In this document: positions 1 through 64,000 of the stretch, piece by piece
Layout of the letters: each line of letters begins with the position of its first letter
Numbering within the stretch: the stretch's first letter is position 1
NCBI GenBank assembly: GCA_046563655.1
Contig: JAJCTO010000009.1
Location: 1,178,001 to 1,242,000 of the forward strand
Origin: Yuukianura sp. NJ FZ-2021
Taxonomy: Eukaryota
Length of the DNA: 64,000 nt
Reading direction: 5' to 3'
Notes under the pieces: model-generated
Seen by the model: only the letters and a program-made list of their open reading frames with translations
The model's database searches: none
What the model was told of the DNA's origin: nothing
Made by a program: the position numbers and the translations under genes

Positions 1-2049
1 AAATGTGAGAATGAACAGAAAGTAATATATATTTTTGAAATCCTCATTAAAAGTGCTACAGGAACCCACTTTCGCTTGCTGTGTCGTCCCTCATCTAGTT
101 ACCTTTATTTATGAAAATTTGTTTCAAAACAAATCATTCGAAAAACCTGCGCGCGGAGCGATGCCGGGTGAAAATGAGTTACTTTTCTGAAATGCTCCTG
201 AAAAGTACTACAGGAACCCAAGTTTATTTGGCGTGGATAGATCGCAATTAAATCTGGTTAGAGCGTACTTAAAAGTTTGAATGAACCGTTCTGCCTCGGA
301 TTTTATCTTGGGTTGGAATACGGCACCCAGGGCAATGTCGAGCACCATTTTGACGCAAAACGACTTAAATTTGTGAGAATCAACATGCAAATGTGAGAAT
401 GAACAGAAAGTAATATATATTTTTGAAATCCTCATTAAAAGTGCTACAGGAACCCACTTTCGCTTGCTGTGTCGTCCCTCATCTAGTTACCTTTATTTAT
501 GAAAATTTGTTTCAAAACAAATCATTCGAAAAACCTGCGCGCGGAGCGATGCCGGGTGAAAATGAGTTACTTTTCTGAAATGCTGCTGAAAAGAACTACA
601 GGAACCCAAGTTTATTTGGCGTGGATAGATCGCAATTAAATCTGGTTAGAGCGTACTTAAAAGTTTGAATGAACCGTTCTGCCTCGGATTTTATCTTGGG
701 TTGGAATACGGCACCCAGGGCAATGTCGAGCACCATTTTGACGCAAAACGACTTAAATTTGTGACAATGAACATGCAAATGTGAGAATGAACAGAAAGTA
801 ATATATATTTTTGAAATCCTCATTAAAAGTGCTACAGGAACCCACTTTCACTTGCTGTGTTGTCCCTCATCTAGTTACCTTTATTTATGAAAATTCATGT
901 TTCAAAACAAAGACTTCAAAAGAAATGCATTCCGGAGCGATGCTGGGTAAAAGTCAACTATATTTTTGAAACCTCATAAAAAGGGCTACAGGAACCCACT
1001 TTCACTTGCTGTGTCGTCCCTCATCTCGTGACTTTTTTATGAAAATTTGTTTCAAAACAAATCATTCGAAAAACCTGCACGCGGAGCGATGCCGGGTGAA
1101 AATGTGTTACTTTTCTGAAATCCTCCTGAAAAGTACTACAGGAACCCAAGTTTAATTGGCGTGGATAGATCGCAATTAAATCTGGTTAGAGCGTACTTAA
1201 AAGTTTGAATGAACCGTTCTGCCTCGGATTTTATCTTTGGTTGGAATACGGCACCCAGGGCAATGTCGAGCACCATTTTGACGCAAAACGACTTAAATTT
1301 GTGACAATGAACATGCAAATGTGAGAATGAACAGAAAGTAATATATATTTTTGAAATCCTCATTAAAAGTGCTACAGGAACCCACTTTCACTTGCTGTGT
1401 TGTCCCTCATCTAGTTACCTTTATTTATGAAAATTCATGTTTCAAAACAAAGACTTCAAAAGAAATGCATTCCGGAGCGATGCTGGGTAAAAGTCAACTA
1501 TATTTTTGAAACCTCATAAAAAGGGCTACAGGAACCCACTTTCACTTGCTGTGTCGTCCCTCATCTCGTGACTTTTTTTATGAAAATTTGTTTCAAAACA
1601 AATCATTCGAAAAACCTGCACGCGGAGCGATGCCGGGTGAAAATGTGTTACTTTTCTGAAATCCTCCTGAAAAGTACTACAGGAACCCAAGTTTAATTGG
1701 CGTGGATAGATCGCAATTAAATCTGGTTAGAGCGTACTTAAAAGTTTGAATGAACCGTTCTGCCTCGGATTTTATCTTGGGTTGGAATACGGCACCCAGG
1801 GCAATGTCGAGCACCATTTTGACGCAAAACGACTTAAATTTGTGAGAATCAACATGCAAATGTGAGAATGAACAGAAAGTAATATATATTTTTGAAATCC
1901 TCATTAAAAGTGCTACAGGAACCCACTTTTACTTGCTGTGTCGTCCCTCATCTAGTTAGTAGAATGTAAGGTAGGACAACAGCACCCTCCTATTTTTAGA
2001 ACAGCCACGGGGGTTAGTCGGCCGCAATATTGGGGAGGGAAAAAACTCA

Positions 2050-2170
2050 CAACGACAAAAAATGTCGTCAACAAAAAAGTCGACAACAAAAATGTCGACA
2101 AAAAAAAAAGATCGAAAACAAAAAATGTCGACAAAAAATGTCGATAACAAAAAAGTCGACAACAAAAAAC
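2050..2170 (+). repeat. ~14-16-bp degenerate tandem repeat of GTCGAC plus A-tract within the TIR
   Basis: Repeated (t/a)gtcgacaa(c)aaaaa units; mirrored at ~7695-7815. Confidence 0.85.
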
Positions 2171-2200
2171 AAGTAGTGAAATTTTTGTATAGAAAATTCG

Positions 2201-2342
2201 AACATTGACTCTAGCCTAGTGTCTAAGTGCTTGTAACTACTTCTCTACGGCCGCTGGTTCGAATACCACACGGGTCAACGCTTGTGGTTAAGAAGTTACA
2301 AGTACTTAGATACAAGACTGGGGTCAATGTTATTATTTTTTT
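2201..2342 (+). ncRNA. Putative Pol III tRNA-like/VA-like hairpin RNA in left TIR
   Basis: A-box-like TAGCCTAGTG 2212-2221; B-box GGTTCGAATAC 2256-2266; 38-bp stem 2201-2238/2294-2331 with 4 G-U pairs; T7 run at 2336-2342. Confidence 0.6.
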
Positions 2343-2690
2343 ATTTATTTTTAGTTAAGGATTGAGTTCTTGGAAAAATATCTTTTCTCAACATTATTTT
2401 TATGGTGTTAAGCAAATTTCAGCTTTTGACATTTTTTGTTAAATTGTATAATCTACTTTAGTAGTAGCAGTTTTGGCATTTGAATAAATTCAAACTATCC
2501 CCCAATATTTTAAAAGATGGCTACAGAGTACAAAGTATTCAAGCTGAAACGCTTGAACACCTCATGGCGACAGCGTTGGATTTATCCAGCCCAGTCCTGG
2601 GGGAGCCTTTGGCCGTGCGAGCCAGCCATTGGAAGCCAGCTTTTGGACGCCAGCCCTCAATTCGCATGAATTTTTAACGTAATATAACAA

Positions 2691-3112
2691 CTTCACTGCA
2701 TAATACAATGGTCTCTCTACATAATACAATGACGTCTCTGCATAATACAATGGCCTCTCTGCATAATACAATGGCCTCTCTGTATAATACAATGGTCTCT
2801 CTGCATAATACAATGGCCTCTCTGCATAATACCATGGCCTCTCTGCATAATACCATGGCCCAGTTGTATAATACCACAACGTCATTACATAATGCCGAGT
2901 TTATTCTGTACAACATAGCGAGTTTGCGAGAGTAAAGTCAGACTTGGTATTTGTATAATACCATGGTCACATTGTATAATACCATGCTCACGTTGTATAA
3001 TACCATGGTCACGTTGTATAATACCATGGTCACGCTGTATAATACCATGGTCACGTTGTATAATGCCATGGTCACGTTGTATAATACAATAACCTCACTG
3101 CATAATACAACA
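2691..3112 (+). repeat. Two 21-bp minisatellite arrays (cataatacaatggcctctctg; tataataccatggtcacgttg)
   Basis: 21-bp periodicity gives heptad pseudo-ORFs (SLHNTMA; TLYNTMV); mirrored at ~5720-5851 and ~6020-6210. Confidence 0.92.
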
Positions 3113-3179
3113 TTTTTTGTCAATTTTACATCCAACCACCACCACCACCACAACCCCAACGTGCCCACCCATGCAAAAG

Positions 3180-3215
3180 TATAAATAGCGACGTTGACTT
3201 GCTCATCTCTCAGTT
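3180..3215 (+). promoter_or_regulatory. TATA box plus Inr core promoter for the ATPase gene
   Basis: TATAAATA 3180-3187, TCAGTT 3210-3215 (about -32 spacing), ATG at 3268. Confidence 0.7.
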
Positions 3216-3267
3216 TCATTTCAGACGTTGAGCTGTGAAGACGTGAAGAATCTGTGGACTATACATC

Positions 3268-4077
3268 ATGGATACCAGTACAGCGTGCGATATTTGCTGC
3301 AGACAATTCTCACGAACGGACGCATTGAAACGACACAAGTTAACTTGTCATAGTAGCGTCGCAGTATCGAAAATGCTTCAGGTATGCATGAATCAGCGGG
3401 AAAAATCTACTATGTTTCGACATGTACACTCTGGGAAAAAGTTTGACCCGCACTTGTTTGCACCGTTTACTATGTGCATCAGTGGAATGACTCAGAGCGG
3501 CAAAAGCACCCTTGTGAAGCAAATACTTCTACGACGAAACGAAATTATCGAGACTAATATTGACGAGCCATTGGAACGTATCATGTATTGCTACACTGAG
3601 TCCTACGCTGTTTGGAGAATTGAAGACCAAGATTCCAACTATACAATTTCATCGTGGGCTCCCTGAAAAATGGCATGACGGAACCGACAAGCCGTCAGTC
3701 GTCGTCCTTGACGATTTGATGCATGAAGCAGGCAAAAACGGAGAAGTTGGAGCTGCGTTCACAAGGACTTCGCATCACCGCAACGTATCTCTCATCATTC
3801 TTGTGCAAAACTTTTTCACAGGAATATGAAAGAAATCACGTCAAACTGTCACTACATTGCTCTAATGAAGAATCCGCGAGACTCTCAATTTGTAGCTTGT
3901 CTTGGACGTCAAATGAATGGAGGAAAGAAGAATACAACCATGGAAGAAGCCTACAAGGAATGCATGTCAAAGCAATATGGATATCTATTCATCGATTTAA
4001 CTCAACGACAAAATGATTTGTTTCGCATTAGAGATAATATATTTCCTGAAAATTGTCGAATCTATGCTAATGAATGA
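3268..4077 (+). pseudogene. A32-like (FtsK/HerA superfamily) DNA packaging ATPase with N-terminal C2H2 zinc finger; two frameshifts (~3600, ~3822)
   Basis: CDICCRQFSRTDALKRHKLTCH (C2H2); Walker A PFTMCISGMTQSGKS; Walker B VVVLDDLM; FTRTSHHRNVSLIILVQNFF; KNPRD; YGYLFIDL, all typical of Polinton ATPases. AATAAA at 4081. Confidence 0.9.
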
Positions 4078-4174
4078 ATGAATAAACACACTACACGGTA
4101 GAAGTTCTATTTTCAAGTTTTTTATTTTGAAAATTTGGAATCTAACGAATATACAGTCATAAAGGTGTATAATT

Positions 4175-5549
4175 CTACGAAATTACGCTAGTGAGAAACT
4201 CTCCAAGTATTGGTAATGCGGCAGCGAGAAGAGCTGGCAGGAACCCACCGTGCTGTATAAGTAGTTTTTCTTGTCTTCAATCGATCCTTTAGCTTCTGCA
4301 ACACGTTTAATCTTATATCGATGCGGTCTCAAGATATTTTTGACGGTGGCCTCAATAGGAATGTTGCCCTGGATTACGTCCTGAACACATTTGTGTAACC
4401 CAAGAATTTGACCAGGAGACGCTGTGGAGAGAAGTGTCTCGCGTATAATAGGGGAGTGTTGGTTCATCTGGTGGAGAAATTGATAATGTCGTATGGGACC
4501 TGGTGATGGTTTAGCTCCTCCAGTTTGTCTATACTCTTCTCCCCCTTCTTCATCCCTTTCGTCTTCCTCGTTTTCCTCCTCTTCTTCTACTTCTTCTCCT
4601 ACTTCTTCTTCTACTTCTTCTTCCCCTTCTTCATCCCCCTCGTCTTCCTTTCCACGTGCGGGTGATTTCTAGAAAGCAATTTAGGTTCATCTCGAACGAG
4701 CAAGCCTCGGTGGCTGATCGGAAGCAGATATTTTGGAATGCCTGTCTGAATCATAAAGTCTACGATGACAGGAATCATTTGTCTTGTCAACTTATATCTT
4801 CCATCCGCAAGTTTTCGTATTCCCTCCTCGAACTCGCTCCTGGGTATGTTGGCATCACCCAGACTAACGCTATTGTTCGCAAAGGTTGCACCATTTGTTA
4901 CAAAAAATTGTGCTAGCTGTTTTCCAACAGCTGAAAACTGGTCCAGAGTAAACGGTGGAGTTGTCGGTGCTGCTGTCGGCGTTTCGTCTTTCGCTATTTG
5001 CGATTCTTTTTTAAATCTCTTGGAAAATGGCATCTCGAGCGCGTCATTCGGCTTTACCACAGTATTTGACCAACCTTTCGTTGGATTTTCTGACCAGGTC
5101 GTAATTCGGTCATATCTGTCTTCGGTTTTTCTGGCTGACTTTTCCGGTCCACCATCCCATCCAGTAAAGTGACTTGTAGACATATCATTCAACCGCCTAT
5201 CGTTTACAACGTTCACATTGACGTAGCCTTCCCTTTGCTTCCGTTGATTTTCCCAGTTCTGGCGTAATTCCGTTTGCATCATATGATTCTGAAGTTCGAT
5301 TGGAATGTTGTTCCCAGAATCTCGCGAATTACGCTCATGAAGCTCCATTGGTCCACGGCTCTGAGACATGTTCATTGTATGTTGCTGTAAGTATTGTACG
5401 GGTTTAGTATCAGGCAAAAAACCATCATGGATTTGCTTTTCTCCAAAATAACTTTTGCAAGGGCTGATTTGCTGAGACTCGTATGTCTCAAGCTGATCCA
5501 GTAGACTGTTGTAGTCGTCTTCGTGAACAAGAATGTATTTTTGCGCCAT
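4175..5549 (-). CDS. Reconstructed ~458-aa virion core-like polyprotein: N-terminal MAQKYILV domain, acidic linker, C-terminal PW/pVII-like domain (two -1 A-run frameshifts)
   Basis: Adding one A at ~4667 and one at ~4267 joins the 330-aa ORF, an E-rich tract, RQTGG|A and ...QDVIQGNIPI...KKKLLIQHGG|FLPALLAAALPILGEFL*, the typical Polinton PW signature. Minus-strand AATAAA at 4121-4126. Confidence 0.7.
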
Positions 5550-5615
5550 GACTGTTAGCCTAACCGCTCCAGATGGTAAAATCTTTACGTCTTCACAGCT
5601 CAACGTCTGAAATGA

Positions 5616-5651
5616 AACTGAGAGATGACCAAGTCAACGTCGCTATTTATA
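5616..5651 (-). promoter_or_regulatory. Mirror TATA plus Inr promoter driving the minus-strand core gene
   Basis: Inverted copy of 3180-3215; ATG at 5549. Confidence 0.65.
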
Positions 5652-6457
5652 CTTTTGCATGGGTGGGCACGTTGGGGTTGTGGTGGTGGTGGTGGTTGGA
5701 TGTAAAATTGACAAAAAATGTTGTATTATGCAGTGAGGTTATTGTATTATACAACGTGACCATAGCATTATACAACGTGACCATGGTATTGTACAACGTG
5801 AGCATGGTATTATACAATGTGACCATGGTATTATACAACGTGACCATGGTATTGACGATGATCTGACTCTCGAAGGAAGGTTACCTGCGGGAAATAATTC
5901 CGAGGAAGAACTCTGCAAGGTGTAATCACGGAGTAAGTTCCCGTGACATTGACAAAGTCTGACTTTACTCTCGCAAACTCGCTATGTTGTACAGAATAAA
6001 CTCGGCATTATGTAATGACGTTGTGGTATTATACAACTGGGCCATGGTATTATGCAGAGAGGCCATGGTATTATGCAGAGAGGCCATTGTATTATGCAGA
6101 GAGACCATTGTATTATACAGAGAGGCCATTGTATTATGCAGAGAGGCCATTGTATTATGCAGAGACGTCATTGTATTATGTAGAGAGACCATTGTATTAT
6201 GCAGTGAAGTTGTTATATTACGTTAAAAATTCATGCGAATTGAGGGCTGGCGTCCAAAAGCTGGCTTCCAATGGCTGGCTCGCACGGCCAAAGGCTCCCC
6301 CAGGACTGGGCTGGATAAATCCAACGCTGTAGCCATGAGGTGTTCAAGCGTTTCAGCTTGAATACTTTGTACTCTGTAGCCATCTTTTAAAATATTGGGG
6401 GATAGTTTGAATTTATTCAAATGCCAAAACTGCTACTACTAAAGTAGATTATACAAT

Positions 6458-7309
6458 TTAACAAAAAATGTCAAAAGCTGAAATTTGCTTAACACCATAA
6501 AAAATAATGTTGAGAACTGTATCATCAGAGTATGACGATTGACGATACATGTTAAGATGGACCAGTCTAAAGTGCTCGTTAAAGTCATGGTTTGGAGTAC
6601 GTCTTTGGTTGTTAATTTGAATTTGTTGATGTTTGGTAACGTCCAGCACATGCTTCGAGTAGGCTAGATTTAAAATGAAAGACTCTGGCGATAAATAGCA
6701 GGCAAATCGGTGAAACACGTTTGGTTTTTTGTATGGATGAACTTTCTTGTTCGTCTTTAAACCGGCAGCCTTGCCAATTGTTTCTTTAATTCTGTTGATA
6801 CGAGTGTTGAGAATTTTATCGCTTAGCTTTCTCATGTATTCACGTTTTGTCTCATGAATGAGCTCATCCAGATACTTTTCTGTGTATGAGGTCGGAAAGC
6901 AGCCACACTTTAGAAGGGATTCCACCAGAAGAGGAATGTCCATGATTTCGATGGGAAGTGGACGACCGCTACGTATGAGAAACACTCGATTCACATTGCA
7001 TGTGATGCAGTGGATAGGAAGAAGCGGTCGCTCCAGCTTTTCTTTGAGTGTTTGAAACTCTGCTGGTGACTGCTGACGAAATAACTTTAGGAATCCATTC
7101 TTGCGGTTAGTTGCCATGATTGTTTCAAAGTGTGGTAAATCCTTCATCATTTCCCCTGCGGCTATGTATGCTTTTACTAGCTTTTCCACCACGGTTGGCA
7201 GTTCCTCTGCTGTCAGAAGAATCGAATGTCCAGAAATCTTGACTGCGATGACATCTTCCATGTCAATAAACGGCTCCGAAACCTCCATGTATGACCTGAA
7301 TCCACGCAT
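6458..7309 (-). CDS. Hypothetical protein, 283 aa (element 1)
   Basis: Uninterrupted non-repetitive ORF with a TCAGTT Inr-like motif just upstream of the ATG; no family recognised. Confidence 0.65.
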   Translation of the reverse strand: MRGFRSYMEVSEPFIDMEDVIAVKISGHSILLTAEELPTVVEKLVKAYIAAGEMMKDLPHFETIMATNRKNGFLKLFRQQSPAEFQTLKEKLERPLLPIHCITCNVNRVFLIRSGRPLPIEIMDIPLLVESLLKCGCFPTSYTEKYLDELIHETKREYMRKLSDKILNTRINRIKETIGKAAGLKTNKKVHPYKKPNVFHRFACYLSPESFILNLAYSKHVLDVTKHQQIQINNQRRTPNHDFNEHFRLVHLNMYRQSSYSDDTVLNIIFYGVKQISAFDIFC

Positions 7310-7474
7310 GCTTATAGTTTGAGACTGGTTTCTGAACTGATGATTGCTAGTCTCAAAACTCGCTGTTTAAGTAGCTACTTGGACAACGTTTGAAATGCTA
7401 TTTTGAAATTTTTTCAAAAACGTTTTTTCTAAAGAAGTGTTATTTTGAGAACTTTTCAAGAAAAAACGTTTTTC

Positions 7475-7907
7475 TTGAGAAAAGACATTTTTCCAAGAAC
7501 TCAATCCTTAACTAAAAATAAATAAAAAAATAATAACATTGACCCCAGTCTTGTATCTAAGTACTTGTAACTTCTTAACCACAAGCGTTGACCCGTGTGG
7601 TATTCGAACCAGCGGCCGTAGAGAAGTAGTTACAAGCACTTAGACACTAGGCTAGAGTCAATGTTCGAATTTTCTATACAAAAATTTCACTACTTGTTTT
7701 TTGTTGTCGACTTTTTTGTTATCGACATTTTTTGTCGACATTTTTTGTTTTCGATCTTTTTTTTTGTCGACATTTTTGTTGTCGACTTTTTTGTTGACGA
7801 CATTTTTTGTCGTTGTGAGTTTTTTCCCTCCCCAATATTGCGGCCGACTAACCCCCGTGGCTGTTCTAAAAATAGGAGGGTGCTGTTGTCCTACCTTACA
7901 TTCTACT
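7475..7907 (-). repeat. Right outer TIR of element 1 (includes second copy of Pol III-like hairpin, 7535-7665, minus strand)
   Basis: Reverse complement of 1958-2391. Confidence 0.95.
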
Positions 7908-10900
7908 TAGTTACCTTTATTTATGAAAATTCATGTTTCAAAACAAAGAATTCAAAAGAAATGCATTCCGGAGCGATGCTGGGTAAAAGTCAGCTACATT
8001 TTTGAAATCCTCATAAAAAAGGCTAAAGGAGCCCACTTTCGCTTGCTGTGTTGTCCTTCATCTCGTGACTTTTTTATGAAAATTTGTTTCAAAACAAATC
8101 ATTCGAAAAACCTGCACGCGGAGCGATGCCGGGTGAAAATGTGTTACTTTTCTGAAATCCTCCTGAAAAGTACTACAGGAACCCAAGTTTAATTGGCGTG
8201 GATAGATCGCAATTAAATCTGGTTAGAGCGTACTTAAAAGTTTGAATGAACCGTTCTGCCTCGGATTTTATCTTTGGTTGGAATACGGCACCCAGGGCAA
8301 TGTCGAGCACCATTTTGACGCAAGACGACTTAAATTTGTGAGAATGAACATGCAAATGTGAGAATGAACAGAAAGTAATATATATTTTTGAAATCCTCAT
8401 TAAAAGTGCTACAGGAACCCACTTTCACTTGCTGTGTCGTCCCTCATCTAGTTACCTTTATTTATGAAAATTCATGTTTCAAAACAAAGACTTCAAAAGA
8501 AATGCATTCCGGAGCGATGCTGGGTAAAAGTCAACTATATTTTTGAAACCTCATAAAAAGGGCTACAGGAACCCACTTTCACTTGCTGTGTCGTCCCTCA
8601 TCTCGTGACTTTTTTTATGAAAATTTGTTTCAAAACAAATCATTCGAAAAACCTGCACGCGGAGCGATGCCGGGTGAAAATGTGTTACTTTTCTGAAATC
8701 CTCCTGAAAAGTACTACAGGAACCCAAGTTTAATTGGCGTGGATAGATCGCAATTAAATCTGGTTAGAGCGTACTTAAAAGTTTGAATGAACCGTTCTGC
8801 CTCGGATTTTATCTTTGGTTGGAATACGGCACCCAGGGCAATGTCGAGCACCATTTTGACGCAAAACGACTTAAATTTGTGAGAATCAACATGCAAATGT
8901 GAGAATGAACAGAAAGTAATATATATTTTTGAAATCCTCATTAAAAGTGCTACAGGAACCCACTTTTACTTGCTGTGTCGTCCCTCATCTAGTTACCTTT
9001 ATTTATGAAAATTCATGTTTCAAAACAAAGAATTCAAAAGAAATGCATTCCGGAGCGATGCTGGGTAAAAGTCAGCTACATTTTTGAAATCCTCATAAAA
9101 AAGGCTAAAGGAGCCCACTTTCGCTTGCTGTGTTGTCCTTCATCTCGTGACTTTTTTTTATGAAAATTTGTTTCAAAACAAATCATTCGAAAAACCTGCA
9201 CGCGGAGCGATGCCGGGTGAAAATGTGTTACTTTTCTGAAATCCTCCTGAAAAGTACTACAGGAACCCAAGTTTAATTGGCGTGGATAGATCGCAATTAA
9301 ATCTGGTTAGAGCGTACTTAAAAGTTTGAATGAACCGTTCTGCCTCGGATTTTATCTTTGGTTGGAATACGGCACCCAGGGCAATGTCGAGCACCATTTT
9401 GACGCAAAACGACTTAAATTTGTGAGAATCAACATGCAAATGTGAGAATGAACAGAAAGTAATATATATTTTTGAAATCCTCATTAAAAGTGCTACAGGA
9501 ACCCACTTTCACTTGCTGTGTCGTCCCTCATCTAGTTACCTTTATTTATGAAAATTCATGTTTCAAAACAAAAAATTCAAAAGAAATGCATTCCGGAACG
9601 ATGCCGGGTAAAAGTCAACTATATTTTTGAAACCCTCCTGAAAAGTACTACAGGAACCCAACTTTAATTGGCGTGGAAAGATCGCAATTAAATCTAGTTA
9701 GAGCGTACTTAAAAGTTTGAATGAACCGTTCTGCCTCGGATTTTATCTTGGGTTGGAATACGGCACCCAGGGCAATGTCGAGCACCATTTTGACGCAAAA
9801 CGACTTAAATTTGTGAGAATCAACATGCAAATGTTAGAATGAACAGAAAGTAATATATATTTTTGAAATCCTCATTAAAAGTGCTACAGGAACCCACTTT
9901 TACTTGCTGTGTCGTCCCTCATCTAGTTACCTTTATTTATGAAAATTCATGTTTCAAAACAAAGAATTCAAAAGAAATGCATTCCGAAACGATGCTGAAT
10001 AAAAGTCAGCTACATTTTTGAAATCCTCATAAAAAAGGCTAAAGGAGCCCACTTTCGCTTGCTGTGTTGTCCTTCATCTCGTGACTTTTTTTTATGAAAA
10101 TTTGTTTCAAAACAAATCATTCGAAAAACCTGCACGCGGAGCGATGCCGGGTGAAAATGTGTTACTTTTCTGAAATCCTCCTGAAAAGTACTACAGGAAC
10201 CCAAGTTTAATTGGCGTGGATAGATCGCAATTAAATCTGGTTAGAGCGTACTTAAAAGTTTGAATGAACCGTTCTGCCTCGGATTTTATCTTGGGTTGGA
10301 ATACGGCACCCAGGGCAATGTCGAGCACCATTTTGACGCAAAACGACTTAAATTTGTGAGAATCAACATGCAAATGTGAGAATAAACAGAAAGTAATATA
10401 TATTTTTGAAATCCTCATTAAAAGTGCTACAGGATCCCACTTTCACTTGCTGTGTCGTCCCTCATCTAGTTACCTTTATTTATGAAAATTCATGTTTTAA
10501 AACAAAGAATTCAAAAGAAATGCATTCCGGAACGATGCCGGGTAAAAGTCAACTATATTTTTGAAATCCTCCTGAAAAGTACTACAGGAACCCAACTTTA
10601 ATTGGCGTGGAAAGATCGCAATTAAATCTAGTTAGAGCGTACTTAAAAGTTTGAATGAACCGTTCTGCCTCGGATTTTATCTTGGGTTGGAATACGGCAC
10701 CCAGGGCAATGTCGAGCACCATTTTGACGCAAAACGACTTAAATTTGTGAGAATCAACATGCAAATGTTAGAATGAACAGAAAGTAATATATATTTTTGA
10801 AATCCTCATTAAAAGTGCTACAGGAACCCACTTTTGCTTGCTGTGTCGTCCCTCATCTAGTTACCTTTATTTATGAAAATTCATGTTTCAAAACAAAGAA

Positions 10901-13900
10901 TTCAAAAGAAATGCATTCCGAAACGATGCTGAATAAAAGTCAGCTACATTTTTGAAATCCTCATAAAAAAGGCTAAAGGAGCCCACTTTCGCTTGCTGTG
11001 TTGTCCTTCATCTCGTGACTTTTTTTTACGAAAATTTGTTTCAAAACAAATCATTCGAAAAACCTGCACCCGGAGCGATGCCGGGTGAAAATGTGTTACT
11101 TTTCTGAAATGCTCCTGAAAAGTACTACAGGAACCCAAGTTTAATTGGCGTGGATAGATCGCAATTAAATCTGGTTAGAGCGTACTTAAAAGTTTGAATG
11201 AACCGTTCTGCCTCGGATTTTATCTTGGGTTGGAATACGGCACCCAGGGCAATGTCGAGCACCATTTTGACGCAAAACGACTTAAATTTGTGAGAATCAA
11301 CATGCAAATGTGAGAATGAACAGAAAGTAATATATATTTTTGAAATCCACATTAAAAGTGCTACAGGAACCCACTTTCACTTGCTGTGTCGTCCCTCATC
11401 TAGTTACCTTTATTTATGAAAATTCATGTTTCAAAACAAAGAATTCAAAAGAAATGCATTCCGGAACGATGCCGGGTAAAAGTCAACTATGTTTTTGAAA
11501 TCCTCCTGAAAAGTACTACAGGAGCCCAACTTTAATTGGCGTGGAAAGATCGCAATTAAATCTAGTTAGAGCGTACTTAAAAGTTTGAATGAACCGCTCT
11601 GCCTCGGATTTTATCTTGGATTGGAATACGGCACCCAGGGCAATGTCGAGCACCATTTTGACGCAAAACGACTTAAATTTGTGAGAATGAACATGCAAAT
11701 GTGAGAATGAACAGAAAGTAATATATATTTTTTAAATCCTCATTAAAAGTGCTACAGGAACCCACTTTCACTTGCTGTGTCGTCCCTCATCTAGTTACCT
11801 TTATTTATGAAAATTCATGTTTCAAAACAAAGAATTCAAAAGAAATGCATTCCGGAGCGATGCTGGGTAAAAGTCAACTATATTTTTGAAACCTCATAAA
11901 AAGGGCTACAGGAACCCACTTTCACTTGCTGTGTCGTCCCTCATCTCGTGACTTTTTTTATGAAAATTTGTTTCAAAACAAATCATTCGAAAAACCTGCA
12001 CGCGGAGCGATGCCGGGTGAAAATGTGTTACTTTTCTGAAATCCTCCTGAAAAGTACTACAGGAACCCAAGTTTAATTGGCGTGGATAGATCGCAATTAA
12101 ATCTGGTTAGAGCGTACTTAAAAGTTTGAATGAACCGTTCTGCCTCGGATTTTATCTTGGGTTGGAATACGGCACCCAGGGCAATGTCGAGCACCATTTT
12201 GACGCAAAACGACTTAAATTTGTGAGAATCAACATGCAAATGTGAGAATGAACAGAAAGTAATATATATTTTTGAAATCCTCATTAAAAGTGCTACAGGA
12301 ACCCACTTTCGCTTGCTGTTTCGTCCCTCATCTAGTTACCTTTATTTATGAAAATTCATGTTTCAAAACAAAGAATTCAAAAGAAATGCATTCCGAAACG
12401 ATGCTGGGTAAAAGTCAACTATGTTTTTGAAACCTCATAAAAAGGGCTACAGGAACCCACTTTCACTTGCTGTGTCGTCCCTCATCTCGTGACTTTTTTT
12501 ACGAAAATTTGTTTCAAAACAAATCATTCGAAAAACCTGCACGCGGAGCGATGCCGGGTGAAAATGTGTTACTTTTCTGAAATCCTCCTGAAAAGTACTA
12601 CAGGAACCCAAGTTTAATTGGCGTGGATAGATCGCAATTAAATCTGGTTAGAGCGTACTTAAAAGTTTGAATGAACCGTTCTGCTTCGGATTTTATCTTG
12701 GGTTGGAATACGGCACCCAGGGCAATGTCGAGCACCATTTTGACGCAAAACGACTTAAATTTGTGAGAATCAACATGCAAATGTGAGAATGAACAGAAAG
12801 TAATATATATTTTTGAAATCCTCATTAAAAGTGCTACAGGAACCCACTTTCGCTTGCTGTTTCGTCCCTCATCTAGTTACCTTTATTTATGAAAATTCAT
12901 GTTTCAAAACAAAGAATTCAAAAGAAATGCATTCCGGAGCGATGCTGGGTAAAAGTCAACTATATTTTTGAAACCTCATAAAAAGGGCTACAGGAACCCA
13001 CTTTCACTTGCTGTGTCGTCCCTCATCTCGTGACTTTTTTTTACGAAAATTTGTTTCAAAACAAGTCATTCGAAAAACCTGCACGCGGAGCGATGCCGGG
13101 TGAAAATGTGTTACTTTTCTGAAATCCTCCTGAAAAGTACTACAGGAACCCAAGTTTAATTGGCGTGGATAGATCGCAATTAAATCTGGTTAGAGCGTAC
13201 TTAAAAGTTTGAATGAACCGTTCTGCCTCGGATTTTATCTTGGGTTGGAATACGGCACCCAGGGCAATGTCGAGCACCATTTTGACGCAAAACGACTTAA
13301 ATTTGTGAGAATGAACATGCAAATGTGAGAATGAACAGAAAGTAATATATATTTTTGAAATCCTCATTAAAAGTGCTACAGGAACCCACTTTCGCTTGCT
13401 GTGTCGTCCCTCATCTAGTTACCTTTATTTATGAAAATTTGTTTCAAAACAAATCATTCGAAAAACCTGCGCGCGGAGCGATGCCGGGTGAAAATGAGTT
13501 ACTTTTCTGAAATGCTCCTGAAAAGTACTACGGGAACCCAAGTTTAGTTGGCGTGGATAGATCGCAATTAAATCTGGTTAGAGCGTACTTAAAAGTTTGA
13601 ATGAACCGTTCTGCCTCGGATTTTATCTTGGGTTGGAATACGGCACCCAGGGCAATGTCGAGCACCATTTTGACGCAAAACGACTTAAATTTGTGACAAT
13701 GAACATGCAAATGTGAGAATGAACAGAAAGTAATATATATTTTTGAAATCCTCACTAAAAGTGCTACAGGAACCCACTTTCACTTGCTGTGTTGTCCCTC
13801 ATCTAGTTACCTTTATTTATGAAAATTCATGTTTCAAAACAAAGAATTCAAAAGAAATGCATTCCGGAACGATGCCGGGTAAAAGTCAACTATATTTTTG

Positions 13901-16900
13901 AAATCCTCCTGAAAAGTACTACAGGAGCCCAACTTTAATTGGCGTGGAAAGATCGCAATTAAATCTAGTTAGAGCGTACTTAAAAGTTTGAATGAACCGC
14001 TCTGCCTCGGATTTTATCTTGGATTGGAATACGGCACCCAGGGCAATGTCGAGCACCATTTTGACGCAAAACGACTTAAATTTGTGAGAATGAACATGCA
14101 AATGTGAGAATGAACAGAAAGTAATATATATTTTTGAAATCCTCATTAAAAGTGCTACAGGAACCCACTTTCACTTGCTGTGTCGTCCCTCATCTAGTTA
14201 CCTTTATTTATGAAAATTCATGTTTCAAAACAAAGAATTCAAAAGAAATGCATTCCGGAGCGATGCTGGGTAAAAGTCAACTATATTTTTGAAACTTCAT
14301 AAAAAGGGCTACAGGAACCCACTTTCACTTGCTGTGTCGTCCCTCATCTCGTGACTTTTTTTTATGAAAATTTGTTTCAAAACAAATCATTCGAAAAACC
14401 TGCACGCGGAGCGATGCCGGGTGAAAATGTGTTACTTTTCTGAAATCCTCCTGAAAAGTACTACAGGAACCCAAGTTTAATTGGCGTGGATAGATCGCAA
14501 TTAAATCTGGTTAGAGCGTACTTAAAAGTTTGAATGAACCGTTCTGCCTCGGATTTTATCTTGGGTTGGAATACGGCACCCAGGGCAATGTCGAGCACCA
14601 TTTTGACGCAAAACGACTTAAATTTGTGAGAATCAACATGCAAATGTGAGAATGAACAGAAAGTAATATATATTTTTGAAATCCTCATTAAAAGTGCTAC
14701 AGGAACCCACTTTCACTTGCTGTGTCGTCCCTCATCTAGTTACCTTTATTTATGAAAATTCATGTTTCAAAACAAAGAATTCAAAAGAAATGCATTCCGG
14801 AACGATGCCAGGTAAAAGTCAACTATATTTTTGAAATCCTCCTGAAAAGTACTACAGGAGCCCAACTTTAATTGGCGTGGAAAGATCGCAATTAAATCTA
14901 GTTAGAGCGTACTTAAAAGTTTGAATGAACCGCTCTGCCTCGGATTTTATCTTGGATTGGAATACGGCACCCAGGGCAATGTCGAGCACCATTTTGACGC
15001 AAAACGACTTAAATTTGTGAGAATGAACATGCAAATGTGAGAATGAACAGAAAGTAATATATATTTTTTAAATCCTCATTAAAAGTGCTACAGGAACCCA
15101 CTTTCACTTGCTGTGTCGTCCCTCATCTAGTTACCTTTATTTATGAAAATTCATGTTTCAAAACAAAGAATTCAAAAGAAATGCATTCCGGAGCGATGCT
15201 GGGTAAAAGTCAACTATATTTTTGAAACCTCATAAAAAGGGCTACAGGAACCCACTTTCACTTGCTGTGTCGTCCCTCATCTCGTGACTTTTTTTTATGA
15301 AAATTTGTTTCAAAACAAATCATTCGAAAAACCTGCACGCGGAGCGATGCCGGGTGAAAATGTGTTACTTTTCTGAAATCCTCCTGAAAAGTACTACAGG
15401 AACCCAAGTTTAATTGGCGTGGATAGATCGCAATTAAATCTGGTTAGAGCGTACTTAAAAGTTTGAATGAACCGTTCTGCCTCGGATTTTATCTTGGGTT
15501 GGAATACGGCACCCAGGGCAATGTCGAGCACCATTTTGACGCAAAACGACTTAAATTTGTGAGAATCAACATGCAAATGTGAGAATGAACAGAAAGTAAT
15601 ATATATTTTTGAAATCCTCATAAAAAAGGCTAAAGGAACCCACTTTCGCTTGCTGTGTTGTCCTTCATCTCGTGACTTTTTTTATGAAAATTTGTTTCAA
15701 AACAAATCATTCGAAAAACCTGCACGCGGAGCGATGCCGGGTGAAAATGTGTTACTTTTCTGAAATCCTCCTGAAAAGTACTACAGGAACCCAAGTTTAA
15801 TTGGCGTGGATAGATCGCAATTAAATCTGGTTAGAGCGTACTTAAAAGTTTGAATGAACCGTTCTGCCTCGGATTTTATCTTGGGTTGGAATACGGCACC
15901 CAGGGCAATGTCGAGCACCATTTTGACGCAAAACGACTTAAATTTGTGAGAATCAACATGCATAAATAGATCATGTCTGAAAACTTCTGCCCAACAATAG
16001 TCCGAAATTGTATTTTAGCACAGCTCCACCATACCACAAGTGCATAAGTCTAACTACGATTTAGGTTTAACTTAGGGTTGAAACTATACAACAAGGTGTT
16101 AAACGTTCTGAAAAATGGAATTTATGCCTTTTTACCGCTTATACAAAAATTCTTGGTATTCATCAAATAACGGTCCACTTCGTCGTAGTGCATAGCTGAC
16201 TAAATCACACGTTGAAAAACATGTTGTCAGCCTCCATCCTTGAGCTTAAACTAGAAGTGCCTGTAAAGTGTCAAGCATGCCTTCACTTTAGATGCAAACG
16301 ATGAGTTCTCATTTTGACACCATGAATCATGACAACTCACACTTCAATCGAACTTCAGGGAAAAACCGACTATTACATTTTCTAAATCCAAATTGAACAT
16401 TCAGCATTTTTGGCCATTTTTGGATAAAATTTTTGGAAAATACTTTTTAATATTTTCTACCGACTTGCACATTAAATAGATCATGTCTGAAAACTTCTGC
16501 CCAACAATAGTCCGAAATTGTATTTTAGCACAGCTCCACCATACCACAAGTGCATAAGTCTAACTACGATTTAGGTTTAACTTAGGGTTGAAACTATACA
16601 ACAAGGTGTTAAACCTTCTGAAAAATGGAATTTATGCCTTTTTACCGCTTATACAAGAATTCTTGGTATTCATCAAATAACGGTCCACTTCGTCGTAGTG
16701 CATAACTGACTACATCACACGTTGAAAAACATGTTGTCAGCCTCCATCCTTGAGCTTAAACTAGAAGTGCCGGTAAAGTGTCAAGCATGCCTTCACTTTA
16801 GATGCAAACGATGAGTTCTCATTTTGACACCATGAATCATGACAACTCACACTTCAATCGAACTTCAGGGAAAAACCGACTATTACATTTTCTAAATCCA

Positions 16901-19900
16901 CATTGAACATTCAGCATTTTTGGCCATTTTTGGATAAAATTTTTGGAAAATACTTTTTAATATTTTCTACCGACTTGCACATTAAATAGACCATGTCTGA
17001 AAACTTCTGCCCAACAATAGTCCGAAATTGTATTTTAGCACAGCTCCACCATACCACAAGTGCATAAGTCTAACTACGATTTAGGTTTAACTTAGGGTTG
17101 AAACTATACAACAAGGTGTTAAACGTTCTGAAAAATGGAATTTATGCCTTTTTACCGCTTATACAAAAATTCTTGGTATTCATCAAATAACGGTCCACTT
17201 CGTCGTAGTGCATAGCTGACTAAATCACACGTTGAAAAACATGTTGTCAGCCTCCATCCTTGAGCTTAAACTAGAAGTGCCGGTAAAGTGTCAAGCATGC
17301 CTTCACTTTAGATGCAAACGATGAGTTCTCATTTTGACACCATGAATCATGACAACTCACACTTCAATCGAACTTCAGGGAAAAACCGACTATTACATTT
17401 TCTAAATCCAAATTGAACATTCAGCATTTTTGGCCATTTTTGGATAAAATTTTTGGAAAATACTTTTTAATATTTTCTACCGACTTGCACATTAAATAGA
17501 TCATGTCTGAAAACTTCTGCCCAACAATAGTCCGAAATTGTATTTTAGCACAGCTCCACCATACCACAAGTGCATAAGTCTAACTACGATTTAGGTTTAA
17601 CTTAGGGTTGAAACTATACAACAAGGTGTTAAACGTTGTGAAAAATGGAATTTATGCCTTGTTACCGCTTATACAAAAATTCTTGGTATTCATCAAATAA
17701 CGGTCCACTTCGTCGTAGTGCATAACTGACTAAATCACACGTTGAAAAACATGTTGTCAGCCTCCATCCTTGAGCTTAAACTAGAAGTGCCGGTAAAGTG
17801 TCAAGCATGCCTTCACTTTAGATGCAAACGATGAGTTCTCATTTTGACACCATGAATCATGACAACTCACACTTCAATCGAACTTCAGGGAAAAACCGAC
17901 TATTACATTTTCTAAATCAAAATTGAACATTCAGCATTTTTGGCCATTTTTGGATAAAATTTTTGGAAAATACTTTTTAATATTTTCTACCGACTTGCAC
18001 ATTAAATAGATCATGTCTGAAAACTTCTGCCCAACAATAGTCCGAAATTGTATTTTAGCCCAGCTCCACCATACCACAAGTGCATAAGTCTAACTACGAT
18101 TTAGGTTAAACTTAGGGTTGAAACTATACAACAAGGTGTTAAACGTTGTGAAAAATGGAACTTATGCCTTGTTACCGCTTATACAAAAATTCTTGGTATT
18201 CATCAAATAACGGTCCACTTCGTCGTAGTGCATAACTGACTAAATCACACGTTGAAAAACATGTTGTCAGCCTCCATCCTTGAGCTTAAACTAGAAGTGC
18301 CGGTAAAGTGTCAAGCATGCCTTCACTTTAGATGCAAACGATGAGTTCTCATTTTGACACCATGAATCATGACAACTCACACTTCAATCGACTTTCAGGG
18401 AAAAACCGACTATTACATTTTCTAAATCAAAATTGAACATTCAGCATTTTTGGCCATTTTTGGATAAAATTTTTGGAAAATACTTTTTTATATTTCCTAC
18501 CAACTTGCACATTAAATAGATCATGTCTGAAAACTTCTGCCCAACAATAGTCCGAAATTGTATTTTAGCCCAGCTCCACCATACCACAAGTGCATAAGTC
18601 TAACTACGATTTAGGTTAAACTTAGGGTTGAAACTATACAACAAGGTGTTAAACGTTGTGAAAAATGGAACTTATGCCTTGTTACCGCTTATACAAAAAT
18701 TCTTGGTATTCATCAAATAACGGTCCACTTCGTCGTAGTGCATAACTGACTAAATCACACGTTGAAAAACATGTTGTCAGCGTCCATCCTTGAGCTCAAA
18801 CTAGAAGTGCCAGTGAAGTGTCAAGCATGCCTTCACTTTAGATGCAAACCATGAGTTCTCATATTGACACCATGAATCATGACAACTCACACTTCAATCG
18901 AACTTCAGGGAAAAACCGACTATTACATTTTCTAAATCAAAATTGAACATTCAGCATTTTTGGCCATTTTTGGATAAAATTTTTGGAAAATACTTTTTAA
19001 TATTTTCTACCGACTTGCACATTAAATAGATCATGTCTGAAAACTTCTGCCCAACAATAGTCCGAAATTGTATTTTAGCACAGCTCCACCATACCACAAG
19101 TGCATAAGTCTAACTACGATTTAGGTTTAACTTATGGTTGAAACTATACAACAAGGTGTCAAACGTTGTGAAAAATGGAATTTATGCCTTGTTACCGCTC
19201 ATACCAAAATTCTTGGTATTCATCAAATAACGGTCCACTTCGTCGTAATGCATAACTGACTAAATCACACGTTGAAAAACATGTTGTCAGCGTCCATCCT
19301 TGAGCTTAAACTAGAAGTGCCGGTAAAGTGTCAAGCATGCCTTCACTTTAGATGCAAACGATGAGTTCTCATTTTGACACCATGAATCATGACAACTCAC
19401 ACTTCAATCGACTTTCAGGGAAAAACCGACTATTACATTTTCTAAATCAAAATTGAACATTCAGCATTTTTGGCCATTTTTGGATAAAATTTTTGGAAAA
19501 TACTTTTTTATATTTCCTACCAACTTGCACATTAAATAGATCATGTCTGAAAACTTCTGCCCAACAATAGTCCGAAATTGTATTTTAGCCCAGCTCCACC
19601 ATACCACAAGTGCATAAGTCTAACTACGATTTAGGTTAAACTTAGGGTTGAAACTATACAACAAGGTGTTAAACGTTGTGAAAAATGGAACTTATGCCTT
19701 GTTACCGCTTATACAAAAATTCTTGGTATTCATCAAATAACGGTCCACTTCGTCGTAGTGCATAACTGACTAAATCACACGTTGAAAAACATGTTGTCAG
19801 CGTCCATCCTTGAGCTCAAACTAGAAGTGCCGGTAAAGTGTCAAGCATGCCTTCACTTTAGATGCAAACGATGAGTTCTCATTTTGACACCATGAATCAT

Positions 19901-22900
19901 GACAACTCACACTTCAATCGACTTTCAGGGAAAAACCGACTATTACATTTTCTAAATCAAAATTGAACATTCAGCATTTTTGGCCATTTTTGGATAAAAT
20001 TTTTGGAAAATACTTTTTTATATTTCCTACCAACTTGCACATTAAATAGATCATGTCTGAAAACTTCTGCCCAACAATAGTCCGAAATTGTATTTTAGCC
20101 CAGCTCCACCATACCACAAGTGCATAAGTCTAACTACGATTTAGGTTAAACTTAGGGTTGAAACTATACAACAAGGTGTTAAACGTTGTGAAAAATGGAA
20201 CTTATGCCTTGTTACCGCTTATACAAAAATTCTTGGTATTCATCAAATAACGGTCCACTTCGTCGTAGTGCATAACTGACTAAATCACACGTTGAAAAAC
20301 ATGTTGTCAGCGTCCATCCTTGAGCTTAAACTAGAAGTGCCGGTAAAGTGTCAAGCATGCCTTCACTTTAGATGCAAACGATGAGTTCTCATATTGACAC
20401 CATGAATCATGACAACTCACACTTCAATCGAACTTCAGGGAAAAACCGACTATTACATTTTCTAAATCAAAATTGAACATTCAGCATTTTTGGCCATTTT
20501 TGGATAAAATTTTTGGAAAATACTTTTTAATATTTTCTACCGACTTGCACATTAAATAGATCATGTCTGAAAACTTCTGCCCAACAATAGTCCGAAATTG
20601 TATTTTAGCACAGCTCCACCATACCACAAGTGCATAAGTCTAACTACGATTTAGGTTTAACTTAGGGTTGAAACTATACAACAAGGTGTCAAACGTTGTG
20701 AAAAATGGAATTTATGCCTTGTTACCGCTCATACCAAAATTCTTGGTATTCATCAAATAACGGTCCACTTCATCGTAATGCATAACTGACTAAATCACAC
20801 GTTGAAAAACATGTTGTCAGCGTCCATCCTTGAGCTCAAACTAGAAGTGCCAGTGAAGTGTCAAGCATGCCTTCACTTTAGATGCAAACCATGAGTTCTC
20901 ATATTGACACCATGAATCATGACAACTCACACTTCAATCGAACTTCAGGGAAAAACCGACTATTACATTTTCTAAATCAAAATTGAACATTCAGCATTTT
21001 TGGCCATTTTTCGATAAAATTTTTGGAAAATACTTTTTAATATTTTCTACCGACTTGCACATTAAATAGATCATGTCTGAAAACTTCTGCCCAACAATAG
21101 TCCGAAATTGTATTTTAGCCCAGCTCCACCATACCACAAGTGCATAAGTCTAACTACGATTTAGGTTAAACTTAGGGTTGAAACTATACAACAAGGTGTT
21201 AAACGTTGTGAAAAATGGAACTTATGCCTTGTTACCGCTTATACAAAAATTCTTGGTATTCATCAAATAACGGTCCACTTCGTCGTAGTGCATAACTGAC
21301 TAAATCACACGTTGAAAAACATGTTGTCAGCGTCCATCCTTGAGCTTAAACTAGAAGTGCCGGTAAAGTGTCAAGCATGCCTTCACTTTAGATGCAAACG
21401 ATGAGTTCTCATTTTGACACCATGAATCATGACAACTCACACTTCAATCGAACTTCAGGGAAAAACCGACTATTACATTTTCTAAATCAAAATTGAACAT
21501 TCAGCATTTTTGGCCATTTTTGGATAAAATTTTTGGAAAATACTTTTTAATATTTTCTACCGACTTGCACATTAAATAGATCATGTCTGAAAACTTCTGC
21601 CCAACAATAGTCCGAAATTGTATTTTAGCACAGCTCCACCATACCACAAGTGCATAAGTCTAACTACGATTTAGGTTTAACTTAGGGTTGAAACTATACA
21701 ACAAGGTGTCAAACGTTGTGAAAAATGGAATTTATGCCTTGTTACCGCTCATACCAAAATTCTTGGTATTCATCAAATAACGGTCCACTTCGTCGTAATG
21801 CATAACTGACTAAATCACACGTTGAAAAACATGTTGTCAGCGTCCATCCTTGAGCTTAAACTAGAAGTGCCGGTAAAGTGTCAAGCATGCCTTCACTTTA
21901 GATGCAAACCATGAGTTCTCATATTGACACCATGAATCATGACAACTCACACTTCAATCGAACTTCAGGGAAAAACCGACTATTACATTTTCTAAATCAA
22001 AATTGAACATTCAGCATTTTTGGCCATTTTTGGATAAAATTTTTGGAAAATACTTTTTTATATTTCCTACCAACTTGCACATTAAATAGATCATGTCTGA
22101 AAACTTCTGCCCAACAATAGTCCGAAATTGTATTTTAGCCCAGCTCCACCATACCACAAGTGCATAAGTCTAACTACGATTTAGGTTTAACTTAGGGTTG
22201 AAACTATACAACAAGGTGTTAAACGTTGTGAAAAATGGAACTTATGCCTTGTTACCGCTCATACAAAAATTCTTGGTATTCATCAAATAACGGTCCACTT
22301 CGTCGTAGTGCATAACTGACTAAATCACACGTTGAAAAACATGTTGTCAGCCTCCATCCTTGAGCTTAAACTAGAAGTGCCGGTAAAGTGTCAAGCATGC
22401 CTTCACTTTAGATGCAAACGATGAGTTCTCATTTTGACACCATGAATCATGACAACTCACACTTCAATCGAACTTCAGGGAAAAACCGACTATTACATTT
22501 TCTAAATCAAAATTGAACATTCAGCATTTTTGGCCATTTTTGGATAAAATTTTTGGAAAATACTTTTTAATATTTTCTACCGACTTGCACATTAAATAGA
22601 TCATGTCTGAAAACTTCTGCCCAACAATAGTCCGAAATTGTATTTTAGCACAGCTCCACCATACCACAAGTGCATAAGTCTAACTACGATTTAGGTTTAA
22701 CTTATGGTTGAAACTATACAACAAGGTGTCAAACGTTGTGAAAAATGGAATTTATGCCTTGTTACCGCTCATACCAAAATTCTTGGTATTCATCAAATAA
22801 CGGTCCACTTCGTCGTAATGCATAACTGACTAAATCACACGTTGAAAAACATGTTGTCAGCGTCCATCCTTGAGCTTAAACTAGAAGTGCCGGTAAAGTG

Positions 22901-25900
22901 TCAAGCATGCCTTCACTTTAGATGCAAACGATGAGTTCTCATTTTGACACCATGAATCATGACAACTCACACTTCAATCGACTTTCAGGGAAAAACCGAC
23001 TATTACATTTTCTAAATCAAAATTGAACATTCAGCATTTTTGGCCATTTTTGGATAAAATTTTTGGAAAATACTTTTTTATATTTCCTACCAACTTGCAC
23101 ATTAAATAGATCATGTCTGAAAACTTCTGCCCAACAATAGTCCGAAATTGTATTTTAGCCCAGCTCCACCATACCACAAGTGCATAAGTCTAACTACGAT
23201 TTAGGTTTAAACTTAGGGTTGAAACTATACAACAAGGTGTTAAACGTTGTGAAAAATGGAACTTATGCCTTGTTACCGCTTATACAAAAATTCTTGGTAT
23301 TCATCAAATAACGGTCCACTTCGTCGTAGTGCATAACTGACTAAATCACACGTTGAAAAACATGTTGTCAGCCTCCATCCTTGAGCTTAAACTAGAAGTG
23401 CCGGTAAAGTGTCAAGCATGCCTTCACTTTAGATGCAAACGATGAGTTCTCATTTTGACACCATGAATCATGACAACTCACACTTCAATCGAACTTCAGG
23501 GAAAAACCGACTATTACATTTTCTAAATCAAAATTGAACATTCAGCATTTCTGGCCATTTTTGGATAAAATTTTTGGAAAATACTTTTTAATATTTTCTA
23601 CCGACTTGCACATTAAATAGATCATGTCTGAAAACTTCTGCCCAACAATAGTCCGAAATTGTATTTTAGCACAGCTCCACCATACCACAAGTGCATAAGT
23701 CTAACTACGATTTAGGTTTAACTTAGGGTTGAAACTATACAACAAGGTGTCAAACGTTGTGAAAAATGGAATTTATGCCTTGTTACCGCTCATACCAAAA
23801 TTCTTGGTATTCATCAAATAACGGTCCACTTCGTCGTAATGCATAACTGACTAAATCACACGTTGAAAAACATGTTGTCAGCGTCCATCCTTGAGCTTAA
23901 ACTAGAAGTGCCGGTAAAGTGTCAAGCATGCCTTCACTTTAGATGCAAACGATGAGTTCTCATTTTGACACCATGAATCATGACAACTCACACTTCAATC
24001 GACTTTCAGGGAAAAACCGACTATTACATTTTCTAAATCAAAATTGAACATTCAGCATTTTTGGCCATTTTTGGATAAAATTTTTGGAAAATACTTTTTA
24101 ATATTTTCTACCGACTTGCACATTAAATAGATCATGTCTGAAAACTTCTGCCCAACAATAGTCCGAAATTGTATTTTAGCACAGCTCCACCATACCACAA
24201 GTGCATAAGTCTAACTACGATTTAGGTTTAACTTAGGGTTGAAACTATACAACAAGGTGTCAAACGTTGTGAAAAATGGAACTTATGCCTTGTTACCGCT
24301 CATACCAAAATTCTTGGTATTCATCAAATAACGGTCCACTTCGTCGTAGTGCATAACTGACTAAATCACACGTTGAAAAACATGTTGTCAGCGTCCATCC
24401 TTGAGCTCAAACTAGAAGTGCCAGTGAAGTGTCAAGCATGCCTTCACTTTAGATGCAAACCATGAGTTCTCATATTGACACCATGAATCATGACAACTCA
24501 CACTTCAATCGAACTTCAGGGAAAAACCGACTATTACATTTTCTAAATCAAAATTGAACATTCAGCATTTTTGGCCATTTTTGGATAAAATTTTTGGAAA
24601 ATACTTTTTAATATTTTCTACCGACTTGCACATTAAATAGATCATGTCTGAAAACTTCTGCCCAACAATAGTCCGAAATTGTATTTTAGCACAGCTCCAC
24701 CATACCACAAGTGCATAAGTCTAACTACGATTTAGGTTTAACTTATGGTTGAAACTATACAACAAGGTGTCAAACGTTGTGAAAAATGGAATTTATGCCT
24801 TGTTACCGCTCATACAAAAATTCTTGGTATTCATCAAATAACGGTCCACTTCGTCGTAGTGCATAACTGACTAAATCACACGTTGAAAAACATGTTGTCA
24901 GCCTCCATCCTTGAGCTTAAACTAGAAGTGCCGGTAAAGTGTCAAGCATGCCTTCACTTTAGATGCAAACGATGAGTTCTCATTTTGACACCATGAATCA
25001 TGACAACTCACACTTCAATCGAACTTCAGGGAAAAACCGACTATTACATTTTCTAAATCAAAATTGAACATTCAGCATTTTTGCCCATTTTTGGATAAAA
25101 TTTTTGGAAAATACTTTTTTATATTTCCTACCAACTTGCACATTAAATAGATCATGTCTGAAAACTTCTGCCCAACAATAGTCCGAAATTGTATTTTAGC
25201 CCAGCTCCACCATACCACAAGTGCATAAGTCTAACTACGATTTAGGTTTAAACTTAGGGTTGAAACTATACAACAAGGTGTTAAACGTTGTGAAAAATGG
25301 AACTTATGCCTTGTTACCGCTCATACCAAAATTCTTGGTATTCATCAAATAACGGTCCACTTCGTCGTAGTGCATAACTGACTAAATCACACGTTGAAAA
25401 ACATGTTGTCAGCCTCCATCCTTGAGCTTAAACTAGAAGTGCCGGTAAAGTGTCAAGCATGCCTTCACTTTAGATGCAAACGATGAGTTCTCATTTTGAC
25501 ACCATGAATCATGACAACTCACACTTCAATCGAACTTCAGGGAAAAACCGACTATTACATTTTCTAAATCAAAATTGAACATTCAGCATTTTTGGCCATT
25601 TTTGGATAAAATTTTTGGAAAATACTTTTTAATATTTTCTACCGACTTGCACATTAAATAGATCATGTCTGAAAACTTCTGCCCAACAATAGTCCGAAAT
25701 TGTATTTTAGCACAGCTCCACCATACCACAAGTGCATAAGTCTAACTACGATTTAGGTTTAACTTAGGGTTGAAACTATACAACAAGGTGTCAAACGTTG
25801 TGAAAAATGGAATTTATGCCTTGTTACCGCTCATACCAAAATTCTTGGTATTCATCAAATAACGGTCCACTTCGTCGTAATGCATAACTGACTAAATCAC

Positions 25901-28900
25901 ACGTTGAAAAACATGTTGTCAGCGTCCATCCTTGAGCTTAAACTAGAAGTGCCGGTAAAGTGTCAAGCATGCCTTCACTTTAGATGCAAACGATGAGTTC
26001 TCATTTTGACACCATGAATCATGACAACTCACACTTCAATCGAACTTCAGGGAAAAACCGACTATTACATTTTCTAAATCAAAATTGAACATTCAGCATT
26101 TTTGGCCCATTTTTGGATAAAATTTTTGGAAAATACTTTTTTATATTTCCTACCAACTTGCACATTAAATAGATCATGTCTGAAAACTTCTGCCCAACAA
26201 TAGTCCGAAATTGTATTTTAGCACAGCTCCACCATACCACAAGTGCATAAGTCTAACTACGATTTAGGTTAAACTTAGGGTTGAAACTATACAACAAGGT
26301 GTTAAACGTTGTGAAAAATTGCATTTATGCCTTGTTACCGCTTATACCAAAATTCTTGGTATTCATCAAATAACGGTCCACTTCGTCGTAGTGCATAACT
26401 GACTAAATCACACGTTGAAAAACATGTTGTCAGCCTCCATCCTTGAGCTTAAACTAGAAGTGCCGGTAAAGTGTCAAGCATGCCTTCACTTTAGATGCAA
26501 ACGATGAGTTCTCATTTTGACACCATGAATCATGACAACTCACACTTCAATCGAACTTCAGGGAAAAACCGACTATTACATTTTCTAAATCAAAATTGAA
26601 CATTCAGCATTTTTGGCCATTTTTGGATAAAATTTTTGGAAAATACTTTTTAATATTTTCTACCGACTTGCACATTAAATAGATCATGTCTGAAAACTTC
26701 TGCCCAACAATAGTCCGAAATTGTATTTTAGCACAGCTCCACCATACCACAAGTGCATAAGTCTAACTACGATTTAGGTTTAACTTAGGGTTGAAACTAT
26801 ACAACAAGGTGTCAAACGTTGTGAAAAATGGAATTTATGCCTTGTTACCGCTCATACCAAAATTCTTGGTATTCATCAAATAACGGTCCACTTCGTCGTA
26901 ATGCATAACTGACTAAATCACACGTTGAAAAACATGTTGTCAGCGTCCATCCTTGAGCTTAAACTAGAAGTGCCGGTAAAGTGTCAAGCATGCCTTCACT
27001 TTAGATGCAAACGATGAGTTCTCATTTTGACACCATGAATCATGACAACTCACACTTCAATCGACTTTCAGGGAAAAACCGACTATTACATTTTCTAAAT
27101 CAAAATTGAACATTCAGCATTTTTGGCCATTTTTGGATAAAATTTTTGGAAAATACTTTTTAATATTTTCTACCGACTTGCACATTAAATAGATCATGTC
27201 TGAAAACTTCTGCCCAACAATAGTCCGAAATTGTATTTTAGCACAGCTCCACCATACCACAAGTGCATAAGTCTAACTACGATTTAGGTTTAACTTAGGG
27301 TTGAAACTATACAACAAGGTGTCAAACGTTGTGAAAAATGGAATTTATGCCTTGTTACCGCTCATACCAAAATTCTTGGTATTCATCAAATAACGGTCCA
27401 CTTCGTCGTAATGCATAACTGACTAAATCACACGTTGAAAAACATGTTGTCAGCGTCCATCCTTGAGCTCAAACTAGAAGTGCCGGTGAAGTGTCAAGCA
27501 TGCCTTCACTTTAGATGCAAACCATGAGTTCTCATATTGACACCATGAATCATGACAACTCACACTTCAATCGAACTTCAGGGAAAAACCGACTATTACA
27601 TTTTCTAAATCAAAATTGAACATTCAGCATTTTTGGCCATTTTTGGATAAAATTTTTGGAAAATACTTTTTAATATTTTCTACCGACTTGCACATTAAAT
27701 AGATCATGTCTGAAAACTTCTGCCCAACAATAGTCCGAAATTGTATTTTAGCACAGCTCCACCATACCACAAGTGCATAAGTCTAACTACGATTTAGGTT
27801 TAACTTAGGGTTGAAACTATACAACAAGGTGTCAAACGTTGTGAAAAATGGAATTTATGCCTTGTTACCGCTCATACCAAAATTCTTGGTATTCATCAAA
27901 TAACGGTCCACTTCGTCGTAATGCATAACTGACTAAATCACACGTTGAAAAACATGTTGTCAGCGTCCATCCTTGAGCTTAAACTAGAAGTGCCGGTAAA
28001 GTGTCAAGCATGCCTTCACTTTAGATGCAAACGATGAGTTCTCATTTTGACACCATGAATCATGACAACTCACACTTCAATCGACTTTCAGGGAAAAACC
28101 GACTATTACATTTTCTAAATCAAAATTGAACATTCAGCATTTTTGGCCATTTTTGGATAAAATTTTTGGAAAATACTTTTTAATATTTTCTACCGACTTG
28201 CACATTAAATAGATCATGTCTGAAAACTTCTGCCCAACAATAGTCCGAAATTGTATTTTAGCACAGCTCCACCATACCACAAGTGCATAAGTCTAACTAC
28301 GATTTAGGTTTAACTTAGGGTTGAAACTATACAACAAGGTGTCAAACGTTGTGAAAAATGGAACTTATGCCTTGTTACCGCTCATACCAAAATTCTTGGT
28401 ATTCATCAAATAACGGTCCACTTCGTCGTAGTGCATAACTGACTAAATCACACGTTGAAAAACATGTTGTCAGCGTCCATCCTTGAGCTCAAACTAGAAG
28501 TGCCGGTGAAGTGTCAAGCATGCCTTCACTTTAGATGCAAACCATGAGTTCTCATATTGACACCATGAATCATGACAACTCACACTTCAATCGAACTTCA
28601 GGGAAAAACCGACTATTACATTTTCTAAATCAAAATTGAACATTCAGCATTTTTGGCCATTTTTGGATAAAATTTTTGGAAAATACTTTTTAATATTTTC
28701 TACCGACTTGCACATTAAATAGATCATGTCTGAAAACTTCTGCCCAACAATAGTCCGAAATTGTATTTTAGCACAGCTCCACCATACCACAAGTGCATAA
28801 GTCTAACTACGATTTAGGTTTAACTTAGGGTTGAAACTATACAACAAGGTGTCAAACGTTGTGAAAAATGGAATTTATGCCTTGTTACCGCTCATACCAA

Positions 28901-31900
28901 AATTCTTGGTATTCATCAAATAACGGTCCACTTCGTCGTAGTGCATAACTGACTAAATCACACGTTGAAAAACATGTTGTCAGCCTCCATCCTTGAGCTT
29001 AAACTAGAAGTGCCGGTAAAGTGTCAAGCATGCCTTCACTTTAGATGCAAACGATGAGTTCTCATTTTGACACCATGAATCATGACAACTCACACTTCAA
29101 TCGAACTTCAGGGAAAAACCGACTATTACATTTTCTAAATCAAAATTGAACATTCAGCATTTTTGGCCATTTTTGGATAAAATTTTTGGAAAATACTTTT
29201 TAATATTTTCTACCGACTTGCACATTAAATAGATCATGTCTGAAAACTTCTGCCCAACAATAGTCCGAAATTGTATTTTAGCACAGCTCCACCATACCAC
29301 AAGTGCATAAGTCTAACTACGATTTAGGTTTAACTTAGGGTTGAAACTATACAACAAGGTGTCAAACGTTGTGAAAAATGGAATTTATGCCTTGTTACCG
29401 CTCATACCAAAATTCTTGGTATTCATCAAATAACGGTCCACTTCGTCGTAATGCATAACTGACTAAATCACACGTTGAAAAACATGTTGTCAGCGTCCAT
29501 CCTTGAGCTTAAACTAGAAGTGCCGGTAAAGTGTCAAGCATGCCTTCACTTTAGATGCAAACGATGAGTTCTCATTTTGACACCATGAATCATGACAACT
29601 CACACTTCAATCGACTTTCAGGGAAAAACCGACTATTACATTTTCTAAATCAAAATTGAACATTCAGCATTTTTGGCCATTTTTGGATAAAATTTTTGGA
29701 AAATACTTTTTTATATTTCCTACCAACTTGCACATTAAATCATTTTTGGATAAAATTTTTGGAAAATACTTTTTTATATTTCCTACCAACTTGCACATTA
29801 AATAGATCATGTCTGAAAACTTCTGCCCAACAATAGTCCGAAATTGTATTTTAGCCCAGCTCCACCATACCACAAGTGCATAAGTCTAACTACGATTTAG
29901 GTTTAACTTAGGGTTGAAACTATACAACAAGGTGTTAAATGTTCTGAAAAATTGCATTTATGCCTTGTTACCGCTTATACCAAAATTCTTGGTATTCATC
30001 AAATAACGGTCCACTTCGTCGTAGTGCATAACTGACTAAATCACACGTTGAAAAACATGTTGTCAGCCTCCATCCTTGAGCTTAAACTAGAAGTGCCGGT
30101 AAAGTGTCAAGCATGCCTTCACTTTAGATGCAAACGATGAGTTCTCATTTTGACACCATGAATCATGACAACTCACACTTCAATCGAACTTCAGGGAAAA
30201 ACCGACTATTACATTTTCTAAATCAAAATTGAACATTCAGCATTTTTGGCCATTTTTGGATAAAATTTTTGGAAAATACTTTTTAATATTTTCTACCGAC
30301 TTGCACATTAAATAGATCATGTCTGAAAACTTCTGCCCAACAATAGTCCGAAATTGTATTTTAGCACAGCTCCACCATACCACAAGTGCATAAGTCTAAC
30401 TACGATTTAGGTTTAACTTAGGGTTGAAACTATACAACAAGGTGTCAAACGTTGTGAAAAATGGAATTTATGCCTTGTTACCGCTCATACCAAAATTCTT
30501 GGTATTCATCAAATAACGGTCCACTTCGTCGTAATGCATAACTGACTAAATCACACGTTGAAAAACATGTTGTCAGCGTCCATCCTTGAGCTCAAACTAG
30601 AAGTGCCGGTAAAGTGTCAAGCATGCCTTCACTTTAGATGCAAACCATGAGTTCTCATTTTGACACCATGAATCATGACAACTCACACTTCAATCGAACT
30701 TCAGGGAAAAACCGACTATTACATTTTCTAAATCAAAATTGAACATTCAGCATTTTTGGCCATTTTTGGATAAAATTTTTGGAAAATACTTTTTAATATT
30801 TTCTACCGACTTGCACATTAAATAGATCATGTCTGAAAACTTCTGCCCAACAATAGTCCGAAATTGTATTTTAGCACAGCTCCACCATACCACAAGTGCA
30901 TAAGTCTAACTACGATTTAGGTTTAACTTAGGGTTGAAACTATACAACAAGGTGTCAAACGTTGTGAAAAATGGAATTTATGCCTTGTTACCGCTCATAC
31001 CAAAATTCTTGGTATTCATCAAATAACGGTCCACTTCGTCGTAATGCATAACTGACTAAATCACACGTTGAAAAACATGTTGTCAGCGTCCATCCTTGAG
31101 CTCAAACTAGAAGTGCCGGTAAAGTGTCAAGCATGCCTTCACTTTAGATGCAAACCATGAGTTCTCATTTTGACACCATGAATCATGACAACTCACACTT
31201 CAATCGAACTTCAGGGAAAAACCGACTATTACATTTTCTAAATCAAAATTGAACATTCAGCATTTTTGGCCATTTTTGGATAAAATTTTTGGAAAATACT
31301 TTTTAATATTTTCTACCGACTTGCACATTAAATAGATCATGTCTGAAAACTTCTGCCCAACAATAGTCCGAAATTGTATTTTAGCACAGCTCCACCATAC
31401 CACAAGTGCATAAGTCTAACTACGATTTAGGTTTAACTTAGGGTTGAAACTATACAACAAGGTGTCAAACGTTGTGAAAAATGGAATTTATGCCTTGTTA
31501 CCGCTCATACCAAAATTCTTGGTATTCATCAAATAACGGTCCACTTCGTCGTAATGCATAACTGACTAAATCACACGTTGAAAAACATGTTGTCAGCGTC
31601 CATCCTTGAGCTCAAGCTAGAAGTGCCGGTGAAGTGTCAAGCATGCCTTCACTTTAGATGCAAACCATGAGTTCTCATTTTGACACCATGAATCATGACA
31701 ACTCACACTTCAATCGAACTTCAGGGAAAAACCGACTATTACATTTTCTAAATCAAAATTGAACATTCAGCATTTTTGGCCATTTTTGGATAAAATTTTT
31801 GGAAAATACTTTTTAATATTTTCTACCGACTTGCACATTAAATAGATCATGTCTGAAAACTTCTGCCCAACAATAGTCCGAAATTGTATTTTAGCACAGC

Positions 31901-34900
31901 TCCACCATACCACAAGTGCATAAGTCTAACTACGATTTAGGTTTAACTTAGGGTTGAAACTATACAACAAGGTGTCAAACGTTGTGAAAAATGGAATTTA
32001 TGCCTTGTTACCGCTCATACCAAAATTCTTGGTATTCATCAAATAACGGTCCACTTCGTCGTAATGCATAACTGACTAAATCACACGTTGAAAAACATGT
32101 TGTCAGCCTCCATCCTTGAGCTTAAACTAGAAGTGCCGGTAAAGTGTCAAGCATGCCTTCACTTTAGATGCAAACGATGAGTTCTCATTTTGACACCATG
32201 AATCATGACAACTCACACTTCAATCGAACTTCAGGGAAAAACCGACTATTACATTTTCTAAATCAAAATTGAACATTCAGCATTTTTGGCCATTTTTGGA
32301 TAAAATTTTTGGAAAATACTTTTTAATATTTTCTACCGACTTGCACATTAAATAGATCATGTCTGAAAACTTCTGCCCAACAATAGTCCGAAATTGTATT
32401 TTAGCACAGCTCCACCATACCACAAGTGCATAAGTCTAACTACGATTTAGGTTTAACTTAGGGTTGAAACTATACAACAAGGTGTCAAACGTTGTGAAAA
32501 ATGGAATTTATGCCTTGTTACCGCTCATACCAAAATTCTTGGTATTCATCAAATAACGGTCCACTTCGTCGTAATGCATAACTGACTAAATCACACGTTG
32601 AAAAACATGTTGTCAGCCTCCATCCTTGAGCTTAAACTAGAAGTGCCGGTAAAGTGTCAAGCATGCCTTCACTTTAGATGCAAACGATGAGTTCTCATTT
32701 TGACACCATGAATCATGACAACTCACACTTCAATCGAACTTCAGGGAAAAACCGACTATTACATTTTCTAAATCAAAATTGAACATTCAGCATTTTTGGC
32801 CATTTTTGGATAAAATTTTTGGAAAATACTTTTTAATATTTTCTACCGACTTGCACATTAAATAGATCATGTCTGAAAACTTCTGCCCAACAATAGTCCG
32901 AAATTGTATTTTAGCACAGCTCCACCATACCACAAGTGCATAAGTCTAACTACGATTTAGGTTTAACTTAGGGTTGAAACTATACAACAAGGTGTCAAAC
33001 GTTGTGAAAAATGGAATTTATGCCTTGTTACCGCTCATACCAAAATTCTTGGTATTCATCAAATAACGGTCCACTTCGTCGTAATGCATAACTGACTAAA
33101 TCACACGTTGAAAAACATGTTGTCAGCGTCCATCCTTGAGCTTAAACTAGAAGTGCCGGTAAAGTGTCAAGCATGCCTTCACTTTAGATGCAAACGATGA
33201 GTTCTCATTTTGACACCATGAATCATGACAACTCACACTTCAATCGAACTTCAGGGAAAAACCGACTATTACATTTTCTAAATCAAAATTGAACATTCAG
33301 CATTTTTGGCCATTTTTGGATAAAATTTTTGGAAAATACTTTTTAATATTTTCTACCGACTTGCACATTAAATAGATCATGTCTGAAAACTTCTGCCCAA
33401 CAATAGTCCGAAATTGTATTTTAGCACAGCTCCACCATACCACAAGTGCATAAGTCTAACTACGATTTAGGTTTAACTTAGGGTTGAAACTATACAACAA
33501 GGTGTCAAACGTTGTGAAAAATGGAATTTATGCCTTGTTACCGCTCATACCAAAATTCTTGGTATTCATCAAATAACGGTCCACTTCGTCGTAATGCATA
33601 ACTGACTAAATCACACGTTGAAAAACATGTTGTCAGCGTCCATCCTTGAGCTTAAACTAGAAGTGCCGGTAAAGTGTCAAGCATGCCTTCACTTTAGATG
33701 CAAACGATGAGTTCTCATTTTGACACCATGAATCATGACAACTCACACTTCAATCGAACTTCAGGGAAAAACCGACTATTACATTTTCTAAATCAAAATT
33801 GAACATTCAGCATTTTTGGCCATTTTTGGATAAAATTTTTGGAAAATACTTTTTAATATTTTCTACCGACTTGCACATTAAATAGATCATGTCTGAAAAC
33901 TTCTGCCCAACAATAGTCCGAAATTGTATTTTAGCACAGCTCCACCATACCACAAGTGCATAAGTCTAACTACGATTTAGGTTTAACTTAGGGTTGAAAC
34001 TATACAACAAGGTGTCAAACGTTGTGAAAAATGGAATTTATGCCTTGTTACCGCTCATACCAAAATTCTTGGTATTCATCAAATAACGGTCCACTTCGTC
34101 GTAATGCATAACTGACTAAATCACACGTTGAAAAACATGTTGTCAGCGTCCATCCTTGAGCTTAAACTAGAAGTGCCGGTAAAGTGTCAAGCATGCCTTC
34201 ACTTTAGATGCAAACGATGAGTTCTCATTTTGACACCATGAATCATGACAACTCACACTTCAATCGAACTTCAGGGAAAAACCGACTATTACATTTTCTA
34301 AATCAAAATTGAACATTCAGCATTTTTGGCCATTTTTGGATAAAATTTTTGGAAAATACTTTTTAATATTTTCTACCGACTTGCACATTAAATAGATCAT
34401 GTCTGAAAACTTCTGCCCAACAATAGTCCGAAATTGTATTTTAGCACAGCTCCACCATACCACAAGTGCATAAGTCTAACTACGATTTAGGTTTAACTTA
34501 GGGTTGAAACTATACAACAAGGTGTCAAACGTTGTGAAAAATGGAATTTATGCCTTGTTACCGCTCATACCAAAATTCTTGGTATTCATCAAATAACGGT
34601 CCACTTCGTCGTAATGCATAACTGACTAAATCACACGTTGAAAAACATGTTGTCAGCGTCCATCCTTGAGCTCAAACTAGAAGTGCCGGTGAAGTGTCAA
34701 GCATGCCTTCACTTCAGATGCAACCCATGAGTTTTCACTTTGACATCATAAATCATGATAACTCACACGTCGATGGAACTTCAGGGAAAAACCCACTATT
34801 ACATTTTCTAAATCAAAATTGAACATTCAGCATTTTTGGCCATTTCTGGATACAATTTTTGGAAAATACTTTTTTATATTTCCTACCAACTTGCACATTA

Positions 34901-37900
34901 AATAGATCATGTCTGAAAACTTCTGCCCAACAATAGTCCGAAATTGTATTTTAGCACAGCTCCACCATACCACAAGTGCATAAGTCTAACTACGATTTAG
35001 GTTAAACTTAGGGTTGAAACTATACAACAAGGTGTTAAACGTTGTGAAAAATGGAACTTATGCCTTGTTACCGCTCATACCAAAATTCTTGGTATTCATC
35101 AAATAACGGTCCACTTCGTCGTAATGCATAACTGACTAAATCACACGTTGAAAAACATGTTGTCAGCCTCCATCCTTGAGCTTAAACTAGAAGTGCCGGT
35201 AAAGTGTCAAGCATGCCTTCACTTTAGATGCAAACGATGAGTTCTCATTTTGACACCATGAATCATGACAACTCACACTTCAATTGAACTTCAGTGAAAA
35301 ACAGACTATTACATTTTCTAAATCAAAATTGAACATTCAGCATTTTTGGCCATTTTTGGATAAAATTTTTGGAAAATACTTTTTTATATTTCCTACCGAC
35401 TTGCACATTAAATAGATCATGTCTGAAAACTTCTGCCCAACAATAGTCCGAAATTGTATTTTAGCACAGCTCCACCATACCACAAGTGCATAAGTCTAAC
35501 TACGATTTAGGTTTAACTTAGGGTTGAAACTATACAACAAGGTGTTAAACGTTCTGAAAAATGGAATTTATGCCTTTTTACCGCTTATACCAAAAATTCT
35601 TGGTATTCATCAAATAACGGTCCACTTCGTCGTAGTGCATAACTGACTAAATCACACGTTGAAAAACATGTTGTCAGCGTCCATCCTTGAGCTTTAACTA
35701 GAAGTGCCGGTAAAGTGTCAAGCATGCCTTCACTTTAGATGCAAACGATGAGTTCTCATTTTGACACCATGAATCATGACAACTCACACTTCAATCGAAC
35801 TTCAGGGAAAAACCGACTATTACATTTTCTAAATCAAAATTGAACATTCAGCATTTTTGGCCATTTTTGGATAAAATTTTTGGAAAATACTTTTTAATAT
35901 TTTCTACCGACTTGCACATTAAATAGATCATGTCTGAAAACTTCTGCCCAACAATAGTCCGAAATTGTATTTTAGCACAGCTCCACCATACCACAAGTGC
36001 ATAAGTCTAACTACGATTTAGGTTTAACTTAGGGTTGAAACTATACAACAAGGTGTCAAACGTTGTGAAAAATGGAATTTATGCCTTGTTACCGCTCATA
36101 CCAAAATTCTTGGTATTCATCAAATAACGGTCCACTTCGTCGTAATGCATAACTGACTAAATCACACGTTGAAAAACATGTTGTCAGCGTCCATCCTTGA
36201 GCTCAAACTAGAAGTGCCGGTGAAGTGTCAAGCATGCCTTCACTTCAGATGCAACCCATGAGTTTTCACTTTGACATCATAAATCATGACAACTCACACT
36301 TCAATCGAACTTCAGGGAAAAACCGACTATTACATTTTCTAAATCAAAATTGAACATTCAGCATTTTTGGCCATTTTTGGATAAAATTTTTGGAAAATAC
36401 TTTTTAATATTTTCTACCGACTTGCACATTAAATAGATCATGTCTGAAAACTTCTGCCCAACAATAGTCCGAAATTGTATTTTAGCACAGCTCCACCATA
36501 CCACAAGTGCATAAGTCTAACTACGATTTAGGTTTAACTTAGGGTTGAAACTATACAACAAGGTGTCAAACGTTGTGAAAAATGGAATTTATGCCTTGTT
36601 ACCGCTCATACCAAAATTCTTGGTATTCATCAAATAACGGTCCACTTCGTCGTAATGCATAACTGACTAAATCACACGTTGAAAAACATGTTGTCAGCGT
36701 CCATCCTTGAGCTCAAACTAGAAGTGCCGGTGAAGTGTCAAGCATGCCTTCACTTTAGATGCAAACCATGAGTTCTCATATTGACACCATGAATCATGAC
36801 AACTCACACTTCAATCGAACTTCAGGGAAAAACCGACTATTACATTTTCTAAATCAAAATTGAACATTCAGCATTTTTGGCCATTTTTGGATAAAATTTT
36901 TGGAAAATACTTTTTAATATTTTCTACCGACTTGCACATTAAATAGATCATGTCTGAAAACTTCTGCCCAACAATAGTCCGAAATTGTATTTTAGCACAG
37001 CTCCACCATACCACAAGTGCATAAGTCTAACTACGATTTAGGTTTAACTTAGGGTTGAAACTATACAACAAGGTGTCAAACGTTGTGAAAAATGGAATTT
37101 ATGCCTTGTTACCGCTCATACCAAAATTCTTGGTATTCATCAAATAACGGTCCACTTCGTCGTAATGCATAACTGACTAAATCACACGTTGAAAAACATG
37201 TTGTCAGCGTCCATCCTTGAGCTCAAACTAGAAGTGCCGGTGAAGTGTCAAGCATGCCTTCACTTCAGATGCAACCCATGAGTTCTCACTTTGACACCAT
37301 GAATCATGACAACTCACACTTCAATCGAACTTCAGGGAAAAACCGACTATTACATTTTCTAAATCAAAATTGAACATTCAGCATTTTTGGCCATTTTTGG
37401 ATAAAATTTTTGGAAAATACTTTTTAATATTTTCTACCGACTTGCACATTAAATAGATCATGTCTGAAAACTTCTGCCCAACAATAGTCCGAAATTGTAT
37501 TTTAGCACAGCTCCACCATACCACAAGTGCATAAGTCTAACTACGATTTAGGTTTAACTTAGGGTTGAAACTATACAACAAGGTGTCAAACGTTGTGAAA
37601 AATGGAATTTATGCCTTGTTACCGCTCATACCAAAATTCTTGGTATTCATCAAATAACGGTCCACTTCGTCGTAGTGCATAACTGACTAAATCACACGTT
37701 GAAAAACATGTTGTCAGCGTCCATCCTTGAGCTTAAACTAGAAGTGCCGGTAAAGTGTCAAGCATGCCTTCACTTTAGATGCAAACGATGAGTTCTCATT
37801 TTGACACCATGAATCATGACAACTCACACTTCAATCGACTTTCAGGGAAAAACCGACTATTACATTTTCTAAATCAAAATTGAACATTCAGCATTTTTGG

Positions 37901-40405
37901 CCATTTTTGGATAAAATTTTTGGAAAATACTTTCTAATATTTTCTACCGACTTGCACATTAAATAGATCATGTCTGAAAATTTCTGCCCAACAATAGTCC
38001 GAAATTGTATTTTAGCACAGCTCCACCATACCACAAGTGCATAAGTCTAACTACGATTTAGGTTTAACTTAGGGTTGAAACTATACAACAAGGTGTCAAA
38101 CGTTGTGAAAAATGGAATTTATGCCTTGTTACCGCTCATACCAAAATTCTTGGTATTCATCAAATAACGGTCCACTTCGTCGTAATGCATAACTGACTAA
38201 ATCACACGTTGAAAAACATGTTGTCAGCGTCCATCCTTGAGCTCAAACTAGAAGTGCCGGTGAAGTGTCAAGCATGCCTTCACTTCAGATGCAACCCATG
38301 AGTTTTCACTTTGACATCATAAATCATGACAACTCACACTTCAATCGAACTTCAGGGAAAAACCGACTATTACATTTTCTAAATCAAAATTGAACATTCA
38401 GCATTTTTGGCCATTTTTGGATAAAATTTTTGGAAAATACTTTTTAATATTTTCTACCGACTTGCACATTAAATAGATCATGTCTGAAAACTTCTGCCCA
38501 ACAATAGTCCGAAATTGTATTTTAGCACAGCTCCACCATACCACAAGTGCATAAGTCTAACTACGATTTAGGTTTAACTTAGGGTTGAAACTATACAACA
38601 AGGTGTTAAACGTTGTGAAAAATGGAATTTATGCCTTGTTACCGCTCATACCAAAATTCTTGGTATTCATCAAATAACGGTCCACTTCGTCGTAATGCAT
38701 AACTGACTAAATCACACGTTGAAAAACATGTTGTCAGCGTCCATCCTTGAGCTCAAACTAGAAGTGCCGGTGAAGTGTCAAGCATGCCTTCACTTTAGAT
38801 GCAAACCATGAGTTCTCATATTGACACCATGAATCATGACAACTCACACTTCAATCGAACTTCAGGGAAAAACCGACTATTACATTTTCTAAATCAAAAT
38901 TGAACATTCAGCATTTTTGGCCATTTTTGGATAAAATTTTTGGAAAATACTTTTTAATATTTTCTACCGACTTGCACATTAAATAGATCATGTCTGAAAA
39001 CTTCTGCCCAACAATAGTCCGAAATTGTATTTTAGCACAGCTCCACCATACCACAAGTGCATAAGTCTAACTACGATTTAGGTTTAACTTAGGGTTGAAA
39101 CTATACAACAAGGTGTCAAACGTTGTGAAAAATGGAATTTATGCCTTGTTACCGCTCATACCAAAATTCTTGGTATTCATCAAATAACGGTCCACTTCGT
39201 CGTAATGCATAACTGACTAAATCACACGTTGAAAAACATGTTGTCAGCGTCCATCCTTGAGCTCAAACTAGAAGTGCCGGTGAAGTGTCAAGCATGCCTT
39301 CACTTCAGATGCAACCCATGAGTTTTCACTTTGACACCATGAATCATGACAACTCACACTTCAATCGAACTTCAGGGAAAAACCGACTATTACATTTTCT
39401 AAATCAAAATTGAACATTCAGCATTTTTGGCCATTTTTGGATAAAATTTTTGGAAAATACTTTTTAATATTTTCTACCGACTTGCACATTAAATAGATCA
39501 TGTCTGAAAACTTCTGCCCAACAATAGTCCGAAATTGTATTTTAGCACAGCTCCACCATACCACAAGTGCATAAGTCTAACTACGATTTAGGTTTAACTT
39601 AGGGTTGAAACTATACAACAAGGTGTCAAACGTTGTGAAAAATGGAATTTATGCCTTGTTACCGCTCATACCAAAATTCTTGGTATTCATCAAATAACGG
39701 TCCACTTCGTCGTAATGCATAACTGACTAAATCACACGTTGAAAAACATGTTGTCAGCGTCCATCCTTGAGCTCAAACTAGAAGTGCCGGTGAAGTGTCA
39801 AGCATGCCTTCACTTTAGATGCAAACCATGAGTTCTCATATTGACACCATGAATCATGACAACTCACACTTCAATCGAACTTCAGGGAAAAACCGACTAT
39901 TACATTTTCTAAATCAAAATTGAACATTCAGCATTTTTGGCCATTTTTGGATAAAATTTTTGGAAAATACTTTTTAATATTTCCTACCAACTTGCACATT
40001 AAATAGATCATGTCTGAAAACTTCTGCCCAACAATAGTCCGAAATTGTATTTTAGCACAGCTCCACCATACCACAAGTGCATAAGTCTAACTACGATTTA
40101 GGTTTAACTTAGGGTTGAAACTATACAACAAGGTGTCAAACGTTGTGAAAAATGGAATTTATGCCTTGTTACCGCTCATACCAAAATTCTTGGTATTCAT
40201 CAAATAACGGTCCACTTCGTCGTAATGCATAACTGACTAAATCACACGTTGAAAAACATGTTGTCAGCGTCCATCCTTGAGCTTAAACTAGAAGTGCCGG
40301 TAAAGTGTCAAGCATGCCTTCACTTTAGATGCAAACGATGAGTTCTCATTTTGACACCATGAATCATGACAACTCACACTTCAATTGAACTTCAGTGAAA
40401 AACAG

Positions 40406-41007
40406 TGTTGCACCTGCACTTGCACAACAATACTTTCAGTACCTGCACTTGTACTTTCACTTCCACAAAACACTGGACCAAGGTCGCACGTGCACTACCT
40501 AGTTGCTAAGCACATCTAGTTGCCAAGTAGACTTAGTCACTAAGCACTCCAAGTACCAAGCTAATCCCTTCCGAGCGAAAAAACCACAAGGCCAAGTGAC
40601 CACAAGGCCAAGTGGAAGAAGATTGTAAATTTATCCAATTAGAACAACCACAGCCAGCGCCGCTAATGCGGATAGGGAAGCAAAAGTTGTTTTTCAAATT
40701 CCCAATTAACGACCACCTAGCAACCTTAATTAAGCAATTAAGCACCTTTGTATAAATAACACTCAGTCACGACTTAGAAGTAAGTCAGTACAGAAGTCGA
40801 AGAAGTAAGCAAAACTCCGAATAAAGAAAGTACGACACTTAATACGAACATAAGGACTTCATTTCACCTCCTCGCAACAATGGACTGACTGGCATGGAAC
40901 CTCGGCCGCCCGGAAGGGGTCTCTAGGGCCCTTGACCCCACGGGGCAAACATCGGTCTCCCCCGTGGGCCCTTCCTGAAATGGCGAACGCCTATTTCCGG
41001 CGTTACA
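40406..41007 (+). repeat. 5' LTR
   Basis: TGTTGC...GTTACA; TATAAATA at 40751, AATAAA at 40820. Confidence 0.95.
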
Positions 41008-41009
41008 TT

Positions 41010-41026
41010 TGGTGCATTTGCCGAGA
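41010..41026 (+). promoter_or_regulatory. Primer-binding site, tRNA-Gly(GCC)-like
   Basis: TGGTGCATTTGCCGAGA begins 2 nt after the LTR; compare the complement of the tRNA-Gly 3' end, TGGTGCATTGGCCGGGA. Confidence 0.8.
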
Positions 41027-42148
41027 TATGCGGCAGTCAGGAATGCCAGGAAAAGGAGGTCACACCAATCCTTGGACTACGTCAGACCGTCCCCGGTCAG
41101 GTTCGATATTCAGCAAATAAATTAACTTATATTTTTTTTTGAGTGTTGGAATTGGGAACAGTAACGTAGTTGTAATGTAAAGAACAATAACATTGTAAGG
41201 ACAATAACGGTTGGAATTTAACGTAAGACATAGTAGTAAGGGACTCCTGTACCTCCACACTGAAGGTAGAGCAGGTCGAGCTGATTCCTACGAAGCTACC
41301 TTCCACGGAAGTAACGGAGACCTAGTGCTATCCCCCCCTGGTGACCAAGTACCCAAATGCATCGAACAGGTACAATAGAGAAGGTGACCCTCGAAGAGGT
41401 GAAAGTCCTCTATTGTTACCACACACGCTCTGCCTAAGGTCAAAGGTCACCTCATAGGGCAGTGGCTCTAGCCAAAGGTCAAAGGTTACTGTGGTAGCCA
41501 TTGGTTCGATTGGTACACTATTGTCAGCATTATTGTTAACGAAAGGTAGGAAGAACGAGTGCTAGGGTTTTATTTGTTAAAACCTATTTGTCACTTAAAG
41601 AACAAACTGATATAACGCAGGTTCACGCGTTTTGTTCGCATATTTCCACTTAACTGATTTGCAGGCGCTATTTGCTATTTTTGTGTTGAATTTCTGCAAG
41701 TTATGCTTTGGTTCAAATTTTACTACTCACGATTTGACAATTTGATGTGGAGCTTACTGAAAGGGTGGGTGAGAACTAAGCTTAAGTTAGTCGAAAATTT
41801 GGAAATTTCCCAACTATTGTCTACCTTGGAACTTTGCTGTCAGATGTAGATACTATGTGTTGTTAGACTTTCATTTCCTGGATATGCAGTAGACGTCAGT
41901 TAGTTTAATTCTGACAGTACTACACGTTCGCCAGTGTGCAGGCGTCTAGTCTATTTTTAACTTTAAATTTTTATGGAGGAGATTTCCCATAGACTTTGTG
42001 AAATTTGAAAGGCATTCCTTTTAACGAAAAGCTTTAGGATCATACAGCGTAGACGAGTCATTTTTTTTGTGTTTATTAAATAATTTCCTTTAGTCAATAA
42101 TTATTATTTAATAATTGGGAAAGCCGAATTATGTTTATTGTATTCAAG

Positions 42149-42755
42149 TTAAAGCGTTAAATCAGACTCCGTCTCAGAGTCACTTGAGAGCACGATAGTC
42201 TCGATAGGATCAGAGGTAGATGCCGACAAGGCTTCCTCACCTTCGGCAACAGTATCACTCAGGGCGATGGTTCGCTCCTCCTCAATCCATCGTTGAACGT
42301 TGGCAGTCTCCGCCCCAACTTCATTGAGTCGAAGAAAATCCTCCAGACTCTGGCTGTGTATCAAGGCGCACAGCCTCCGTCGTCTGTCGTCCACCGACGT
42401 CCACGGCCGATCTCCCGCGAACAGGACTCGCTCAGTTTGAAAGGCACACAGATGTCGCCGCACTTCCAACTTGATTAGATTAACGAGGGCAGTCATCTCC
42501 ATTGTGATGGGATTCCCCGCCCTTTGCATCAGTAGCGCAGCAAACGCGGCCCAGTTATGAGTCAAAAACGGCCGTTCTGCTAATAACTGACTTAAAAAGA
42601 AGTCATCCTGCAATTAGATAAAGGAGAAGAGATAGGTAATTTCTCTTATAATTAGGCTGAGTATATTTACTTCTTACCAAGTCTCCTTGAGTGCCGTGAG
42701 CCCAAGGCACCTGCTGACTCACACCGGGAGTAACCGGAAATGTACGAGAAGCCAT
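42149..42755 (-). CDS. Antisense spliced hypothetical protein (exons 42755-42678 and 42607-42149, ~178 aa) with C-terminal SIM-like motif
   Basis: Phase-0 70-nt intron GTAAGA...pyrimidine tract...TTGCAG; AATAAA at 42134-42139 (minus); C-terminus IETIVLSSDSETESD. Confidence 0.6.
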
Positions 42756-43299
42756 TGTTCTTTGACCGTTGTCCGAGGGTATAAACTTACAACTGCGTGA
42801 CGGGAATTGAATCAACTACAGAAAGTGTCTGGACTTTTAGGTGCGGCGTAATCAACCATAGTCACCGCGACAGTTGTTTCTAAAATTTAGCATGTGCCCA
42901 TTGTCCACAAGTAAAATTAACGAAATCGGGTTTTGTTAAGAAAACCGGAGGCCAAGGGAAGGTTTCTCCCGCTTTTTGGGACACTATGAGGAAGCGAATG
43001 CCACTCAAATTCTTTAATTCATACAACCACAAAGATAATCATACCACCGTGATTCCTGGTCATTAGTGGTACCATAGCAGATACTTTTGTGAACTTTGCT
43101 TTCTTTTAAAGTACTTGGACAGTTGAATGTGATGGATATCATGATTTCTGTTAAATCCGATTTTACTGCCGAATCAGTAGCATTCTGGAAAACTGCTCGA
43201 ATCCTGCTCAGGGACTTTGTTTGTCCTGTAGAAATACTAATTCCTGTGGGAGAACCACAGAGGACTATTTGAGATTTTTCAGAGAAATTGCAGAAGAAG

Positions 43300-44300
43300 A
43301 AGAAGAATAAAGAAGATTAAAGACGGTCGAAGCCACGGGGACGATTTCGCGAAATAAAGATTTCCGACAACGAATTTCGAAATAAAGATTTTTCTCTTTT
43401 GAAATAAAGATTTCCAAAATAAAGATTTTCCGAAACAAGGCTTTTGAGAAACAAAAATGAAGATTTTCTGAAATAAAGATTTTCGGAATGAAGCTCTTCC
43501 ATGATGAAGTTCTTCCACAATGAAGCTCTTGCGAGATGAAGCTCTTCCAAGGTGAAGCATCCACAAGACGAAGCTTCAGAAGATGAAGCCTTTTACAGAT
43601 GTAGCTTCCACAGATGAAGCTCTTACAGATGAAGCTTCTACAGATGAAGCCCATACAGATGAAGCTTCCACAGATGAAGCTCTTACAGATGAAGCTCTTA
43701 CAGATGAAGCTCTTACAGATGAAGCTCTTACAGATGAAGCTTCTACAGATGAAGCCCATACAGATGAAGCTTCCACAGATGAAGCCCTTACAGATGAAGC
43801 TTCCACAGATGAAGCTCTTACAGATGAAGCTTCTACAGATGAAGCCCATACAGATGAAGCTTCCACAGATGAAGCCCTTACAGATGAAGCTTCCACAGAT
43901 GACGTCCTTACAGATGCAGTTTCTACAGACGAAGCCCTTACAGATGTAGCGTCTCCAAGATGAAGCTCTTCCAAGATGAAGATTTTATCTTCCATGAGAT
44001 GAAGCCCTTAACCGATGACGCTTCCACAAGATGAAGCCTTACTAGATGAAGCTTCCACAAGATGAAGCCCTTACCGGATGAAGCTTTCATTAAATGAAGC
44101 TTCCACGTGATGAACTTTTCATAAGATGAAGATTGTCCGAAATGAAGAATTTCCGAAACGCAGATTTTACCTAATGAAGATTTTACGGAAAGAAGATTTT
44201 CCGAAATGAAGATTTTACAGGAAGAGGATTTTCCGAAAAACGAAGATTTTACGAAATGCAGCTTACGAGACGAAGATTTTACGAAGTGAAGACTTTACGA
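43300..44300 (+). repeat. 15-bp tandem repeat (acagatgaagctctt) core ~43590-43950 with degenerate GAAGATTTT flanks
   Basis: Obvious 15-bp periodicity; pentapeptide pseudo-ORFs in several frames. Confidence 0.92.
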
Positions 44301-45652
44301 GCCGAACAGTTTACGAGAATTTGTCGATAAGACAACGCAAGTATCGGCCTAACATGAATCACTTGGACATGAGGGATGGGACCGAAAACAGAAATATCCT
44401 GTGAAAGGACGGGCCAGGAGAATTGGAACTCCTAGTAACGGTGTATTAATTGACCGGGCTGTAGTCTAAATCCCAAAGAGGATGACGCTATGTCCTACAG
44501 CTACTCATCAAATACCAAGTTAGGAAAAGGTAAAACAAAAGGGAGGTAAAGGTTCTAATAATGAAACTCACACTGCTACTAGTGGGGAGGACCCACGAAA
44601 GTTATGGTACCAAAGGCGCGCAATACCGGTGTAATCGGATCCGACAGTACTGTAGCGCATGCGCAAATCGTTCAGAACAGACAAACATATGGCCTGGGTT
44701 ACATGAGAATTCTCTCTGATATCAGTGCTTCAGCAAAAGGGGCCAGCCGAGCCTCAAGGTGCTTTGCCACGTTCCGCTTATGCTTTCTGTATTTGTCCTA
44801 CTAATCAAACTTCTGATCTCGAGTGGGAAATGGTGAAACCAATGTAACATGCCGAGTAAATTGTTACTTAAAATCGGTTAATTAAGCAATTGTTGCCTAA
44901 GTAAAGTAGTTAGATAACGTGCTTAAGCTTATCAGAAGAATTTCCTAGAAAGAAAGAAAAGAAAGAAAGAAGAGAACACTTTCCGCTTTTGTGATAAGAT
45001 CAGAAATTACTAAGAAAATTACTTAAATTACTTAGAAGAAAACTAATGTCATTAGCACTGTACCTTACGCTCCAATGAGCGTGGTCATGCACGTGCCCAA
45101 GTCATACACAGTCATACGGATCTGTTTCAATTCGCACCCACCGAAGCTGCTCCGGGAGTAGCAGCGATTTAAGTTGGGAAGGGCCAGGCGTCGCCCGAAG
45201 TTTTCTAACATGACCTGCGCCACCACCTCCAACCTCTAAGTACGACAATTACGAGAGAAACCGGAGAAATTATGAGAAGAAAACACGAAGGGAGTAAATT
45301 CTGAACCTTGGCGATCCACGCAGGTCAACGGTCAAACTAGATGACCCCGTACACCGTTCTCATGATTAAAGGCAACCCGGAAGGAAAATTGACGCTGCCC
45401 CGTCACCCCACCGAGTGATGTTCCAATTAAGAACCACCGAGAGAGATACGAGATATCAGCTCCACAGATTATTTAATTCAGCGCTGCCGCAGCCAGCGCC
45501 GGTAATGTGGTTTTGTGCACCGAAATTGCTAATCAACCACCTTCAATTAACGCCCTCAGCCGAGCAATTAAGAGTCCAGTTAAATACCGAGCTCCCTCCA
45601 ATTCTCTGGAGCCAGTCAACGAAAGTCAGCAAGCCAAAACACTCATCACATC

Positions 45653-46855
45653 ATGGAAGCAGTCTCGTTCGAAGTACAAGATTTGGCCCAACTAGCTTAC
45701 GGCCGAACGCAAATAAGAAACCTCACGGACGGTGTCAGAGCAATCCGACCAGCCAGGCCAAGCGCCCCGAACTACGACATTGACACAGCCCTCGAGTCTC
45801 TCTGGCCGGAAGGCTGGACCATACCGGAGTGGATTCCAGAAGTGCTCCAAACAAAAGAAAAAGTTGCAGAAAACGTCAGGCTAGCCGCTCTAACTTCGCC
45901 AGTTGCGTTCGCATGTTTCGAGTGGCCACACTCATACCTTGGGACAATTCACCGCCTTCTGATCGTGTCAAAGATCAACGCCTTTGTCATAGACCCTACT
46001 AACCCGGACACGCATGAGCCGCTACAAAACTTGTTCAGATCCACGGCGGTTGTTAAGTTATGTTACCGTGGAGGAGACCAACAGAAATGGATTGAGAGGG
46101 ACTTTGGAGTCATCCCGACGGGAGTCGTCGATATCGAAACTATACGCCTACACACCAGCCATCTCCCGTGCTACGCGTCGCCCATACAAATTCGGAACGA
46201 ATTCAGTTCGACATTTGATCTGCCCCTGGGATTTCCACACGCTGTTCCACCTCTAAATGATGCATCAATGAAGGCCGTGGTGGTAACCTTGGTGAAACTC
46301 TGGGAAGATATCTCACAGCAACTACTCAAGCTGCACACCCCAGAACTGCGGACCTTGATCCAGAATATGCTAGACAGCACACACGAACAAACTGAAGAAC
46401 AGTTCCGGCTGACTCACTTCTTTACGCATGCCCGTGTACTCAACGTCAAAGATAGGAGGATCCGAACAAGCCTCATTTCCGTTGCCCGCCAGCTGAATCT
46501 GCCAACTACCGTATTCTCTCAAGACTACGCGATTTGGAAAACAAAAACGGAGGCGGAATTTCTGCAAGGACTGTTGCAGAAAGTCCGAACCTTGCCAAGA
46601 CCGGCCGGCATGGACCCAGTGCAGCACGCATTGATAGTTCCCCGTCTCGTCGCATGGTGGCGTGATTCCCGAATTCAGCCAGAAGCCGTCACGAGGCAGG
46701 CTGTAGCAAAACGAAGGGCACCCACGCCTCCCGATGTGTCACCGGCGAGCGACTCTGAACCATCGCACAATCCGAGAACCGCGGAGTTGGAGAAACGACT
46801 ACGAGCAGTTGAACAACAACCCCTGGACCTCAGCTGCCCTAGAGCCGCGGATTAA
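45653..46855 (+). CDS. 400-aa protein with degenerate DnaQ-like (WRN/EXD/Egalitarian/Mut-7 type) 3'-5' exonuclease fold and C-terminal PLDLS motif
   Basis: PVAFACFEW...HRLLIVS..NAFVID...LQNLFRSTAVVKLCY...IERDFGVIPTGVVDIETI follows the pattern VGFDxE...LLQIA..VYLFD...LKELLED..ILKV.H...L...FGI....VFDTQ; ExoI Asp absent. Confidence 0.7.
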   Translation: MEAVSFEVQDLAQLAYGRTQIRNLTDGVRAIRPARPSAPNYDIDTALESLWPEGWTIPEWIPEVLQTKEKVAENVRLAALTSPVAFACFEWPHSYLGTIHRLLIVSKINAFVIDPTNPDTHEPLQNLFRSTAVVKLCYRGGDQQKWIERDFGVIPTGVVDIETIRLHTSHLPCYASPIQIRNEFSSTFDLPLGFPHAVPPLNDASMKAVVVTLVKLWEDISQQLLKLHTPELRTLIQNMLDSTHEQTEEQFRLTHFFTHARVLNVKDRRIRTSLISVARQLNLPTTVFSQDYAIWKTKTEAEFLQGLLQKVRTLPRPAGMDPVQHALIVPRLVAWWRDSRIQPEAVTRQAVAKRRAPTPPDVSPASDSEPSHNPRTAELEKRLRAVEQQPLDLSCPRAAD

Positions 46856-46882
46856 GTTTTCCGAACTTTTGTCGAGGACGAC

Positions 46883-46904
46883 AAAAAGAATAGGCGTTGG
46901 AGAG
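46883..46904 (+). promoter_or_regulatory. Polypurine tract
   Basis: AAAAAGAATAGGCGTTGGAGAG immediately before the 3' LTR. Confidence 0.7.
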
Positions 46905-47507
46905 TGTTGCACCTGCACTTGCACAACAATACTTTCAGTACCTGCACTTGTACTTTCACTTCCACAAAACACTGGACCAAGGTCGCACGTGCACTACCTA
47001 GTTGCTAAGCACATCTAGTTGCCAAGTAGACTTAGTCACTAAGCACACCAAGTACCAGGCTAATCCCTTCCGAGCGAAAAAACCACAAGGCCAAGTGACC
47101 ACAAGGCCAAGTGGAAGAAGATTGTAAATTTATCCAATTAGCACTACCGCAGCCAGCGCCGCTAATGCGGTTAGGGAAGCAAAAGTTGTTTTTCAAAATT
47201 CCCAATTAACGACCACCTAGCAACCTTAATTAAGCAATTAAGCACCTCTGTATAAATAACATTCAGTCACGACTTAGAAGTAAGTCAGTACAGAAGTCGA
47301 AGAAGTAAGCAAAACTCCGAATAAAGAAAGTACGACACTTAATACGAACATAAGGACTTCATTTCACCTCCTCGCAACAATGGACTGACTGGCATGGAAC
47401 CTCGGCCGCCCGGAAGGGGTCTCTAGGGCCCTTGACCCCACGGGGCAAACATCGGTCTCCCCCGTGGGCCCTTCCTGAAATGGCGAACGCCTATTTCCGG
47501 CGTTACA
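46905..47507 (+). repeat. 3' LTR
   Basis: Direct repeat of 40406-41007 with about 9 differences. Confidence 0.95.
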
Positions 47508-50500
47508 ACAGACTATTACATTTTCTAAATCAAAATTGAACATTCGGCATTTTTGGCCATTTTTGGATGAAATTTTTGGAAAATACTTTTTTATATTTCC
47601 TACCGCCTTGCACATTAATTAGATCATGTCTGAAAACTTCTGCCCAACAATAGTCCGAAATTGTATTTTAGCACAGCTCCACCATACCATAAGTGCATAA
47701 GTCTAACTACGATTTAGGTTTAACTTAGGGTTGAAACTATACAACAAGGTGTTAAACGTTGTGAAAAATGGAATTTATGCGTTTTTACCGCTTATACAAA
47801 AATTCTTGGTATTCATCAAATAACGGTCCACTTCGTCGTAGTGCATAACTGACTAAATCACACGTTGAAAAACATGTTGTGAGCCTCCATCCTTGAGCTT
47901 AAACTAGAAGTGCCGGTAAAGTGTCAAGCATGCCTTCACTTTAGATGCAAACGATGAGTTCTCATATTGACACCATGAATCATGATGACTCACACTTCGA
48001 TGGAACTTCAGGGAAAAACCGACTATTACATTTTCTAAATCAAAATTGAACATTCAGCATTTTTGGCCATTTTTGGATAGAATTTTTGGAAAATTCTTTT
48101 TTATATTTCCTACCAACTTGCACATTAAATAGATCATGTCTGAAAACTTCTGCCAAACAAAAGTCCGAAATTGTATTTTAGCACAGCTCCACCATACCAC
48201 AAGTGCATAAGTCTAACTATTTACGATTTAGGTTTAACTTAGGGTTGAAACTATACAACAAGGTGTTAAACGTTCTGAAAAATGGAATTTATGCCTTTTT
48301 ACCGCTTATACCAAAAATTCTTGGTATTCATCAAATAACGGTCCACTTCGTCGTAAGTGCATAACTGACTAAATCACACGTTGAAAAACATGTTGTCAGC
48401 CTCCATCCTTGAGCTTCAAACTAGAAGTGCCGGTAAAGTGTCAAGCATGCCTTCACTTTAGATGCAAACCGATGAGTTCTCATTTTGACACCATGAATCA
48501 TGACAACTCACACTTCAATTGGAACTTCAGTGAAAAACCGACTATTACATTTTCTAAATCAAAATTGAACATTCGGCAGCATTTTTGGCCATTTTTGGAT
48601 GAAATTTTTGGAAAATACTTTTTTATATTTCCTACCGCCTTGCACATTAAATAGATCATGTCTGAAAACTTCTGCCCAACAATAGTCCGAAATTGTATTT
48701 TAGCACAGCTCCACCATACCACAAGTGCATAAGTCTAACTACGATTTAGGTTTAACTTAGGGTTGAAACTATACAACAAGGTGTTAAACGTTCTGAAAAA
48801 TGGAATTTATGCCTTGTTACCGCTTATACAAAAATTCTTGGTATTCATCAAATAACGGTCCACTTCGTCGTAATGCATAACTGACTAAATCACACGTTGA
48901 AAAACATGTTGTCAGCCTCCATCCTTGAGCTTAAACTAGAAGTGCCGGTAAAGTGTCAAGCATGCCTTCACTTTAGATGCAAACCGATGAGTTCTCATTT
49001 TGACACCATGAATCATGACAACTCACACTTCAATGGAACTTCAGGGAAAAACCGACTATTACATTTTCTAAATCAAAATTGAACATTCAGCATTTTTGGC
49101 CATTTTTGGATGAAATTTTTGGAAAATACTTTTTTATATTTCCTACCCAACTTGCACATTAAATTAGATCATGTCTGAAAACTTCTGCCCAACAATAGTC
49201 CGAAATTGTATTTTAGCACAGCTCCACCATACCACAAGTGCATAAGTCTAACTACGATTTAGGTTTAACTTAGGGTTGAAACTATACAACAAGGTGTTAA
49301 ACGTTGTGAAAAATGGAATTTATGCCTTGTTACCGCTTATACAAAAATTCTTGGTATTCATCAAATAACGGTCCACTTCGTCGTAATGCATAACTGACTA
49401 AATCACACGTTGAAAAACATGTTGTCAGCCTCCATCCTTGAGCTTAAACTAGAAGTGCCGGTGAAGTGTCAAGCATGCCTTCACTTTAGATGCAAACCGA
49501 TGAGTTCTCATTTTGACACCATGAAATCATGACAACTCACACTTCGATGGAACTTCAGGGAAAAACCGACTATTACATTTTCTAAATCAAAATTGAACAT
49601 TCAGCATTTTTGGCCATTTTTGGATAAAATTTTTGGAAAATACTTTTTAATATTTTCTACCGACTTGCACATTAAATAGATCATGTCTGAAAACTTCTGC
49701 CCAACAATAGTCCGAAATTGTATTTTAGCACAGCTCCACCATACCACAAGTGCATAAGTCTAACTATTTACGATTTAGGTTTAACTTAGGGTTGAAACTA
49801 TACAACAAGGTGTTAAACGTTCTGAAAAATGGAATTTATGCCTTTTTACCGCTCATACCAAAATTCTTGGTATTCATCAAATAACGGTCCACTTCGTCGT
49901 AAGTGCATAACTGACTAAATCACACGTTGAAAAACATGTTGTCAGCCTCCATCCTTGAGCTCAAACTAGAAGTGCCGGTAAAGTGTCAAGCATGCCTTCA
50001 CTTTAGATGCAAACGATGAGTTCTCATTTTGACACCATGAATCATGACAACTCACACTTCAATTGAACTTCAGTGAAAAACAGACTATTACATTTTCTAA
50101 ATCAAAATTGAACATTCAGCATTTTTGGCCATTTTTGGATGAAATTTTTGGAAAATACTTTTTTATATTTCCTACCGCCTTGCACATTAATTAGATCATG
50201 TCTGAAAACTTCTGCCCAACAATAGTCCGAAATTGTATTTTAGCACAGCTCCACCATACCATAAGTGCATAAGTCTAACTACGATTTAGGTTTAACTTAG
50301 GGTTGAAACTATACAACAAGGTGTTAAACGTTCTGAAAAATGGAATTTATGCCTTTTTACCGCTTATACAAAAATTCTTGGTATTCATCAAATAACGGTC
50401 CACTTCGTCGTAGTGCATAACTGACTAAATCACACGTTGAAAAACATGTTGTCAGCCTCCATTCTTGAGCTTAAACTAGAAGTGCCGGTAAAGTGTCAAG

Positions 50501-53500
50501 CATGCCTTCACTTTAGACGCAAACGATGAGTTCTCATTTTGACACCATGAATCATGACAACTCACACTTCAATCGAACTTCAGGGAAAAACCGACTATTA
50601 CATTTTCTAAATCAAAATTGAACGTTCAGCATTTTTGGCCATTTTTGGATAAATTTTTTGGAAAATACTTTTTAATATTTTCTACCGACTTGCACATTAA
50701 ATAGATCATGTCTGAAAACTTCTGCCCAACAATAGTCCGAAATTGTATTTTAGCACAGCTCCACCATACCACAAGTGCATAAGTCTAACTATTTACGATT
50801 TAGGTTTAACTTAGGGTTGAAACTATACAACAAGGTGTCAAACGTTGTGAAAAATGGAATTTATGCCTTGTTACCGCTTATACAAAAATTCTTGGTATTC
50901 ATCAAATAACGGTCCACTTCGTCGTAATGGATAACTGACCAAATCACACGTTGAAAAACATGTTGTCAGCGTCCATCCTTGAGCTCAAACTAGAAGTGCC
51001 GGTAAAGTGTCAAGCATGCCTTCACTTCAGATGCAAACCCATGAGTTTTCACTTTGACATCCATAAATCATGGTAACTCACACGTCGATGGAACTTCTGG
51101 GAAAAACCGACCCTTTACATTTTCTAAATCAAAAATTGAACATTCAGCATTTTTGGCTATTTCTGGATACAATTTTTGGAAAATACTTTTTTATATTTCC
51201 TACCAACTTGCACATTAAATAGATCATGGCTGAAAACTTCTGCCCAACAATAGTCCGAAATTGTATTTTAGCCCAGCTCCACCATATCACAAGTGCATAA
51301 GTCTAACTACGATTTAGGTTAAACTTAGGGTTGAAACTATACAACAAGGTGTTAAACGTTGTGAAAAATGGAACTTTATGCCTTGTTACCGCTCATAACA
51401 AAATTCTTGGTATTCATCAAATAACGGTCCACTTCGTCGTAATGCATAACTGACTAAATCACACGTTGAAAAACATGTTGTCAGCGTCCATCCTTGAGCT
51501 CAAACTAGAAGTGCCGGTGAAGTGTCAAGCATGCCTTCACTTCAGATGCAAACCCATGAGTTTTCACTTTGACACCATAAATCATGATAACTCACACGTC
51601 GATGGAACTTCTGGGAAAAACCGACCCTTACATTTTCTAAATCAAAATTGAACATTCAGCAATTTTGGCCATTTTTGGATAAAATTTTTGGAAAATACTT
51701 TTTAATATTTTCTACCGACTTGCACATTGAATAGATCATGTCTGAAAACTTCTGCCCAACAATAGTCCGAAATTGTATTTTAGCACAGCTCCACCATACC
51801 ACAAGTGCATAAGTCTAACTACGATTTAGGTTAAACTTAGGGTTGAAACTATACAACAAGGTGTTAAACGTTGTGAAAAATGGAACTTATGCCTTGTTAC
51901 CGCTCATAACAAAATTCTTGGTATTCATCAAATAACGGTCCACTTCGTCGTAATGCATAACTGACTAAATCACACGTTGAAAAACATGTTGTCAGCGTCC
52001 ATCCTTGAGCTTCAAACTAGAAGTGCCGGTGAAGTGTCAAGCATGCCTTCACTTTCAGATGCAACCGCATGAGTTTTCACTTTGACACCATAAATCATGA
52101 TAACTCACACGTCGATGGAACTTCTGGGAAAAACCGACCCTTACATTTTCTAAATCAAAATTGAACATTCAGCATTTTTGGCCATTTTTGGATAAAATTT
52201 TTGGAAAATACTTTTTAATATTTTCTACCGACTTGCACATTAAATAGATCATGTCTGAAAACTTCTGCCCAACAATAGTCCGAAATTGTATTTTAGCACA
52301 GCTCCACCATACCACAAGTGCATAAGTCTAACTATTTACGATTTAGGTTTAACTTAGGGTTGAAACTATACAACAAGGTGTTAAACGTTCTGAAAAATGG
52401 AATTTATGCCTTGTTACCGCTCATACCAAAATTCTTGGTATTCATCAAATAACGGTCCACTTCGTCGTAGTGCATAACTGACTAAATCACACGTTGAAAA
52501 ACATGTTGTCAGCCTCCATCCTTGAGCTCAAACTAGAAGTGCCGGTAAAGTGTCAAGCATGCCTTCACTTTAGATGCAAACGATGAGTTCTCATTTTGAC
52601 ACCATGAATCATGACAACTCACACTTCAATTGAACTTCAGTGAAAAACAGACTATTACATTTTCTAAATCAAAATTGAACATTCGGCATTTTTGGCCATT
52701 TTTGGATGAAATTTTTGGAAAATACTTTTTTATATTTCCTACCGCCTTGCACATTAATTAGATCATGTCTGAAAACTTCTGCCCAACAATAGTCCGAAAT
52801 TGTATTTTAGCACAGCTCCACCATACCATAAGTGCATAAGTCTAACTACGATTTAGGTTTAACTTAGGGTTGAAACTATACAACAAGGTGTTAAACGTTC
52901 TGAAAAATGGAATTTATGCCTTTTTACCGCTTATACAAAAATTCTTGGTATTCATCAAATAACGGTCCACTTCGTCGTAGTGCATAACTGACTAAATCAC
53001 ACGTTGAAAAACATGTTGTCAGCCTCCATTCTTGAGCTTAAACTAGAAGTGCCGGTAAAGTGTCAAGCATGCCTTCACTTCAGATGCAACCCATGAGTTT
53101 TCACTTTGACATCATAAATCATGGTAACTCACACGTCGATGGAACTTCTGGGAAAAACCGACCCTTACATTTTCTAAATCAAAAATGAACATTCAGCATT
53201 TTTGGCCATTTCTGGATACAATTTTTGGAAAATACTTTTTTATATTTCCTACCAACTTGCACATTAAATAGATCATGGCTGAAAACTTCTGCCCAACAAT
53301 AGTCCGAAATTGTATTTTAGCCCAGCTCCACCATATCACAAGTGCATAAGTCTAACTACGATTTAGGTTAAACTTAGGGTTGAAACTATACAACAAGGTG
53401 TTAAACGTTGTGAAAAATGGAACTTATGCCTTGTTACCGCTCATAACAAAATTCTTGGTATTCATCAAATAACGGTCCACTTCGTCGTAACGCATAACTG

Positions 53501-53626
53501 ACTAAATCACACGTTGAAAAACATGTTGTCAGCGTCCATCCTTGAGCTCAAACTAGAAGTGCCGGTAAAGTGTCAAGCATGCCTTCACTTTAGATGCAAA
53601 CGATGAGTTCTCATTTTGACACCATG

Positions 53627-54815
53627 AGCTATACTGGGTGGTAGGGGAATGGCACTTTTTTCAAAATGGCCGCCGTCCTTATCAGCTATTGCATCTGCAT
53701 ATGACGTTTTTTGCTCATGCGCAAAAACGTTTTTGCGCATGACGTCACCCCCCCACTTCCGCACCCCCCCACCCCCCCCCCCACTATATATCCCTTCCCC
53801 CTATATCCACCCCCCCCCCCACGTGACCCCGCCCCCCCTTACAAAAAAAAATACAACAATAGAAATTTTGGCAACAATGTAAATTTGACAACAATGGATT
53901 TTTTTTTGAAATTTTCAAGTAAAAAATATTTTGAAAAAAAAAATAATTTTTTTGAAATTTTAAAATTGAAAAAAAAATTAAATTGAAAATTCAAATTTCT
54001 AAAAAACAAAAAGCAACTTTCCCCAGATTACCCCAACTTTAAATGTCAAGGTCACGCACACTTTTTCAAGGTCACTCCAATTTTTTTTTCAAGGTCATGC
54101 GCGCCATTTGCATTGGCATGTGCATTTGCGTCAGGTCATGCGCGCTGATTTGCAATTTCGTGTAAATTGTTCAATGTCATTCAACTTTTTTTCAAGGTCA
54201 AGCGAGCATTTTGAAATTGTCAAGTCCCGGGAGCCCTTTTCTGGGATCCCGGGACCAGGAAGATCAAGTATGGCCCATGGGCAGTATATTCGGCTGGTCA
54301 GAGGATTAGTGGGGTACCACTCGGCCACTGCCAAAAGAAACCGCAAACCACTTCCGGTTAACCTGTTGGAACAAACCGCAAACCACTTCCGGTCAACTTG
54401 CCCGCGCATATGCACGTACGAATCCATTTGAATTTTCACTTGTGTTTGCTAAAAACACCAAGGTCAAAGTTCAAGCCGAGTGACGCGCCACTGTCAGACG
54501 CTTCACTCGGCAATAGACCCGGTCACGCTCGGGGGCGTGGCTAGCCGCCCGACTCTTGAGCCAATCAGTATTGAGCATTTCAAAAGTGGGCGTGGCTCGA
54601 GGAAATGGAGACATTTGATTGGTCGAGACTTGCCGCTACACCCGGGGGTGTGGCCAACTCTGGCCAATGTACGTTTGCAATTTCAAAAAGGGGCGTGGCC
54701 TCAGAAAATGGAGACATTTGATTGGTCGACAAAACTTGCCACACATTGGGCCCGCCCTCAAGCCATAGTGTTGTCATTTCCTGCTTAAACTCAGACAAGT
54801 CGCCCGGGCGGACTG
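53627..54815 (+). repeat. Left TIR of element 3
   Basis: Reverse complement of 58766-59949; identical 102-aa and 72-aa pseudo-ORFs on opposite strands. Confidence 0.95.
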
Positions 54816-54940
54816 TTTATACACAAAATGGTCATGCTTACTTGTGGGTGGTTACATTGCGACTGTCCCGTCTTCACCCCTTGCCACGCGACCCCTGCAT
54901 TTTTTTTGCAGTTTTTTACGGTGACGTCCTTGGTTGTGCC

Positions 54941-54976
54941 TATATAAGACCGTCAAGTTGCCCCAAACGGCTCAGT
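54941..54976 (+). promoter_or_regulatory. TATA plus Inr for the minor capsid gene
   Basis: TATATAAG at 54941, TCAGT at 54972, ATG at 55068. Confidence 0.65.
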
Positions 54977-55067
54977 GTTTCACTAGCTTCTGCGTCGATA
55001 ACATTACCTTCTCCTAAAAAGTTCAAGTGAAAGTGTTAATTTGTTATTGTTCAAATCGCCGTCAGCA

Positions 55068-56139
55068 ATGGCCGTCGTTGTTAAACTCAGTTCGCGATAC
55101 ATTATCGTGGATAGCGCTTTAAACAGCAGGTTTTACCCAGAAAATAAACCAAACGAGTTTCGTGCCAATTTGGATCCTGTGCTTGATGGCTGGAAGCAAC
55201 CACTGGAGGTTGCCATTTCTGGAATGCACTACACTCCAGCACCCAAAACCCAACGAAACATTTTTGGCCACAGTGAGGGTGACAATGTCATAAACGTAAC
55301 CGAGCACTTGGAGGTGACGGTTACAATCTCAAAAATGGATGGAATAATAAAGTTTTTCGGTCATGTCAACAAGGAATTGAAGAAATTTTGACCGAAAAAT
55401 TGTCATATCATACACAAACAAGGTCTTTTCACTTACCAACGACGAAAAAGACCATTTGGTTACCATGACAGCCGAGTATGCCCAAGCGTTTGGCTTTGAT
55501 ACCAACACGTTCCCAAATGGAGTGACGCATGGCCATGAATATACCGAAGCTGTTTTTGACGCAATTGATCCAACAATTAACATGACGCTCCACATTTTCC
55601 AAGACAAGGTCAACTTGGCAACCGTGGTAGAACCAAAAGAAAAGACGGTGGGAGGCCTAATTCTAGCCATGAACGCCGCCTTGGCTACATTCCAAATTAC
55701 ATTCAAGTACTCTGAGGAAGAGGCTGTACTCTAATACACCCGAGAATCTACAGCCAATTACATTACGACCCTCTCGCCACTTTTGGAAAAAATATTTGGA
55801 CTGCCAATGGGAGCCGCATTCAAGGGATTTAGCCAAACGAATCCAGCCAAGGCCGAAATTGACCTTGGAGTGACGTCAAAACATCTCCTTGTCGTGTGCG
55901 ATCTTGCGGAATATACCCAGTTTGGAGACAAGGTGCTGCCGTTGATTGGAATATTCCCACAAGGCGATCAGGATGGCAAGCCAGTCGACTTGCAAGTCAA
56001 TGTACCGCGTTATTTTGCGGTAAAAGGACAGTCGATGATCAATTCCATTTACGTTCAACTTTTGGACGAAAATCTGGCACCAATTCCTGAAGCACACAGC
56101 GCAACCCAACTTGTTCTTCACGTCAGAAAATCCACCTAA
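55068..56139 (+). pseudogene. Polinton minor capsid protein (penton, single jelly roll); frameshift ~55388 and in-frame TAA 55732-55734
   Basis: N-term YIIVDSALNSRFYPENKPNEFRANL...LEVAISGMHY; C-term LLVVCDLAEYTQFGDKVLPLIGIF...PRYFAV...INSIYVQLLDENLAPI...LVLHVRK. Both match Polinton mCP motifs. Confidence 0.85.
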
Positions 56140-56325
56140 ATTGTCCAAAAACCAGTTATTAACGGCCACAAAAGACAAAATCTGTTCAGTTGACGTCTGA
56201 CTTGCGACCAAGCAACACGAAAACAGCGCAAAACAGTGTAAAATTTACACCAAAACCCTTAAAAACGTCGTCAGTATCAACTTTGTACTCGTCGAAGCAA
56301 CATCTAGTGCATTTTTTGTGTAAAA

Positions 56326-56815
56326 ATGGAAGTTGACGAACCAGGAAACTCTGATTTTAGCAACAATAGTGACAGTGTGACGCCAGAAAATGGCGAAAAC
56401 AAGTGCGACAATGCAAGTTTAGCCACAAAAACGATATCATCGCCCGCTATTGTTCAAAAAATGTCCGCGGAGTTGCCCAAAAAGAGGGCCAAGAAGCGAT
56501 CGCGGCCCAAAAAAGTGTCAAATTTGAAGCAAAATTTACCCAAAAGTGGGTCCAGCAGTACAGATTCAGACGAAAATCTTTGCAACAATTGCAGAAAACT
56601 GCAAATTTCTAAAGACAATAGCAAAAAGTGGGTCCAGCAGTACAGATTCAGACGAAAATCTTTGCAACAATTGCAGAAAACTGCAAATTTCTAAAGACAA
56701 TAGCAGAAAACCAAAGAAATCTACTAAAAGTGCCCGAAAAAGGCATAAGATTGTTGCAAAATTGCAAAATTTGGCGCAAAAAGCTATAAAAGGGAGCCTG
56801 TTTTACAACAATTAG
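56326..56815 (+). pseudogene. Small Lys/Arg/Ser-rich protein, disrupted by an 82-bp tandem duplication
   Basis: PKKRAKKRSRPKK and RKPKKSTKSARKRHK; removing one copy of 56542-56623 restores a single frame. Confidence 0.55.
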
Positions 56816-56960
56816 TCAGTCTGCGTCTGAATTTCGACGAGTAAACACGTGTCTAGTGCGTAGTGCTACCCCAAAGTTTACACGTTAACCCTTGAAAATA
56901 GTGCTCAGTCGTTATTTGGAAACCGTCAAAGCAACATCTCGTGCGTGTTTTTGTGCTAAA

Positions 56961-58270
56961 ATGGAGGTTAATGTGCCAGTGAATTCGAAATTGGTCACCA
57001 CAAGTGCCAAATTTGACCTATTTTCAAAACCAACCACGGATGTGTCGTTCATTTTGGGCAATTATCTAGTAGTGAAACCATTTTCACCATCGACAGACCC
57101 TAATCCAATCTACTTTCGAGTGGAACAGCCGGCACATGGTTACTTGGACCTGTCGGATTCTTTTTAAAACTAGTATTTTCAATTAAAAAAAGTGATGGGA
57201 CGCCACTCACCGATGCAGACCAAATTGCGCCTGAAAATTTATTTTTTCATGCGTTCATTGAGGATTTCAAAGTTTTGGTCAACAATTGCCAAGTAGTTGC
57301 TCAAGGATACCGAGCATACTCGTATGAAGCCTGGATGCTCACTCAACTCTTTAACGGCATTGGAACCAAATGCAGCACATTGTCAAAAGTGGGTTATTAT
57401 GCCGGAGATGTCATGGACACCTACGACGACACAAACCCGAGTTACAAGGCGCGATTAAACTTGGCAAAAAATAGTCAAACGTTTGAAATGATTGGTCGCC
57501 CGTTTGTCGGCCTATTTACGACCAAAAAGTTATTCCCGCACAACACTCAATTCTATTTTGAAATTAAAAAGAGCGATGCATCCTTTTGCTTGCGAGGACC
57601 GGCCACTACCACCAAATACAAAATTACAGTCGAGTCGGCCGAGTATTATATTCGCCAGGTGAATCCCAGCGAAAAAATAGTGACTCAGATCCGGCAAGGG
57701 TTTGCAAAAAACAAAGTGGCCAACTATTCATACGATCAGGCCCACATGCGTTTAGAATATGTGTCGAAAACCTCAGTTCGGTTGATTTGACAAATGCCTA
57801 CCACAGTACTATGCACCCAAAACTTCTTTTAGTTGGCATTTTGGAACTAGAAGTTTACGAAGATAAAAGTTGAAAAGTCGCCATTCAACTTTAAACCCCA
57901 CGGTGTTAGCCGTCTGTTGCTAAAATTTGAGCAAAAACCGTTGGTCTATCAAGAAATGATTTTCAAAGACAAAAATTACATGCTTGCCTATCACAATTTG
58001 TGCAAGTTGGTTTCTCGTCAGACTGAAGGAAATGACATTTCCTACGACAAGTTTGTAAACGGAAATGCAATCTTTGCATTTGACGTCCAGGATTTGTGGA
58101 CTGACGGGTACAATGCGACCAGATCTGGACAATACGGGCTGGAAATTGATTTTGAAACCCCGACGACGAAGGATTTGGTGGTTCTCATCATCGGAGTCGA
58201 AGACGAAACTTTACAAATTGATGGAAATAGAATTACTGGACTTGCATCCAACAAAAAAATATTCTTTTAA
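56961..58270 (+). pseudogene. Polinton major capsid protein (double jelly roll); three homopolymer frameshifts (~57163, ~57770, ~57867)
   Basis: FDLFSKPTTDVSF...KPFSP...PIYFRV...YLDLSDSF; APENLFFHAF; YSYEAW; PFNFKPHGV; ISYDKFVNGNAIFAFDV; LEIDFETP...LVVLII...LQIDGNR. TATAAAA at ~56784 and TCAGT at ~56816. Confidence 0.9.
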
Positions 58271-58690
58271 AAATAACTTTATTTTTAATCTTCATTAGCC
58301 CTGTCTCAAGTCTTTCTTGTTGTAAATTTTTCAACATTTGAAAAATAAACTAATCTCCTCATTCAAAAAAAAACATGGTGTCTTTTATAAATAAAAGTAA
58401 AAAAACGAAAAAAAAAACCAAAAAAAAAAAGAGAAAAAAAAAGAGAAAAAAAGGACAAAAACAAACAAAAACTGTATTCAGTTTTGGTTTTCTGCAAAGC
58501 TGTTGGTGGTGGCACAAATTGCCGGTTGTTTTATACGGTTGTTCAAAGTCAGGTTTATGCCGTACGCTTTTCTCCAAACACGTTTCCGTAATATAATTTA
58601 ACATAGTGTTGTAAGCGTAAGTAACTCGGGCATGCCAGTGACAAACGCCAAGCCTGCGTTTGTATTGTTCCGAAAACGCTTGAACAACAT

Positions 58691-58775
58691 AAAAATTATT
58701 TGGGGGCAGATTGAATCGAACTCACGGATCCTACCATCAGATCTAATCCAAGTGGAGGCTCTAACCAGTCCGCCC
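58691..58775 (-). ncRNA. Putative Pol III tRNA-like small RNA at the inner edge of the right TIR
   Basis: Minus strand GGGCGGACTGGTTAGAGC (A-box/D-arm-like)...GAGTTCGATTC (B-box)...AATCTGCCC (pairs with the 5' end), then AAATAATTTTT. Confidence 0.5.
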
Positions 58776-59949
58776 GGGCGACTTGTCTGAGTTTAAGCAG
58801 GAAATGACAACACTATGGCTTGAGGGCGGGCCCAATGTGTGGCAAGTTTTGTCGACCAATCAAATGTCTCCATTTTCTGAGGCCACGCCCCTTTTTGAAA
58901 TTGCAAACGTACATTGGCCAGAGTTGGCCACACCCCCGGGTGTAGCGGCAAGTCTCGACCAATCAAATGTCTCCATTTCCTCGAGCCACGCCCACTTTTG
59001 AAATGCTCAATACTGATTGGCTCAAGAGTCGGGCGGCTAGCCACGCCCCCGAGCGTGACCGGGTCTATTGCCGAGTGAAGCGTCTGACAGTGGCGCGTCA
59101 CTCGGCTTGAACTTTGACCTTGGTGTTTTTAGCAAACACAAGTGAAAATTCAAATGGATTCGTACGTGCATATGCGCGGGCAAGTTGACCGGAAGTGGTT
59201 TGCGGTTTGTTCCAACAGGTTAACCGGAAGTGGTTTGCGGTTTCTTTTGGCAGTGGCCGAGTGGTACCCCACTAATCCTCTGACCAGCCGAATATACTGC
59301 CCATGGGCCATACTTGATCTTCCTGGTCCCGGGATCCCAGAAAAGGGCTCCCGGGACTTGACAATTTCAAAATGCTCGCTTGACCTTGAAAAAAGTTGAA
59401 TGACATTGAACAATTTACACGAAATTGCAAATCAGCGCGCATGACCTGACGCAAATGCACATGCCAATGCAAATGGCGCGCATGACCTTGAAAAAAATTG
59501 GAGTGACCTTGAAAAAGTGTGCGTGACCTTGACATTTAAAGTTGGGGTAATCTGGGGAAAGTTGCTTTTTGTTTTTTAGAAATTTGAATTTTCAATTTAA
59601 TTTTTTTTTCAATTTTAAAATTTCAAAAAAATTATTTTTTTTTCAAAATATTTTTTACTTTAAAAATTTCAAAAAAATTCCATTGTTGTCAAATTTACAT
59701 TGTTGCCAAAATTTCTATTGTTGTATTTTTTTTTGTAAGGGGGGGCGGGGTCACGTGGGGGGGGGGGGTGGATATAGGGGGAAGGGATATATAGTGGGGG
59801 GGGGTGGGGGGGTGCGGAAGTGGGGGGGGTGACGTCATGCGCAAAACGTTTTTGCGCATGAGCAAAAAACGTCATATGCAGATGCAATAGCTGATAAGGA
59901 CGGCGGCCATTTTGAAAAAAGTGCCATTCCCCTACCACTCAGTATAGCT
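58766..59949 (-). repeat. Right TIR of element 3
   Basis: Reverse complement of 53627-54815. Confidence 0.95.
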
Positions 59950-62900
59950 ACCATGAATCATGACAACTCACACTTCAATCGAACTTCAGTGAAAAACAGA
60001 CTATTACATTTTCTAAATCAAAATTGAACATTCAGCATTTTTGGCCATTTTTGGATGAAATTTTTGGAAAATACTTTTTTATATTTCCTACCGCCTTGCC
60101 TTGCACATTAATTAGATCATGTCTGAAAACTTCTGCCCAACAATAGTCCGAAATTGTATTTTAGCACAGCTCCACCATACCATAAGTGCATAAGTCTAAC
60201 TACGATTTAGGTTTAACTTAGGGTTGAAACTATACAACAAGGTGTTAAACGTTCTGAAAAATGGAATTTATGCCTTTTTACCGCTTATACAAAAATTCTT
60301 GGTATTCATCAAATAACGGTCCACTTCGTCGTAGTGCATAACTGACTAAATCACACGTTGAAAAACATGTTGTCAGCGTCCATCCTTGAGCTCAAACTAG
60401 AAGTGCCGGTAAAGTGTCAAGCATGCCTTCACTTCAGATGCAACCCATGAGTTTTCACTTTGACATCATAAATCATGGTAACTCACACGTCGATGGAACT
60501 TCTGGGAAAAACCGACCCTTACATTTTCTAAATCAAAATTGAACATTCAGCATTTTTGGCCATTTCTGGATACAATTTTTGGAAAATACTTTTTTATATT
60601 TCCTACCAACTTGCACATTAAATAGATCATGTCTGAAAACTTCTGCCCAACAATAGTCCGAAATTGTATTTTAGCCCAGCTCCACCATACCACAAGTGCA
60701 TAAGTCTAACTACGATTTAGGTTTAACTTAGGGTTGAAACTATACAACAAGGTGTTAAACGTTGTGAAAAATGGAACTTATGCCTTGTTACCGCTCATAC
60801 CAAAATTCTTGGTATTCATCAAATAACGGTCCACTTCGTCGTAATGCATAACTGACTAAATCACACGTTGAAAAACATGTTGTCAGCGTCCATCCTTGAG
60901 CTCAAACTAGAAGTGCCGGTGAAGTGTCAAGCATGCCTTCACTTTAGATGCAAACCATGAGTTCTCACTTTGACATCATAAATCATGACAACTCACACGT
61001 CAATGGAACTTCAGGGAAAAACCGACTATTACATTTTCTAAATCAAAATTGAACATTCAGCATTTTTGGCCATTTCTGGATACAATTTTTGGAAAATACT
61101 TTTTAATATTGTCTACCGACTTGCACATTAAATAGATCATGTCTGAAAACTTCTGCCCAACAATAGTCCGAAATTGTATTTTAGCACAGCTCCACCATAC
61201 CACAAGTGCATAAGTCTAACTACGATTTAGGTTTAACTTAGGGTTGAAACTATACAACAAGGTGTTAAACGTTGTGAAAAATGGAATTTATGCCTTGTTA
61301 CCGCTCATACCAAAATTCTTGGTATTCATCAAATAACGGTCCACTTCGTCGTAATGCATAACTGACTAAATCACACGTTGAAAAACATGTTGTCAGCGTC
61401 CATCCTTGAGCTCAAACTAGAAGTGCCGGTGAAGTGTCAAGCATGCCTTCACTTTAGACGCAAACCCATGAGTTCTCATTTTGACACCATGAATCATGAC
61501 AACTCACACTTCAATGGAACTTCTGGGAAAAACCGACCCTTACATTTTCTAAATCAAGAATGAACATTCAGCATTTTTGGCCATTTTTGGATAAAATTTT
61601 TGGAAAATACTTTTTTATATTTCCTACCAACTTGCACATTAAATAGATCATGTCTGAAAACTTCTGCCCAACAATAGTCCGAAATTGTATTTTAGCACAG
61701 CTCCACCATACCACAAGTGCATAAGTCTAACTACGATTTAGGTTTAACTTAGGGTTGAAACTATACAACAAGGTGTCAAACGTTGTGAAAAATGGAATTT
61801 ATGCCTTGTTACCGCTCATACCAAAATTCTTGGTATTCATCAAATAACGGTCCACTTCGTCGTAATGCATAACTGACTAAATCACACGTTGAAAAACATG
61901 TTGTCAGCGTCCATCCTTGAGCTTAAACTAGAAGTGCCGGTAAAGTGTCAAGCATGCCTTCACTTTAGATGCAAACGATGAGTTCTCATTTTGACACCAT
62001 GAATCATGACAACTCAGGTTTAACTTAGGATTGAAACTATACAACAAGGTGTTAAACGTTGTGAAAAATGGAACTTATGCCTTTTTACCGCTTATACAAA
62101 AATTCTTGGTATTCATCAAATAACGTTCCACTTCGTCGTAGTGCACAACTGACTAAATCACACGTTGAAAAACATGTTGTCAGCGTCCATCCTTGAGCTC
62201 AAACTAGAAGTGCCGGTAAAGTGTCAAGCATGCCTTCACTTCAGATGCAACCCATGAGTTTTCACTTTGACATCATAAATCATGGTAACTCACACGTCGA
62301 TGGAACTTCTGGGAAAAACCGACCCTTACATTTTCTAAATCAAAAATGAACATTCAGCATTTTTGGCCATTTCTGGATACAATTTTTGGAAAATACTTTT
62401 TTATATTTCCTACCAACTTGCACATTAAATAGATCATGTCTGAAAACTTCTGCCCAACAATAGTCCGAAATTGTATTTTAGCCCAGCTCCACCATACCAC
62501 AAGTGCATAAGTCTAACTACGATTTAGGTTTAACTTAGGGTTGAAACTATACAACAAGGTGTCAAACGTTGTGAAAAATGGAATTTATGCCTTGTTACCG
62601 CTCATACCAAAATTCTTGGTATTCATCAAATAACGGTCCACTTCGTCGTAATGCATAACTGACTAAATCACACGTTGAAAAACATGTTGTCAGCGTCCAT
62701 CCTTGAGCTCAAACTAGAAGTGCCGGTGAAGTGTCAAGCATGCCTTCACTTCAGATGCAACCCATGAGTTTTCACTTTGACATCATAACTCACACGTCGA
62801 TGGAACTTCTGGGAAAAACCGACCCTTACATTTTCTAAATCAAGAATGAACATTCAGCATTTTTGGCCATTTTTGGATAAAATTTTTGGAAAATACTTTT

Positions 62901-64000
62901 TTATATTTCCTACCAACTTGCACATTAAATAGATCATGTCTGAAAACTTCTGCCCAACAATAGTCCGAAATTGTATTTTAGCCCAGCTCCACCATACCAC
63001 AAGTGCATAAGTCTAACTACGATTTAGGTTTAAACTTAGGGTTGAAACTATACAACAAGGTGTTAAACGTTGTGAAAAATGGAATTTATGCCTTGTTACC
63101 GCTCATACCAAAATTCTTGGTATTCATCAAATAACGGTCCACTTCGTCGTAATGCATAACTGACTAAATCACACGTTGAAAAACATGTTGTCAGCGTCCA
63201 TCCTTGAGCTCAAACTAGAAGTGCCGGTGAAGTGTGAAGCATGCCTTCACTTCAGATGCAACCCATGAGTTTTCACTTTGACATCATAAATCATGATAAC
63301 TCACACGTCGATGGAACTTCTGGGAAAAACCGACTATTACATTTTCTAAATCAAAATTGAACATTCAGCATTTTTGGATAAAATTTTTGGAAAATACTTT
63401 TTTATATTTCCTACCAACTTGCACATTAAATAGATCATGTCTGAAAACTTCTGCCCAACAATAGTCCGAAATTGTATTTTAGCCCAGCTCCACCATACCA
63501 CAAGTGCATAAGTCTAACTACGATTTAGGTTAAACTTAGGGTTGAAACTATACAACAAGGTGTTAAACGTTGTGAAAAATGGAACTTATGCCTTGTTACC
63601 GCTCATACCAAAATTCTTGGTATTCATCAAATAACGGTCCACTTCGTCGTAATGCATAACTGACTAAATCACACGTTGAAAAACATGTTGTCAGCGTCCA
63701 TCCTTGAGCTCAAACTAGAAGTGCCGGTGAAGTGTCAAGCATGCCTTCACTTCAGATGCAACCCATGAGTTTTCACTTTGACATCATAAATCATGATAAC
63801 TCACACTTCGATGGAACTTCAGGGAAAAACCGACTATTACATTTTCTAAATCAAAATTGAACATTCAGCATTTTTGGCCATTTCTGGATACAATTTTTGG
63901 AAAATACTTTTTTATATTTCCTACCAACTTGCACATTAAATAGATCATGTCTGAAAACTTCTGCCCAACAATAGTCCGAAATTGTATTTTAGCCCAGCTC

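Follow-up and report, generated by a model that had tools for sequence, protein, structure and literature searches.

Two short Polinton-type elements with broken virion genes in satellite DNA of Yuukianura sp.

Results

Location and ends of the two elements

The window, a 64-kb stretch of DNA (64,000 nucleotides) from Yuukianura sp., carries two short elements, termed element 1 and element 3. Element 1 (1958-7907, 5950 bp) has AG...CT ends and is inserted cleanly into a satellite, and element 3 (53627-59949, 6323 bp), also with AG...CT ends, is a clean insertion into a second, different satellite (Table 1). The target site duplication (TSD) TAGTT of element 1 occurs singly at the empty site in the satellite consensus, which reads ...CATCTAGTTACC... 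where it is uninterrupted, and an empty site matching the element 3 insertion is found 52 times in the 510-bp satellite. A 6-bp reading, TAGTTA, is an ambiguous alternative for the TSD of element 1. The boundaries, AG...CT ends and TSDs that an earlier note on this DNA had assigned to both elements are thus borne out, together with their empty sites. Each element was placed by Polinton-type integration, with AG...CT ends and a TSD of 5 or 6 bp. Its terminal inverted repeats (TIRs) are not short ends but measure ∼1.2-1.3 kb each and make up ∼40% of each element. Within an element, the two arms differ by substitution at just 0.2-0.3% of positions, and identity reaches up to 100% over stretches of 552-633 nt.

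Table 1. Features of elements 1 and 3, with positions in the window.
Feature	Position	Strand	Remarks
Element 1 TSD TAGTT, left copy	1953..1957		right copy 7908-7912
Element 1 left inverted end	1958..3249		outer 434 bp (1958-2391) plus 865-bp module X (2385-3249)
Hairpin, candidate Pol III RNA unit	2201..2331	+	mirror copy 7535-7665 on - strand
A32-type packaging ATPase with N-terminal C2H2-like finger	3268..4077	+	three frame pieces
94-aa ORF downstream of ORF312	4183..4467	-	no Pfam match
ORF312	4611..5549	-	homologous to C-terminal half of ATPase proteins P0151 and P0152 (471-527 aa)
Module X', inverted copy of X, 935 bp	5582..6516		TATAAAT ahead of ORF312
ORF283	6458..7309	-	mostly inside the 958-bp stretch found only in the right arm
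Element 1 right outer inverted end, 433 bp	7475..7907		1 substitution and 1 indel relative to left arm
Element 3 TSD ACCATG, left copy	53621..53626		right copy 59950-59955
Element 3 left inverted end, 1193 bp	53627..54819		right arm 58762-59949
Penton-like gene	55068..56139	+	frame break near 55385; in-frame TAA at 55732
Small basic ORF between penton-like gene and MCP	56326..56812	+	L007 has a 111-aa ORF there
Double jelly-roll major capsid gene (MCP)	56961..58270	+	breaks near 57163, 57790 and 57855
Element 3 right inverted end, 1188 bp	58762..59949		4 substitutions and 9 homopolymer indels relative to left arm

Genes and hairpin of element 1

Two 21-bp tandem arrays lie in module X, as does a TATAAAT stretch 88 nt upstream of the ATPase ATG, and the inverted copy X' sets the same promoter-like stretch ahead of ORF312; a further 958 bp (about 6517-7474) is exclusive to the right arm. 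The ATPase gene contains a Walker A-like GMTQSGKST and, since both relatives found (P0151 and P0152, 52-63% identical) carry Pfam PF04665 Pox_A32, its earlier identification is confirmed, although the gene is broken by two frameshifts, near 3600 and 3810. By contrast, the label PW/core given to ORF312 stays putative; this ORF is homologous to part of the longer ATPase proteins. In both relatives, a single co-oriented ORF comprises the ATPase and the ORF312 homologue, whereas in the window ORF312 lies on the strand opposite to the ATPase, and the two are convergent, each preceded by a copy of module X. Compared with these two relatives, its closest at the protein level, element 1 is rearranged. 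A Pfam search with the 94-aa ORF returned no match.

The hairpin in the outer inverted end has an A-box-like motif (2212-2222) and a B-box-like motif (2256-2266), 44 nt apart and with one mismatch each, followed by a T7 run. No other A/B box pair of this kind is present in the 64-kb window, where 0.02 would be expected, and the predicted fold is very stable (MFE -66.2 kcal/mol, z -9.07). A tRNA search gave no hit, and Rfam gave no family at the gathering score for the hairpin, with sub-threshold matches only. On the basis of motifs and predicted folding, the hairpin is a candidate Pol III type-2 RNA unit. A B box was sought in element 3 and is absent there, so that of the Pol III-like units proposed for both elements only that of element 1 is backed by motifs and folding.

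Genes of element 3

In relatives, the homologue of the penton-like gene sits between the integrase and MCP genes. A profile search of PDB sequences with this gene returned nothing; its earlier designation as mCP is kept as putative, drawn from homology and gene order. In the small basic ORF, an 82-bp tandem duplication (56542-56710) alters the 3' part. An MCP fragment of element 3 matches 623 proteins of the search library, the nearest relative being 49% identical. The predicted fold of one relative (P0001, 44-49% identical) is a double jelly-roll with a pLDDT of 91.1, and Foldseek matched this model to the MCPs of iridovirus SGIV, PBCV-1, Sputnik and mavirus with E values of 1e-16 to 1e-12, while the broken copy of element 3 folded poorly when modelled directly (pLDDT 36). 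The library matches and the fold of the relative confirm that this gene encodes an MCP, as had been claimed. TATA-like motifs are present upstream of the capsid block.

Absence of polymerase, integrase and protease

A tblastn search of the whole window with the polymerases (pPolB) of two relatives, L007 and L023, detected nothing at E≤1e-3, and neither element has an ORF able to accommodate a polymerase. No Pfam rve integrase was found among the ORFs of both elements, and tblastn with the integrases of five relatives gave chance-level matches only in the window. For the adenain-type protease, a profile built from seven relatives and run against the six-frame translated window recovered nothing better than E of about 4. 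A short protease tblastn match is located downstream of the MCP gene; the profile did not recover this match. These searches agree with the earlier report that all three genes are lacking. Since neither element encodes a polymerase or an integrase, any movement required both in trans, and the description of the elements as helper-dependent is appropriate in the ordinary non-autonomous sense and in no sense beyond that.

Gene decay

In the assembly, all three identifiable virion genes (ATPase, penton-like and MCP) are broken, and so is the small basic ORF. The lesions amount to six frameshifts (two in the ATPase gene, one in the penton-like gene and three in the MCP gene), one in-frame stop codon and the 82-bp duplication, and at the TAA of the penton-like gene both aligned relatives have a sense residue. 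The intactness noted earlier for the TIRs does not extend to the genes. Assembly error is an unlikely cause of the lesions, because the satellite contains only 9 indel events in 22,440 bp, and of its 704 homopolymer runs of 4-5 nt just 1 carries an indel, compared with 6 frameshifts in about 3.2 kb of element genes. The frameshifts do sit at short homopolymer runs, as do 9 of 9 indels between the arms of element 3, and a systematic assembly error could therefore still account for them; the stop codon and the duplication are unexplained by such an error. Both elements today are decaying copies within satellite DNA. The near-identical arms, set against genes rich in lesions, indicate either that the short forms made their last move with genes already broken, or that the arms have been homogenised.

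Comparison of the two elements

When the two elements were compared by blastn, no similarity was detected, TIRs included, which is consistent with the earlier statement that they share no gene. The TIRs are thus unrelated by this measure and the TSDs differ in length (5 and 6 bp), as that note had itself cautioned. A weak motif is shared by the first 30-35 nt of both elements and is reached by 38-51 of 2000 shuffles (38/2000 when scored over 60 nt), raising the possibility of related recognition sites.

Gene order in relatives

We examined gene order at 28 loci of the related MCP family, and at none of them was a segmented arrangement seen. The penton-like gene was upstream of the MCP gene at 13 loci, with an integrase upstream of it at 5, and a protease followed the MCP gene at 11; the ATPase and MCP genes were on one contig at 5 loci, and a PF03175 polymerase was present at 2. 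The order in L007 is pPolB (with motifs KLLNNSLYGK and YGDTDS), rve integrase, penton, small ORF, MCP; that in L013 is penton-MCP-protease-ATPase, and L023 and L025 have MCP...ATPase...pPolB. Combined across the metagenome contigs of this MCP family, the order is polymerase, integrase, penton, capsid, protease, ATPase, so that the capsid family of element 3 belongs to elements carried on one molecule. In another locus (L027), penton, an MCP fragment and protease lie together between inverted repeats.

A contig of another genome (L008) carries a 4948-bp element that resembles those of the window in being bounded by TIRs (at least 483 bp), in its AG...CT ends and 6-bp TSD (TATGTT), in its MCP family, and in lacking polymerase and integrase. 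It differs in its TIR sequence, in a BEN-domain ORF, and in its truncated MCP, which stops at around residue 270-290 out of some 430. The L008 element is an independent deletion derivative, and its cut-off capsid gene points to haphazard deletion rather than design.

Discussion

Origin of the short elements

Elements 1 and 3 are probably decayed, non-autonomous derivatives of monopartite Polintons/Mavericks, internally deleted, partly rearranged and from two lineages. Each would have retained both long inverted ends, as cis sites for the integrase and the protein-primed polymerase, along with a residual block of morphogenesis genes (for element 1 the ATPase region, for element 3 penton-small ORF-MCP), and would have lost the polymerase, integrase and protease genes. 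The parents would be full-length elements, a link we infer from distant relatives, the closest MCP being the one at 49% identity. Any movement of the short forms themselves would have relied on enzymes supplied in trans by full-length elements elsewhere; alternatively, the deletions may have occurred in place, after integration. This origin is favored by the Polinton-type ends, TSDs and clean empty sites, the A32-type ATPase and double jelly-roll MCP, the gene order of relatives, the L008 element, the rearrangement of element 1, the decay of the genes and the missing TIR similarity between the elements. Against it, element 3 comprises exactly the penton-small ORF-MCP block, with no detectable stub of integrase or protease, and this would need two deletions at gene boundaries, which is tidier than random deletion. 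The few substitutions between TIR arms despite the many gene lesions, and the motif common to the first nucleotides of both elements, also count against it.

We consider it unlikely that the window copies are instead dead descendants of satellite-like mini-Polintons, which had evolved a helper-dependent lifestyle; these would retain their cis ends, together with capsid genes of their own in the case of element 3, and draw on a full-length Polinton for replication, integration and maturation. Such a lifestyle would fit the clean TSDs and near-identical 1.2-kb ends, the complete capsid block of element 3 with its own upstream TATA-like motifs, the duplicated promoter-like module of element 1, one per gene, and the existence of a second short derivative in another genome (L008). 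The broken ATPase, penton-like and capsid genes argue against it, as does the haphazard truncation of the L008 capsid gene. A broader version of this idea, that capsid-only and packaging-only short Polinton derivatives are a recurring satellite-like class parasitising full-length Polintons, and that the ends of element 1 encode a VA-RNA-like Pol III hairpin RNA, seems to us distinctly improbable. If true, defective-interfering or satellite genomes would be part of Polinton populations, integrating into host satellite DNA and persisting there.

The earlier note had proposed that the complementary virion modules of the two elements belong to a segmented or multipartite virus, whose ∼6-kb units integrate separately, with segments for replication and integration located elsewhere. 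The gene sets of the two elements do not overlap, their sizes are similar (5950 and 6323 bp), and the weak terminal motif (38/2000 shuffles over 60 nt) would suit such a virus. Nonetheless, this proposal is not supported and is very improbable, because the TIRs, that motif aside, are unrelated and the TSDs are of unequal length, the two copies have broken ATPase, penton-like and capsid genes, both elements together still lack a protease, relatives with the same capsid family (L007, L013, L023, L025) are monopartite, and the short TIR-bounded L008 derivative arose independently, with its capsid gene cut by deletion. The visible neighbors in related contigs also follow a single-molecule order, with ATPase and capsid genes on the same contig at 5 of 28 loci. 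Bidnaviridae, whose genomes are segmented linear DNA and which have a protein-primed polymerase, resemble the window elements in having linear units of roughly 6 kb with inverted terminal repeats. However, bidnavirus segments share terminal sequences and jointly encode a complete, intact gene set, while the window elements have unrelated termini, broken genes and an incomplete set, with protease, polymerase and integrase absent from the window.

Mis-assembly of a longer element, which might produce short elements or long perfect inverted ends in a satellite-rich region and would fit arms up to 100% identical over 552-633 nt, deserves scant credence, given that each element lies between matching TSDs at an exact empty site, in one of two distinct satellites, that the arms carry private differences and that satellite monomer lengths are regular.

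Relation to known systems

Adenovirus VA RNAs are transcribed by Pol III and contain internal A and B boxes. The element 1 hairpin is like them in being ∼130 nt long and highly structured, with A/B-like boxes and an adjacent T run; this putative transcript differs in having no Rfam match at the gathering score and no counterpart in element 3.

Like non-autonomous derivatives of DNA transposons, the window elements keep terminal cis sequences and TSDs along with internal remnants, and have lost the mobility enzymes. They differ in that the leftovers are viral structural and packaging genes, and one copy of each is known here. An account that includes the lizard describes non-autonomous deletion families among hAT and Helitron elements, and gives non-autonomous Polinton copies as apparently absent from that animal (PMC3014272).

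The closest likeness is to Polintons/Mavericks (polintoviruses, including animal adintoviruses), which share with the window elements the AG...CT ends, long TIRs and 5- or 6-bp TSD, the double jelly-roll MCP with a penton-like gene just upstream, and the A32-type ATPase; the penton-small ORF-MCP order of element 3 is that of L007. Polintons are 15-25 kb long, compared with ∼6 kb for the window elements, which also differ in that TIRs occupy ∼40% of their length, in their broken genes, and in lacking the protein-primed polymerase, rve integrase and adenain-type protease. A 6-bp TSD and long TIRs are among the features named as typical in the portion of the lizard account dealing with Polintons, which cites an example of 17.5 kb (PMC3014272). 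[quoted passage not shown]

Two insertions with Polinton-type ends in satellite DNA

The window is eukaryote-like repeat DNA in which satellite arrays are broken by three insertions (see table). Elements 1 and 3 were found where the earlier note had placed them, and their AG...CT ends, target-site duplications (TSDs) and empty sites in the satellites were all seen. At the site of element 1, the uninterrupted consensus of the 388-391-bp satellite reads ...CATCTAGTTACC..., and element 1 is therefore cleanly inserted, with a duplication of 5 bp, or possibly 6 bp because the first base of the element is also the next satellite base. The empty site of element 3 occurs 52 times in the 510-bp satellite. 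These ends and TSDs show that both elements were inserted by Polinton-type integration, the typical features of which are described in passages of PMC3014272.

Coordinates of satellites, elements and element features in the window
Feature	Position	Details
388-391-bp satellite	1-1957; 7908 to about 15900	
510-bp satellite	about 15.9-40.4 kb; 47.5-53.6 kb; 59.95-64 kb	
Element 1	1958-7907	5950 bp; start AGTAG..., end ...CTACT; TAGTT at either flank
Iterated motifs, element 1	2040-2170	A-rich repeats around GTCGAC
Candidate hairpin	2201-2331 (+); mirror 7535-7665 (-)	about 130 nt
Module X	2385-3249	865 bp; pairs with X'
Unique interior	3250-5581	
ATPase frame breaks	near 3600 and 3810	three frame pieces
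ORF312	4611-5549	minus strand
Module X'	5582-6516	935 bp
Extra right-arm segment	about 6517-7474	958 bp; most of ORF283
Element 2	40404-47506	7103 bp; in 510-bp satellite
15-bp tandem array	43488-43981	
400-aa ORF	45653-46855	no Pfam match
Element 3	53627-59949	6323 bp; AG...CT ends; ACCATG at either flank
Left arm, element 3	53627-54819	
Penton-like gene lesions	near 55385; 55732	frame break; in-frame TAA
Tandem duplication	56542-56710	82 bp
MCP fragment	57104-57787	
MCP frame breaks	near 57163, 57790 and 57855	
Right arm, element 3	58762-59949	
Iterated motifs, element 3	58840-59250	

The inverted terminal repeats (TIRs) are much longer than the short ends that had been implied. In element 3 they span 1193 and 1188 bp, with 4 substitutions and 9 indels between them, every indel lying in a homopolymer run. 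Element 1 has outer arms of 434 and 433 bp that are identical but for 1 substitution and 1 indel, as well as inner arms formed by module X and its inverted partner X', and the right arm alone holds an extra segment; with inverted modules of this length, the unique interior is therefore confined to a short central stretch. The substitution difference between arms is 0.2-0.3%.

The TIRs are also rich in short iterated motifs, which in element 3 comprise repeated units with a CCAAT-box-like motif and GCCACGCCC, two CCGGAAGTGGTTTGCGGTTT repeats, and one TGACGTCA close to the terminus. Judged by eye, the motifs of both elements are possible protein-binding or promoter sites. The direct terminal repeats of element 2, 603 bp long, are 98.5% alike, and its ends are TG...CA on the assumption of a 4-bp duplication (ACAG). 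It contains neither a reverse transcriptase nor an integrase ORF and resembles a non-autonomous LTR-type element.

Element 1 carries a rearranged ATPase locus

The ATPase assigned to element 1 is borne out by two relatives of its N-terminal fragment, P0151 and P0152, which are 52-63% identical to it and both carry Pfam PF04665 (Pox_A32). ORF312, for which the earlier note used 'PW/core', is a homologue of these proteins' C-terminal half. In each of these two relatives a single ORF of 471-527 aa encodes both the ATPase and the ORF312 homologue in one orientation, whereas in the window the two are convergent, each behind a copy of module X, with an identical TATAAAT-containing stretch 88-102 nt 5' of the ATG. 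The convergent genes, together with the 958-bp arm asymmetry, point to inversion and duplication events in element 1 rather than to a tidy genome segment.

The packaging ATPase of P0151 and P0152 continues into a fused C-terminal region of ~200-250 aa that ends in a basic tail, a long form that differs from Polinton ATPases, which are roughly 250 aa. A C2H2-like finger precedes the ATPase of the window and that of P0151, and is lacking in P0152. No recognisable family was found for ORF283, and neither it nor ORF312 had a usable match in the ESM Atlas. Comparison of the window ORFs with Pfam and PHROGs gave weak P-loop and zinc-finger matches and nothing else, and an IMG/VR scan with P0151 as query gave no match.

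The earlier note had also proposed a Pol III-like RNA unit in each element, a proposal that gained some support in element 1 and none in element 3. The TIR of element 1 can fold into a hairpin (MFE -66.2 kcal/mol, z -9.07) containing A-box-like and B-box-like motifs, with one mismatch each and 44 nt apart, directly followed by a T7 run. No other pair of this kind occurs in the 64-kb window, and a shuffled window would be expected to hold 0.02. No tRNA was found, and no Rfam family reached gathering score, the sub-threshold matches being to RUF6-5 and MIR821 only. In element 3 an A box is matched exactly, and no B box appears even with 3 mismatches allowed. The candidate hairpin of element 1 appears similar in layout to adenoviral VA RNAs, and if it is a transcribed small RNA, this parallel would be worth a specialist's attention.

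Element 3 carries a major capsid gene and a penton-like gene

The major capsid protein (MCP) of element 3 could be confirmed at the family level. The window fragment had 623 protein matches (E<=0.001) in a library of 1.84 billion proteins, mostly about 420-445 aa long, and the closest relative, P0001, was modelled from a 77-sequence alignment with a pLDDT of 91.1 and a pTM of 0.89. Foldseek placed this model among double jelly-roll capsid proteins, including those of Singapore grouper iridovirus (E 2e-16), PBCV-1, Sputnik and mavirus (4e-14), and in a library of viral models the best match, a Cotesia bracovirus protein (E 5e-22), ranked ahead of adomavirus LO7 and virophage MCPs. A single-sequence fold of the window fragment itself was unusable (pLDDT 36). 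No match came from a homologue search with the fragment at 'longer' lengths, a tblastn search of phage records or an IMG/VR scan with the MCP alignment, and MCP and penton profiles found nothing significant among PDB sequences (best, adenovirus hexon, E 0.19).

The gene 5' of MCP has one relative, P0153 (E 2e-20), and aligns with ORFs immediately 5' of MCP in related contigs; by this homology it is classed as penton-like. The small basic ORF between the two had no recognisable family. Sampled words of element 3 were present at 9-61% in 5 sequencing runs from 2 studies, to which we give no evidential weight, and no RNA data set was among the matches listed.

Virion genes of both elements are broken as assembled

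As assembled, the ATPase, penton-like gene and MCP are not open. The breaks in the ATPase are frameshifts and not introns, since the sequence of the relatives continues unbroken across them. The in-frame TAA of the penton-like gene falls where both of the two aligned relatives have a sense residue, the short middle piece of MCP must be read in another frame to align with relatives, and the 82-bp tandem duplication alters the reading of the 3' end of the basic ORF.

Systematic assembly error could conceivably account for the frameshifts; the stop codon and the duplication are lesions of another kind. Random assembly error is unlikely, since the genes hold 6 frameshifts in about 3.2 kb, compared with 9 indel events in 44 satellite monomers (22,440 bp) and 1 indel among 704 satellite homopolymer runs of 4-5 nt.

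The proposal that elements 1 and 3 are segments of one virus

The earlier note had proposed that the two elements are segments of a segmented or helper-dependent Polinton-like virus, with neither carrying a protein-primed polymerase, integrase or protease. The latter point was upheld, as searches of the whole 64-kb window detected none of the three. A candidate protease stub 3' of MCP, a tblastn match of 19-21 residues (E 0.04-0.3), was rejected when a protease profile run over the six-frame window did not recover it. With no protease detected, the two elements together do not even make up a whole virion module.

Blastn found no similarity between the two elements. A loose motif, AG.TA...GGTAGG..AA..GCAC, is common to both over the first 30-35 nt, and its score was reached in 38 of 2000 shuffles over 60 nt and in 51 of 2000 over 35 nt. 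A loose terminal motif without further similarity fits distantly related Polinton lineages, and does not match segments of one genome. Such segments should have common termini, as those of bidnaviruses do, in contrast to the loose motif seen here.

To place the elements, metagenome and assembly contigs were scanned with a 5-sequence MCP alignment, and the resulting 28 loci were searched with the relatives' proteins and Pfam. Among these loci, many of them short contigs in which gene absences carry little meaning, a penton-like gene lay 5' of MCP in 13, an rve (retrovirus-like) integrase 5' of the penton-like gene in 5 and an adenain-like protease 3' of MCP in 11, while 5 had ATPase and MCP on one contig and 2 a PF03175 polymerase. 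Locus L007 has the order 1259-aa ORF, integrase, penton, 111-aa ORF, MCP, of which penton, small ORF and MCP are arranged identically in element 3. Its 1259-aa ORF (1251-5027) contains the family-B polymerase motifs KLLNNSLYGK and YGDTDS, and obtained from Pfam no polymerase match, just a zinc-finger match and a weak one to Endonuclease VII. Judged by gene order, the visible neighbouring genes at related loci fit the ordinary one-molecule Polinton arrangement.

Two other loci are themselves short derivatives. L008, on a contig of another genome, holds a 4948-bp element (6701-11648) with AG...CT ends, a 6-bp TSD (TATGTT), TIRs of at least 483 bp, a BEN-domain ORF and an MCP whose match to relatives ends at about residue 270-290 of about 430; it is an independent TIR-bounded Polinton derivative. 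In L027, inverted repeats (1-148, 6058-6204) enclose penton, an MCP fragment and protease. Internal deletion with haphazard breakpoints therefore occurs in this MCP family. Locus L009 shares 1322 bp with the L008 element at 100% identity. Searches of elements 1 and 3 against the 28 loci (tblastx, blastn) gave nothing beyond the known genes.

With ends unrelated by blastn, broken genes, an incomplete gene set and one-molecule relatives, the segmented-virus reading is not supported. The earlier observation itself is partly confirmed. Titles and abstract openings of the literature on non-autonomous or multipartite Polintons contained no description of a segmented Polinton.

Origin of the elements

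We consider it probable that elements 1 and 3 come from two Polinton lineages, as deletion derivatives that are non-autonomous and have decayed. Both would have arisen from full-length elements by internal deletion, with additional inversion and duplication in element 1, and both are without the enzymes for their own integration. Deletion may have preceded integration, in which case a defective genome would have been replicated and integrated in trans; alternatively, it could have occurred in place after integration. The low arm divergence, set against seven gene lesions (frameshifts and a stop), may mean that gene damage preceded the last move, or that gene conversion has homogenised the arms.

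Short Polinton derivatives are little covered in the open literature that we found. One paper's phrase 'non-autonomous polintons' refers to Tlr1, and passages of a lizard study speak of an apparent absence of non-autonomous Polinton copies (PMC3014272). If derivation by deletion and decay is correct, the window offers an ordinary yet clear case of Polinton/Maverick decay, in which enzymes are lost, ends are kept and fragments of the virion module are left in heterochromatic satellite DNA, and it cautions against taking complementary gene content of neighbouring remnants as genome segmentation. The frequency of short TIR-bounded Polinton derivatives and their possible mobilisation in trans merit a specialist's attention, with L008 providing a second case from another genome. 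Elements 1 and 3 are not Polintons in the strict sense, and work like the non-autonomous derivatives of DNA transposons.

What the first reader, a model, noticed from the sequence alone, without database searches (positions are those of the whole stretch)
45653..46855. Catalytically degenerate DEDDy exonuclease fold plus CtBP-binding PLDLS motif encoded by a retroelement
Seen: intact 400-aa ORF with WRN/EXD-like motif order but ACFE in place of DxE, a basic KRR patch, and PLDLS near the C-terminus. Known: EXD1, Egalitarian and Mut-7/Nibbler family domains act in piRNA/small-RNA or RNA transport pathways, some as inactive RNA binders; PxDLS recruits CtBP, as in adenovirus E1A. Inference: a captured host domain used as a silencing antagonist or RNA chaperone.
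Basis: partly seen in the sequence, partly recalled or inferred. Interest (0 to 1): 0.72.

Follow-up and report, generated by a model that had tools for sequence, protein, structure and literature searches.

The report
Retroelement-borne dead RRP6-like nuclease
A young, helper-dependent jumping gene carries an intact, conserved gene for a catalytically dead relative of the cell's RNA-degrading enzyme RRP6, which may shield the element's RNA from that enzyme, but the proposed CtBP-binding motif is found in this copy only and is probably chance.

Summary
The 400-aa ORF is real. It is the last gene of a 7.1-kb non-autonomous LTR element (LTRs 98.7% alike, 4-bp target duplication) inserted in satellite DNA. 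The DnaQ/DEDDy fold is confirmed, but the closest family is RRP6/EXOSC10, not EXD1, Egalitarian, Nibbler or WRN (profile E 6e-9; Z 16.6 against 10.9-13.2). ExoI Asp, ExoII Asp and ExoIII Tyr/Asp are replaced in this copy, and ExoII reads Gln in all 11 intact copies. Relatives are the terminal ORF of env-bearing Gypsy elements (MMP-gag-pol-env-pseudoRRP6). They are under purifying selection (dN/dS 0.08-0.18), yet the ORF is swapped as divergent alleles: 51% identical between elements whose pol is 97% identical. Autonomous copies have a splice acceptor before the ATG; this element has a duplicated piece of LTR promoter instead. PLDLS occurs in 1 of 14 copies and is not supported. Retroelement-borne DEDDy ORFs are known from rotifers, with intact active sites; a dead RRP6-type version was not found in the papers searched. 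Best guess (40%): a nuclear RNA-binding decoy that protects element RNA from the exosome. No function or expression is shown.

The parts
40402..40405 (+). 4-bp target-site duplication, left copy (right copy 47508-47511), in the 510-bp satellite
40406..41007 (+). 5' LTR, 602 bp, TG...CA
   Evidence: first ~380 bp 93-96% identical to the LTRs of autonomous elements at C5:2.07M and C12:0.21M
41010..41025 (+). Primer-binding site, identical in 3 autonomous and 2 other non-autonomous elements; the priming tRNA was not identified
   Evidence: uninformative
41156..41534 (+). Leader stretch shared with autonomous elements (80-86% nt); candidate packaging region (inferred)
42152..42613 (-). Second, antisense frame (154 codons stop to stop) behind a splice-acceptor-like site; conserved in 3 other copies; no known family; first exon not found
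   Evidence: dN/dS 0.10-0.22, p<=3e-9
43404..44263 (.). Short-unit tandem repeat region shared with the C11 and C1 non-autonomous copies
45129..45195 (+). Remnant of the 3' tail of pol of the autonomous family (about 80% nt)
45469..45640 (+). Degenerate duplicate of the LTR promoter region (47130-47315), with a TATA-like box at 45580 and an initiator-like site about 30 nt downstream; candidate internal promoter of the ORF
   Evidence: alignment score 78 against a maximum of 35 in 300 shuffles; same arrangement in the C11 and C1 copies
45653..46855 (+). Intact 400-aa ORF: RRP6-like pseudo-exonuclease
45818..46402 (+). DEDDy-type EXO domain (residues ~56-250); catalytic positions read A87, Q143, S205, V209
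46445..46675 (+). Four-helix bundle (residues ~265-341) in the place of RRP6's HRDC domain; identity as HRDC inconclusive
   Evidence: covered by the whole-model RRP6 match; alone no HRDC match
46709..46717 (+). KRR basic patch; aligns with an R/H-x(2-5)-PY motif present in 9 of 14 copies but lacking the Tyr here
46772..46813 (+). Short C-terminal amphipathic helix (residues 374-387), matching a heptad-like helix in relatives
46820..46834 (+). PLDLS; unique to this copy
46881..46904 (+). Purine-rich tract before the 3' LTR
46905..47507 (+). 3' LTR, 603 bp; 8 mismatches in 602 aligned bases against the 5' LTR

Best explanation
The ORF is an accessory gene of an env-bearing Ty3/Gypsy lineage, derived from RRP6, the nuclear exosome's 3'-5' exoribonuclease. 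It has lost its metal-binding residues and RRP6's N-terminal PMC2NT domain. Shown: fold, loss of catalytic residues, purifying selection, position in the elements, allele exchange. Inferred: in autonomous elements it is made from a spliced subgenomic RNA; in this non-autonomous element, from a duplicated LTR promoter; the element moves with the enzymes of the autonomous family. Proposed mechanism (inferred, untested): the protein enters the nucleus, binds RNA 3' ends or RRP6 docking sites without cutting, and so protects element transcripts from exosome decay, acting in trans like a natural dominant-negative RRP6.
For: RRP6 is the top hit by profile (E 6e-9; Egalitarian 0.2, EXD2 0.58), Foldseek (1.6e-7) and VIA-align (Z 16.6, rmsd 5.3, 297 aligned; EXD1 Z 11.6). 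The profile scores the host RRP6 exon 46.5 bits and every other frame, including EXD1-type exons, <=10.6 among 1751 frames. ExoII is Gln in 11 of 11 intact copies and in P0001, which suggests a constrained pocket rather than decay (inference). dN/dS is 0.08-0.18 among intact copies and 0.30 (p 4e-14) for the window copy against its closest, broken relative. A splice acceptor lies 15-30 nt before the ATG in 4 of 4 small-type copies that follow env. PY-type motifs are in 9 of 14 tails. It is the fastest-diverging ORF of the lineage and is exchanged as alleles, as expected of a host-facing protein (inference). In Drosophila S2 cells RRP6 silences retrotransposon transcripts, and catalytically inactive RRP6 acts as a dominant negative that raises them (PMC4577213, passages read).
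Against: No expression, RNA-binding or localisation data. The dominant-negative mutants of PMC4577213 are full-length. This protein has no PMC2NT hit (the host gene has one) and no long C-terminal region, so it lacks RRP6's known contacts to Rrp47 and the exosome core (from own knowledge and abstract starts). The DW loop and ExoIII region are remodelled and poorly predicted (pLDDT<50 at 172-200), the protein is not basic (pI 6.9), and the HRDC assignment is inconclusive. The window copy lacks the Tyr of the PY motif. The ORF is broken in the two closest non-autonomous elements (C11, C1) and in the C3 copies, so it is not needed for every insertion.
Confidence: 0.4

Rival explanations
1. Rev/CERV-like factor: the dead RRP6 fold is a sequence-specific adaptor that binds the element's unspliced RNA and promotes its export, stability or packaging, without touching host decay.
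For: Spliced subgenomic expression, PY-type motif and C-terminal heptad helix parallel CERV of Cer1, a spliced nuclear protein needed for gRNA export (PMC10309623, abstract only). Egalitarian is a structural relative used as an RNA adaptor.
Against: Alleles only 51% identical sit on otherwise 91-98% identical elements, and a distant Gypsy (pol 24-28% identical) carries the gene upstream of gag. Both fit a cis-specific partner poorly. A non-autonomous element could borrow such a factor from its helper.
Confidence: 0.25
2. Element-versus-element weapon: divergent alleles restrict competing elements (for example the env-less Gypsy families with intact RRP6-like nucleases, or the helper), and the non-autonomous element keeps a self-promoted allele for that purpose.
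For: Allele exchange; independent promoter in the non-autonomous family; at least 21 of 26 other retroelement loci examined carry an intact-motif RRP6-like ORF in the same genome.
Against: No interaction data; high divergence has other explanations; copy numbers are low.
Confidence: 0.12
3. Passenger: the gene works in autonomous elements, but the window copy is kept only because it lies next to the 3' LTR and the insertion is recent.
For: It is the 3'-most ORF; LTRs differ by only 8 of 602 bases; most copies in deleted elements are broken; dN/dS on the window's branch pair is the highest seen (0.30); PY motif degraded.
Against: The window allele is 42-46% identical to every intact relative, yet open over 400 codons and under purifying selection against its nearest relative. 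A promoter-like duplicate is conserved in 3 non-autonomous copies that differ by about 19% in that region.
Confidence: 0.13
4. CtBP-recruiting corepressor adaptor: PLDLS brings CtBP to chromatin or RNA.
For: Exact PLDLS in a low-confidence, probably disordered tail; chance rate 0.01 for PxDLS.
Against: 1 of 14 copies; closest copy reads HLELS; the motif sits where relatives end their heptad helix. One paper search gave no precedent in a transposon.
Confidence: 0.07
5. Still an active nuclease, using a rearranged site.
For: E90 and, in relatives, an Asp one position off the ExoIII site remain; the region is poorly modelled.
Against: ExoI Asp and ExoII Asp are absent in every copy aligned and the ExoIII positions read S/V in this copy, in two alignments.
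Confidence: 0.03

Closest known systems
RRP6/EXOSC10 (and RNase D) catalytic module
   Same: EXO fold with RRP6-type N-terminal extension, SYxG and WxxRDFG stretches, followed by a helical bundle in the HRDC position.
   Different: Catalytic D, D and Y/D replaced; no PMC2NT; no long C-terminal region; HRDC not recognisable on its own; intronless and element-borne; 11-15% structural identity.
DEDDy ORF3 of bdelloid rotifer LTR retrotransposons Juno and Vesta, and of Athena/Terminon elements (PMC5408684, passages read; PMC6431247, passages read)
   Same: Extra 3' ORF with an RNase D-like DEDDy domain in Gypsy-type elements, shared between unrelated retroelements.
   Different: The rotifer ORFs keep their catalytic residues, replace env and lack coiled-coil segments. 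Here the domain is dead, follows env, has a heptad helix, and is also carried by a non-autonomous element with its own promoter-like piece. Kinship to the rotifer ORFs was not tested.
Intact-motif RRP6-like ORFs of env-less Gypsy elements in the same genome
   Same: RRP6-type EXO as the ORF after pol.
   Different: They keep DEDDy, have a detectable HRDC (E 0.002-0.003) and mostly a zinc knuckle, and sit on a separate RT clade (33-38% identical). Whether the dead family descends from them is unresolved.
EXD1, Egalitarian, Nibbler/Mut-7, WRN exonuclease domains
   Same: DEDDy fold; precedent for non-catalytic RNA binding (EXD1 and Maelstrom as stated in PMC5408684).
   Different: Lower scores (Z 10.9-13.2, EXO only); host EXD1-type exons score <=10.6 bits.
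CERV of C. elegans Cer1 (PMC10309623, abstract only)
   Same: Spliced, nuclear accessory protein of a Gypsy element acting on element RNA: a functional analogy.
   Different: No sequence or fold relation tested; the abstract calls CERV a novel protein.
Large non-autonomous LTR derivatives (LARD-like; PMC6431247 passage) and plant Retand elements (PMC11963269, abstract only)
   Same: LTRs, PBS and PPT without gag-pol; antisense ORF and tandem repeats inside.
   Different: Here a host-derived pseudo-enzyme gene is kept intact behind an LTR-derived promoter copy.

Membership tests
DEDDy/DnaQ-like exonuclease fold | RNase H-like EXO fold with ExoI-III motif order | tested here: met
   (Z 16.6, rmsd 5.3, 297 aligned)
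Active DEDDy exonuclease | D,E (ExoI), D (ExoII), Y and D (ExoIII) | tested here: not met
   A87, gap or E90, Q143, S205, V209 in two alignments
RRP6/EXOSC10 | EXO domain closest to RRP6 among DEDDy families | tested here: met
   the tree alone does not resolve it
RRP6/EXOSC10 | HRDC domain after EXO | tested here: inconclusive
   whole-model match runs to residue 349; the isolated bundle gives best Z 6.6 to unrelated folds and profile scores at shuffle level
RRP6/EXOSC10 | N-terminal PMC2NT domain | tested here: not met
   no Pfam hit; only about 55 residues precede EXO and the model aligns from RRP6 residue 179; host gene has it
RRP6/EXOSC10 | Association with the nuclear exosome | not testable with these tools
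   needs co-purification
EXD1 / Egalitarian / Mut-7-Nibbler | EXO domain closer to these than to RRP6 | tested here: not met
   (host exons are split by introns, so their scores are lower bounds)
CtBP-binding PxDLS proteins | PxDLS motif in an accessible region | tested here: met
CtBP-binding PxDLS proteins | Motif conserved among homologues | tested here: not met
   1 of 14; HLELS in the closest copy
CtBP-binding PxDLS proteins | Binds CtBP | not tested
   no complex prediction or experiment run
Non-autonomous Ty3/Gypsy LTR element | Paired TG...CA LTRs, PBS, PPT, short target duplication | tested here: met
Non-autonomous Ty3/Gypsy LTR element | No gag, pol or env; cis signals shared with an autonomous Gypsy family | tested here: met
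   Pfam calls for the autonomous ORFs
Rotifer Juno/Vesta DEDDy ORF3 | Intact catalytic residues | tested here: not met
   against the statement in PMC5408684
Rotifer Juno/Vesta DEDDy ORF3 | Clusters with rotifer TE DEDDy ORFs in a tree | not tested
   rotifer sequences were not fetched

The most novel reading that the evidence does not exclude
A retroelement-encoded antagonist of the nuclear RNA exosome: a natural dominant-negative RRP6 mimic, traded as divergent alleles between Gypsy lineages, and carried by a helper-dependent satellite element that replaced spliced expression with its own LTR-derived promoter so as to supply the protein in trans.
Probability: 0.25. Interest if true: 0.85.

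Novelty: new variant of a known kind. Interest (0 to 1): 0.57.

Why it matters
RRP6 degrades retrotransposon RNA in flies, and dead RRP6 raises it (PMC4577213). A retroelement that keeps a dead RRP6 under selection would be a ready-made candidate for a counter-defence against nuclear RNA surveillance in an animal, testable by expressing one natural gene. The genome also holds intact-motif RRP6-like cargo on another Gypsy clade, so active and dead forms can be compared side by side. If the protein is only an RNA adaptor, it is still a new pseudo-enzyme accessory gene of env-bearing retroelements.

Tried and rejected
Word-index homolog searches found nothing with the protein, with alignment A1, or with A2 among longer proteins; weak evidence, since one search also missed cellular RRP6. 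phmmer over 1.84 billion representatives gave 1 hit (P0001, E 9.5e-4, 27% identical, unnamed). Scans of viral and metagenome contigs with A1 confirmed none of 27 and 105 pattern matches. A DNA-virus or Maverick origin, suggested by dUTPase neighbours and by giant-virus clusters in the ESM Atlas, was rejected: the dUTPase-bearing loci at C5:0.55M, C8:6.24M and C5:0.11M are larger Gypsy elements (the C10:0.96M context stayed unclear), and viral structure hits are weaker than RRP6. HRDC identity: no match by Pfam, hhalign, own profile, Foldseek, VIA-align or Atlas. The EXO tree cannot name the donor: dead ORFs form one clade (99/98) next to the intact TE ORFs (93/77), but AU tests reject neither a link to host RRP6 (p 0.35) nor to bacterial RNase D (p 0.46). 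For that tree 65 eukaryotic and 65 bacterial segments were thinned to 16 and 7. The priming tRNA was not found. The antisense frame has no Pfam or PDB match. No complex prediction was run. Literature: 10 searches listed no paper on a dead RRP6-like retroelement ORF; only the top 3-20 rows of each were seen and subscription journals are mostly missing. PMC13524379 has no occurrence of 'exonuclease' or 'metalloprote' in its main text; its supplements and those of PMC5408684 were not read and may list such ORFs. PMC4131045 passages were irrelevant.

Full report
Observation. The frame 45653-46855 is open for 400 codons. ACFE (87-90), KRR (353) and PLDLS (390-394) are there. The window is G000:C9:1178001-1242000 of a 98.7-Mb eukaryotic assembly. 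From about 16 kb on it is a 510-bp satellite with two insertions. The host looks like an invertebrate (inference from the baculovirus-F-type env, and arthropod clusters in the Atlas); I did not identify it.

The element. The ORF is the last gene of a 7.1-kb insertion, 40406-47507. It has TG...CA LTRs of 602 and 603 bp with 8 mismatches, a 4-bp target duplication, a primer-binding site and a purine tract. It has no gag, pol or env; only 67 nt of the pol tail remain. The first ~380 bp of its LTR are 93-96% identical to two autonomous elements, and its PBS is identical to that of three. It is therefore a young non-autonomous derivative that presumably moves with their enzymes (inference). Two further non-autonomous elements at C11 and C1 share its interior at 76-90% but have broken ORFs.

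The family. A protein search of the genome gave 20 matches from 23 candidates, 11 of them intact full-length ORFs including the window's. Four are the terminal ORF of 12.8-14 kb elements with LTRs 98-100% alike and the order matrix metalloproteinase, gag, pol, F-type env, this ORF. One more follows an env piece next to an assembly gap (C4). Three lie in larger elements of the same RT clade that add dUTPase and unknown ORFs. One (C10:0.96M) has the dUTPase neighbour but an unclear context. One sits upstream of gag in a distant Gypsy element whose pol is 24-28% identical. Outside the genome only one unnamed metagenome fragment was found (P0001, E 9.5e-4); it falls in the same clade and has the same lost residues.

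What the domain is. The window protein alone has no PF01612 hit; relatives do. A profile of the 11 copies hits RRP6 first in the PDB (E 6e-9; RNase D 4e-4, Egalitarian 0.2, EXD2 0.58). The AlphaFold model (mean pLDDT 67.5) matches RRP6 first by Foldseek (1.6e-7) and VIA-align (human RRP6 Z 16.6, rmsd 5.3, 297 aligned over residues 11-349; Egalitarian 13.2, Nibbler 12.0, EXD1 11.6, WRN 10.9, over EXO only). The host has an intron-split RRP6 gene with PMC2NT, EXO and HRDC exons. Its EXO exon scores 46.5 bits against the profile; no other frame among 1751, including EXD1-type exons, exceeds 10.6 (split exons give lower bounds). The helical bundle at 265-341 occupies the HRDC position, but folded alone it matches no HRDC, and profile scores are at shuffle level, so HRDC is inconclusive. 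There is no PMC2NT.

Catalysis. In two alignments the window copy reads A87 (ExoI Asp), Q143 (ExoII Asp), S205 and V209 (ExoIII Tyr and Asp), and lacks the DW loop; a one-residue gap leaves the ExoI Glu ambiguous. ExoII is Gln in 11 of 11 intact copies. By contrast, 21 of 26 other retroelement loci found with PF01612 keep both ExoI and ExoIII motifs by pattern (two more do by eye). Those are env-less gag-pol-RRP6 elements on a separate RT clade. The EXO tree makes the dead ORFs one clade (99/98) but cannot say whether they came from those intact ORFs or directly from the host gene.

Selection and exchange. dN/dS is 0.08-0.18 for unsaturated pairs of intact copies, and 0.30 (p 4e-14) between the window copy and its closest relative, a broken copy at C3:5.33M. 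The C7 element is 97-98% identical to three others in pol, 91-96% in env and 94-97% in the metalloproteinase, but only 51-52% in this ORF; the nucleotide match ends just after env. Between subfamilies it is the most diverged ORF (21-27%). The gene thus travels as a cassette of old, divergent alleles.

Expression signals (sequence only). Four of four small-type copies that follow env have a branch-point-like and pyrimidine-rich acceptor 15-30 nt before the ATG. The window element lacks it. Instead, 45469-45640 is a degenerate copy of the LTR promoter region (score 78 against at most 35 in 300 shuffles), with TATA-like and initiator-like sites also present in the C11 and C1 copies. The initiator consensus is recalled, not from a call.

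Motifs. PxDLS/T is in 1 of 14 copies; the closest relative reads HLELS. The KRR patch aligns with an R/H-x(2-5)-PY motif found in 9 of 14 tails (shuffle frequency 0.06-0.19 each; the copies are related, so these are not independent). That is the PY-NLS core given in the abstract start of PMC2408616. The window copy has Thr in place of the Tyr. A heptad-like helix ends most copies.

Mechanism. Shown: dead RRP6-type fold, selection, position, exchange. Inferred: expression route and mobilisation by a helper. Proposed (40%): a nuclear decoy that binds RNA ends or RRP6 sites and protects element RNA. PMC4577213 (passages read) reports that RRP6 silences retrotransposon transcripts in Drosophila cells and that inactive RRP6 is dominant negative. 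Against: those mutants are full-length, while this protein lacks PMC2NT and the exosome-binding tail; its RNA pocket is remodelled; and the ORF is broken in most deleted elements. Rivals: a CERV/Rev-like adaptor (25%; PMC10309623, abstract only), passenger in this copy (13%), inter-element restriction (12%), CtBP adaptor (7%), residual nuclease (3%).

Comparison and novelty. DEDDy ORFs in LTR retrotransposons are known from bdelloid rotifers, with intact catalytic residues and in place of env (PMC5408684, passages), and from Terminons (PMC6431247, passages); Dada DNA transposons appeared in the search listing only (PMC3706591). Ten searches listed no dead RRP6-type cargo; the limits are given under Tried and rejected. 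Earlier AI notes on this genome reached the same reading for the autonomous element; they are not independent evidence, and they supplied the CERV and errantivirus leads. Verdict: new variant of a known kind; the fold claim holds, the donor family is corrected to RRP6, and the CtBP claim is dropped.

Noticed in passing
window 42152-42613 (-): Antisense frame behind a splice-acceptor-like site, under purifying selection (dN/dS 0.10-0.22) in 4 copies of the non-autonomous family; no Pfam or PDB match; first exon not found.
   Followed up: partly
G000, loci L057-L082 (e.g. C4:8.27M, C5:1.67M, C9:0.76M): At least 21 of 26 loci hold intact-motif RRP6-like ORFs (EXO, weak HRDC, mostly a zinc knuckle) after pol in env-less Gypsy elements.
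   Followed up: partly
L042-L043 (C8:6.228-6.245M), L039-L041, L054-L055: Larger env-bearing Gypsy elements with a matrixin/hemopexin gene before gag, up to three unknown ORFs between pol and env, and dUTPase before the dead RRP6-like ORF.
   Followed up: partly
L050-L052 (C10:1.058-1.076M): A distant Gypsy element of 18.7 kb between 851-bp LTRs carries the dead RRP6-like ORF upstream of gag, 43% identical to that of another lineage: gene transfer between lineages, or a nested piece.
   Followed up: partly
L032 (C3:5.3325-5.3343M) and L262-L263 (C3:5.0586-5.0608M): Two separate deleted elements in which the metalloproteinase gene is followed directly by the RRP6-like gene, both broken.
   Followed up: no
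window 53628-59949: Second insertion in the satellite, 6.3 kb with long terminal inverted repeats; a 228-codon frame at 57104-57790 resembles a Polinton/Maverick capsid piece by recall only, with no Pfam support.
   Followed up: no
window 1958-7907: Third inverted-repeat-bounded insertion of about 6 kb in a different 541-bp tandem array, with unassigned frames of 340 and 302 codons.
   Followed up: no
window 15963-64000; L038, L050, L052: Homogeneous 510-bp satellite (about 70 units here); arrays of 506-510 bp period also flank relatives at C5:0.55M and C10:1.06M, so these elements may collect in satellite DNA.
   Followed up: no
L100, L101, L103, L104: Several tandem, intron-split EXD1-type DEDDy genes in the host (type assigned by recalled motifs), suggesting a local expansion.
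   Followed up: no
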